A stretch of DNA of 64,000 nt, from positions 42,036,001 through 42,100,000 of the forward strand of contig CM069140.1 of the NCBI GenBank assembly GCA_035221665.1. Reading direction: 5' to 3'. The notes under the pieces are model-generated. The model did not search any database and had not been told where the DNA came from. It saw only the letters and a program-made list of their open reading frames with translations. Of the stretch, positions 1 to 64,000 are shown in pieces. Source of the DNA: Okamejei kenojei. Lineage: Eukaryota. Positions within the stretch are counted from its first letter, which is position 1. Every line of letters begins with the position of its first letter. The position numbers and the translations under genes were made by a program.

Positions 1-127
1 TACTCTGCTACAGTTCCTACTCCTGAATAAACAGCTGTAGAATCCCAAATCACAATGAGATTTAATTGTCAATATTATTGACAATACCGGTCTCAAATTG
101 TATAAACACCTCCATGAATTATTAAAA

Positions 128-622
128 ATAGACACAAAAAGCTGGAGTAATTCAGCGGGACAGGCAGCATCTCTGGAGAGAAGGAATGGGTGATGTTTCG
201 GGTCGAGTCCCTTCTTCAGACTAAAAGTCATGGGAAAGGGAAACAAGAGATATAGATGATGATGTAGAGAGATATAGAACAAATGAATGAAAGATATGCA
301 AGAAAGTTACTATAAAGGAAACAGGTCAGTGTCAGCTGTAGCGAGGTGAGAAGAGAAAGCTTGTGCGACTTGGGTGCAGGAGGGATGGAGAGAGGGGGAA
401 TGCAAGGGTTACTTGAAGTTAGAGAAATTAATACTCATACCCCTGGGTTCTGAAGAAGGGTCTCGACCCAAAACATCACCCATTCCTTCTCTCCAGAGTT
501 GCTGCCTGGCCCGCTGAGTTACTCCAGCTTTTTGTGTCCATCCCCTTGGTTGTGAGATGCCAAGCAAAATATAAGTTGCTGCTCCTCCAGTTTGCGTTAA
601 GCCTCACTCTGACAATGGAGGA
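128..622 (-). mobile_element. Penelope-like element 3' fragment (GIY-YIG C-terminus, 3' region, decayed hammerhead)
   Basis: Reverse strand of 410-620 encodes remnants LHCQSEA.RKLEEQQLIF...MSINFSNFK like the endonuclease tail at 16100-16219; hammerhead-like core at 190-222 (-). Confidence 0.75.
450..538 (+). mobile_element. Short hammerhead cassette nested in opposite orientation in the Penelope-like fragment
   Basis: Starts at CTGAAGAAGGGTCTCGACCC; flanked by imperfect duplication catacccctgggtt (436-449) / catccccttggtt (539-551); GAAA mutated to AAAA. Confidence 0.7.
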
Positions 623-1167
623 ATGGTAGAATAATAAAACAAAATGACGGCAGCTAACTGTTTAGATCAGGTTTAACTAGACAGGCTGTTTTAGAAGTTT
701 AGTGCTTTTGGGATGAAATTGGCAGAATGTCTATGTCTTCGCAGTAAAAAGCTGCCTTTCAAAACAGAACATATTTGCATTCCATTGACAAGTCTCTACT
801 GTTATCTCAGATAAATGATATGTTATCCTGTCACACCTCAACTTCCGATTAGTCGGCAATCATGCTAAACTTTGGTTACAACATGATATTCCCTGCACGT
901 CGGCAGTACAGCTGTTCCCTTCAGATACTGTTCATTCGTGTATTATATCAGGTCAACGTTAAGCAAGATACCTGATTGCGAGTAATACATTATGGTGTAA
1001 TGTCATTGATAGTGGCCAATTGTTTATATGGAGCAATAATGTATCTGAATGTGAACAAATGGCCAAATAATTAAAGCTTTTTTTTTACCTTTGTCAAATA
1101 ACTGTAATAAACTCCATGAATAAAGTCAAATAATAGTAGATTGTCCTTTGAAAGAAGAAGCCTTATG

Positions 1168-3064
1168 TTTAGGGAGGAACTGCAGATGCTGGTTTAAATC
1201 GAAGACAGACACAAAATGCTGGAGTAACTCTGCAGGCAGGGCCGACCTTAAGCCAATTGGACCGATTGCTCCCAATTGGGCCCCGCGCCTAAGGGTGCCC
1301 CGCGCTAATTTTCTGTATTTCATACGGAAATACGAATTCGCGTTGTTAAATACAGCTTTTTTTAAAAAACATTACCCTTGGCTTTTTATGGATTTTTTTT
1401 AAACGAACATCAAAATAAACCGCTGTACTGACCATCAGACAAAAATGATTTGTTAACTACCACTGTTAGCACTTGTTAACAGCCAATAGTTATACAATGT
1501 GTCACCAATGCATCGATCCACATTCTTCAGTAAATGTAATTGTGTTTTGACCAAGTATCAATGACGCTGTGTTCCTTTGAATAAAATTCAAAGGAACGCG
1601 GCACCATTAATACTTGGTCAAAACACAATTACATTTACTGAGGATGTGGATCGATAGCCAAGAAAGATAGATCAAGAATGATGCAGCTGTACTGAGGGAT
1701 AGCCAAGTCTATCCCTCATTGCTAGCAGCTGATGGGACGCAGCTGTAAAGTGGGAAGTGGCTGCAAAAGGACAGCGCCACTGGGTGGGGGGAGAGTTCCT
1801 TTTACCTGTCTACTCATCTGGACGCCCTCAGCTGCGGCTGCGGATGGTTGAGGTCCCGGCCATGGGGGAAAAATGGAAAATGGAGGAGGACTGGCCAATT
1901 TTTGTGCTTTCCACCACAGTGATGAATGTGGTGGTGGATGTTTGTGTTAAATTTTTATTGTGTTTTTGTGTGTTCTTTTTTCATTGTAGCGCTGCTGGCA
2001 AATTCATTTCACTTGCACTTTATGTGCAAGTGACGAATAAAACTGACATTATTGATTATTGATATCATTGATATTTTTATATTTCACAGCCTGTGGTGAG
2101 TCTGGCCAGGGGTAAAGTTGCGGGGAGTGCACGAGCATTGAGAAGGAGGGGGTCAGGGATCATGCCAGCATCCAGCTCTAGAGCGGGTCAGCAGGCGATG
2201 GATAACAGGACAGCGGGTGGTGGAGCTTACTCCATATGTCAGTGCGAGTAACCTCAATTGGTCCCTTGTTCGCGCTGACATAGGAGTAAGCTCCACTGCC
2301 CGCTGTCCTGTTATCCATCACCCGCTGACCCACTCCACTCTATGATCATTGCTCTTGAGCTGGTCCCCTCCTTGTTCAGACAGAGAGCACTGCCAGAGGT
2401 GAGCGGGATGGCAGAAGGCCCTGAGGTCCCGGCGACCCCTCGTAGTCACGCGAGCTGCTTCCCTCACCAGCCACAATGCGGTGGCTCCGGGCCCAGAGAG
2501 CCACGGCAGCTGTGAGTGAGTGGGTTACTGGCATGATCCCCAGCCCCCTCCTTCTCAACGCTGCTGCCCTCCCCGCAACTTTACGCCTGGCCAGACTCCC
2601 CATACGCTGCGAAAGGAACTCTCCCTCCAATTGTTCCTTTGAACTAGTATTGTCATTCAATAAGATCATAACTGATTCAACTTGTCCCGGTGTGCTCCCA
2701 TTTTTCCCACCATCTCTCCACCTGCCGTCACCCTCCACTCCCTACCCATTCAGTAATTCAGAAAGAAGGAGATTTGGAAGCCTTGGGCAAATTGAACTGT
2801 TAGTTTCTTTATTTTTTATTTTTACGGAGAGGAGAACACTGCGCATGCGCAGTTTAATATTTTTTAAAAGCCGACTGACTGCCTATCCTGAGTAATTACT
2901 CATGGCATGTGCCTGAATATGACTCATTTATAATTATATATTTATATTTCTATGATAATTATTCCCAATTGGGCCCCGCACCTCCTAAGGCTAGCCCTGT
3001 CTGCGGGGTCAGGAGCATCTCTGGAGAGAAGGAATAGGTGACATTTCGGGTGGAGACCCTTCTC
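1168..3064 (-). mobile_element. Penelope-like terminal fragment split by the hAT insertion (1168-1236 and 3000-3064)
   Basis: ggaactgcagatgctgg...gctggagtaactc before and gcatctctggagagaaggaataggtgacatttcgggtggagacccttct after the insertion reconstruct the same repeat as 131-220. Confidence 0.75.
1237..2999. mobile_element. Non-autonomous hAT-type DNA transposon
   Basis: Imperfect TIRs CAGGGCCGACCTTA / TAAGGCTAGCCCTG, 8-bp TSD tctgcagg (1229-1236) / tctgcggg (3000-3007), subterminal cccaattgggccccgc at both ends; no transposase ORF. Confidence 0.75.
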
Positions 3065-3369
3065 AAGTTTAATTGTTTTGCTGCTTTCAGGCTGATGTTG
3101 TTGCTAACAGAAAGTCCTCGGGGTGCAGTGTGGCAAAAATAGTCTTTATCCTGATGCTGACCATGATTTTAAAGATATGTAAATTCGTTTTTGGAATGCA
3201 AACATCTTTTTAGCTTTGCTGATTTTATGATTGAGTTTTATGATTGTAGAAAAACACAGCTCAATGCAAATAAATTTGCAGTAACCTTGCTTCAAGGTTT
3301 ATATTCCTCCCTTAATTGTTTTCTTCTAACTTGGTCTCTCCCGGGCATGTTATCCTTTAGGCTGTGGCT

Positions 3370-6300
3370 ACATAGAAACATAGAAAATAGGTGCAGGAGG
3401 AGGCCATTTAGCCCTTCAAGGTAGCACCCACCATTCATTGTGATCATGGCTGATCATCCACAATCAATAACTCGTGCTTGCCTTCTCCACATATCCCTTG
3501 ATTCTGCTAGCCCCTAGAGCTCTATCTAACTCTCTTTAAAATTCATCCGGTGAATTGGCCTCCACTGCCTTCTGTGGCAGAGAATTCCACAAATTCACAA
3601 CTCTCTGGGTGAAAAAGTTTTTTCTCATCTTTTTTCTCATCTCCCCTTTATTCTTAGACTGTGGCCCCTGGTTCTGGACTCCCCCAACATTGGGAACATT
3701 TTTCCTGCATCTAGTTTGTCCGGTCCTTTTATGATTTTATATGTTTCTATAAGATTCCCTCTCATCCTTCTAAATTCCAGTGAATACAAGCCCAATCTTT
3801 CCAATCTTTCCTCATATGACAGTCCCGCCATCCCGGGGTTTAACCTTGTGAACCTACGCTTCATTGCCTCAAATTAGACCAAAACTGCACACAATACTCC
3901 AGATGTACTCACCAGGGCCACGTACAACTACAGAAGGACCTCTTTACTCCTACACTCAAATCCTCTCGTTATACATACTCTGTATAACACACTCATATTG
4001 CCATATCTGAGTTACGGTGTGGAGATATGAGGTAACACCTACAAAACCAACCTACAGCCGTTATGTACATTACAAAAAAGAGCAATAAGAATTATCAATA
4101 ACGTTGGATATCTTGAACATACCAATTTATTCTTCTTAAAGTCACATACACTGAAGTTCACCATCTGGTTAAATTTAAGGACTGCACAAATCATGTACAA
4201 AGCAAGAAATAATTTACTTCCAGGAAATATACAAAAACTGTTTATGGAAAGACAGGGTATAATTTGGGTATAATTTGAGAGGGGAACATAATTTGAAAAC
4301 ACTCAATGTTAGAACAACTCTTAAAAGTATGTGCATAGTAATCTGTGGGGTGAATTTGTTTACTTTCAGTGACTGGTGTACAAGGACACCCTGGTCTCGT
4401 TGCACTTCCCTTTTTCCTAATCTGACACCATTGAGATAATAATTTGCCTCCTTGTTCTTGCCGCCAAAGTGGATAACCTCACATTTATCTACATTATACT
4501 GCATCTGCCATGCATCTGCCCACTCACTCAACCTGTCCAAGTCAACTTGCTACCTCCTAGCATCCTCTTCGCAGTTCACACTGCCACCCAGCTTTGTGTC
4601 ATCTGCAAATTTGCTAGAGTTACTTTTAATCCCATCATCTAAATCATTAATATATATTGTAAATAGTTGCGGCCCCAGCACTGAGCCTTGCGGCACTCCA
4701 CTCGCCACTGTCTGCCATTCTGACAAGGACCCATTTATTCCTACTCTTTGTTTCCTGTCTGCCAACCAATTCTCTATCCAGGTCAATACCCTACCCCCAA
4801 TACCATGTGCTCTTAATTTTGCCCACTAATCTCCTGTATGGGCCCTAATCAAAGGCTTTCTGAAAGTCCTGATACATTACATCCACTGGCTCTACTTCAT
4901 CCATTTTACTTGTCACATCCTCAAAAAATTCCAGATGATTAGTCAAGCATGATTTCCCCTTCATAAATCCATGTTGACTTGGACCAATCCTTTTACTGCT
5001 ATCCAAATGTGTCGTTATTACATTTAATAATTGACTCCAGCATCTTCCCCACCACCGATGTCAGGCTAACTGATCTCTAATTCCCCGTTTTCTCTCTCGC
5101 TTCTTTCTTGAAAAGTGGGATAACATTAGCTACCCTCCAATCCACAGGAACTCATCCTAAATCTATAGAACATTACAAAATCATTACCAATGCGTCCACG
5201 ATTTCTAGAGCCACCTCCTTGAGTACCCCGGGGTGCAGACCATTAGGCCCTGGGGATTTATCAGCCTTCAGTCCCATCAGTCTACCCAATACTATTTATC
5301 ACCTAATGCAATTTTCTTTCAGTTCCTCTGTCTCCCTAGATCCTCTGTCCTCTAGTACATCTGGGAGATTGTTTGTGTCTTCTTTAATGAAGACAGAACC
5401 AAAGTACCTGTTCAAATCTTCTGCCATTTCCTTGTTCCCCATAATACCTTCACCTGTTTCTGCCTTCAAGGGACCCACATTTGTCTTTACTAATCTTTTT
5501 TCTCTTAACACACCTAAATAAGCTTTTACTATCCTTCTTTATATTCTTAGCCAGCTTACCGTCGTACGTTATCTTTTCACCCCGTATTGACCTTTTTGTT
5601 ACCTTCTGTTGTCTAAAAGTTTCCCAATCCTCTGGCTTCCCGCTACACTTTGCAATGTTAAACACCTTTTCTTTCAGTTTTATTCCATCCCTAACTTCCC
5701 TTGTCAGCCACGGTTGCTTCTTACTCCCCTTAGAATCGTTCTTCCTCTTTGGAATGAAATGATCCTGCATCTTCTGGATTATGCCCAGAAATACCTGCCA
5801 TTGATGTTCCACCATCATTCCTGCTAGGATCATTTTCCAGTCGACCTTGGCCAGCTCCTCTCTCATGCCTTCATAGTCCCCTTTGTTCAATTCCAACACT
5901 GACACTTCTGATTTAACCTTCTCCCTCTCAAATTGCAGATTAAAACTGATCATATTATGGTCACTACCTCCTAGCAGTGAATTTACCTTGAGTTATTAAA
6001 TCTGATTCATTAGACAACACTAAATCCAGAATTGTATTCTCTCTGGTAGGCTCCAGTACAAGCTGCTCTAAGAATCCATCTCGGGGGCACTCTACAAACT
6101 CCCTTTCTTAGGGGCCAAAACCAACCTGATTTCCCTAGTCTACCTGCATATTGAAATTTCCCATAACCACAGTGGCATTACCTTTGTTACATGCCAATTT
6201 TAACTCCTGCTGCAACTTGTACCCTATATCTAGGCAACTGTTTGGGGGCCTGTAGACAACTCCCGTTAGTGTCTTCTTACCTTTACAATTCCTCAATTCT

Positions 6301-6760
6301 ATCCACAGCGACTCTACATCGTAAGTCCCTATGTCACCTCTTGCAAGGGACTGAATTTCATCCCTCACCAACAGAGTAATCCCACCTCCTCTGCCTACCT
6401 GCCTGTCCTTTCTATAGGTCGTATAACCCTGCATATTCAGTTCCCAGTCCTGATCCTCCTGCAGCCATGTCTCTGCAATACCCACAATCTCATATCTACC
6501 AATCTCTAACTGAGCCTCAAGCTCATCCACTTTACTTCTTATACTTCGCACATTCATATATAATATTTTTAATCCATTACTCACCTCACCTTACACATCG
6601 ATTCCTATTTCACTTGGCCATACTCTCCTATCCCTTCGCGAGCTTTCTGCACCGTTAATACTGGTGTCTTTCTTAACTTTTACTATGCTCTCTTTTCCTT
6701 TAACTCTATCCTTGTATTTCCAATTTGTCTTCACCCCCCACTATTTAGTTTAAACCCACA
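3370..6760 (-). mobile_element. CR1-clade LINE, near-complete but frameshifted ORF2 (APE endonuclease + RT)
   Basis: ORF pieces 6135-6584 (LKILYMNVRSI..GIAETWL), 4550-4786 (GVPQGSVLGP..KFADDTKLGG), 4214-4540, 3637-3864; (CATAGAAA)n tail at 3370. Confidence 0.95.
3973..4361 (+). mobile_element. Fragment of an L2/Crack/Daphne-like LINE C-terminus inserted in the CR1
   Basis: Translates LYNTLILPYLSYGVEI*GNTYKTNLQPLCTLQKRAIRIINNVGYLEHTN, a typical post-RT region; absent from the sister CR1 at 48540-48620. Confidence 0.7.
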
Positions 6761-7289
6761 TCATGGGATGTTTTGTTTATGATGCACTTTATTGTTTATT
6801 GTTCAGTTTTGGATCTATCACAGCCAAACCCAATTTTGCCTGCAATAGAAATCCCATATGTATACATTTTCAGCTTCATCATTGGATGTCGACCACGGCA
6901 TATGTTTTCTTACCCTTGGCTCTGGATACTATTAGACTAGATTCATGACAGGAGGACACATAATTGGCCATTTAAAAATGAGAAATCCAAAGACTAAATA
7001 ATGTAAGTGCTGGGATTCTGAAACTAAAATAAAAGATTCTGTAAATATTCAGCACCTTTGCAAAGAGAAAGAGCATCAAAATTGCAGGTTATTAAGAATG
7101 AGAAATGTTGATTTGCAATTAGATTCAGTAAACTATAAGGAGGCAATTCCAAAATATTTCGCAACCCTCTACTTTGTACCTCTGTATCTTGCAGAAATAT
7201 CACTGGAGATATCTATCTTGCTCAATGATCTATTTGCATATTTTGGTTTACTTTCTCTGCTAATTATTCAACAATCTATGAATAGTAGA

Positions 7290-7628
7290 TACATAGAAAA
7301 TAGGGGCAGGAGTAGGCCATTCGGCCCTTCAAGTCAGCAACGCATTCAATATGACCATGGCTGATCATTCACAATCAGTATCCCATTCCTACCTTCTCCC
7401 CACATCCCTTGATTCCGCTTGAATGCATATAGTGAAACGGCCTCCACTGCCTTCTGAGGCAGAAAATTCCACAGATTCACAATTCTCTGGGTGAAAAAGT
7501 TTTTCTCATCCCAGTTTTAAATGGCCTACCCCTATTCTTAAACTGTGGCCCATGATTCTGGACTCCCCCAACATCGGAAACATGTTTCCTGCATCTAGCG
7601 TGTCCAATCCCTAAATAGTTTTATATGT
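7290..7628 (-). mobile_element. CR1 LINE 3' fragment
   Basis: catagaaaataggggcaggagtaggccattcggccc..., colinear with 3378-3740. Confidence 0.85.
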
Positions 7629-7689
7629 AGAGTTGATAAGAATCTTTTAAAACCTTTTAAAAAATAACATAAAATGGAATTGAGACAGG

Positions 7690-8510
7690 ATTTGGAGGGG
7701 TGCAAGGGATGTTAATTGCCATAATTAATACCTGCTGGACATCATGGGAAACAAGAGAAGAAATTGCAAGGGTCCTTGGCAGAGATATTTGTATTCCCAA
7801 TAGCCACGGATGAAGTGCCAAAACACTGGAGGGTGACAAATGTTGTGCCTTTATTTAAGAAAGGTTTCAAGAAAAAGCCTGGGAACTATAGACCAGTGAG
7901 CCTAATATCAGTGGTAAATACATTATTGGAGGGGAGTCTGAGTGACAGGATCTGCATGCCATTGGAAAGGCATGGACTACTTGGGATAGTCATGGTGGCT
8001 TTGTGAGTGGGAAAATGTATCTCACCAATTTGATTGAATATTTTGAAGAGGTAACCAAGAAGATTGATGAAAGCAGTGCAGTAGACATGGTCTAAATGGA
8101 CTTTAGCAAGCCCTTTGACTAACTGCCGCATGCTAGGCTAATCTGGAACATTAGATCACATGGGATCCAGCTAGCCCATTGGTTACAGAAATGGCTTGAA
8201 GATAATGAAGGTGATGCTGGAGGGTTGTTTTCAGAATCAAAGTCTGTATTGCGCAGTGTGCCACAGTATTTATCAGTGCCAGGCCCTCTGTTGATCATTA
8301 TTTATATTAACGATTTGGATGTGAATGTAGGTAGCATGTTAGTAAGTTTTTAACAACATTAAATTAGTGGTATAGGGGGCAGTGAAGAAGTGTATCAGAG
8401 ATTACAATAGGATCTTGATTGATTAAACCAATGGTTCGAGGAATGGCAGATGGAGTTTAATTCAGATAAATGCAAGGTTTTGTATTTTAGTAAGACAAAC
8501 CAGGGCAGGA
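7690..8510 (+). mobile_element. Degenerate CR1 RT fragment
   Basis: WRVTNVVPLFKKG..KPGNYRPVSL motif (ORF 7764-8006) and downstream decayed RT motifs. Confidence 0.85.
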
Positions 8511-8643
8511 GATACTTTTCTTGGAGCCCCAATTGTTTACACTATTTTCAAATGGTGGCTATTTTATAATTTGGGCTTTTCTTATGAGATTACAATGGTA
8601 CAGTTGAAAAGTCATGTAGTAAAATGGGGTAGAATTGAATCAT

Positions 8644-8741
8644 AGGTAGACAAAAATGCTGGAGAAACTCAGCGTGTGCAGCAGCATCGATGAAGCTAAG
8701 GAAATAGGCAACGTTTCGGGCTGAAATCCTTCTTCAGACTG
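8644..8741 (-). mobile_element. Short hammerhead cassette (subfamily B)
   Basis: Reverse strand reads agtCTGAAGAaggatttcagcccGAAACGTTgcctatttcc...ctgagtttctccagcatttttgtctac. Confidence 0.75.
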
Positions 8742-9649
8742 GCTGCTTGCAGCAACCAAGCTCAAAGACGAGAAGTCTCTTTTTTGTCAACTGTTGCAAA
8801 ATTCGCAGGCAGTAACCATTGGAAGGAACAATTGGATATTTGCTTTGTTTTCAAATTGACGTATAACAGTTTTAGTGATTTTCATGTGCGTAATTTTGTT
8901 TTTAATCACTGTAATTAATAAAGTTCTTAATGGAAATGTACTGGAGCAGTCAACAACTTCAAGTTAAAATACAGAAACATCAGATATTACTAAATCAAGT
9001 TCTTGGTTTGTTTAAAAGAAATATCTTTCTACAAATTTGATGCCAAAATCAAGAAAGTCAAATATGCTACAAAGTCATGAAGAATGTTTTTGTGTCATTT
9101 AATTTAAGACTTTTGTGAAATTGGATGTCATTCAAGTGAAGTATTATTGAATGAATCTAATTACATCTTATTTCATGTGCTTATGACAAGGCCAATATTT
9201 CATGTCACTGGAAAGGATGCTAGCATTTCAAAAAGGGATAAGCTAACATTTGTTGTTTATTCATTAGTTCTGGAGGTTGCTATTTCTGGCCGAGAAACAA
9301 TCTGTTACAGAATGTGATATTGTAATTACCTGAAAGTATAGAAAAACTCTTTTCTAAGATCATTGTAGAAGATTACACTCGAGCATTGTCCCTGGCTGAG
9401 CAACAGGTGTGCATTTCAGTCCTGTTTTTTATTGAGTCTTACTTTGGTAGGATTTTCCAACCTGTATCATGTTATCAGGATTTGTGCTGAAATTAGTAAA
9501 AGGCTCTCTTGTTCCCAGGTCGTAACAGGCAGTGATTTGCTGATCACACTTCAGTTGGATGTGGATTGAAAGCAGGTGCTAAAGTCTTAGAACCATATCA
9601 CCACAGGTGATAACCATCTAAATGATGCAAAAGTATGTGGTTTGCCATC

Positions 9650-9915
9650 CAGTTCATTGCCAGGTTTCTTGTATACATACTACTTTGATTGTTTTCTTTT
9701 CATGCTCAGACTTCCGGAAGATATATTTCTTGAATAAGTTGCAATCCATTCTAATACTGCTTGTGTAGACTATGAATCTTTTTAGTAAATGAATCTTTAT
9801 AATCTGCTTAGGTGCTCTTTTCCTCTTTCGTTTACTTTTGAAGTGTTTTTTGTCCTTTTTATCCTGTTCTTGAACATTTCCTAAGTCTCTCACTATCTTT
9901 CCCTCTCCCATTTTT
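9650..9915 (-). mobile_element. Non-LTR retrotransposon endonuclease N-terminal remnant
   Basis: ORF 9654-9911 ends FKKYI...VVCIQETW, an APE-domain motif; clade not determined. Confidence 0.5.
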
Positions 9916-10098
9916 TATCCGCTTCATGCCAGTTTTGAAGTGATTTTGCAGTACAGATGAACTGCTATGTACAGTGAAATATTTCAGACTTACAATTATT
10001 TTTCCCTCATCGTTAGCTCATATGCCATTTAAGCGAAATACTTTACATATGTCCATATTTCCAGCGCAAATCACTGAATGTTGAAAAATGATTGATTG

Positions 10099-10388
10099 AA
10101 AGATACAGCATGGAAACAAACCTTTGGCCCACCATGCTAGCCATTGATCACCCATTCACACTAGTTCCATGTTATCTCACTTTTGTGTCTACACCCTACA
10201 TAGTGGGGGAAATGAAAAAGGCCAGTTAATCTTTGAGATGTGGGAGGTAACTCGAGCACCCGGAGGAAACACACATGGTCATAGGGAGAAAGTGTTAACT
10301 CTGCACAGACAGCACCTGAGGTCAAGATTGAACCCCAGACTCTTGCGCTGAAAAGCAGCATCTCTACTAGCTTTAACACTATTCCGCC
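10099..10388 (-). mobile_element. tRNA-derived V-SINE (HE1-like)
   Basis: Reverse strand: tRNA-like head with B-box-like ggttcaatc, V-domain ...gtttcctccgggtgctcgagttacctccca, CR1-like tail gggccaaagg..tttccatgctgtatct. Confidence 0.8.
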
Positions 10389-10549
10389 TCTTTTCAAGGC
10401 AATGATAGACATATTTTCGACTAATAAGGTGTCAAGAATTAAGGGAAAATGTACGAACGTGAAGCTGAAACCATGATCACATCATTCATGACCTTATTGA
10501 CTGGTGAAGCAGACTGCAGGCGGTGTACGGCCTAATCTTGTCCCTATTT

Positions 10550-12895
10550 GTTTAGTTCATCTTATTCCGACCTACAGGCAGAAACGAAAATCTGCTAAGC
10601 CTGTGGTCAGAACAATGAAAAGGTGGACGAGCGAGGGCATTGAAAACCTGCGGTCCTACTTTGACTGCATTGATTGGAATGTGATCAGGGATGCAACCCA
10701 CAAGCTTCGATGAGTATACAGACACTGTGACATCATATGTCAGCTTTTGTGAGGACGCTTGCATTCACACTAGGACCCAGATCTGGTTCAACAACAACAA
10801 GCCCTGGTTTACAGCAGAATTCAGACAGCTCTGCCAGTGTAAAGATGAGGCCTTCAGGAGCGGGGATGCAGACCTCTACAGGCAGGCCAAGTACACGCTG
10901 AGAAGAGGAATCAGAGCTGTCAAGGAAAGGTACTCTGAGAAGTTGAGGAGCAGGTTCTCAGCTAATGACTTTTCTTCAGTTTGGAAAGGCTTGCAAGAAA
11001 TCATCAGCCACAAGAGGAAAATCCCCCACTCCCTGGACAATCATCAGCTGACCAATGACCTGAACGAGTTCTACTGCAGGTTTGAAAACATAAACTTAAC
11101 CAAAGTACCCCCTCCCCAACCAACACTTCACATCTACGGACAGCCTGACTCCAGTCTGCAAAGACTGGGCCCTTTCCCACCCACCACTCTCCAATCACCA
11201 CTTAACAACCACTTACAGCCTGACTCCAGTCTGCAAAGACTGGGCCCTCGTCCACTATGCACCCCCTCCTTGCTGCCCAACATCAGTCTGGCCACTTCTC
11301 CATCACCAACAGTAGCAATTGAGGAGGTGGAGAAGCTGTTCAGAAGACAGAAAAGCCGGAAATCTCCAAGACCGGACAATGTTTCCCCCTCTACTCTCAA
11401 GCTCTGTGCCGAACGACTGGCATCGGTCTACACAGACATTTTCAACCAGTCCCTGCAAACCTGTACTGTCCCTGCCTGCTTCAAATTCTCCACTATTGTC
11501 CCTGTACCCAAAACGACAAGGATTAATGACTACAGGCCAGTCGCATTGACCTCTGTAGTCATGAAGACCCTTGAAAGTCTTGTGCTGGCCCAGCTGAAAA
11601 ATATCACAAACCCCCAGTTGGACCCTCTGCCGGTTGCATACCGGGCCAATAGATCTGTGGATGACGCAGTCAACCTGGGCCTGCACTTCATCCTCCAGCA
11701 CCTAGACCGCCAGGGAACCTATACAAGGACTTTGTTTGTTGATTTTACCTCTGCATTTAACACCATTGTGCCAGATATACTACACTCCAAACTCTCCAGG
11801 TTGACTGTGCCTGAACCCCTCTGTCAGTGGATCACAAACTTCCTGACAGACAGGAAGCAGCATGTGAGGCTGGGAAAGTGCATCTCGGACTCACAAACTT
11901 TCAGCATAGGAGCACCGCAAGGCTGCACACTCTCTCCTCTCCTTTACTCTCTCTACACCAACGACTGCACCTCCACAGACTCCTCGGTCAAGCTTCTCAT
12001 GTTTGCGGATGACACAACCCTGATTGGACTGATCCAGGATGGGGAGGAATCTGCCTACAGACAGGAAGTGACACAGCTGGCATCCTGGTGCCTTTGTAAC
12101 AACCTGGAGCTCAATGCTCTTAAGACAGTGGAATTGATAGTAGACTTTAGGAGAGCTCCCCCTCCCCTCACCCCACTCGCCATCAACAACACCACAGTCA
12201 CATCTATGGAGTCTTTTAAGTTCCTTGGAACCATCATCTCCAAGGACCTGAAATGGGGGGCCATCATCGACTCCACAGTCAAAAAGGCCCAACAGAGGAT
12301 GTACTTCCTGCGACAGCTGAGGAAACACAATCTGCCACAGGCAATGATGGTCCAATTCTATACGGCCATCGTAGAGTCTGTCCTCACCTTCTCCATCATG
12401 GTCTGGTTTGGCTCAGCCACCAAGCACGACATCCGGAGGCTGCAGCGAATCGTCCGATCAGCTGAGAAGGCTGTTGGCTGCAACCTTACCCCCATTGACA
12501 AACTGTACACTGCAAGGGAGCGAGAGGGTAAGATCATCTCTGACCCCTTTCACCCTGGCCACAATCTCTTTGAAGCACTTCTGGAACGCGACTCCAGACT
12601 GTCAAAACCGCCACAGCCAGGCATCAAAACAGCTTTTTTCCACAAGCAGTAGCTCTACTCAATAACCAAAAGACTGTAGCTTCCTTTTGCTCTGGTATTT
12701 TATTTCATTCACATGTTTAAACTATAATGTTTTATTATTAATGTTTAATGTTTTATGTGTCATTCTTAATTGTTACTGTATGTCATGTTGTTACTTGCGA
12801 GCAGAGCACCAAGGCAAATTCCTTGTATGTGTACATACTTGGCCAATAAACCTATTCATTCATTCATTCATTCATTCATTCATTCATTCATTCAT
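10550..12895 (+). mobile_element. Rex1/Babar-clade LINE, 5'-truncated, long open RT frame
   Basis: 653-aa ORF 10691-12652 with NDYRPVALTS, FVDFTSAFNTI, GAPQGCTLSPLLYSLYT, FADDTT, KKAQQRMYFLR; AATAAA then (ATTC)n tail 12854-12895. Confidence 0.92.
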
Positions 12896-13084
12896 TTCTT
12901 ATGTTCTTATTTCACAAAAGTATGATTAATCCACTGGATTGTCTTTTGCATAATTTTAATTTGCTGTCTGAGTAGATGCGGTGCCTATGATGTCTATGTT
13001 GGACTGTAATTAGGCTCTCCCACATTAATTGTGTACATTCCAATTTATTAGAGTGCAATACCAACAGCTATTGGATGCAGAAAA

Positions 13085-13452
13085 CATAAAAATATAAGAA
13101 ATAGAAGCAGGTGTAGGCCATCAAGTCCTTCATGTTCATGTCACCATTCATTAAGTTCATGGCTGAACTTCCACCGCAGCACCATATTCTAACAGAATCC
13201 TCTTAACCTTTGATTCCTTTACTGTTCAGAAACATATCGATCTATGTTTTGAATGGACATAGCAACTGAGCCTCCACTGCCCATCGAGTAAAGATTTATT
13301 CTATAGTGTCGACATCTACTGAGTGAAGACTTTTCTCCCCATCTCCATCCTAAATAGTCTCCCCTGCTCATCCCCCTCCTTATTTCGAAACAGTGCTCCT
13401 GAGACCAGACTCCTCAGCCAGAGGAAACATCTTTCCTACATCTAGTCTGTCA
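13085..13452 (-). mobile_element. Old CR1 3' fragment
   Basis: aagaaatagaagcaggtgtaggccatc... diverged match to the other CR1 tails. Confidence 0.65.
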
Positions 13453-13999
13453 ACCTCAAGGTTACATCAAAGCTGTAATTTAGCTTCAACTTTACATTTC
13501 CACTTTCCATATTATTTCAAGCTTGTAGCATTACAAATTTGACAATAATATCTAAAATTAAAGACAAAAAGTATGAAATTTCCTATAACAATAGCCTTAT
13601 TTTTAAACTGTGGATTAACTAATGAAGGGTGGGCGCAACGCAACCAGCCTTGACATATGTTTGCCAACACTTAGTAAATTAAATGATATATTTTGACAGA
13701 AATGACAGATAGGTTACAACTCATCAGCAATCACCAAAGCCCTGTAAAAGGAGGAGCTGGGGAAAGCAGGGACACAACACCATGCCCTAATAATCATCTA
13801 CTAAAAATGTGACTCTGGATGAACATGCATGTGTTTGCCCAAAACACTTAGGATACACATCTGAGATCTTACAAAAGCCATTAAATTTATCATCCTATGC
13901 ATACTCCAGCTAGCTGATTTTTTTTTTAAATCAAGATTCTAAGGACAACTAATAAGGGTACGAAATGCACAATGGGATGATCGGGCCTAAGAGAGCTTT

Positions 14000-14350
14000 G
14001 AGGAACTGAGGATATACAAGTTCAAGAATCCCTCAAGGTGGCAGCGCAACTAGACAAGATGATAAAGAATGTAAATGTGATACTTGCCTTTATTAGCCAG
14101 AGCATATAATAGAAAAGCAGGGAGTTTAGGGTGCAACTTTATAAAACATTGGTTAGGCCTTGGGTGAACCATACAGTTCTAGTTATTACACTAGAGACTG
14201 ATTGAAATCTGCAAAGCACTGACTGAGGTGTACAAATTGTTCCACAACATTTATGAAATGTCCAGACGAGCACTTGAATTGTCATTGCATAGAAGACCCC
14301 AGACCAAGTATAGATGGATACTGGATGGTCAGCGATTATATGGTGGCTGA
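14000..14350 (+). mobile_element. Old CR1 3' ORF2 fragment
   Basis: cttgcctttattagccagagcat...caactttataaaacattggttaggcc resembles CR1 LAFI.RG.EY..LYKTLVRP. Confidence 0.55.
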
Positions 14351-14827
14351 AAATCTCTGTGAAGAGTTGTTGGAATGTATCTATAGTTCAGAGAGCATCT
14401 GTGATGACAGAAGAGAGATAATATTTCAATTTGTTGATAAATGTCTTCAGAATTATATTACTAAGATCAGAAAAAAGGCAGAAAACATTTGAGACTTACA
14501 GTAGGACTGCACTAGTAATGATAAATTCTATGGAAATAAATGGACAGCTGAAGAGTGGATCAAACCAGGCAGTCCAATCATATTGACAAAGTTGAGAGTT
14601 TGAGTAAATGGTTTAGTCAATGATGTTGAAAGTTACAGAAAGATCGGCAGGGAAGACAGTTCAATATAGTAAACCAGGTTTCTAGTCTACGATGGCACCA
14701 GGGAAGTTTCAGGATGGAGTTTAAGCAAGATAAATACTGATTTCTGAGGCAACAATATAATTAAGAAGAGACACAAGAAACTGCAGATGCTGGAGTCCTG
14801 AGCAAAACAAATATAACAAATTTGAGA

Positions 14828-15312
14828 GTACAGAGGAGATTTACTAGAATGTTGCCTGGGATCCAGCAACTATGTTACAGAGAAAGGTTGAACAGTTAGG
14901 TCTTTATTCTTTGGAGCGCAGAAGGTTAAGGGGGGACTTGATTGAGGTCTTTAAAATGATGAAATGGATAGACAGAGTTGACGTGGATACGCTTTTCCCA
15001 TTAAGGGTAGGGAAGATTCAAACAAGAGGGCATGACATGCGAATTAAGGGACGGAAGTTTAGGGGTAACGTGAGGGGGAACTTCTTTACTCAGAGAGTGG
15101 TGGCTGTGTGGAATGAGCTTCCAGCAGAAGTGGTGGAGGCAGGATCGATTTTAACATTTAAAAGTAAAGTGGATAGGTATATGGACGGGAAGGGAATGGA
15201 GGGGTATGGTCTGAGTGCAGGTAGATGGGACTAGGGGAAAACAAATGGTCCGCACGGACTGGAAGGGCCGAGAGGGCCTGTTTCCATGCTGTAATTGTTA
15301 TATGGTTAAATA
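14828..15312 (+). mobile_element. CR1 LINE 3' end
   Basis: ORF 14872-15234 LGLYSLERRRLRGDLIEVFK...TRGH...FFTQRVV.VWNELP followed by the CR1 3' UTR. Confidence 0.9.
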
Positions 15313-15319
15313 TAAACTC

Positions 15320-15480
15320 ACCCACTGAGTTTCTGCAACATTTTTTGTCTACCTTCATTTGTTCCAGCATCTGCAATTCTTTCTTAACCATTTTGTCTAC
15401 CTTTGACCTGAAATATTGCCTGTCCATAGCCTCTTCAAATGCTGCCTATTCCACTGAGTTCCTTCATTGCTTTGTCTTTT
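15320..15480 (+). mobile_element. Two decayed Penelope-like terminal fragments
   Basis: ctgagtttctgcaacattttttgtctacc...ccagcatctgca and gacctgaaatattgcc...tgctgcct...ctgagttcc. Confidence 0.5.
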
Positions 15481-15749
15481 GAATAAGATTTGGCAACTTG
15501 ACAAGCCAAGCAGAATTAGTTATGTAATGGGAGAGTGCAAGAAAAGAAGGGTTAAATGATTGAAGAAAGTGAGAGATTAAAAGGGCCTACAGATCGGAAC
15601 CCATTTATGATATCATCAAGCCTGGATCCCAAGAAATTAAGTGGTCAGCAGATTTGCAGAGAGAAGGTCGAAAAAGCAACAGGTGAATCTAGTGTAGAAA
15701 GTAGACAGAAATGAGAGAAGGGCATGTACTCAAGGCTCAGCATAGAAGA

Positions 15750-16495
15750 ATGTGTAGAAAGGAACTGCTGATGCTGGATTATACTGAAGATGGACACACA
15801 GGTCTGGAGTAACTCAGTGGGTCGGGCAGCATCTCTGGAGAAAAAGGATGGGTGATGTTTCGGGTCAGGAACCTTCTTCAGATTGAAAGTAGAGGTGAGG
15901 GAACTGGCCACTATATAGGAGCCCACACCTGTGCTGAGATGGGGCAGAGGTTCACTTGCATCTCCTCCAACCTCATCTACTGTATCCTTTGTTCGCGGTG
16001 TGGGATCCCATATATCAGCTCAGTTCGCTTTGGCTTACGCAATCTCCTGGTTCAAAACATTTTAACTTCCTTTCCCATTCCCATACTGACCTTGCTGTCC
16101 TGAGCCTCCTCCACTGTCAAAATGAGGCCACACACAAATTGGAGGAAATGCACCTCAAATTTTGCTTGGGCAGCTTACAACTCAGCAATATCAATATTGA
16201 TTTCTCTCATTTCAAGTAACCCAGCATTCCCACTGCCCTCCCCTAGTCGTCCTACTAGTTCCACTGTTCACATCCTTGTATACCTTCATTCTCACCTTTT
16301 CCCCAGCCAACAATGGGCCATCATAGGTTCTACCATTCCTTGGTCATGTGTTACTGGCCCTGTTTTGTTCTGTCCTTATCCCACCTCCAGTTTACTTTCA
16401 GTCTGAAGAAGAGTCTGACCCGAAACATCGCCCATCCTCTTTCTCCAGACCCGCTGCCTGATCCGATGAGTTATTCCAGCACTTTGTCTATCTTC
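15750..16495 (+). mobile_element. Penelope-like element: inverted terminal copy + GIY-YIG endonuclease remnant + terminal repeat
   Basis: QRFTCISSNLIYCILCSRCGIPYI (GIY-YIG signature region) and HFN..SHSHTDLAVLSLLHCQNEATHKLEEMHLKFCLGSLQ...IDFSHFK; hammerhead-like cores at ~15851-15882 (-) and 16403-16429 (+). Confidence 0.88.
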
Positions 16496-16539
16496 AGCAT
16501 GAAAGAACCTTGGCCATAGATTTATAAATATTATTATAG

Positions 16540-16692
16540 ATTTATATTTATAATTATATTTATATAATGGTATATGGACACACTGATCTGTTCTGTATTC
16601 ATGCCTGCTTTGTTCTGGTGTGCTGAAGCAAAGCAAGAATTCAATGTCCTATCAGACACATGACAATAAACGCTTTTGAACGAACTTGAACG
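16540..16692 (+). mobile_element. Probable LINE 3' UTR remnant
   Basis: ...caagaattcaatgtcct...acatgacaataaa followed by ttgaac-type tail; layout like the Rex1 tail at 12800-12895. Confidence 0.45.
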
Positions 16693-17647
16693 TGCCCTCT
16701 ATGTGGCTCTGCTCATATTACAAAATTATGATACAAATAACTTCATTTGTTTCCACTATGGGACAATGTTTTCCTTTCAATGGATTTTGATAAAGAAGGT
16801 GCTATTTGACTGCTGGAAGGCAATTCTGAATGGGACCTAGAAAACTGCATTTTTTCCATACATATTTTTTTCCAAAACCATCTTAAAATAAATAGTTGGT
16901 GATGAATAACTTAAACAAAACATCAGTTTTCGAATCTGTCATGTATTTCCTCTCTCCTGCCTGCATTGATCCCTAACCAAATGACCCATGAGCCTATTTG
17001 TTTTCCACATGATTTGTTAGCAGTGTTAAAAGAGCGCCACTTACTGTCATCCTTACCGACATGCTTGCCCTATCCTCAACTTCGGTAAAGATCCGTCAGC
17101 GTACCTTTGAAATATGCCATCACTCTTTCCATTAGATGTTTTCTCTCTCTCTCTAATAACACTGAATGCCTAGTTTAAGTGTGATGGGCATTACAACATT
17201 AACCGCGGATCAATGATGAACGTTTCAGTTGAAGTGAAATTGCAAATGTTTGGCAAAACTGTGGCAATTGGGTTATTAAAATTCTCAGATTGTTCATTAA
17301 AGGACAGATGCAGATAATCAAAATATGATTGCTTCAGTTTTGTATCCAACAATCTCATGTATATTTTTATGATGCGCGAACATAAGGCGCACCAAGCTTA
17401 GGTCTTTCAATTATGGATCAATATTCCAGACTGTGGAAGTGACAATTTAAAATAAAAGATAATTTAAAAGGACAGCAAGTTAAATTTGTTGTATCTGAGC
17501 ATCATCTGCAAGCGGCCTATAACCAATGTCAGGACAAACGCGGACCGCGCTCCAAGCTGCATTTTAAGAGCATCAGCGCAAACGGCGTTAACACATTTAC
17601 TGTTATTTATCTATTATTGCAACCTCGTCAAACGCGCTTAGACGTAA

Positions 17648-17652
<5 letters not shown>

Positions 17653-17679
<27 letters not shown>
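17653..17679. repeat. (TA)n microsatellite
   Basis: Direct reading. Confidence 0.9.
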
Positions 17680-18498
17680 TTTAATGCATTTTAAGTAATT
17701 GCACCAAAACTGTTTGCTGGCTTAGAACGTGGTGCCTTCAAACCACATCGTAAACTCTCGATGCTGTAATGAACAACAAGTGGGCGCATTAGCAGCTGAT
17801 GTCATTACTGGTGTTCGCTCCTTTCATCGCCGAAGTGTAGATGTCGTTTTGAAAAGAATGAGTGATCAGTGTGTTGGGGAATCAGAGGAATAGACCAATA
17901 ACAAAGGATAACACAGCGACCCTTATTGTTTCCCGTGGTAAGCGATCATGAACTATACATTTAGTTACTAAAAATATATATATACTTAATTTGGTCCTGG
18001 AATGCTTTAAATAAACATGATTGGAAGTCGAGGTAGAATATTACACAATGGAACCACAATAATCTGAATTTGTTTCGGCGATAGGTTTTTTCTGGGTAAT
18101 TATGTTTCAATATCTACTACTTAAATGTGAGTTTCCTGATTTGAAACACACGCTGTTTATTTATCAAGCTCAATTTTCGGCCAAAATCTGCGCTTATTTA
18201 TATGAAATTTGGGTATGGGTTCTCTGTTTATTTACATGAGCGTTGTTCCGACGATGTTGTATTTAACGTTCCTGATTGCCCAGCATCATTCTGTTAGCCC
18301 AGTGTCATCGGGTTCCGCCAATTCAACTGCAATATGCAAACATATCATTTTCTAAAACAATAAACCGTATTGATCGCAGAACGATCGCTGGACGTTGGCC
18401 AATTCGCCTCGTAGTTTGCGAAATTCGTCAATTACTCCGTTGGGGCATCGGAAAATAGGCCGTTATCTTTCCCTTTGCGACCACGAGGTTCCCGCAGG

Positions 18499-18925
18499 CT
18501 CAGCGGGACAGGCAGCATCACCTGAGATGAATGGGTGACGTTTCGCGTCGAAACCCTTCAGACTAGAGTCAGTGGAAATGGGAAACTAGAGTTAGAGACG
18601 GTGTTGTAGAGAGATAGAGAACACATGAATGAAAGACATGCAAAAAAATAATTATAATAAAACTACGATGATAAAGGAAACAGGCCATTGTTGTTTCCTT
18701 TATCATCGTTACTTTTTAGCAAATCTTTAATTCATTAGTTCTATATCACTCTTCATCCCGGTCAATATCAGTCGTTTCCCTTTCCCCTGACTAGTCTGAA
18801 GAAGGGTCTCGACCTGAAAAGTCACCCATTCCTTCTCTCCTGAGATGCTGCCTGTCCCGTTGAGTTACTCTAGCATGTGTGCCTATCTTCGGTTTAAACT
18901 AGCATCTGCAGTTCCTCCCTACACA
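18499..18925. mobile_element. Fold-back (palindromic) Penelope-like 3' end
   Basis: Left arm matches 152-265, right arm is its reverse complement; centre acgatgataaaggaaaca-ggccattgt-tgtttcctttatcatcgt near 18686. Confidence 0.8.
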
Positions 18926-19979
18926 TTTCGTCCTGCATGCTTATACCTCCGATGTCTATTAGGAGGTATATTTCGGTTTTGTGAGACTCTTGTTGGTTCT
19001 TTTTGCCATCTTTTAGTTTCATTGGGTCGTGGGACTACCATAATATCCAGCACCCACATATGTTCATTATTGTTGATGAAAACACCAAGATGATGGAATC
19101 AACCTAACTGGTCCATCGAAATAGGCCGATAAGTAATGTAATGTAACTGAATGTAACGAAGGGTGTTTGTAGTGGATCAGAAAGGTCACTCTACAAACAA
19201 ATATGGAATATGAAGGAAACTGCGAAAGAACAGTTTACTCTCCATGCCAGTAACTTATCGTCATGCAGATGAACAGTGTCGTTTTTGTGGAGAGAGATGC
19301 CACACTCCATAGTAATCACTCCTGGGCTAAACTCCTCGTGTACTTTGTTCTTAGCAATGCCAAATAACAGTAAACGAAACTGGCGTTCATCTCGTTAACT
19401 AAAATAAACGTGAACTCATCTGCCCCCCCCCCCCCCCCCCCATTCGTGGCCTGCAGCCTGAATACGCGTTACTACCAGCGAAATGCTTCCGAATACAGTG
19501 TTTCTTGTGACAAACCAATCTTAACCCCACCCCCACACTAGTGTTTGTAAATTAACCCCAACTGTCATTGTCATCTAAATTGGTCAGCATTACAATGAAC
19601 ACGTCTTATGTGATAACGTGAATGTAAGGTAAATCAACTTTCTTCGTAAAAACTGACACTTAATTTAGCGTTTACCCTCCTCTGCCTCCCATACGTTTTC
19701 TCCTCCCCACCACTCCCGCCCTCTCTCTCTCTCTCTCTAACTAACTAACACACACAGACACGTGCAAACGTTTTAAGTTGCAGTTAACATGTGTCAAAAT
19801 CGTATCTGTTCTGACTACTGGTAAGTCCTCAGATTTCAGTCACACTGGCAACAGAAGACGTCTGCGCATTTCGCTGTTTTTTGAAGTAGACAATGATAGG
19901 ACTGTATATATAAACCTATATATATATAATTTCAGAACTGTGGAGAGAAAACAACCTGTTGAACTTTTTTTTAAAATGG

Positions 19980-20305
19980 AATTCCTTTCCTCCAGAAATG
20001 CTGCCCGACCCGCTGAGTTACTCCAGCATCTTATGTCTATCCAGAGCAGTACAACTCTTGTCACGTCTTAACAGATCACCTGGAAAGGTTCAGAGCTAAT
20101 ATATAGATTAATCCCAGCAACTGATACACGGGTCCCTGCTCGCCTTTCATAGAGTGAAATAATGGAGTGAGAGATCTGTGTAGGAAGGAACTGATGCTGT
20201 TTTAAGCCGAAGAGAAGGGGCTCGACCCGAAACGTCACCCATTCCATCTCTCCAGAGATGCTGCCTGTCCCGCTGAGTTACTCCAACTTTTTGTGTCCAT
20301 CTTCC
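19980..20305 (+). mobile_element. Two Penelope-like terminal fragments (19980-20040, 20177-20305)
   Basis: atgctgcccgacccgctgagttactccagc; gggctcgacccgaaacgtcacccattcc...ctgagttactcc. Confidence 0.75.
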
Positions 20306-22580
20306 GCGTGAAATAGATCGATGCTTTGGAGCACAAAGTACTCCGCCCTCAGATACTGCTGAGGCCAGCGGTTTCAGAACAGCCTGGTATTAGAGTCGCC
20401 GATCAAATGGTCGCATTCTCACTCAGACACACATTCATTCATGAAGGGTGGCATCCACTCATTCATATTCATGTCCACACTTTCACGCTGCAAATATACA
20501 CCTTCATACTATATAGCCACTCAAGTGGCAATCATTAATACACACCGAAAGCCACTTCCATTTACAGACGACCTCAATTTCAAAGATTTTTTTCACGAAT
20601 TCGGGCGTGTACATTTTCTAAAAACTCATGCACTTAGACACACGAGGACGCGCACCAGCGGCCAGGCCCAAGCAAACTCACGCGGGCGCGCCCCCATTGC
20701 CTCCCCAAGCAAAGGACCAAGCTTTCTCTGGCTCCCACACGTACACATCACATTTTCTCTCTTGTACACTCTCAAACACACAGGCGTAAACATGCCTTTC
20801 TTTCTTTCGCGCACACAATCCCCCGTATACCCACACAAACACTGCCTCACACATCAGCACACATTCTTTTCATGTAAACACGCACATGCACACAATACAC
20901 GCAAGTTCATAAGCAAAAAAAAAAAGCCCACTCCTCGCCCCAGCCTCCCACACCAGGCTTTCATAGTCCCGCATCATTCCTGTAATGTGCAGTACTGTGA
21001 ATTTGTCTCTGCCTCTTAGGGGCGCTCTGGCTCTCGAATTATAAAACAATTCCGAACCTCTTCACTGTTTTTATTACCGCACTATCATATTAAATGAGCA
21101 AAATCTCATGGACACGTGGATCTCTACCTGTAAGTCTATCTTCATAGGTCGGAAATTGGGCAATCACAACGGAAGAAAAGCTAAAATAATATATATTATT
21201 ATAAAACCAAGTTATCCAACATAAAACAAATCTCTTATCAATGCACCCACAATTTCAAATGCAATACTTTACTGTCAATAACTTGCAAAGAAAAAATACA
21301 ATTGGACAAATTACTAAAATGCGTAACACAAATATGAAACCAGCTCTCTGTTCTAGTCAAATATAAAGGGCTTATCCAATTCCTCCATTGCAGGAAACTA
21401 AAATTATAACAACAAATTACAAAATATCGAAATACATCAACATTTCAAAGATTGCCAATAAACCCGCCATCTATACACTCGGTGGTCGGCGGTTTTCTGT
21501 ATCAACAGAATATATCAAATATATACCAGATGTAATTCTAAATTTTAGGTATTTCTGGATAAGTCTAGTATATACCAGCATTTATGAGTTATTATTTCTT
21601 ACCCATACTCTCTCTTTGAAAATAGTACGTGCATTCGTTAATTCGGATAGTTTTTCATTTGCAATCTGTATACAGCAATCAATGCGGGCGATTCAGCCTA
21701 ATACCTGTTTATGCTCTTATTCAGGATGATTTGCGACTTGATTTACCCCTACACAATTAAAAAGCCATATTGTCGTATTGCAAGAGTTCTTTGACCTCAC
21801 GACATCTGTGGTGTTAACAAATGCATCTACTTTTGGTTTATAATAATTCGCTTTTAAATTGATTGCAGAAACAACATTATATCATTCAGCCTGAATTAAA
21901 TGATGTAATATTTCAGGTATGAAAAAATATCAGAAGTCATAGGATCTTTAATGTGATAAATTTGCGAGAATGGCTGACGTGTATCTATTTGTGGATGTGG
22001 GGAGGAATATATATATATAATATCAACAGTGACGCTATTACGCAAATTTAAATTACAAAACGTAGGTTTGTATTCGAATATATTCGGGACAGCGTGCACA
22101 ACTTTCCATTTGGATTTTAATGTGCACATTTTTACCGGCACAACTGTGGATAGTGGCATTTAGATGGCATTCCAAAGCTGATGAAATCAGACCAATAAGA
22201 GCAACGTAACAAATGGCACCAACTATATTTTACAAAAAAATACATTCTGATAAAAGCATCCTATGCTCTGTGTTCTGAAACATCTCTAAACTAAAGAACA
22301 CTTTCATTCCAGAAAAATAGAATACTTTTTTTCCCACAAAAAAAATATAATGCATCAGATATTTAAATAGATATTGAGAAACTACCTACAAAAATGATCC
22401 ACCTGTGATATCAAAATACTGAAGAAAACGTAAAAATGGAGACCGTTCAAATTTTCCACGGTCTTTAAATAATATCAGGACTTGTATTTTCTGGGTTTTT
22501 TTTAATTTAAGTATGGTTAAGAATAATTGTCCTGAGATTGAACCAGATGTATTACAGATTATTCCACGAATGCTATTGCA

Positions 22581-22898
22581 TCCAGAACAAGGGGTCACAG
22601 TCCAAGGATAAGGGGGAATTCCTTTAGGACCGAGATGAGGAAAACATTTTTCACACAGAGAGTGGTGAGTCCCTGGAATTATCTGCCACAGAAGGTAGTT
22701 GAGGCCAGTTCATTGGCTATATTTAAGAGGGAGTTAGATGTTGCCCTTGTGGCTAAAGGGATCAGGGGGTATGGAGAGAAGGCAGGTACAGGATACTGAG
22801 TTGGATGATCAGCCATGATCATATTGAATGGCGGTGCTGGCTCGAAGGGCCGAATGGCCTACTCCTGCACCTATTTTCTATGTTTCTATGTTTCTATG
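22581..22898 (+). mobile_element. CR1 LINE 3' end
   Basis: Reverse complement of the tails at 3370 and 47913; ends in (TTTCTATG)3. Confidence 0.92.
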
Positions 22899-25800
22899 TA
22901 TCCATGTAAATAAAATATAACATTAGTATAAAATTAAACATTTTAAAATTATGTGTTCAAATAAACATCTATCAGATTGTAAATAAAGTATTGCAGGCTG
23001 GTATCCAGCGCATAAAACCTTATTTATAATTAGTAATAGGAGCAGAAGCTTTTTATTTTTATATTTGCCGCAAGGAAATACTGTTAAACATTATTTTGGA
23101 GTAATGATGACCTGCAACGAACACTGTTTCAAGTGCTCCCAAATTTTCCCCAAGTAACTGGACGCTAAATATAATCTACAATATACTGTAGTTAAATAAT
23201 ATTCACTGCAGACCAGTGTAACCGAGCTCTCATATTGGTTGCTCAGTTAATTATAATAATCGAGATTTTTATGAAAAATAATTTATAAATTGCATTGTGC
23301 AATATTTAAGCAACAAACGGGATTTTTTTAAAATAAAATGTATTGCTGGACCTCGTGGCCTGAAAGTTCCTCAACCATATTGGATGTTGGTGTTTCGCAG
23401 TTTTAACTTGATACTTTTTTGCTGCTACCTGCGCGCTAGTCCTTTATTTTTATAGTCTGTGTTGAGGTTTTGATATAATCATTCGCCATCGTTTTCTTTC
23501 CATCTGTAGCTCGTTTGAATCTATTATTATTTCCTGACATTTGATTTGATTGAGAGTCTAATTGTAACGATCCTGGTAGTTCTTTATTGGAATAGTTTAG
23601 CAAGACGTCAGTGGAATTATTCCTACTGCTGTAATATTAACAAATCGTTCTCCTTTCATCATGCAATGTCGGATTTACTTATAGTGTTTTTATTAAATAT
23701 AACGATTAATTTTCAAATGAAAAATAGTTATAGAAAAATGCCTAAAATAGTCACCTGTCGTCTCATTCTGTATCAGGTACATTAAATCCCTTCTCAGTTC
23801 GAATGTGTTTTTTTTTCTGATCCTTAGCAGCTAAACTATTTCTAAACGTACTGATTCAACATCGACGTGAAAAAAAGGCTAAACGAAGCAAATAAACGAA
23901 ATCAAATGAAATAATTAAATCAGATTTCACCGACAGTGTATTTACTTTAAATCAGATTATGATATAGGCAGGTCGGGGTACATGCTAATCTTTTTTTCGA
24001 TGTTGGCAATAAAGTATCGGGAGGTGGTAATCATGGACTAATCTAGTGCGGCAATTCCTCATCTCCAAGCGCACAGCAGCCACATTTAAATGTGAAAAGT
24101 ATTAGCATGAATAACAAAATAACTTAATTGTATAATTGGAACAATTTCGTATCTCATCCAGTTTTAGTCTAAACCTGAGATCAGATAACTAAATCCACTT
24201 TTTATTTTTGATTTTATAGGTTAACCACTACGAAAAATAACGAAAATTAGCTAGAGTAGCATTGATAAGCTACACAATTAGTACGTACATGTATTGTAAG
24301 AATATTAACAGTATAATGCCGCGGGTGTAGATTAAAACATGCTGTTTGTATAATCTTAGCGTCACTGTAAGTAATGTCCCGGTGGATGTAGTTTGATATT
24401 GCGACAAATTATGAATAAAATAAATATAGAAAATGTATAATGTAGTTGCTGCTTTCGTAGTTTGTTCGTAACTATTATTAGAAGTAGTCCTCAGGAATAC
24501 AGTGCCATATTTATATTTAGATTACTCGGTATATTAGTTCCAGTATATTTGAAAGCAAGCACATTTGAATGTTGCAATAACTTTCATGTAATTCGAGCAC
24601 CAACTTATTATAAACTAGTCAGTGCTACTTGTAGGGGTATACATTGAAATCAGAGGTTTATCCAAAAAGCTAAATTTGGCCATTCCCCTTTGGTTACAAA
24701 TTGGTTATGTATCCTCAATCTCCTGCTGCTAAAAACGAATTTAAAACTTGTCTTTGAATGAACGAAAACAAAAACATTAAATACATATTTAAATATTTTG
24801 TCTACTTCTGAAATTTGATGTGGTGGGTATTACTATTAACACCCTCAAGGCGTTTACATATTTCACTTTTTTAATATTGGACCTCCAATTTTTTCTTACC
24901 TCCGAGTTTTTCCATAATGGATCACAGATCAATTTTGGAGCAGTCAATGTCTTGTCATAATTGTTTTATTGTTTAGGTTTTGAAGTTTGCAGAATTAAAA
25001 TTAGTTCTCACCTCGTGGTTAAAATCGATTCACATTCTGATGGTTAAATACCTTAATTGTCATTATCACATCCCTCCCTCTTATGGTCATCTGTTCGTCT
25101 TATTTAAAGAATAAATAAATGAATCTGCTCATCTTTGAATTTGGGGATTAATTTTCAAATATTATTTTATTACCCACTTATGAAAATTATTTTCTTAAAT
25201 ATGCAGAACTGGAAACTGAGAAATAATCAATTCGAATGAATTCTGTCAAAAATAAAGGCAGCAAGATGCAAAATTCCGCCAAGAGTTCCGACAATGGATG
25301 CTTTTAATTTTAACTCTCATGAAAGGAGTATAATATCTAAGACCATTTATTAGTTATAGTTCCGTTTATTATGGAAGATTGAACATTTGTAACTATTGTT
25401 GAAGAGCGACAATACACAATCAGAGGTTGCATAATTCATAGCCATATTGGCAAGTGTTAAATAATAATCTTTCAAATAAATGTCTGAACAAGGAAACCTA
25501 GCAGAATTAATAACAACATTATATAGTTACCAATGCAATCTTTCATTTAATTAATGCAGATCTAAATATCGATTCTTCAAACTTCTTTTTGCAGACAGCT
25601 ATTTATATAGCCATATGTGGTTGTTTAAAGGTCGCAAATATTAACTTTACTTAAGGAACACGTAACTTTTAATATTTCCCATTCGATCATATGTTGAAAT
25701 CGTTGACTACACCGACTCAATTTGAACATGGATATTTTCTCTTTGAAACGTAAATCACATTTGGTTTGTATTTGACACCATGAGAAAAGGTTCATATTGA

Positions 25801-28800
25801 TTTGTGAACCAGTAGTTAATTTCGCATGTTCTAAATCGTCCGTAAATTGACAAATACATTACCTTTCTGGAGTTAATTGTTTTTTTAAAAATCTAAATCA
25901 CTTATACTAAGGTTGGTCGTGAGTCATTAGTGGGCTTAATGTTATTATTTGACATACAATTTAAGAATTGGTTGGTGATTGAGTGCTTGTGTTTGATATA
26001 TAATTAACAGCAAACATGTTCAATTATTTATTAACATAATCTTGCGTAAAACCAAATCGAGCATAAACACTGCATAGACTCGCGATGTTACCAGGGATGG
26101 TTCAATATACATTTAATTTACGTTTTCAGGATTTCAGAACAAACTAGTGTCCGTTTTCCACCACCGATCGATAGCGAATATATAAAATATTGCACCTTTT
26201 CTTGGAGTCGTGTGTGCACAGAAATAGTTAAATTTTCAAGTATTCAAAAATAAACTTGCAAATTGGCAGAGGATTAAAATAATTAAAGTTGCTTAAGCAC
26301 CAATTTAGTTAGTCGGAAAATAGAGAACCTAAAATTACGTCCCGAAAAAACGGAGTCTATTTTTTTTTTAAATGAAAAATAAATATTAAGCCGAAACGTT
26401 TACAGAAATCTAAGGTTTATTATTTATTTTAAATATGACAATGCAGGTGCGCAAGCCAATTCATGAAACAAATCTGTAAAGGCTCAAAGAGGAATATATC
26501 TAAGTATTATTTTGAATTCTATTATTTTTGGTAAATGTTGAATGTGCGGGAGAATAGCGAGTGGATATAGATTGAACTTCATCATAACCATGATGAAACT
26601 TTTTTGTGCTGTAATCTTTTCAGAAGAACACGAGGTGGACAATGTAAAGGTGATCATGCTTACATGACTCCACGAAAAACATAAAAATATGTAACAGTCG
26701 TGGAATAAAAAAAAGTAAAACCACGGGAGTTCTCACGAGCCTGTAAAACGCGACACTTGATTATAAGCGAAGTATCGGACTTCTAAATCGTAAAAAGTAC
26801 ACGATCGAAAATCAGAAGAGCCATGAATACAGAACGCAACTTTTAAAACTGCGAGTTCAACTTAAAGCCTGAAAAAAATGTTTTCTCCTCTTTTCTTGAA
26901 AATGATATATTGTTTTAAAAATCATATAAGTGTTATTCATTGTAATAGTGCGTGTGGTTGTAGACAAAGATGCCTCTTATAATGTGCGCACCAGAATGAA
27001 ATCGTTGAACTTCTTGGTTAACATTCAAAGTAATGGTGCAGTCCTCTCCTTGGTGTATTTACATATATTCACCTCATCCGTGACAGTTAAGGGCTATTAT
27101 TGTCAACGACTTCATCACTCCTTAGTGTGATCATATATTTCAGAATTTATGGGAGATTGAATAGCATTTGTAAATATGCTCTAAACTCTCTGCTCCATTT
27201 CTGCATGAAAGCTATCGAATATACACTTCGCAGAAGTATTGAAAGAGTGAAAAAAAAGTATATCTTTAAAAAAACGTTATTTTAGACCTACTCTTTTTTT
27301 CTCCACGTTGCTTCGGAACAGTGCTTGTAAAGTTGATATTTCGAGAGTAAAGCAAAATGTTACAACAGTATGGGGCAAAAAAAAAATCGCAATTCGGTGG
27401 AGCGCACCATTGTAAGTGGGGGTGGGCATTCAACTCTCTCTCAACATTTTCCAAAATCAGAAAATCTCCCTTTGTTGTTGCTATTAGAGCCCTCTAGTTG
27501 TGGTACTGCACGGTGTTAGCACGAGATTTGGGTTGGTAACGTTCTGCTTTGCAAAAAGCGGCGCAATAATATACAAAGACTTTCTCTTCCACACTCCCTG
27601 TTCGGGAATGCCTTCAAATCCATATCTCCAGCGCCAAATCAACATGGACATCTCCGCAAGTGAGATGTATTCGTATAATTAGTGGGGAAATACTCCGATT
27701 CTTTGTATTAGAATGAATCAATGTTGTAATTAACAAAAAATCCAGCAGGTTTTGCATTGTGATCACTTTCAGTAAACGTCAGATCGCTTTGTACGTGCTG
27801 TCGCGGCGTCTAGTTTTGTTGAGACTTTATTTTTTTCACTTAACACTGCTTTATTTATAATGAGCCGGATCATTTTCTTAGACATTGCGACCCCTTCGGT
27901 GTTAGAGATAATTCACACCAAAAAAAAAGTTATCTGATTAATGTCAATGTGACACTTTTGAAATAGGAGCGGCGAAAGCTTGGGAACTTTGTCATCACGT
28001 AAATGATTGTCGATCCACGGTATTTTTTAAAGTTCCTCGGGGTGGTTGCTCCTGCTGTTGATTGAGACTGCAGAGAGTCTTCATTTGGGAATTTTACTAA
28101 AGACAACGGAAGAAATATATTTCCGAATACCGCAGTTGTTATTTGGGTTAATAAGTACTGGCCAAGCAAATTATACCTTTCGTGTTAGTGAAACTCGTGA
28201 AATGTAAATAAAAACCTATGGGAAAATCTGTGACCTTTAACATCAACTGCTTCGGAAGTGCAGCTATGTGTCAAATATAACGCCACAACAGTCTATTTAT
28301 TTGTGGTATGTCCAAATCAACCAGAACCATAAATCCAAGACACTGTCCCTGTCTGCGGGTAATGTACAAGCTGAGCTTTGTTACAGTTTGGTATATGATT
28401 GGTGCAATGAGGTTGCACATGATGTCTATCTCAAGAGATGTGCAACTGAATGAAATATATTAGTTCGATTTCAGTTCGATTATTGTGTATGTTAATATTG
28501 TAAGTACATTCAATCTTTCCATTTACAATAAATCATAAATGATTAAAAAAAATTAACGCCCATTAAATATTAAAATGTTTTCAATCCCAAGACATCGAAA
28601 GGTGTCATTTGGAACGAAATTTTCCATATTTATTACTTGCGTCACACTCTCAATTGTGTTCAACGGCAAGATGCATTCAATTGCAAAGCACTTCACGCTG
28701 TAAATGCACACAGTATATTGGTAGAAAAACTCGGCATTTAACGTGTACCACACATATCCAAATGAATCAAACGTTTCCAATAAACTGACGGCCAAAAATC

Positions 28801-29899
28801 AATAGGTGCATGTCCGATTAAGTTTGAACTATTGAATATGATTATCCTTTTGATGCCTGCTCTTATCAATTTATGGTTAAGCCGCTGCAAAACCAGAATA
28901 TCACAATTGTTGTAACAGAAGCACTTGAATAATATTTATAAAACCTTCACTTGCATTAGGGTGTGTGTTGAAATAATCAGGACAGAGGCCTAAACAGGTA
29001 ATTTAAGTTACGACCGCAACTGTCAATATCATTCAGTTCGTGTGGGAAGTCCATAATTATAATGCGTGAAGATATAATAATCACCGAGTCAACGCACCTA
29101 TTTGATTTACGCAGATGATCCAACTTAAAAAATATAACTTCAAAGTATTTGTCCTTTGGTGATAGTCTCAGTAATAATACAATAAATCAGGCATATGCAT
29201 AAATATCTAAAAAGACTGTTATTGATATGTGCGTGAATAATACGACACCTGTTTGGGATAATGAATTCAGCATTGGAATGCGAGCGTTTAATTCCTAATA
29301 GAAATAGTAAAATAAATAACACATTCTGTGAAGCACAATTTTTATTGGGTGGTTTAAAGGAATACATCGTGCTTCTAAAGTAAAAGTATTGTTTAATAAT
29401 CATGCTTACAACACAACTGCGTTCTCTTATACATTTCAAATGCAGTACACTCTCATTCTCTTATCTGTGTCGATATATTTTTCAACGTAGAGTTGCCATT
29501 ATTTCTCCCTTGTAGTAACTGTTGCCATTTGAGTACACCAGTCCTAACAAAAATGCTCATTTTTCATACAAGCTCAGTTACAAACCCTACAATGGCCAGT
29601 AATATCCCAGTAAATATTCCTCGGTACATTTCTACTTTTCATGGCAAGCAGATTGCATATTTATTTGTGAAATACTCCTTTATGCTTAGGGATAACGAGT
29701 CAATGCACCATGTCTGTTATAACACGTGAAATAGAAATAGGCCGAGATCTGTTGAACTGTGCAAGCAAATAAACGGGTAGACGAAACGTACAAATCCTAC
29801 AAGTTACAAAGGGGGAAACAAAAATCTATCATGCTTCCTTACCTAATTCTGCTATTCAAAAAAAAAAATCACAGCACATTACAATTGCCTTCAGTATAT

Positions 29900-30930
29900 A
29901 AAATGAAAGGAGCTTCACGCCGTGCAGATCTGATCGGTGATGGAACAGAACCTCGGCCCGGGAATGGAATCCCAGGCCAGACGCTCGCGCGACTTACGTC
30001 TCCCGGGATACTGGACGCTTATTGGTCAAACGCGCGGTCTGCTCCGTGCGTGGTTTCTATGCAAATACCGATGCGGAAATAAACACTAAGGACTGCAAAT
30101 CGATTGCAACTTCTCAGGGCGCTCCACAAAAGTGCTCTTTCGCCATCAGCACAGAGCCAGAGAAATGTGAGCGATCTTGGAACGCTTTCAAAAGGGCTTC
30201 TTCTTGGGAAACAAAAAAAAAACCCTCGGGCATCATTCGCCGACTTTTTTTTCGCAGCGGCTTTTGCATGGTTTCGCTTCCGGTTTGCAACGGTTCCCAG
30301 TTTATACATTAAAACCAAAATATAATCAACAAAAAGACGACAACAATGAAGCTAAACGTCTGAACAATTTAAAGTTTGTCACGTACTCTTTACATGGCGA
30401 TGGTACGTGATACATAATGAACTTTATTTCAATTATCATTTTAATAGCGATATTCTAAATTTGAATGCAAAATATTTAGGGATATTTTAAAGTATATTTA
30501 ATAATGTTTCAGCCTGATATTTAATAGCAGATGTCTATTTTTTTTATTCCAGTTTCCGTCCGGTTCCAGTTTGCGTCCATGTAGATAATGTCAATTATTG
30601 GGCCAAGATCGGGCTGTTAGAAAGCGCTGAGCTTGGCAATTTCCCCCGTCGCTTGCTTGGTGCAAGAGCAGGCACAAAAAAACGTTGCGCGCTCGCTATG
30701 TCGAGACGTGTGATTTAGTCTCAAAAACCATTTTCTTCAAACGGTCAGCCGAGACGTGAACTTGAACCGACATGATAGGCAGATCATTCTACCAATTGAA
30801 ATTTTCATTAACATCCTCGCGCCGCGCTGCGCCAATCGGTGCGTTCTAGCTGGAGTTTCCGCTATCAAGTTTGGTTTATTTGCAATAGGATACTTTGGAA
30901 GGGTTTGTTGGGAACTGTAGTTCAATGTGG
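29900..30930. promoter_or_regulatory. Upstream CpG-rich region, candidate alternative NFIA promoter
   Basis: Dense CpG/CGCG runs, CCAAT at ~30832, ACTACAGTTCCCA motif (-) at 30909-30921, ATG|GTACGT donor at 30400-30408. Confidence 0.5.
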
Positions 30931-32478
30931 TACAGTGCTAAAGCTGGATCAATGAATTCACTAAGGGCGAGCTGTGTAAGGTTATAGACCATATTTCTTT
31001 TTCATTAAACATAATACAGTACGTGTCCAGGTTTCCCACCGTGTAGCCCAAAACACACGTGCAATATATATATTTTTACATAAAAGAATCAATTTAGCAG
31101 AAGTGTTTTCTCTCTTGTAATTCCCTTAAATGAGATTAGAACAAATCACGAAATGAATAACTTGCACCGTATTTTAATTGTACATAACGTTTGCAATTAT
31201 ACATAATTTGCATGAATATTATGTTGCCCATTTGCTTTGGCATTGCATGGTGACTTTTAAATGGCCATTAGTATTCAATGGGGTTATGTGTAAAGTACCA
31301 GATCCATAGTTTTGATTGGCAAATAAGTTGGTAGCTTCTCTTGCCTTCGGAAGAAGGGGGCTGTTTGAATAGGGGCAGTGAAAATCATGGTAATGTTTGG
31401 ATGCAATGTTGCACATTTTCAAATGCAATTATTTTCTAAGGTGTTAAAGGATTTTAACGCGACCATAGCCACAGAGATTTCCGCAGCAAGTGAACTAAAG
31501 GATATGGATGATGGGCGGGGAATAGTCCCTGGAGTGGTTTCCCTTTAAATCGCTGTGTATTTTGAATTGACTTGTATATGTTTTCTATGATAGCCAATCC
31601 AAGTGCAGAAATGGCGTGTGTTATGACTTTCTCTTTGCATTCCCATCATCTTCTTGACACTACAACGAAAGGCTTTGTCCATGCGTTTTCTGCATTGCTG
31701 TGGAGCATGCACATTCCATTCTACTGACAGTCATAACCAGGCTTTACATTATATCCTTAACATTCTACGAATACACTATTTTTCACCAACGTCGAGTAAT
31801 GAATTTCTGAGTGTTGTTGGAATGAAACCTACGTGCACTGATGTCATTTGTAACATAGAACTTTAAATATTTTAAGATAAATTTCCTTTAAGATAATGTC
31901 TTGAAAATTAACAAAATTAACCAATAATGCCATTAAGTAGAAATTACACCAATACTATCCAAATTAACCAGTTCGCACGTCTTGAATCCTACCATTACCA
32001 AGATGCGTACGTTTATATTTGAGAATAATTGAACAAACACGTGCTACTAGAAAATAATTCATGCAACGTTTCCCCCGTTATTGCCACATTGCTAACACAC
32101 TGGAAAGTTTAATGGATAACAAGGGTTGTGGTTGCAACATGTTGGAATATTTTGCATTGTGATGAGGTCCTAACCTTCCACCCACATGTTTTCACTCCCC
32201 TGCATTTTAGTTCTGGTTTCGATTTGTAATTTTTAATTCAGAGCTGCAATAAATCGTGTGATAATTTCTTCAAAGTGAGAGCTACCCTACTCACTTTTCA
32301 TCAGTTAAACACACACACCTTCAACCCAATTGCACACTAAGACTTGCACACTTCAGAGCATGTCTATTTGTTTAGAAATATGGGCTCATTAACATAAATT
32401 TATATATCTTTCACAATCTACGGTAATGGAAATTGTGGCGATGTGGTACACAACCTTAGACATTATTTTTAAAGTGGA

Positions 32479-32647
32479 CAGACACAAAATACTGGAGTAA
32501 CTCAGCGGGGCAGGCAGCACCTCTGGATAGAAGTAATGGGTGACGGTCTATCCTTTTACCCGGAGATGCTGCCTGGCCCGCTGAGTTACTCGAGCATTTT
32601 GTGCATGTTTTCGATGTAACCCAACATCTGCAGTTCCTTCCTACACA
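32479..32647. mobile_element. Small fold-back Penelope-like terminal fragment
   Basis: cacaaaatactggagtaactcagcgggg...gcagcacctc inverted with gagatgctgcctggcccgctgagttactcgagcattttgtg; hammerhead core deleted. Confidence 0.75.
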
Positions 32648-33359
32648 TTCTTAAAGCGGAGTTGCGCAGTGAACAGGAACAAAGACTACAAGACCCAAAG
32701 TGCATTGCAGAGATGGCGCATGCGTGGTGCCTGACCAATGGTTTTTCACTCAGTGTTACATATGGGTCATTTGCGCAGGCAAAGAAACAGTCGAACAATG
32801 AACGGCAGCCGTGCGGAGGAGCGCTGGACGTGTCTTTCGACTGCGTGACGCGAAGGAAAAAAAACACAATAAACAGGCGCATGATTCTTAGTTATGTATT
32901 GTGATTTATTGTTGTTAGAAAAAGGCGCCAAAGGCTGACTGCACAAATCAGACGTTTTGGTTTAAACAAAACCCGACTTGGTGGGGGGGGCGGGGAAGAA
33001 ATACCCCCAAATCATTTCGCAACTAACTTTAGCGCTGCCAAACAAATCGCTCCATAATTTATTTACAAGAAAGTTGCACGCAGACTTTGAACTTTCTTAA
33101 TATGTGTATGTCACGGTGTTGGGATTTTGTGGCGGAATTTCTTTTCATGAATGGGCCATGAGAAAGAAACGCGCTCAGTGTGCCTGCCACAAGCTCAAGT
33201 CCAAGTTCATTGTCGGCGCTCCACATTGGCCGCCGCATCCAGCCACACTGTCCTGCTGCATTCGGCTGTTGACGCAGAGCCTCAGGGCTGGGAAGGGGAT
33301 CGGGTTTTTTTCAAGAATCCAGTCGGTCTGTTTTTATTTCGAAAAGCTCCTCATATACA

Positions 33360-33392
33360 GATATATATATATATATATATATAAAGAGAGAG

Positions 33393-33429
<37 letters not shown>

Positions 33430-33445
33430 GGGGGTTGTGGGGTGG
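33360..33445. repeat. (AT)n followed by G34 homopolymer and further G tracts
   Basis: AT repeat 33361-33383; G run 33395-33428. Confidence 0.9.
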
Positions 33446-33849
33446 AGAGCGATGTTCGCGTGGCGCCGGGAGCTGCAGAGCAATCGAGAGGGGTGTAGTC
33501 CAGTCTGGCTGAGAGAAAGCTAGCGCTCCCTCACTGACAGGCTGCGAGCCTGACTTTTCCCCGTTTAATTCTCAATCATAAGATCGAGACCGCTGCCGCA
33601 GAAAGCAGCCCGAGAGCGGGCTGGGGAAGATATCTTCCCGCAAAGCAGGTGTGAGACCGAGGGAAGGTGTGTGTTGGCGGCCGCCCGCCCGCCCGACTGT
33701 CAGACTGAGAGAGGCAGAGTTGCGATGTGGACTATATAGTAACTATAGGCGGGGTTAAAGTTCAGGATGGAGAAGCGAGCTGGCTTCAGTTCGAGACTGA
33801 AATGTGAAAGCCGGCTTTTCCTCTCACCACCACCAGCACCGCCACAATA

Positions 33850-33876
33850 ATGTACTCTCCGCTCTGTCTCACCCAG
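33850..33876 (+). CDS. NFIA: Nuclear factor I A, coding exon 1 (MYSPLCLTQ)
   Basis: ATG TAC TCT CCG CTC TGT CTC ACC CAG|gtagga; the canonical NFIA N-terminus, phase 0 donor. Confidence 0.95.
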
Positions 33877-36800
33877 GTAGGATACATTTTTGCAACATTT
33901 GTATCCCTTTAGAGGCCAGCATGGATTTTTATTAAACTTTTTTTCCTCTTTTTTTCCCTGCCTCCTGCTGCCTCTGAGATCAGTGTGTGGGCTCAGCGAT
34001 CTGCCCCATTGAGGCACATGGCTAATGGCGGATACGTATTAATATTTATTATTTTTGAACTGTAATATTTGAGAGTATATATATATTTTTTTACAAATTA
34101 CATTTTCCAAGAGCGGTATTTGCAGAGGTGCAGTGTATTTCTGAAGACTTTCCCAGGCCAGCGAAGTGTGGCGATGGCTGCTGTTATTTTTTTGAAGGAG
34201 GGGGGTGGGTGGAAAGCGAGCGATGGGGAAGCACGCTTTTGTTTTGACTGTAAGGTACGGAGTTTACTCACAACAGCGGTGCGCGGAAGTTTGATTTTTT
34301 AAAATAATATCTTCGACAACAACCCCGCCAGTGGCCACTCACTCCGCCGCAGCGCCCGGGCAGCGGCTCCGGCGAGCACTGCGCTCGGCGAGCCCGCTGT
34401 CGAGGCTGCTTCACCCAGGCTGAGGTGGACTTGACGGCGAGAGTTTCTTGGCGGGACACCGAGGTCCCATCAGGTGTGGAGTACCGTCAGGCCAAGTTGC
34501 TTTCTCTGGGAGGTTGGGCACCTACCTCTAACTTTTCTGGAGCACTTCTGCAAACACTGCGATTTGATGGGTGTTTGCGGGCATTGTGGTTTCGTGGCGA
34601 CACCGGCTTCCCTTTCGAGTTCCTTATTATTTTGATTTGTCTCAACAACTTCCCCAAAGCCCACCGCCCATGTCATTATTCCCTGTTTGTTTGGACCATT
34701 CAGTCAGACACCCTCAAGGTTTCCCCTTTTAACGGAGTTTTACTGCCGCTCCTTTTGAGGAAGGTCGAGGTTTCCCCAGTGGAAGCGTTCGTGGGCTGCT
34801 GGCGGGCCGCGTTTCTTTACACTCAAGTTTCCAGATTGCGATGTTGCTTTGAAATCTGCTTTATTTTGTATTTCCATACACCGTAGGAAATTTAACCCGC
34901 GGTAATTCCAAAGCTTCTGTTTAAAATATGAACCGTTGAAAGTGGATTCAGGGTCCCCGATTTTATAAAATAAACCTACCTGCAGCTATATATATGTTTC
35001 AAAATTTCATTATTTCCAGTATTATCAATAACATGTTTATGTATCTTTACCAGCAAGTCGTTTCTTTAAAAAGTTACACGCGATTTAAAAGTTTCCTAAG
35101 CTTTATCAACAGTGGGCATTTTATGTTTCCATAAATCTTCTAAATTCAACTCTTTCCCCTGTGGGAAGGGGGGAAGCATCAAGATCTTTACAAACGCTTT
35201 TAAAATCCACTAACCAGACTGTGGGAAAGGTTCGTATTATGACTTTAATTTTACACCAACAGCAAGATAAAGTAAACGTCAATATGACAATCTTGAAGTA
35301 ACTGTCGTTATATCTCTCAGGTTGGCGTTTCCCAATGAACACGTCAAATTATTCCGTTTTGCTACTTGCGAAAATGTCAGGGAACATTTAAAAATGGATG
35401 CAAAAGTTTAATATAAACTCGACATAATTTTAGGTAACCTGTGTGCAACATAACATTTTGCCCTTTTCCTGTATTCATTAAATACACAAGAAGTTGTTCA
35501 TTTGTGATATAATTCACATTGTCAAGCATCTCAGACAACTTTCTGCTATTATATCATTTGTTAATTGTAGGTAATTTAATTACTGAGGCATTGAGCTTCA
35601 GACAATCCCCAGCCACACATTTAATACTAGATTCTTTGAGGAATCTACTTAAAAATGTTTTTAAAAAACCCATAAATACAAGTACGGTAGAAAAAATGAG
35701 TTTGTAGTCTTTTACAGTTAAGAGTGTTTTGGTACAATGGTTACAATATTGCACAGAAAGTATTGATCTTTTGAATACAAATAATTTCTAGTACAAACAG
35801 TATTTTCCTTGCGTTCTAAGTCTATTGAATATGTTTTGGTTTAAGGCAGAACCCCAAAAATAACATAGATGCCTGATAATGTGTAGGTTTTAATCACAGT
35901 CGTTTTTTTCTAAAAAAAAGAGTTTAAAAAGTGCTTTCCAAAATGAATTTGGCTTGCTGCTTTGCTAAATTAAAAAATAAATAAGAAATGCAACAAATGA
36001 TCTAAAATGCATTGGGTTGTTTAAAAAAGAAGTTAATCTTGAAAAGAAAGATGTATAATAAACATGAACAGTAAATGGCGGCAAGTGGAGAATTAGATTT
36101 CCAGTGGTCAGTTGTTTGTAAACAATAAAGAACTCTAATTATCGGAGTTAAAATATAAGTAAGTTTATAACCACTTAAAAGAACATTGGTGCTTAGTCTG
36201 TTTGCTTCATCATTTTAGACTACATACACTAATTGATATGGCAGTGCCAAAAGAAAAACGTGCTTGCTGCACTGAAGTGCAGTGCAGAGGTTTATATCAA
36301 AATAGACCCACAACAAAACCACAACTTTACTGATTGTCATTTAAGTGGTCTGGCCATCTAAAATGTAATATTTAGAAATTAGCTTAAAATAGGAACCTTT
36401 GTTTAAAAATTGAATAGGGAAAAAAAGGCTTTAATTGGGAGAAAATTTCATCTTTCTGGTTTAAAAAAAAGACAGCTTTGCACGTCAGTGTTTTACGTGT
36501 CTGTAATGGGAACGAACTTCAAATTGCAAAATGTAATGCACTGCTAGAGATATTTAAGACCCCAGCCTTTTCATGATATAGTGGACATTGAATCTGTAGA
36601 TAATAAGAACCAATTGCAGCCGCATAAATACATTAATGTTGACTAAAGCTCCCAGCATGCGGACTTTTCTTACTGCTGCAGAATTCACTTTATTGTAATA
36701 TTTATTTTTTGTTTTTTTTGAACTGATATTCTTTTTGTAGGAAAAAACGTTATTCCACATTGAAAATGAAAGATGTAAGGCATCGTGGAAGATATAGGCG

Positions 36801-39379
36801 GTGACATAGGTTAAAGTAATTTAAAGCTTCTTTTCTGAATTAGCAGTGTGGTAGAGCAAAGAAACTGTACTTTGGAAATTTTCCAACGTAAAGTCGATGC
36901 AAGAATATATAAAACTTTGTAGGCTTTGGACTGAATTAAAATGTAACCATACATGTGCAATAGATTACTGAACTATAATGCACCTAGTTCAGAATGCTTA
37001 AATATTATAATAATTCACAGTGTTATTTTTCTTGTCAATCCACTAGCTTTTACATTTTTGAGAAATAAACCCTATTTATATAAATTGGCCATTTAAAAAA
37101 AAAAATACCTCCCCCACCTCATCCCCCACCCAACTGCAAATTGATTTACAGATCTCAGTCCTGTTGCAACACAAAGCAGCAGAGAACAGATCTGAACTAG
37201 TGGCATCTGAAGGCCACAGCAAAGGACATCAATGTGGTGACATAGTATCACCACACTGGCATCCCTTGTTCCATGCATGCACGCAACCAAGGTCAAATAC
37301 TGACTAGGTTTTCATTCGCGGCACTAACGTATCTATATTAACTCCACAAACTCACTTTCGACAGGACTGAGTTCTTTAACTTGGAATGAGTTCTAGAGTT
37401 GGCATTTGTGGCATATTCACAATGAACACTTTGGTGCAGAATTGATTTCTGAATCCATTAATGGAAAATGGCGAAAATATTTAAGAGATTTCTTTCTCTG
37501 TACTATATGATTTGATCAAATGAACTCAGTGTTTAAGTTAAGAGATTTTCAAACAAAAAGTTTAGATCGAGGTGAAAAAAGTAACAGGGACGTTAACCGT
37601 TTTAACACTTTATGAAACGAGTTTGTTAAAACAAATCAATTGATTTTAAATTGTGTTTAGGAAGAAATAGTTTGCTCTGACTTTCTCTCCCCAATCTTTG
37701 TGACACGATAGGAGGAGGCATATATCTGCTTAGGTAGTCATTTATTAAATTTGAGCTTCATTATTTGTTTTGGCAGTTTGAAAATCTCCTTTTCAGGACA
37801 GATTGTTACCTACGTGTAGATGATTTTAGTAAAGGAATTCAGTTAAGCTTGAAGAATTACAGGCCAGATGTCGTGTGGCTGGAAAAAGGTTGGTAAATGA
37901 AAATTCACTTTAATCTAAAAATCCTCCAAATGTTCCCACCAATGCAACATTTTTTCATTAATTTATATCATTAAGCAAAATCCCTTCTAGCCTGAACTGC
38001 TGTGGCCTAGTTTATACAATGAAAATCCCCAACTTTATTCAGCAAAGGGAATGTGAAATGCACACGATTACAGAATTTTTTTTAATTTTCTGCTGTTTCA
38101 ACAGATTTTGCATCTACTTCATCGTAAAAGTGATGCTACTTTTGTTTTATTGTTTAAAAACACTGTGCAGCATTTGGTTTAAACAAAAGAATAAGACAGA
38201 TGGCAGTTTTGCTCAGAATTTTTTTTTCATTTTCTTTTGTGGGTTTTTATATTAACGTGTTTGATGTAAAATTTATAGTTATTTATCTAAATATATGGTT
38301 TTGACTAGTTTAAATGAAAATAATATACATATAAAGAAATGTTTATCAATAGATTGTTATTGTTTACACTGTAATCCTCAAGAGTAGTTAACTGTTTTTT
38401 ACCAGTCACTTTTATGTTATTGATTGAAATGTTGATTTCAAAGGCTGATAATGATCACAGGACTCCCCTCTGAATTTACAGATTTTTATTGTATTTACTG
38501 GTTGGGTAAGGAGATGGTGAAAATTTGTTTTACGTTAGTATTGAATAACGATTGCAAATAAACTACTTATTAATAACTATTTAATACTCGTGTAGCATCA
38601 TCTGGATATAGAATCAAATAATGTGTAAGCGTGTTTTTATTATTAATTTTTGTTCACAAGGGTACAGCTCAATGTTACAGTTCTTGTGAAAATAGCATGA
38701 ATTCACAATGAAGAATATGCAGATTTTGTTCTGACTGTACAGACTTGCTGTGTTTGAAACCATCTTGTGGAGGGGGGGGAGATTTGTCCTCTCTTGCTTT
38801 GCACAAAGCCCCCTCGTACGAGCTGTTGATTGGCATTCTAGTGTGTGGAATTTGCCAAATAGGCGGGATCATGCTGGCTACATCACATGCAAAGGGGTTG
38901 GGGACGGAGAGTGAAGAGATCTGCATTTTTTTTTTAAGCTGGCGAAGGTTAATGAAAGCACCCATGCTTTAGTCGAGGGATCTTTCTCTACTGTTTTGGG
39001 ATAGCTCCATAAACAAACTAAGCACACGCAGGGAACGACTTGAATATTGGCAAGTGTTCTGGATGTCACCTACATGGGTGCTTTCAGTTATGCCGTCGGC
39101 ATCTTTCTGACTGTTCCACACAAAGAATTCTCACTGTACATGGCATAAATTTTTCCAAGTCCAGCCCTGAACAAGATACTCTGCTGGTCCGAGTTTACAA
39201 TGGTATTGAATCAATTCCCTGATTTAAGTGAAATGTCTCTCGATTTATCAATTTTTTTTTTTATTTGTTTACTTTATTACAGGAAATTTCTAATGTATGT
39301 TTCAAGTGTGACAGTGTTTCTTTTGTCAGAACTTCATTTTTGCTTATTCTGTCTCGTCTGTTTTTTAAAACTTTTTTAG

Positions 39380-39967
<588 letters not shown>

Positions 39968-42900
39968 TGATTTTAGTTTTTAAGAAATGGTTATGCTGCA
40001 TGTATCCTCACATTAAATTTAAACAAACATAATGGTTGCCTTGTGTGTGTACTTTTCTGTAACGTTAACTTTCTTCTGCATGCTCTTGAAGATAATCTAG
40101 ATCCTATCCTGTTGCAAGTGTAGCCTAAACTTGTTAAGCAATCTGTGATTTTTGATCAGCATTTTTTGTTTCTTTTGTGTAATGGTCATAAATGCTCATT
40201 ACAGGCCGGATCTACAAACTGCTGTTAAACTCTCCAGCTGTGTTTCTCACGCCCTTCATGATCAAACCAGCATTCTCTTTCTTTCCTCCCTCTCCCACCC
40301 TTCATAGCCCAAGATGGAAGATGAAAATTCCCATCAGAATTATAATTAGTTTACAAAAGAAAATCACTGTTATTTTTGTGTGAATATGATATGTGCAAAC
40401 CAAAACCTACAGAAGATCAGCAACTGCAAAAAGCATGACCAAAAGTTTCAGAATTTGGGTCAGCCAGTGAGTGCCCCAGAATGCTGGCACAAGGGTTATG
40501 CCATCTTGGAATCAGCAGTCGTAATCAGCAGCTAATAAGGAAGGAGTCTTGTGCTGTTAATTGTCTGCTGCCCAAGTGAAGTGTCAAACTTTGGATTCGA
40601 CACACTGCTTACAATGGTAGAATAACATTGTATGTAGCTGTTCTCTACCAGTTTCCTGGATAAAGTTCCCATGTGTTCTTTTTCAGATATTCTTATTTAC
40701 AGGTGCACCATGAGAACAGGATAATGTGTATATATGGTAATTCAAGTGGTTAATATAACAAATTAATGTGGAAAGATTTCCTGGATACTTAGGTTTTGTT
40801 GCTTATGTTTGTCACGTTTAACATAAACTAGAGAAATTCTAAAGTCTTTTGACCTTTTTCCAATGCTGTTTTAACCGCATCACTGCAAATCACTGGCCTT
40901 CAGAATAGCAAGCTCATATTCAAATTTTAATCTTCAAAATGAAAGTCATTTGCAGTTTGGAATCAGTTATTTTCTGAAACATTTTGAGTTTCGGAAATAT
41001 TTGGGATGGTTTGTTGCCACCTTGTTTGTCAGGAGTGCTTTGACAGGTTAGAAACACGTCAACTTTGTAATCAATGGCTCTGGAGATAACGGAGATAACT
41101 GCTGAAGTTTGATCACATGAAAGCAGTCCAAATGTATTGGAAAATATTTTCAGTTCCATCCATTCACTGTGCACAACCTTTTTATCTTAAATATGAAGTG
41201 GCGAGAAACAAACAAGTTAATATTGTTAGTAATACCTAAAATCTTTACTCTGTTGTTTACTAAAATAAGCGGAGTAAAGCACATACACACTGCTCCTTAA
41301 CAATAAGTATTTTAAAATTAGGTGCTTACTGACGATTGCACACAGAAAACCGCTTGGACCCACATTTGGCCTGCTCGGAAGGTTCAGGGGTTTTCAATGG
41401 ACTGAGCAGCTGCCAGTGCTGGCAGAAAGCATGAACTCTAAAAGTGCTTTGTCCATCATGCCAAAGCCAACATGGGAATACGTGGCCACTTTTTTTCTCG
41501 CTGATGCTTGGCTCTTTCCTGTAGTCTGATTCTGAAGCCATGTTTTGGGGAAGAGTTGTTACATCGCTATAAGGTTTTTTTTTTAAATCACCAAATTAAA
41601 TTTTCTTCCAAATTTGAAAAGAAGTGTTTTCTGATTTTTACTTCAATTAACTGAAATTTTCACCAATTGTTCAAAGATGTTAAGAAATTAATAAACCTTT
41701 TCTGGCAAATTAATTTAGCAATTCAGCAGTCCACAAGCTTTCTGAAATTAATATAAAACTGTAGAAACCAAGGCAATGAATTACTGATAGCAAAAAACAT
41801 GTTGATGTTTGGAAATATTTTGCTGTGATTATTAATTTCATGGACAAAGTGGAGTTTTAAATATTAGCAATTGCTGGAATATCGTAAGGTACAAGCATAT
41901 GTAATATTTTTAACATTTGAAACTGTAATCAGTACATATTACTACTTACCTTAAAACATGTTATAGCATGAATTCAGGGAGTGTTTGATGCCAATTAATT
42001 TAGGGTAGAATTGTTCTAGAGATCCCAAATAGAGAAAGCACCAGAGTCTTGTATTCAATCAATTATTCCAAATTTCTGATTGTTTCGCATAGTAATTTAG
42101 TTACAAGCCAGTCAGAGAACTTTCTAAAACTATTTCAAGCAATATCTCCTTTGTGGAAGTAGTGTGGGATTGGAATAATGAACACAGCGTAGTTGCTAGG
42201 GGTAAACACATGACTTTTTAACATATACTAAAGATTTCAGAGTTGTCCTATTTGACGGCGTTGCATGCCATATAATTTGAAATTATCAGCATTTTTAACA
42301 ATTCAGTTTATTGATGAAAACAACGTGATAATTCAGTGAAAAAGATAACAGCTTTTATAAATACCAATTAGTAAAATAATTCAAATTTTAACTATTCAGA
42401 AATGATCTGTTTTATTGTAGTGTTTGCTATCTTCTTACAACAGGCAATAGTTATTGTAACTCAACAAGATAATTAAATGCAGTAAAACTGATAATTGAGC
42501 AGTCTTACATGATGTAGTTATCTTTAATTTGGTTCGTAGTTAACAGATAAGTTCTTTGTCGGTCCAGTGGCCTGTACACATATCAAGTTAAACTTGGAAA
42601 GATACTGCAATGGACGAAAACAAACTTTCTTTTGAAAAAGTGCAAGGCACAATCTAATTTATGGCCTGCACCATTAGTAGCTGACCCAGGTCAGAATGGC
42701 ATCATTCCAGGCACGTGCAAGGGTCATGACATAAGTTGTTTAGGTCATGACCCAAGCCAACAGGCATTTGACCTCTTAGATAAACGGTGATCTTTGCTTA
42801 TTAGTGGGCACTCATGCGAGTGCTGTCTTCAGCTCGTCAGTATTGTTGTGACCCACTGCCTATGCAAACAGTTTGTGGAGAGGGAATCTAGGTTGAAATA

Positions 42901-44802
42901 GAGTCCGAGTTGACAGAATCCTCCATAGTCAAGTTTAAGTGGAATGAATATTTAGACCTCAAACTGGTGATTTTATTTTTAAACCTAAATTTTTCCCTAA
43001 GTTTTTTGTTTGTAGCATCTGTTTTATGCCTTTTTATTAATTGAAATTAAAGCACCCAACAAAAAGCATACATTGATCTTCAGTAACCAAAGGAACTTTT
43101 GGCGGCAAACATCTAATGTACACTACTTATTATATGACTTATTTCAATGTAACTTTTATGCAAATTGGCTAATGTATCTGATAATACTTTGATAATGCAG
43201 CGGATTGTAAGATCCATAAATTGGATCAAGCTGAAAAGAGGAGATTGCAGATCAAAATTAACCTTTTACAGGTTTTCATTTACTTGGTAACCATTCGATC
43301 ACTTGATTTACTTTACATCAACTGAATGTATTTCCTAATGCCCCTTGTTATCTGCAAATAATTAGGTGAGAAATATGGAAGCTTATGTGTATGCATTACC
43401 ATCAGTGTTAAAAGATCTGATTAGTGAAGCTAAGCTGTTCTAGGTAGATGTAAATCTTGAAATTATTTCTGGACCGATGCAACCTTTCCACATTCATAAT
43501 TAGCAACCCTAGAGTATGTTAACATTAATTACCATGAAGGACTGCGGGACTAAAGTTATTGAATGAGGGCTCAGAAATGAGCAGAAATTTTAGTACAATC
43601 AACAAGCTCAACAATTCAGAGTGTAAAATCTGTACTGAACAGTGGAAATATGTACTGAAAATTTGAATTTCTCAAGAAACAATATGCTAGAAGTTGTCAT
43701 AAATGGTAGATCTAGAGAATACATTCTTAGCATTAGCATCAGTTTAGATTGATATTTTATGCAGAGCACATGAAAAGGAGGCATAGTATGTATAAAGAGA
43801 TAAAGGGTGCAAAAATGATTTAATTGTTTTTGTTTTTTGGGACAGATTAGACCAGAGAATCTTTGCTAATCCTGTAATATCATGTTTCCCCTTGTGTGTG
43901 ACTGTAAATCATTCCACAATTAAAATAGTAATAATATGATTGCATTATTTATAAGAAAATATTATGCTTATTTAATGGCAATGTATTTCTATGAAAGATT
44001 TTGAAATAAGTGGTGTTGAGAGAATTGCAGTAATTCAGACTGAGAATGGAAAACTCAAATATTTGCAAGAATAAACTTTTTAAACATTACATATCCGAAC
44101 CGTACTAGTTTAAAATTTGTCATTAACAGTTGCCCCCAAAACTTTGATGTAGCTAAAACAATATTTTGATAAGGAAGAGAATGCAATTATCTTTAAATCC
44201 ACAAGTGCAAACTGTTGGGAGGCCCAACAGGTCCTTGGTATATAAGTCATCAGCAGCCACATGTTTTATCTTAACAAAGCCTTGAATATCTAAAGGGCAA
44301 TTTACACCACTTTTGAACGGCAGCAGTTTTACATTTCCCTTTCTTTCCATGGCATGATGAATAACAATAATTTTCAGCTATTTATGGTGAATGTGGTGGA
44401 AACCACACTCTTTGTTGTGGTCAGTGCAGTACACAACAGGGCTGAACATTTCTCTCGGTTAGAGTTTTGGCTTCGCTGCTAGGAGACCCCAGCGCATGGA
44501 TTGGTGCAGATTTTGACACGGGCTCTAATCCACTTCTGCTGCCAGTTACAGACACAGTCAGTGAATTAATGTTGGAATTTGGTTTTGGAAGTTGTTAATT
44601 TTAATATTTTCTATTGAAACCATGGCAATAATTCTTTAAACTTCTGTGGTATTTGTTTTAACCTACTGCAACAATGCAGTCTTCTTTGTATCATATTTTG
44701 GCCCTTTCAAAAGTCTTGCTTCATTTTCAAATCTTACTTGATATAAAATAAATTTACAAAACAATTTGTAAATGGATATAGTTTGGAATCTTGACATCTT
44801 AT

Positions 44803-44844
44803 AACACACACACACATACATACATACACACATACACACACACA
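44803..44844. repeat. (CA)n/(TACA)n microsatellite
   Basis: Direct reading. Confidence 0.85.
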
Positions 44845-47800
44845 GAGTTTATTTATTTTAAATTTCTTTGTTTTCGTTTATGCATGTTGGAGCTTGGGGT
44901 GATGGGTACAAAGGCGTTAGACGAACAAGTGGGGCAGACGATTGTGTCTCCATAATGTCCTTAATGTGAAATTCTGTCCAGAGAGGAAGCTTGTGCCAAG
45001 AAGTGCTACATCTGACATGTTGATACTTTACGCATCTGACTCTCCCTTTTGCTGCTTCAGTTTGACCATTCTCTGAAGATTATGTATGTACATCCACACT
45101 GGTCAGTTAATTTGAAAATCCTCTTGAAGGATTAAAGAAATTGCTGAACAAAAGAGTGCAAATAAGAGGAAAAAGAGACACTAGTTCGCAAATATGTCAC
45201 AAATATCTTCTGGGGAAAGGCGATTATTTTAAAAAGACAATAAAGATAAAGATACATTAAAAATAAACTAAAAGTTTATTTAAGAAAATCTCATTTTTAA
45301 TATGTTTTCAAGTATATTTTTTATGGGGATTTGATTGACTTTTAGGACAAGCTTTGAGAGTTCTGTAAAGTGAGTCTACGTGATGGCTGACTGGTATTAA
45401 ATGTATCTCTTGTCAGAATACAAAATGGATACTGTTTCTTTTATAGAGATAAAATCTTTTCTTGTTGCGTACAATAATCCAAGTTTTTATCTCCATTTTC
45501 TGTCTTTTCATGGACCTCAAGCATTTTTTTCATGGAAACCTTTAATTTTCTTAATTCAAAAGAATCAAGATGAAAATCCTGTTGAGATTGAACCTCTTTC
45601 TCCCGATGAGATGGAATATTTTAAAGTGGGATCCTCACTGTTCATTAAAACAATATTTCCAAAAATAATTGCAATTATAGTTTAACATATTTCTTAATCA
45701 TTTGCCTATTTCTATCTAGTTGTTTTAAGTTTGAGTAAGCATTAGGTCTTTTTGATAAATTGTTGCAAGGTATAATGCGAGGAAGGCTGCACAGTTAAAA
45801 TGATGGTGAGCGAGTTGCACTAATATAATGACTAGGTTCCTGCCTACTGACCTTCTTCGCACCATTCACCTAGCAGCGGATGACTACTTTTTCTCCCCAT
45901 GAAAGGATCTACGACATCATCCATGTTCAATAACGTTTTACATCCAACGTTCTAGAATTTGACAATTTTGCTTTTTCGGAAAAAAATACAATTACAAAAT
46001 TTTGTTTTGTATGGATCTTTTTATAGATAATGGCTTGTCAACTCATTACATATATTTCTTTATACTGACAATGAATGTATAATCAATCAAATTTATTTTG
46101 AATTATATCATACTATGTTGATATTCTGTTACGAAGCAGTGTTTGACTATATATAACAGCTGCCAAATGACATTCCATGTTGCACATTCAAATAGTTAAG
46201 AAAAGCAGAATATTTGAATAACTCTGCTGTTTAAAGAAATCTAGTACAAAGCGTTGAAAGTTTACTTTTCAGCTTTATAAATTATTTTCTGAAAATCATT
46301 GTAACGTGGTATGGCAATGCAGTTTTTTTTTCACATTGGTTGCATTGAAGTGTTCATGCATTGACACATCCTGATTTTACTCTTTTGTGCGACCGATTAC
46401 ACAGCCAACATTTTTTTTTAAAGCTTCCTCTATCCCTTCTTGGCAAATGAAAGCTCTGGGTAGCCATGCCATGAATGCTGGTGAGAACAATATGGTTTAA
46501 TGTTTTTGGAGTTGTGAAATGTTGACAATCCTGGAAGAAAAAAAATGCAGCAATAATAGGCGTTCAAAAATATTCAGTGGATCACGTACATTGCAATTAA
46601 AGAGCAGAATAATGTGAAAGATCAATGGAGATTTCTGCACAGTTATCACATTTAAGCAAACTCATTCTGTCCAGCAAATTAGTTAGAGGGATCTTTGATC
46701 AATTTTTGAGTTTCATTCTTCAAATCACAGAGCCTGTGTAAGTGCATGTGAAATATTTAATTAAACTGGGATTTATTTTCACTTATGTCCCAATGTCTGT
46801 TCTCTGCCCCTATCCCTTTGTCTGTCTGTCTATTTTCCTTCAATCCAATTACACCCGATGGCTGTGAACCTATACCACGATTATTTCTCCAGATGTTGGC
46901 ACACAGCTTTGTGGGCAATGACATTTTCAATAGATTTTTCCACCATAAATGGTCCCTTATAATTAATTGACATGGAATGACTTCTGCTTTTTCCCCTCCC
47001 ACGTTGCTAGATCCCTTGTCCCACAAAGTCCCCCACCCCAACTTCCCATTTTAAAGGAGGCCTGCTTCTATCAGTTGCTCCATCTTGTGGTCTAACTGAG
47101 AACCAGCAATAAATATCGTTTAACGAGGTTTACAGAAGTGATTTAAATAAATCCTAACTTTACTCTTTTGTCTAACTGACCTTTTTCTTGACTCTCCCAA
47201 TGTTTTGGTAATTGCCAACATTAGGCAGTATCTTGCATCATTCACTGTTTGATTATGAAAAAATAGTGCACCATTATTATGAATTAAAATATTATGCATT
47301 TTTTCATTTCTATGTTAAAATATTTAGGTCAAGCCAGTTGTTTTAAAGAGTCCATTACTTAAAGCCTATTCCACAAGTTTGATGGTGCGAAGAAGCCATA
47401 ATGTTTTGAGGTTTTAACAGTTAGAAGGCTCTGTAGTAAGAGTGATATCAAGAATGGGATATCACTCAATAGTATGGGTTATAGTCAGGGGAGTTCTTGG
47501 CAAAGAGGTGGGTATTGCTGTGACAGATGCTGGAAAACACAACCAGTGCTAGCTACGTCCATTTATTTGTGTTGTTCTCTGAATCTTCCTGACTCGGGTT
47601 TTGCCGATTCATCGATTAAATTAGAGTGTTGGTGGTGTATTGTGGGATTCACCATGACAAGAAGGAGGAGTGTGGATTAGTATATGGAAGGTGGGCTACT
47701 GCAATGCATTTCTATGTTTTAATTCAACAACCTTTATTCTCTCAAAACCCCAGGCATTGGAGCTCAAGGACACTCTTTCACCAATGTCTGATATGGGTCT

Positions 47801-47912
47801 CTACATTAAAATAGATCAGTTAGACACAGTGGGATTGCTGTGGATATTTCCTTCGTCTGACATGAAAGAGAACATTCACCAGCCCCTCCCCCCCCCCCCC
47901 CCCCCTCCCCAC

Positions 47913-49136
47913 ACATAGAACCATAGAAACATAGAAAATAGGTGCAGGAGGAAGCCATTCGGCCCTTCGAGCCAGCACCGCCATTCATTGTGATCATGGC
48001 TGATCGTCCGCTATCAATAACCCGTGCCTGCCTTCTCCCCATATCCCTTGATTCCATTAGCCCCTAGAACTCGATCTAACTCTCTCCTAAATCCATCCAG
48101 TGATTTGGCCTCCACTGCCCTCTGTGGCAGGGAATTTCACAAATTCACAACTCTCTGGGTGAAAAAGTTTTTTCTCACCTCAATCTTAAATGGCCTCCCC
48201 TTTATTCTAAGACTGTGGCCCCTGGTTCTTGACTCGCCCAACATTGGGAACCATTTTTCCTGCATCTAGCTTGTCCAGTCCTTTTATAATTTTATATGTT
48301 TCTATAAGAACCCCTCTCATCTTTCTAAAATCCAGTGAATACAAGCCTAGTCTTTTCAATCTTTCCTCATATGACAGTCCCGCAATCCCAGGGATCAATC
48401 TTGTGAACCTACGCTGCAATCACAAGGATGCCTCAATCACAAGGATGTTGTTTCTCAAATTAGGAGACCAAAACTGTACACAATACTCCAGAAGTGGTCT
48501 CACCAGAGCCCTATACAACTGCAGAACAACCTCTTTACTCCTGTACTGAAATCCTTTTGTTATGAAGGTCAACATTCCATTAGCTTTCTTCACTGCCTGC
48601 TGTACCTGCACACCAACTTTCAGTGACCGGTGTACAATGACACCCAGGTCTCGTTGTACCTCCCCCTTACCTAACCTAACCCCATTGAGATAATAATCTG
48701 CCCCCTTGTTTTTGCCACATAAGTGGATAACCTCATATTTGTCTATATTATATTGCATCTGCCACGTATCTGGCCACTCACTCAAACTGTCCAGGTCACC
48801 CTGCAACCTCCTAACATCCTCTTCACAGTTCACACTGCCACCCAGCTTTGTGTCATCCACAAACTTGCTAGTGTTGCTCCTAATTCCCTCTTCCAAATCA
48901 TTAATGTATATGGTAAACAGTTATGGCCCCAACACCGAGCCTTGCGGCACTCCACTCGCCAATACCTGCAATTCTGAAAAGGACCCATTCAGTCCTACTC
49001 TTTGCTTCCTGTCTGCCAACCAATTTTCTATCCACGTCAACACCCTACCCCCATTACCATGTGCTCTAATTTTAGTCACCGGTCTCCCGTGCGGGACCTT
49101 ATCAAAGGCTTTCTGAACGTCTAGATACACTACATT
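47913..49136 (-). mobile_element. CR1 LINE, 5'-truncated (RT C-terminal half), antisense in NFIA intron 2
   Basis: YLDVQKAFDKVPH, GVPQGSVLGP, KFVDDTKLGG, LYRALVRPLLEYCVQFWSP; (CATAGAAA)n tail; same family as 3370-4880. Confidence 0.95.
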
Positions 49137-50312
49137 CTAATCATCATTCCCCTATCTTCTCCCTATATTCCCTGACACCCACACTAATCAGTATTTCAAA
49201 ATTTCTTTCAAAAACCTAAATGTTTCTTGAACAAGTAATGGTAGGGATGAAAATGATATCTAATGACATTGAATATACTTTCCCAAAAAATGGTTCATTT
49301 TTGCCTAGCTGAACACCAGCACTTCAAATAATTATAAATTCTCAATATCAGAAAAAAAAGTTATGTAATAGCTAACCTTATGCAAATATAAAGACAATGA
49401 ATCTACTAACAAACTGCAAGATCTTTATAGAACCCCTGCATGCTTTGTCATGTTTACTTTTTGATGTCCCTCAACAATGATGGTATTTCTAGTGTTCTGC
49501 TGCTATGTGTTGTGATAGGAGCTTATTCTTTCATAGCACGAACCTGTAGAATATGATTATTTAAGTGATGTGGATAGAATGAAAGTAATATTTATAGTTG
49601 GCCATTGTCCCTTGTGGTTAAAATAAGGCTTTTGTACTACAGAGTCCTACTCTGTGGGTTTTGGTGTTTCACAGTGGTTAACTTGCGAGTAGGCCATTAA
49701 AATAACTTAGACATTTTCAGAAATGGCAGTAAACCAAACCATAACGTTTATTGTGTTATTTTCTATGTTGTTTATTTTTGGTTCCAAATAAGATGTCAGC
49801 TTAAAAGCTGCATCTTATTTTATCGTTAACAAAACTAGGTTTCCAAAGACAATACTTCTTCCAAAACATTTGTAGCATTTGTGCGAATTGAGCCCTTGGA
49901 GTGATTGTTTTGGAAGATTTGGCTATTTCTAATTTAACGCTGTTAAAATAGATGAACAGGTTGCTCAGGATGTATCTGGTGTGGCTGCTATCATTGTCCA
50001 TAACAGTAGAGGCTCTTACATTTTGAATGCTTCAAGAAAGATTTCGAACATCTATACAATTCTCATGAAAGAAAATCCCTCATAAAGGGTATGTTTGTTA
50101 CTTATAGGTGAACAAATGAGGAAAGTTTTCCCACACAGTATTAGTTTGTTAGGGGGTTTGCTTTTTAAAAAAAAAAAATTAAGAAAATAATCTTTGCCTA
50201 GATTGGATTATTTTGTCACTAGTTTGATTTTTTGAGTCATAATTTAGCATAAACAAGTAAACCGCTAAAAAACATAAAGCTGGACCATTTATCCACAGTT
50301 ATCGAGGATTGG

Positions 50313-50422
50313 AGATGTAGGGAGAATAAAATGAGACAAATGTAGGATTAGTGTAGGTGGATGGATGATGGCTGCCATGGACACAATGGGCTGAAGGGCT
50401 TATATCTCTCCATGACTCTATG
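50313..50422 (+). mobile_element. SINE/CR1-type 3' tail remnant
   Basis: gtaggattagtgtagg..ggatgatggctgccatggacacaatgggctgaagggc...atgactctatg. Confidence 0.55.
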
Positions 50423-51929
50423 GAAATTAAAATCCTTATCAAATATAATAAATTGGTTGTTCCACAGAATAAACCAGGAATTTTGACTGATACATTTTAA
50501 TTCATTCCTTCGATTCATGTTATTTTTTTTATTTCACTCACGCAAACTAGTAGTAAGACGACAGACCAACACATTAGAAAATAATTCAATTTAATACTTT
50601 CCCAGATACAACAAGGATATATTTTTACCAATTCCTGTCTGGTTTAGTATATAATGGAATCTTATTTATAGACCAGGACTAATTTGATCTTTTTCAAAAA
50701 GTTGCATTGTTTAATATAATGTGTAGATACATCGTCAATACTAAATATCAAAACTTAATTTGTTCATATGTATTGGAAATAAATGCTCTTATCATTTAGC
50801 GTGATTATACATTAACAAAAGTATATTTGTTTATTTCAAACTGATGCAGCTGTTTACTCTACAAAAGTTATTATTTCAAGATTATTGTATGGACATTTTT
50901 TTTTTGCTCTATTAAATACTGCATACATTTTAATTTCTCAATAAAAATATAAAAATAGTATTATCTTAAATATTATGTTCTATATAGATAAAGCTGTGGG
51001 TATCTTCCCTCTTCCCAGTTATAGTTGAATGAGCCATAACGTAAGAGCTTGTTTAAATTGACAAAGAATAGTGACCCATGTGAGAATATCTTCAGATAGG
51101 ACAGATCATTTCCTCCTGCATGCCGACTAATTTTGCATTTCCACCCCAACAATGCCTGGGAGCTAGTGGTTTTAATAACTGGATAATGTGCTGTTATTCT
51201 GTCCATTTAAATTCTCAATTAAATTTATGCAGTATTGTTCCTGGACTATCCTTTTATTGTTTCATTTTGTTGGTGACTAAGTGTGAAAACTTAATTATTT
51301 TAAAGACGATTGAACCCTCTGTTCCCCTCACCTGCAGCATATGAACCTTGTTTCATTAACACGGGTTGCTCTGTTCTGTATGTTCTTTAAAACATAGAAT
51401 GTTACAAAAGAAAAATAAAAGCATGGAGCACAGGTCAAAGAACTGCCACTCGTCGAAAATGTTCATGTAGGAGATGAATGAAATGTGGGAAATTAATACA
51501 TTTGTTCTCATTAGATCTTATACGAAAATATGCCAGAGGTTTCTATGAGATGTAGGAGATTAGGCTGAGTTGGAAATGTATAACATATTAAATATCCGAT
51601 TTTTGAAATATGTCCTAAAATTCCACATTCTCCAAAACGAAGCATTGCTCAGTAGTACCCATAACTTCAGAAGAAATTGAGGGCAATGTTGTATGTAACC
51701 GTTAGATTTGCCGGTTAAAAGGGAAGGATGTGAGATATCATTGTAAACACGGCTATGGTGTGGCTGAGAACACAACTAGTCAGGATGACCATTTACATTT
51801 TCAGGCAATGTTTTCCAAAAAATAATTATATTGCATTAAGAAAATATTTTTCTTCATGATGCCTTGAAACTTTTGCTGATTGCTTTAATTCAGAGTCATC
51901 AGGCTCTGCTACTGGGGGGAAAAAATCTC

Positions 51930-52445
51930 TCTAATCTAAACTTCTATCAAATTTCCTCTGCATCCTCTTTTCCTGCAAGAAAACAACCTTAAATTCTGTA
52001 GTCTGTCCTCATAATTGAAAATCCTCTCTCCTGGAAAGATTCCAGTAAATCTTGTCTGTACTCTCCAGGGCCTTCAGAACCTTCCTAAAGTGCAGTGACC
52101 AGAATTGGGCACAATACTCTGGTTGTGGCCTAATGAGGATTTTTATAAAGGTTCAACAAAACCGTGTTGTTTTTGTAATTTATGCATGTGTTTACAAAGG
52201 CCAGGATAGCAGATGCTTCATTAACTACGTTTTAAGCCTGTTCTGGCACTTTCAAAGATTTATACATATGTAGACTAGCCTTGGTGTCCTTGTGAAATCT
52301 ACTACTATTCTCCTCATTGCTTGCCATACTTCCAAGCTTTGTGTAATCATAAGTTTTGAAATTTTACCCGGCACATCCATGTCTACGTCAGTAAAATGTA
52401 TCAGCCACAGCATCTGCCCATGCACTAATTTTGGGAGAGCTACTG
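51930..52445 (-). mobile_element. Ancient CR1/L2-type LINE remnant
   Basis: ccttcctaaagtgcagtgaccagaattgggcacaatactct is the reverse complement of an EYCAQFWS.HFRK motif. Confidence 0.6.
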
Positions 52446-55398
52446 ACCATGGTCGATGGTAATGTAGGGAGAATAGGTTATCAGGGGAAAGGAATTGCGG
52501 TGTTCAGGCATAGGCTCGATAGACTGAATTGGCTTCCGTCTTTGTCATTGGGCAATATGACAAAATATAACAATGAACTCTGACATCCAATCAAAAAACC
52601 CCAAATAGTTTATTTCTCTTTCGTCAATACTGCTTTTATCCTTTGACATACAGAGACTAATGTTCTTGATAATAACCACTGCGCTAACACCTAAACTTCA
52701 CATTTAAATGAAAGATTGTAATACACTGACTAAAACCAATAATGAGAATGTTGTCCGAAAGATTTCTGATTTATCTTGCACAGTAGATTGATCTATTGTA
52801 TCTATTATTTATTATAATTTAATATTGCAGAAAATTGTGATTGCTGTTGCTAAACTGACATAAAACCCATTACTTTTAGAGTTGTTAGTTTTTGGCTTGA
52901 TGAGAAAATGCATATGGCCTGGCTCAGTAATTGATAGCAAGTAACTGTTTAGATGTTGTTCATTATTTTTGCGTTATCATAGCAGTTTGAGATTTGTCCA
53001 AATGCACAATAAATATTTAGAACAAATTAATATTTCAACAAGATATAAAGGCCATGTGCATTGGCAAGCTTGTTAAAGTGTGAAGTAGCACATATCTCCA
53101 TAATTTTATTACAGAAGAATATTTTATTTTTATAACGAATACATCCCTTGGAGAATGCCCCCAAAATAAGTAAAAGATTGCATTCAAGCATCATAAATTT
53201 GGTTGTACAGAAACATCACTGTATTAAGATTTAGATTAAAATGTGCTTAAAATGTCAATCAGTGAATGTTCAACATAAGAAAATGATTGTTTCCCATGTA
53301 TATTTACAAAGTTCATGTCTGCAAGCACCACACTGGTGTTGTACTGGAACAAAATTTCAGACATTTCTTTAGTAAATGTGTCATTGATCCCTCACCAGGT
53401 GATCAGCTGAAGGCTTGCTTTCATCTGACTTGTCGAACTATCTGGGAAGAACACGAAAGATTAGCTTTTATTTAGTATTATTATAACTAGATTTATATTG
53501 AAATACCAACATTTTTAGCCAGTTAGAGAAATCCCAATTGGTTGTTTCTAAAGAAGAAAAGTGCTGATAGTTTATTTTTTGAGACATTGGGAATAAAGCC
53601 CTTATTTAATAGGTTATCTTCATTAACCCCTAATGAGTAGCAGAGATATTTGTACTGAGTATAAAAATAAATCATCAGCCAGTGAAAGGTTAAGTAAACC
53701 CATGTGTACAGTACTGATTTAAATACAGTTGGAATTACTTGGCACTGGAAAGAATGTTCCCATTGATTGGCATCGATTGAATGACTTCAAATCTACCCAC
53801 AAGACGACTCTTTAGAACAGCTTTGGATTGTTTCTATGGTAACTGTTCTTATCCAAGCATTGACATTATCTGGAAGGGTAAAGAGAAAACCGATACCAAT
53901 CGAGGGAAATGGGGTGGTGGTGGGTAGTCGTGGGGTGTGGGGAGGCAGAGAGCGGAGGGTTTTTGTTATTTATTCATTACATGGAAACTAATTGTTTGAC
54001 ATTTGCTATTTTGAAAGAAAGATGCTTGGAGAGGGGAAAATGCATAAAATAATTTTTCATTAGTTGATGAAATTAGCGAATTAATTTTTTTTGCAATGAT
54101 TAAGAACAAAGATAAATTTGCAGTAAAGTATAATGAACATTTTTTTTTGCAAGATCCTCATTGGTGGTGTGTAATATGGATCACCAAGCAGCGATAGATT
54201 TTGGCAAAAAAGATAAAACGTCTGTACCATAGGTATAAATATAAGATATTAAAAGTGAGTTGTTAAGAGTACGAAGCTGCTCTGTAATTATCCCAGTTCT
54301 TGTTAATTATGTAATACACAATGGATACAAAAAATCAACAGTTGTATATACTCAATTCACATGCTGTACCTCAATTAATGTCAGAAAGAGGACCAAACAT
54401 AATATTCAATTTATGCCATCACCTCTTCATTGCAGGATTCAGCTGTGCTTTTCTGCTAGAAGTCAGAATTGGCTGTGTTGTCACATTCAGATATATTTTT
54501 ATATATCCGATGAGAATCGCTGGCCAATTCAATATGCACAGTGTCTGATTGACTGAAATGCTATTGGTGATTCCAAAATGCACATATCTGTCCATGGGGT
54601 ATAATAAAATATCTGGATTTGATAGCATTGAATATCTGTAAAATATGTTCTTTAATGTAATTGGGCTTGGGATATATACACCCTTAATTTTCTAATATAT
54701 ACTTGGTCCATCCTTATTTAATGTCACCTATTGCCAGAATGGTCTCTGTGATGGTCGAGGCATGCAGAATAATTAATTTGCCCATATCAATCACTTCCAG
54801 CTTCTTCTAGGCAGCAAGATAGGAAAATAAATTCTGAATTTTAGTGAACTTGCCTGTGAATAATATTGATTTACGTAAAATGTTTTGAATGTATATATTG
54901 TTTGAGAAAATCATCTTTATATCACAAATAGAATCAGTAATATTGTTTTATTGATGCTTCTTCATTGTCATAATAAGCATTTGCAAGACAGCAAGCCAAT
55001 TAATTTCCCATGAATTCAATGTCTTGTCACAAGGGGCATGTCACACACTGCAGGTACTTAAAGGACATACAGTGCCCTCCCTAATCTTTGGAACAAAGAC
55101 CCATCATTTATTTATTTGCCTCTGTACTCCACAATTTGAGATTTGTAATATAAAAAAATCACATGTGGTTAAAGTGCACTGCTAGATTTTATTAAAGGGT
55201 AATTTTATACATTTTGGTTTCACTATGTAGAAATTACAGCTGTGTTTACACCTAGTCCCACCATTTCAGGGCACCATAATGTTTGGGACACATGGCTGCA
55301 CAGGCGTTTGTAATTGCTCAGGTGTGTTTAATTGCCTCCTTAATGCAGGTATAAGAGAACTCTCAGCTACCAGTCTTTCCTCCTTGCTGTTTATCAAC

Positions 55399-56605
55399 AT
55401 GAGGACCAAAGTTGTGCCAATGAAAGTCAAAGAAGGCATTATGAGACTGAGAAACAAGAATAAAACTGTTAGAGATATCAGCCAAACCTTAGGTTTACCA
55501 AAATCAACTGTTTGGAACATCATTAAGAAGAAAGCAAGCACTGATGAGCTTACTAATCACATAGGGACTGGCAGACCAAGGAAGACCTCCACAGCTGATG
55601 ACAGAAGAATTCTCTTTATAATAAAGAAAAACCGCCAGTCCGACAGAGCAGAAACACTCTTCAGGAGACAGGTGTGGATTTGTCAATGACCACTATTCGC
55701 GGAAGACTTCATGGACAGAAATACAGAGGCTACGCTGCAAGGTGCAAACCACTGGTTAGATGCAAAATGAGGATGGCCGGATTACAGTTTGCCAAGTACT
55801 TAAAAGAGCAACCACAGATCTGGAAAAAGGTCTTGTGGACAGATGAGATGAAGATTAAAACTTATATCAGAGTGATGGCAAGAGCAAAGTATGGAGGAGA
55901 GAAGGAACTGCCCAAGATCCAAAGCATACCACCTCATCTGTGAAACACGGTTGTGGGGGGTGTTATGGCCAGGGCATGTATGGCTGCTGAGGTGGTATGC
56001 TCAGTTGTATCATCAATCTTCATTGATGCTACAACTGCAGATGGTAGTAGAATTCTGAAGTGTATAGACACATCCTATCTGCTCAAGTTCAAACAAATGT
56101 CTCAAAACTCATTGGCCGGTGGTTCATTCCACAGCCAGACAATAATCCCAAACATACTGCTAAAGCATCAAAGAAGTTTTTCAAAGCTAAAAAATTGTCA
56201 CTTCTTGAGTGGCCGTCAATCACCCGATCTGAACCCTATTGAGCATGCCTTTTATATGCTGAAGAGAAATTTGAAGTGGACTAGCCTCCAAAACAAGCAT
56301 AAGCTAAAGTTTTAAAGAAGGAACTGCAGATGCTGGAGAATCGAGGGTACACAAAAAGCTGGAGAAACTCAGCGGGTGCAGCAGCATCTAAGGAGCGAAG
56401 GAGATAGGCGACGTTTCGGGTCGAGACCCTTCTTCAGACTGCTAGGCGACGTTTCGGGTCGAGACCCTTCTTCAGACTGCTAAAGATGGCTGCAATACAG
56501 GCCTGGCAGAGCATCAGCAGAGAAGACACCCAGCAACTGGTTATGACCATGAATCGCAGACTTCAAGCAGTCATTGCATGCATAGGATGTGCAACAAAAT
56601 ACTAA
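55399..56605 (+). pseudogene. Frameshifted Tc1 DDE transposase
   Basis: MRTKVVPMKVK..ISQTLGLPKSTV (paired-like HTH), GRPRKT, WKKVLWTDE, QPDNNPKH, SPDLNPIE, ends ATKY*; several frameshifts and one insertion. Confidence 0.9.
56310..56478 (-). mobile_element. Hammerhead cassette (subfamily B) with tandem-duplicated ribozyme core inserted in the Tc1 transposase
   Basis: 7-bp TSD gctaaag (56303-56309 / 56479-56485); perfect 38-bp tandem 56405-56442 / 56443-56480. Confidence 0.85.
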
Positions 56606-59600
56606 ACATGACTACTTTCATTTACATGACATTGCTGTGTCCCAAACGTTATGGTGCCTAAAATGGGGGGATTATGTATAAACACTGCTGTAAATTCTAC
56701 ATGGTGAACCCAAAATGTATTAACATGGCCTTTATTAAAATCTGACAATGTGCACTTTAACCACATGTGATTTTTTTCTATTACAAATCTCAAATTGTGG
56801 AGTACTGAGGGAAATAAATAAATGATGGGCCTTAGTCCCAAATATTATGGAGGGCACTGTATAATTAACTATAATGATTTATATCTGTATCGTAGATTTG
56901 AATGTGTCATGTGCATCTGGGATGAAATTTAAAACATTTTGGTTGTGATTTTGGGAAATGTTCTTCTCCATACTTACTAAACATTGCACATTAAAATTTT
57001 AAAGTCTGTAATGAAATGCATTTAAAGTTAAACCCCACTGTAACTAATTTAATTTGCAGTGCTTTTCGGGGAAAAAATAGAAAGTGGGATTTGGATTCAA
57101 GTCATTGACATTTCTACTCCCTTCGCAAACTTCATTTTTATTTCTTCTGCAGTATCGAGGGTTATATTTCTCTTGCACTTTTCTGGGGGAGGCATTCATA
57201 CAAGCCGAAGCTAGTTAAACTTTAATGGGTTGGGATTTTTTCCCCCATTTCTTAGCAGCTTCAGCTAACATCTGAGAATAGACTCTTTGTATTCAGATGC
57301 CTTCTAACAAGACGCTCATTGTCTTAAGCCTTTGCCAGGAGAACACGAGCCACTGCACAGCCTTTATTGTGCAGACTCTGATTGTATTTGAACTTGATGA
57401 GGGCTGCATTTGAATTGTAGTCAGACAGTTCATCTGTAGTTTTGCATAGGCTGAGAACTAGCCAGAAATTGCCATGTTTGTCTAATTACCTCTTTAGATA
57501 AGATGAGGTGGCGGGGAAATTGCAGGGATGGGGTGGTGGGCGGAGGTTGTGGGGGTGAGGGTGAGTGTAATTGTTAATAGTTGGAAAGAAGATGATAGCG
57601 GGGAGGGAGATTTAATTGAAGTTTATCGTATGGTATAACAAAAAATATGACTGGATTACTATGGGAACTTATTGACTTATATTCTGATCAGAACCTTGCA
57701 TCAAAGAACAATGATATGTAGCTGGAATGTGGAATACAGTACGAGGTATCTATTCTCCCATCATTTATTCCTCGAGCGACTCCTCTACCACTCCCCCCCA
57801 CCCCATGCAATTAAAAATATTAAGACCACATTGAAGAAATATAGAAAACTTTTATGAAATTCTTTGTTAATTTAATGAATGCAAATTGATAACATGCATA
57901 TATTGGAGCTTGGCTGGTTGCAGGGTGTGCTGTGAAGTCTTCGAATATTATTTTAATCTCTCTGTCATCCCTGTACCCTAACATTTTGGCAAAATATCAC
58001 CTCCTGTATGTGACATCAGTTGATATCCCAAGAAGAGTCAGCGGCAATGGAAGTGCTAGTACTTCTGATTCTTGTGTAGGACTCGGGGGCAGAGACATGA
58101 CGGCCTGTATGAGGGACACAGGATGGTGGGGGAGATGAGATGAAGAGGGGGGATGGATGATCAACTTATTAAGGTTGCAGCAACAGCGTGTCATTCAGTT
58201 TTCATTAACTCTTTCATGCCTCTTGATGTGGGTAAAGCGTCAGTGTCCTGTTCTTGTAAACTACCAGCAGCACATGAATTTGGAACTGCAAAGGACAATG
58301 CATTTGGTTTTAAATATGAAAACTTAACTTAAATTGGCACTGTATTTTCAAATACAAATCGCTCCATCAATATGACTACCTGTACCACAGACAGACTGAC
58401 TGCATTTTCTGTTGCTGTTACTTAATTTGAGCATAAATTGTCCACTTGCTTGATTTGATTCTCTGTGTAATAATGTTATCAGTTTAAGATGTGACTGAGT
58501 ATTCTACATTAAATAAATTACACTGAAATTTTACCTGCCATTCCGTCATAGTTCAATTCAAAATATAAGAAGCAATCATGAGGAAAGCTTAAAAATCTAC
58601 ATAAACAAAAATTAAGAATTGTGTTTTTAAATATAGAATTAAAATATTTTTGAAGCTTGCATTGAAAATTAATTATATAAATAACGTTTTTATTGTTAAA
58701 AGCACACGTTATAGAAATCGAATAAAATCTTAGTTTCTCAAATGACCTTAATTTCATCAAAGAAAGGGAGATATCCATAATTGTAAGCATTAGGAAATTG
58801 CCATACCTAAATTTAAATCAAAGAGTCAAGCTGAGGCTTTTAGAGGCTCCATCTGTTAAGACAGGAGCAACATTGATTGTGAGTAGCTTTTTAACTTCTT
58901 GCAGTGAACGAAAACAGGATCATGATGCAGTCCGAATCCTGATTTGTTTAGCATTGTACGTGCCTAAAAAGCAGCACTTGGGCAGATGGAGCTGCTAAAT
59001 GCCTTGTCCTTTGATTTAGAGTTGGGCAGATACTTCTACATGTACAGCTTGATGGTTGCAGTCAGAACAATCAATACACTGTAAAACACAATTAACAGAA
59101 GAAATGTAAAAGAGCCTCTACTTGGTCAGTAATGCACAACACGCGGAGACTTGGACCTGAAAAGATGCCTTGGCATCCCACAATGCAACGCAGTGCCCGC
59201 AGCTGGTGGCATTTGGGAAGAGAGCATTGGTACATTGTGTTTCATGTACTCCAAAAGACTTCAAAATTAAGGATTACTTTACGGATTTGCAAAAGGCTGA
59301 ATGAGCAACACTCAAGTCCATTATTAGCATTAACTCTTTCTCACCTACGGTTAGGATTTATTCTTAAAATTGAGATTACCAGAAATAATTTCATACATTC
59401 CCACTAGAATTTTCTGCATTATTGTTAAAGATTTCCCATGAATTGAGTTTCTGAATTTACCCAAGGATATCTGAAAACATGTAATGTTTCACTGTTTGGA
59501 GAGCAAAAAAATAATTTTGGAGAAATGAAGTGACTGATTTGGCATTGACCCTCTTCCATTTGTGCAACTTTCTGATTTAAGAATACAATAATAATAATAA

Positions 59601-59842
59601 TGTGAGTAGGGAAATAGGCCCATCATGGCTGCTGCTTTATTTATTAAGACCATAGATCATCTTTTACCTCAAAGCCATGTTCCTACACTAACCTCCTATT
59701 AGTTTATTCCATTAATATATAAAACAATATACATTGATGGCGACACAGTGGAGCAATGGGTAGTGCAGATGCCTCATACCTGGGATTGATCATGACCTCA
59801 GGTGCTGTCTGAATGGAGTGAATGAGGAATGGCTAACGGCTA

Positions 59843-60352
59843 GGCACAAAGTGCTGGCGTAATTCAGTGGGACAGACAGCATCTCTGGAGAAAAAGGATG
59901 TGTGACGTTTTGGGTTGGTATCCTTCTTTAGACTGAAAGTATAGGGGAGGGAACTGGAGGTAATAAAAAGCCAGAACAAAGCAGGGCTGGCAACAGGTGA
60001 CCAAGGAAGGATGGAGCCCTTAATGGCACATTGTTGGCTGGTGAAGAGGTGATAATGAAAGGATACAAGGATGCAGACAGTGGAATTAGGAGTCTGAAGA
60101 AGGGTCTCGACCCGAAACGTCGCCTATCTCCTTCACTCCTTAGATGCTGCTGCACCCGCTGAGTTTCTCCAGCTTTTTGTGTAACCCCCAACAGTGGAAT
60201 TAGTAGGATGACTAGGATGGGGGAGGGAGGGAATGCAAGGGTTACTTGAATTTAGATAAATCATGTTTATACCATTGGGTTGTAAGCAGCCCAAGCGAAA
60301 TATGGGGTGCTATTCCTCCAAATTGTGCGTGTCCTCACTCTGACAGTGGAGG
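59843..60352 (-). mobile_element. Penelope-like 3' fragment
   Basis: Reverse strand encodes LHCQSEDTHNLEE*HPIFRLGCLQPNGINMIYLNSS-like endonuclease tail; decayed hammerhead ~59901-59935. Confidence 0.8.
60090..60190 (+). mobile_element. Hammerhead cassette (subfamily B) with intact core
   Basis: Perfect 13-bp TSD acagtggaattag (60077-60089 / 60191-60203); core CTGAAGA-A-GGGT-CTCG-ACCC-GAAACGTC at 60094-60121. Confidence 0.88.
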
Positions 60353-60888
60353 ACTAGTGTAGATGGGGCATCTTGTTGGGCATGTGCCCGCTGGGCCAAA
60401 GAGCCTGCTTTCTGTACTATATGACAGGCTGAACATATAATTGCATTTCTCCGCCATCTCCTTATTTCACAGTATAATTTTTACTTTTTGTCAGGGACCT
60501 ACGTTAGCCAATCTATTTTTCTTTGCATATATTCTCAGAAACTTTTGAAGTTTGTTTTTTTATGTTTCTTGCTAGTTTTATATTTCACATTTCCTTTCAT
60601 AGAAGCTCTGGCCCTTTGCTGAATTCTGAAATTTTCTCAATCCTCAAAAATACTGCTTACCGTTGGAAATTTTAAATGCATTTTCCTTTCATCAATTAAC
60701 TTTAACTTTAACTTCTCTTGATAGCCACAGCTGCACCTCTTTTCCTGATTGTCCATTTTTTATTTAAAGGGATATATGTTGCCTGTAAACTGTGCATTCA
60801 TTGTTTAAATGTTAAATATTACTTCTTTAATGTCATATCTTTTCATAGTTTCCTAATCTATCATAGCCAAATGATGCCTCCTATCTTT

Positions 60889-60945
60889 TTATTCCTTCGC
60901 TCCATAGATGCTGCCTCACCGCTGATTTCTCCAGCATTTTTGTCT
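60889..60945 (+). mobile_element. 57-bp truncated cassette (subfamily B, ribozyme core absent) inside a probable old LINE remnant
   Basis: 11-bp TSD ctcctatcttt (60878-60888 / 60946-60956); ttccttcgctccatagatgctgcc..ctgatttctccagcatttttgtct. Confidence 0.7.
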
Positions 60946-61129
60946 CTCCTATCTTTCTGTTGTGTTTTAAGACACTGCATATAAGACACTGCTTTCAGTT
61001 TGATCTGTATCACTTTCAGTCTTTGATAACATTTTTAAACATTATTATCGATGTTCCCTAAAGGATACTTATCCACCAGATCATCAATAATCCTTTCTCA
61101 TTAAAATATTAAATCCAACATGGCAACTT

Positions 61130-62093
61130 TCAGCACCTCATATTTCGCGTGGGCAGCTTACACCCCAGCAGTATGAATATTGACTTCTCTAACTTTGTAA
61201 CGCTTGCTTTCCTTCTTTCTCCATCCCCCCCCTCCCCTTCCCAGTTCTCCAATCAGTCTGACTGTCCCTTTGATTACATTGTATCTCTATTTGCTTTGTT
61301 GTCACCACACCTAGCTGACTACATTCTCCTTGATCTGCATTTATTTTGATCTCTTCTACTTCCTTATCTCCATAAAGGGCCTATCCCACTGCGAGGACCT
61401 AATTTGCGAGTTTAGAAGAGTTTGCGCTCGACTCAAACTCGAAGCATGGTCGACACATGGTCCTAGGAGGTCTATGTAACTCTCCTTCATGCTCGAGAGA
61501 AGTTCCCGCATACTCGAGGCCTCAATTTGGTCGAGGAGTATTTTTCAACATGCTGAAAATTGTCCGCATGTAAAAATTGTCGGCATGGAAAAAATCTATA
61601 TATTTTTGTACTCGTAGGTTTAGTCGAAGTAGGTCGTAGTAGGTCGGCATGTTATTCCTAGGTAATCAAACACAATCGAAGGAAATCGAAGGTAGTCTAA
61701 GTTATCGTATATAGTGTTAGTATAGTCGAAGGTGGTCGTCTTCACTCTCCACTATTCGGTGTCCAATTTTCCCGAAGCTCGTCGAAGCTAGTCTTCAACA
61801 TAGTCGAAAGAGATCGAAGGAGGTCTTCTACATAGTCGAAGGAGGTCTTCTACATATTCGTAGGAGGTTCTCTACATAGTCAAAGGAGGTCGTAGGCGGT
61901 GTTCTACTTCGGCGATACAACAAGACCATGACACTTTTAAAAACTCCCAAACTCTTCTAAACTCGCAAATTAGGTCCCCGCAGTGGGACAGGCCCTTTAC
62001 TCTTTCTCCCTGGCGCTCAGTCTCAAGCAGGGTCTCGATCAGCATGTTGTGGCCATCTTTGGTGTAAACCAGCATCTGCAGTTCCTTCCTACA
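61130..62093 (+). mobile_element. Penelope-like 3' fragment split by a MITE
   Basis: QHLIFRVGSLHPSSMNIDFSNF at 61131-61200; resumes after 61999 with decayed core and ccagcatctgcagttccttcctaca. Confidence 0.75.
61375..61997. mobile_element. Non-autonomous DNA transposon (MITE) with ~50-bp TIRs
   Basis: aagggcctatcccactgcgaggacctaatttgcgagtttagaagagtttg / caaactcttctaaactcgcaaattaggtccccgcagtgggacaggccctt, flanked by TA; internal gtcgaag-rich repeats. Confidence 0.85.
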
Positions 62094-64000
62094 TACTATC
62101 TTCATTAGTTCCTCAACATATTATTTCTCAATATTATAAGAGTACCATTTTCTATGCCATTTGATTATGTCCTCCACACCTTGACTGGTGATTTGTTTTG
62201 TATGTTAAATCCACCTTGATAATGTTTTAAACCTTACTACATAGACTTTTAAAGTCTAGATTAATACTATGTCCATTATCACTAACCATCTATGTTTTGA
62301 AGTTTGCACACAACTTCCACCAATATTTTGTATCTATTGCTGTTTCGTAGCTCCATCTAAACTAATTTTACTCTGAGCTACGATCCTTTTGCTCTGTTGC
62401 TTCTATCTTATTCTTTAATATTAGCGCTACAACTCCTTCTTTTCCATTTTATTTATATTTTCTAAATGTTAAGTATATTGAGATATTTATTTCCTAACCT
62501 TGTTCAATTTATAACCAAGTTTCTGTGATGGGCTATTAGATTTTATAGATTTATTTCCGTTTGTAACACTTATTCACCTACCTTACTGTGAATGCTGCAT
62601 GAATTCAATTAAAGAGCTTTCCATATAATTTGATTCCCTGTTTTGATTCCAATTGGAGGTATATTCTTATGTTTGAATGCATCGTCATTTCTTAAGATAA
62701 TCGTTTTTTTCATTTGCTACTTGCACATTGTTCTTTCTCTTTAAATTTCTCTACTTCCCCTTGCCTGAACTTACCCCACGTTAAATAATTGTGGATTGAA
62801 GGTCTGGACCTGAGATATTTGTTTTTGATTGTGAAAGTGGGAACACAGATAGCATGGGAAAACTTTGAGAGAATAGGATGCTTCAAGCATATTAGTTTAT
62901 TGATGATATTGAAATAAATTGAAATAAATAATAAGTCAATATTCCTGAATTTGATACAGATGGGTGAAGAGACATGCATGGCTATCAACAGGTGATTCCT
63001 TTCAAAACTGAAATAGTTATATGAAAGCACTAGGGCACCATGGAGAGGGGCTAGCATGTGTAGGTCTAAATGCCGGTGATAAAAACATGACATGAGTATT
63101 TTTTCATTATGTAAGAAATATTGGGATACAAAAGAATACATTAACAATTAAACATGAATAACAAATATGTGGCAAAAGAGTGGAAAGTAGAATAAAAAAA
63201 GAACGAGGACTTGAAATAGTTGAAAAACAAGAGCTAGATGTAAATAGATGATCATCAAGTCATCCCATGAACTATCGAGAGAAGATAGTTGGTAAGTGTA
63301 AAATTTGTAATTGTACAAAAATGTATTTGTTTAAAATAATTTTCACCCACGTGAAATTAGTTTGGAATCACCGTGTATAATGTTAGTAATTTTTGTCTTA
63401 ATTGCATGTTGGTAGCAATTTCTGGACCTGGCTTTCCCCCAATGCCAACTCAACCCCCGTGCAGTCTCAGTATTGTGAGATAGCTTTTTAGACATTCAGG
63501 ACAGGAGCAGAAATGTCTGAATGTGAAAACTGAACTCAATGCCTTTTGTCCCTGGCACAATTTCTATGGCCAATTCACTGAATCTGTCTCTCTTCTTTGC
63601 CACGTGCTTGCAATCTTGATACTCTATTTGAATCTGATATTCTAACAATATGTCTCTGCTATCACCAACACTTTCTACTTTAGCAACATCTTATTCTGCC
63701 TCTTTTCAGTCCCTTCTGCCTTTGTTATTGTTACACAAATTTTACAATTCCACTTCCAGTAAGCTTCCCATCTTACATGCTTCAAAACTCTTGCAAATCT
63801 CTTCGGATTATACCCTAACCTGCATGTTTTCATTCATTTTCAACCTGTGCTCACTAACTTGGCTCACCAGAAGAACCATGTCTCAGTTATATCTGGATAA
63901 AGTCTGATACCTTTTCACTTTCCCCTCCCATTTTCCGTAAATAACCTACCCTACTCCCCCCCCCCCCTCCACTGGTCCTATGATCTTTGCAAAACATATG

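Follow-up and report, generated by a model that had tools for sequence, protein, structure and literature searches.

Hammerhead-motif cassettes with a preferred 5' end in Okamejei kenojei, probable by-products of Penelope-like elements

The window, i.e. the whole analysed stretch of 64,000 nucleotides of Okamejei kenojei (assembly GCA_035221665.1, contig CM069140.1, positions 42,036,001 to 42,100,000, forward strand), contains remnants of Penelope-like elements (PLEs) and short cassettes built around a hammerhead motif. Positions are numbered from the C of CTGAAGA as +1, the base just before it being -1, and the predicted hammerhead cleavage would lie between +28 and +29. A 28-mer gave six matches with <=3 mismatches in the window and none in 100 shuffles; three of the six were exact (56448-56475 and 56410-56437, minus strand; 60094-60121, plus strand). 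A profile from 10 window copies returned 22 rows, 20 of them with E<0.001, which are read as 15 insertion events comprising 18 arms. A copy is present at all 13 places listed in an earlier note on this DNA. Its entries 56407 and 56445 are not separate copies: they belong to one insertion (K) with a perfect 38-bp local duplication that takes in four flank bases, and a second independent event was rejected as the origin of the double core. The copy at 3040 is genuine and is not a whole cassette, being the 5' half of one (C) whose 3' half lies at 1165-1242; the halves are separated by a 1.76-kb element that is itself flanked by an 8-bp target-site duplication (TSD) with one mismatch. The 3' ends, read by eye from alignments, fall at +89..+98 (site 1) in 9 of 16 cases and at +125..+137 (site 2) in the other 7, with none between, a discreteness that the earlier note overlooked; unit sizes are ~95 and ~130 bases. 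The two subfamilies proposed earlier are recovered (D, K and M versus the other seven of 10 rows; support 99/98). The insertions are:

115..632, minus strand: copy A, 5'-truncated PLE and host of cassette B; GIY-YIG C-terminus 632-412, then 3' UTR, hammerhead core 219-192, 3' end at site 1
449..541, plus strand: cassette B, subfamily 1, -1 to +93, antisense within A's GIY-YIG end; core broken (GAAA>AAAA)
1165..1242, minus strand: cassette C, 3' half, reaching site 2
2999..3068, minus strand: cassette C, 5' half, start about +3
8637..8741, minus strand: cassette D, subfamily 2, similarity from -4 to about +98; no TSD found
15318..15476, plus strand: E, old subfamily-2 piece, +63 to site 2, then an older decayed copy; 5' end adjoins another repeat
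15746..15910, minus strand: F-, arm in inverted orientation, from about -27 as far as site 2, with its core at 15881-15854
15951..16500, plus strand: F+, 5'-truncated PLE; longest GIY-YIG remnant, 15951-16216 (E 3e-17 against P0028), followed by 3' UTR, a decayed core (16403) and a 3' end at site 1
18499..18925, both strands: G, head-to-head pair; minus arm 18499-18700 from about -130, plus arm 18690-18925 from about -105 to site 2
19981..20042, plus strand: H, core-less, +33 to +93; no TSD
20180..20305, both strands: I, inversion-type insertion; tail segment 20180-20212 (minus) joined via a GAAGA overlap to a plus segment, about +3 to +95
32472..32652, both strands: J, core-less head-to-head pair; minus arm from +25, plus arm from about +31; TSD 10 bp with one mismatch (6 bp exact)
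56310..56478, minus strand: cassette K, subfamily 2, -3 to about +125, within a Tc1-type transposase gene; intact cores 56475-56448 and 56437-56410
59841..60387, minus strand: L, 5'-truncated PLE and host of cassette M; GIY-YIG end 60387-60250, 3' UTR, broken core at 59931
60090..60190, plus strand: cassette M, subfamily 2, running from -3 to about +90 after one extra G, and lying antisense to L inside its 3' UTR; intact core 60094-60121
60889..60945, plus strand: N, core-less subfamily-2 copy, about +31 to +89
61131..62093, plus strand: O, 5'-truncated PLE reaching site 2; GIY-YIG end 61131-61196, 3' UTR, decayed core about 62022; interrupted by an inverted-repeat element at 61373-61999

By their sequence, the cassettes represent the pseudo-LTR, or terminal module, of PLEs that are probably of Neptune type, the placement with Neptune being made through the CX2-5CxxC linker of their relatives, a motif shared with Nematis (PMC8557442 gives it for both clades). 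The linker is present in 48 of 55 relatives checked, and the window remnants stop short of it. The PLE origin and the GIY-YIG remnants described earlier are borne out by GIY-YIG gene ends lying in sense upstream of four copies. Four of seven relatives of these remnants match Pfam GIY-YIG below the curated cut-off; the two window GIY-YIG fragments by themselves gave no Pfam match, a word-based protein search with a 54-aa remnant gave none, and no RT remnant was found in the window. For P0035, 51 longer relatives (31-49% identity) were retrieved, most with RVT_1. Named relatives are from skate, stingray and whale shark in nine of ten cases. The query P0003 returned neuromedin-U receptors, because the underlying model describes a host protein that ends in PLE-like sequence. 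Pattern scans gave no match in viral contigs or in metagenomes, and none, then one, in prokaryote genomes; the latter has no hammerhead upstream and was taken as chance. The arrangement in the window is that of PLEs, with inverted pairs (F, G, J) and the inversion I, and the two 3' clusters lie about 35-40 nt apart, i.e. the spacing of an optional 30-40-nt tail.

As the earlier note had it, the sequence carries a minimal hammerhead motif, of type I, whose stem III (ACGU) has no loop. Three of 10 scored cores are intact (K1, K2 and M, with CUGANGA, GAAA, ACGU palindrome and a 4-bp stem II), and D retains three of four stem II pairs; helix I has 0-2 bp in all 10. Helix I is 4-5 bp in most metazoan minimal motifs; PMC4209133 reports one of 2 bp, as here, for the Penelope element of D. 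virilis, and a stem II of 6-8 bp for Schistosoma and D. virilis, unlike the 4 bp of the present copies. A competing hairpin is favoured in the predictions, with the hammerhead-compatible fold 5-8 kcal/mol above the minimum in four of four copies, and M cofolded with itself is not predicted to form a dimer hammerhead. A AGAUGCUG/CAGCAUCU stem is predicted to close the tail region in three of four site-2 copies folded. RNAalifold on nine copies retained a single 4-bp hairpin with no compensatory change, and six single folds gave z scores of -1.4 to +0.7; therefore, no structure is backed by covariation or stability. Rfam at E<=5 gave 10 matches in the window, none of them a hammerhead and all under gathering scores; the top ones (miRNA models) were rejected as inverted-repeat DNA. 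An open frame across the subfamily-1 cassette was dropped, as it is absent from subfamily 2.

The 5' ends are clustered, with 6 of 18 arms starting within 7 nt (-4..+3; p=0.0005 under a uniform null, 0.0006-0.015 under an exponential truncation null, for the 14 arms lying in -135..+65). The main end lies 31 nt upstream of the predicted cut, so that the non-random boundary ~30 nt upstream claimed earlier is upheld, as are the four insertions named for it: 450 (B) begins at -1, 8741 (D) at -4 with no TSD to fix the boundary, and 56478 (K) and 60090 (M) at -3, the last with one extra G ahead. TSDs flank the other three and the core-less 60889, also as described: 7 bp exact for K (56303-56309/56479-56485), 13 bp exact for M (60077-60089/60191-60203), 11 bp exact for N, and 10 bp with one mismatch for B (440-449/542-551). 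Among 400 random boundary pairs, exact matches of >=7 bp arose in nine and of >=9 bp in none, and >=10 bp with one mismatch in three. A second, weak cluster (4 of 18 arms at +25..+33, p=0.01-0.09) lies near the predicted cut. Ordinary random 5' truncation, with the cluster due to chance and to the end of inter-family PLE similarity, is very unlikely. Most PLE insertions are indeed 5'-truncated single repeats (bioRxiv 2026.07.22.740005; PMC4209133) and the sample is small, with p=0.004-0.06 after removal of the weakest copy D (the upper value for the steepest null); against this, B, K and M are TSD-bounded in known host sequence, and C and I have clear junctions.

Contigs from two DNA runs (X1 and X7, two species), with copy A as reference, point the same way. 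The top upstream loose-end sites are -3 and -2 in both (1505 and 632 contigs in X1; 1211 and 537 in X7), far above other upstream positions, and the letters beyond them are near-random (agreement 0.32-0.33, versus 0.51 at the subfamily divergence). The choice of reference introduces a bias, which counts in favour of the random-truncation reading: at -4, -6 and -12 copy A departs from the majority letters, so that any end between -4 and about -9 is counted at -3, as are families with other 3' UTRs, and traces of such UTRs are seen in the loose-end consensus. Beyond -3, the most frequent letter is C, as in the element itself, rather than G. The site-1 end is joined head-to-tail to -3 in 22 and 23 contigs, and -3 is involved in 6 of the 15 joints listed (310 in total).

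Starting from the observed PLE origin, two 3' clusters, preferred 5' end and TSDs, we consider it probable that the cassettes are internally primed PLE by-products; the full explanation, in which the RNA moreover starts at -3, is about evenly balanced between true and false. Reverse transcription by the PLE protein would begin within the first pseudo-LTR of an uncleaved PLE transcript, whose hammerhead would not cut, at one of two sites that lie ~90 or ~130 bases past the core; the enzyme would then likely run off the RNA 5' end at a predicted transcription start, the A three bases before the core; a third of the copies would share their 5' start likely because the element RNA begins there. 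The cassettes were inserted with TSDs. The long copies, with 3' UTR and GIY-YIG remnants, would reflect a start at one of the later repeats in a tandem transcript, and copies from +25..+33 may stem from cut RNA or from a reverse transcriptase stalled at the fold.

Internal priming and a need for downstream RNA are suggested by analogy with the Poseidon element of the lizard Anolis carolinensis (PAc; Frangieh et al. 2024, PMC11167929), a requirement established in vitro and for Poseidon, not Neptune. In PAc, two RT starts bound the tail, one of them 111-118 nt inside the ORF, which opens at the core (counted on the printed template, about +117..+124 by the present numbering), the first 172 nt of the ORF are required, and unprocessed RNA is the main template. 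The cassettes resemble PAc in having two 3' ends separated by the length of a tail, of which the distal lies 120-135 nt away from the core, in the GAAACGUC core end, and in a hammerhead apparently uncut in the template; they differ in clade and in having no AUG at the start of stem II. That paper covers RT starts and does not report copy stop points.

The start at -3 is the weakest part of the proposed explanation. The initiator consensus is YYANWYY, and the majority letters around -3 match it with A(-3) as initiator +1; the extra G of M is as a copied cap would give. Counting against it, such a G occurs at only one of the three TSD-bounded core-start junctions; moreover, a pyrimidine tract (77-82% C/T) and a YAG precede the core in five of five long copies (the AG is mutated in F-), and these bases might also be read as a 3' splice site. 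The same by-products might take their 5' end from a roadblock or drop-off of the reverse transcriptase where a longer RNA, still unspliced, has its 3' splice site or pyrimidine-tract boundary, with bound splicing factors as one conceivable obstacle, followed by microhomology joining, which we hold to be rather unlikely. The D. virilis element starts further upstream, by 46 nt plus a 75-nt intron (PMC2377424), and this intron, kept in genomic copies, ends at helix I (PMC4209133); in addition, the ends in the window vary over -4..+3, and the joins of B, K and I share 1-5 bases. The 15 of 310 joints listed include no splice-type joint at the core, a class that contigs may miss, and the head-to-tail joints at -3 would fit template jumping off an RNA end; the 3' UTR is pyrimidine-rich throughout, and therefore the acceptor look may be incidental. 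The G arms, which end at -105 and -130, lie near the D. virilis start spacing, an observation that counts against a start at -3.

A self-propagating SINE-like mini-element, transcribed from an internal promoter at -3 and mobilised by the PLE protein in trans, at least for subfamily 2, is distinctly unlikely. In its favour, K and M share 98% identity, both keep intact cores and their TSDs are clean, and the summed depth of the module is ~18-29x that of the best-covered upstream bin (which is not a copy number); long copies make up 0 of 5 in subfamily 2 versus 7 of 13 in subfamily 1 in the window, a contrast with p=0.10 (Fisher). For subfamily 1, the separate SINE-like lineage considered earlier is not supported: the short copies B and I are 92% identical mutually and 93-94% identical to the long copy A, and short and long copies are interleaved (label shuffles equally low in 197-213 of 500). 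The 3' ends of K and M lie at different sites, no tRNA and no Rfam match to a SINE head (tRNA, 5S, 7SL), nor any at gathering level, was found in the window, and no A or B box was seen by eye in the cassettes. Furthermore, the lizard template needs sequence past the RT start; the cassettes do not contain it, which would make them dead-end by-products rather than a self-copying SINE. Short, retroposed hammerhead units are also known as Schistosoma SINE-like elements (reviewed in PMC6765202), in which a promoter part precedes the ribozyme, unlike the present unit, which begins at the core with no tRNA-like head.

Copying of self-cleaved, circularised RNA monomers into the genome, i.e. a retrozyme, is extremely improbable. 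Non-LTR retrozymes (PMC7229834; bioRxiv 10.64898/2026.07.22.740005) are likewise short, non-coding, hammerhead-bearing relatives of PLE pseudo-LTRs that occur also as solo monomers; their defining features are units in tandem, type I hammerheads of the canonical or the minimal form, and circular RNAs delimited by cleavage. The minimal motif, the arms at +25..+33 and some head-to-tail joints would suit this origin. A self-cleaved template would, however, begin at +29, and the main end lies upstream of the cut; the copies occur singly, as dispersed monomers, and none is circularly permuted, helix I is minimal (2 bp), the compatible fold is predicted to be disfavoured, and no position near +29 appears among the best six loose-end rows of either DNA run. 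The sole tandem in the window is the 38-bp duplication of K, and joints of whole units, head to tail, occur elsewhere, in 22-23 contigs. The retrozyme-like unit of the earlier note is not supported; its other proposal, an RT stop at the ribozyme fold, could explain the +25..+33 cluster and fits the main one poorly, because an enzyme that travels along the RNA from 3' to 5' would be expected to halt where it meets the fold, at its 3' side (+29..+45), rather than once it has passed through.

Taken singly, the parts are known. Minimal hammerheads have been described at the pseudo-LTR ends of EN+ PLEs (PMC4209133, by Cervera and de la Pena, 2014), where, as here, a sense motif lies downstream of the GIY-YIG gene end, stem III is palindromic and loop-less, positions 9 and 10.1 have an additional base between them, motifs are dispersed and mostly single, some arms are inverted head to head, and a 30-40-nt tail is optional. 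The preferred 5' end at the core edge (~95/~130-nt units) was not found in print, and is not described for PLE pseudo-LTRs in the text consulted of PMC4209133 and PMC8557442. The role of the hammerhead in PLEs and the origin of pseudo-LTRs are open questions (PMC8557442, PMC11167929), and RNA-seq gave no in vivo evidence of cleavage for the lizard PLE (PMC11167929). In an abundant family, template starts and stops are readable straight from the genome: a peak at -3 with an extra G, if found, would map the promoter and show copying of uncut RNA, and one at +29 would be in vivo evidence of cleavage. A joint reading is unlikely, in which the genome keeps a huge natural archive of PLE template ends, most short copies run from a capped -3 start to the two RT starts, first-pseudo-LTR priming of uncleaved RNA is the main output, the +29 class marks cleavage in vivo, and subfamily 2 is a free ~95-130-nt mini-element (silenced hammerhead plus RT-start hairpin). 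For repeat annotation, such stubs resemble SINEs but are probably by-products; the family is represented by over 170,000 contigs per DNA run.

Self-BLAST and a profile of 10 copies gave 22 rows, which were read as 15 insertion events (A to O) of a hammerhead-bearing cassette with 18 arms (marked - or +); together they span roughly 3.55 kb (5.5% of the window, which is animal DNA with 38% GC). The counts exclude an older second piece of E and also the upstream unit in K, which is a local duplication (38 bp, perfect, 4 flank bases included). C is a single cassette, interrupted by an element of 1.76 kb that has an 8-bp target-site duplication (TSD). The 28-mer had six matches at no more than 3 mismatches, three of them exact, and none in 100 shuffles. 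In a tree of 10 copies, D, K and M (subfamily 2; the other seven are subfamily 1) were set apart (99/98), and no other grouping was resolved. Positions are numbered with the C of CTGAAGA as +1 and the preceding base as -1; cleavage is predicted between +28 and +29.

The TSD search covered all 15 events. As the earlier note had claimed, TSDs flank three of its four insertions starting near the core (M, 13 bp, and K, 7 bp, both exact; B, 10 bp with one mismatch; D has none) as well as the core-less N (11 bp, exact); J has 10 bp with one mismatch. The exact 7-bp TSD of F was distrusted, as one of its two repeats falls within the element, and the nine remaining events, D among them, gave no convincing TSD. 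Among 400 random boundary pairs, 7 bp exact occurred in nine, 10 bp with one mismatch in three, and 9 bp exact in none. K is located within a Tc1-type transposase gene; B and M were inserted, in antisense, within older ends of Penelope-like elements (PLEs), which makes their limits firm. Older PLE remnants make up only about 3% of the window, yet received both short cassettes, B (449-541) and M (60090-60190), in a GIY-YIG end and a 3' UTR; self-targeting of their ends has been reported for PLEs. The window also holds LINE remnants and DNA transposons, and its further features are:

1243-2998, 1.76-kb element splitting C, short CAGGG ends, 8-bp TSD; presumably hAT-like
3371-6590 and 47913-49135, several LINE remnants from translations; presumably CR1/L2-like
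10685-12649, + strand, 655-codon open frame from translation; presumably LINE reverse transcriptase (RT)
39380-39967, + strand, Nuclear factor I DNA-binding domain exon (Pfam NfI_DNAbd_pre-N and MH1)
55067-56862, decayed Tc1-type transposon, host of K, inverted ends of about 226 bp, 87% identical
61373-61999, element splitting PLE copy O, 52-bp inverted ends, 96% identical, internal 22-bp tandem repeat

Nested hairpins occur within the 1243-2998 element (1512-1655, 2181-2335, 2082-2614). No PLE copy was found in 32.7-56.3 kb, around the Nuclear factor I exon; K to O probably lie in the intron that follows it, with M, whose core is intact, sense to the gene.

The proposed Penelope origin was borne out by four copies (A, F+, L, O), in which the C-terminus of a GIY-YIG protein, followed by a pyrimidine-rich 3' UTR, lies upstream of the core on the same strand. 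The remnant of F+ matched at E 3e-17 (A, L and O more weakly) and had 53 relatives at E<=0.001, one of which, P0035, in turn led to 51 proteins; these are 729-958 aa long and most contain an RT domain. Leucoraja, Hypanus and Rhincodon were the sources named for the nearest proteins to the endonuclease remnants in 9 of 10 look-ups, and Rhinoraja was named too, which points to an elasmobranch host, probably a skate. A CX2-5CxxC linker, a mark of Neptune and Nematis (PMC8557442), precedes the GIY motif in 48 of 55 relatives checked. PLEs typically show head-to-head arms, as in F, G and J, and inversions, as in I (PMC8557442). The cassettes are therefore assigned, by sequence, to the terminal (pseudo-LTR) module of PLEs, probably Neptune-type, the clade being taken from the relatives, as the remnants here stop short of linker and RT. 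Four public elasmobranch gene models (P0003, P0012, P0027, P0028) fuse the GIY-YIG end of this PLE to other sequence, e.g. a neuromedin-U receptor model; these fusions are probably annotation artefacts, less likely exonisation.

The hammerhead core named in the earlier note holds in part: every core feature is kept in K1 and K2 (the two cores of K) and in M, and nearly so in D, while the other six of 10 scored cores no longer carry the palindrome, GAAA or CUGA, and the Rfam hammerhead models gave no match. Helix I has 0-2 bp in all ten cores; a 2-bp helix I is described for D. virilis (PMC4209133). In all four copies folded (-4 to +50), the hammerhead-compatible fold was 5-8 kcal/mol less stable than a rival hairpin, in which the core's purine run pairs with pyrimidines 3' of the cut site; overall fold stability was no better than for shuffles, and covariation analysis supported no structure. 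The core is best described as the minimal PLE-type motif (PMC4209133), and its monomer is predicted to be inactive; dimer cleavage as such is the topic of a paper by Lunse et al., as cited in a review.

The 5' ends, read by eye from alignments as were the 3' ends, lie in the ORF (four arms), in the UTR (three; -130, -105, -27), at -4 to +3 (six; B, C, D, I, K, M), at +25 to +33 (four; H, J-, J+, N) and at +63 (one). The four short insertions of the earlier note that start just before the core (B, D, K, M) are confirmed. Among the 14 arms within -135 to +65, finding six ends in 7 nt has p=0.0005 if ends are uniform and 0.0006-0.015 if truncation is exponential (0.004-0.06 minus D, which lacks a TSD), and the +25 to +33 cluster has p=0.01-0.09. 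A strong RT stop at the ribozyme fold, as suggested earlier, would be expected 3' of the fold, unlike the -4 to +3 cluster, and fits only the weak +25 to +33 class, which could equally derive from cleaved RNA. Subfamily 1 shows no sign of a discrete SINE-like lineage, which was also suggested (B-A 94%, I-A 93%, B-I 92% identity); subfamily 2, in which 0 of 5 copies are long vs 7 of 13 in subfamily 1 (p=0.10), may be one.

Contigs from 4 of 24 listed runs were aligned to copy A (100-445, 85% likeness), 173,477 from X1 (organism A) and 192,482 from X7 (organism B), with two further, smaller runs, either RNA or DNA. Among the best 24 of 1499 loose-end rows (six per run), the top upstream row was -3 in all four runs (1505, 1211, 186, 204) and the second was -2 in both DNA runs (632, 537), both counted in part only; because A departs from the majority at -4, -6 and -12, ends close by, and families whose UTRs differ, are also assigned to -3, and the consensus beyond -3 begins with the element's own letters, which counts against over-reading the peak. 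The same rows held none near +29 for the DNA runs, and the +29 class is therefore smaller per position or absent. Letter agreement was only 0.32-0.37 beyond -3, 0.38-0.50 at the 3' end, beyond which the tail frequently continues, and 0.51-0.54 in three runs at +41 (position 179; module 128-222), a point of subfamily divergence; a third subfamily diverging there, not seen as such in the window, is indicated by the contigs. Of the best 15 of 310 contig joints, six include -3: three reverse strand, two run head-to-tail from the proximal 3' end site, and one is a skip. The main head-to-tail link was found in 22 and 23 contigs. Summed depth over the module was 18-29x that of the best upstream bin, which is not a copy number.

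The feature is real and its kind of element known: hammerheads in pseudo-LTRs, many of them single motifs left by truncated PLEs (PMC4209133), solo pseudo-LTRs (PMC3846280), retrozymes (PMC7229834), hammerhead SINEs (PMC6765202) and retrozyme monomers of pseudo-LTR origin, one chondrichthyan genome included (bioRxiv 10.64898/2026.07.22.740005), are described. The preferred 5' end at the core edge is the one undescribed regularity, with no report found in the openly accessible literature; the same literature gave no description of the cassette family, which the supplements of the bioRxiv paper may list.

The 3' ends fall at +89 to +98 (9 of 16 arms) and +125 to +137 (7 of 16), with none between (G- and I unscored). 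In a lizard PLE, RT starts within the RNA at two sites bounding a 30-40-nt tail, nt 1-172 of the ORF are required and the main template is uncut RNA (PMC11167929); its start 111-118 nt into the ORF corresponds, by our count, to about +117 to +124. Priming that needs RNA downstream of the RT start would work best where the ORF follows a pseudo-LTR, first at the front of the transcript, and would there copy just 95-135 nt until the RNA ends. That would leave a surplus of short stubs, flanked by TSDs and sharing one 5' end but with two 3' ends, and unable to be copied further. Long truncated copies would arise from priming at a later repeat. We infer that short stubs and long copies differ by place of priming. 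The main rival is a roadblock at a 3' splice site boundary just before the core, since the bases around -3 can also be taken for a 3' splice site and since the D. virilis start is further upstream, by 46 nt and an intron of 75 nt (PMC2377424) that ends at helix I (PMC4209133). The GIY-YIG stop codon lies within a donor-like CAA/GTAACC (A, 411-416; F+, 16214-16219; L, about 60240-60245), 190-280 nt upstream of the acceptor-like AG preceding the core. The joint from this donor to the acceptor had no match among the best 15 of 310 contig joints. As to priming at the transcript front, the initiator consensus is YYANWYY, and the majority letters around -3 fit it with A(-3) as +1; cassette M carries one extra G at the -3 junction.
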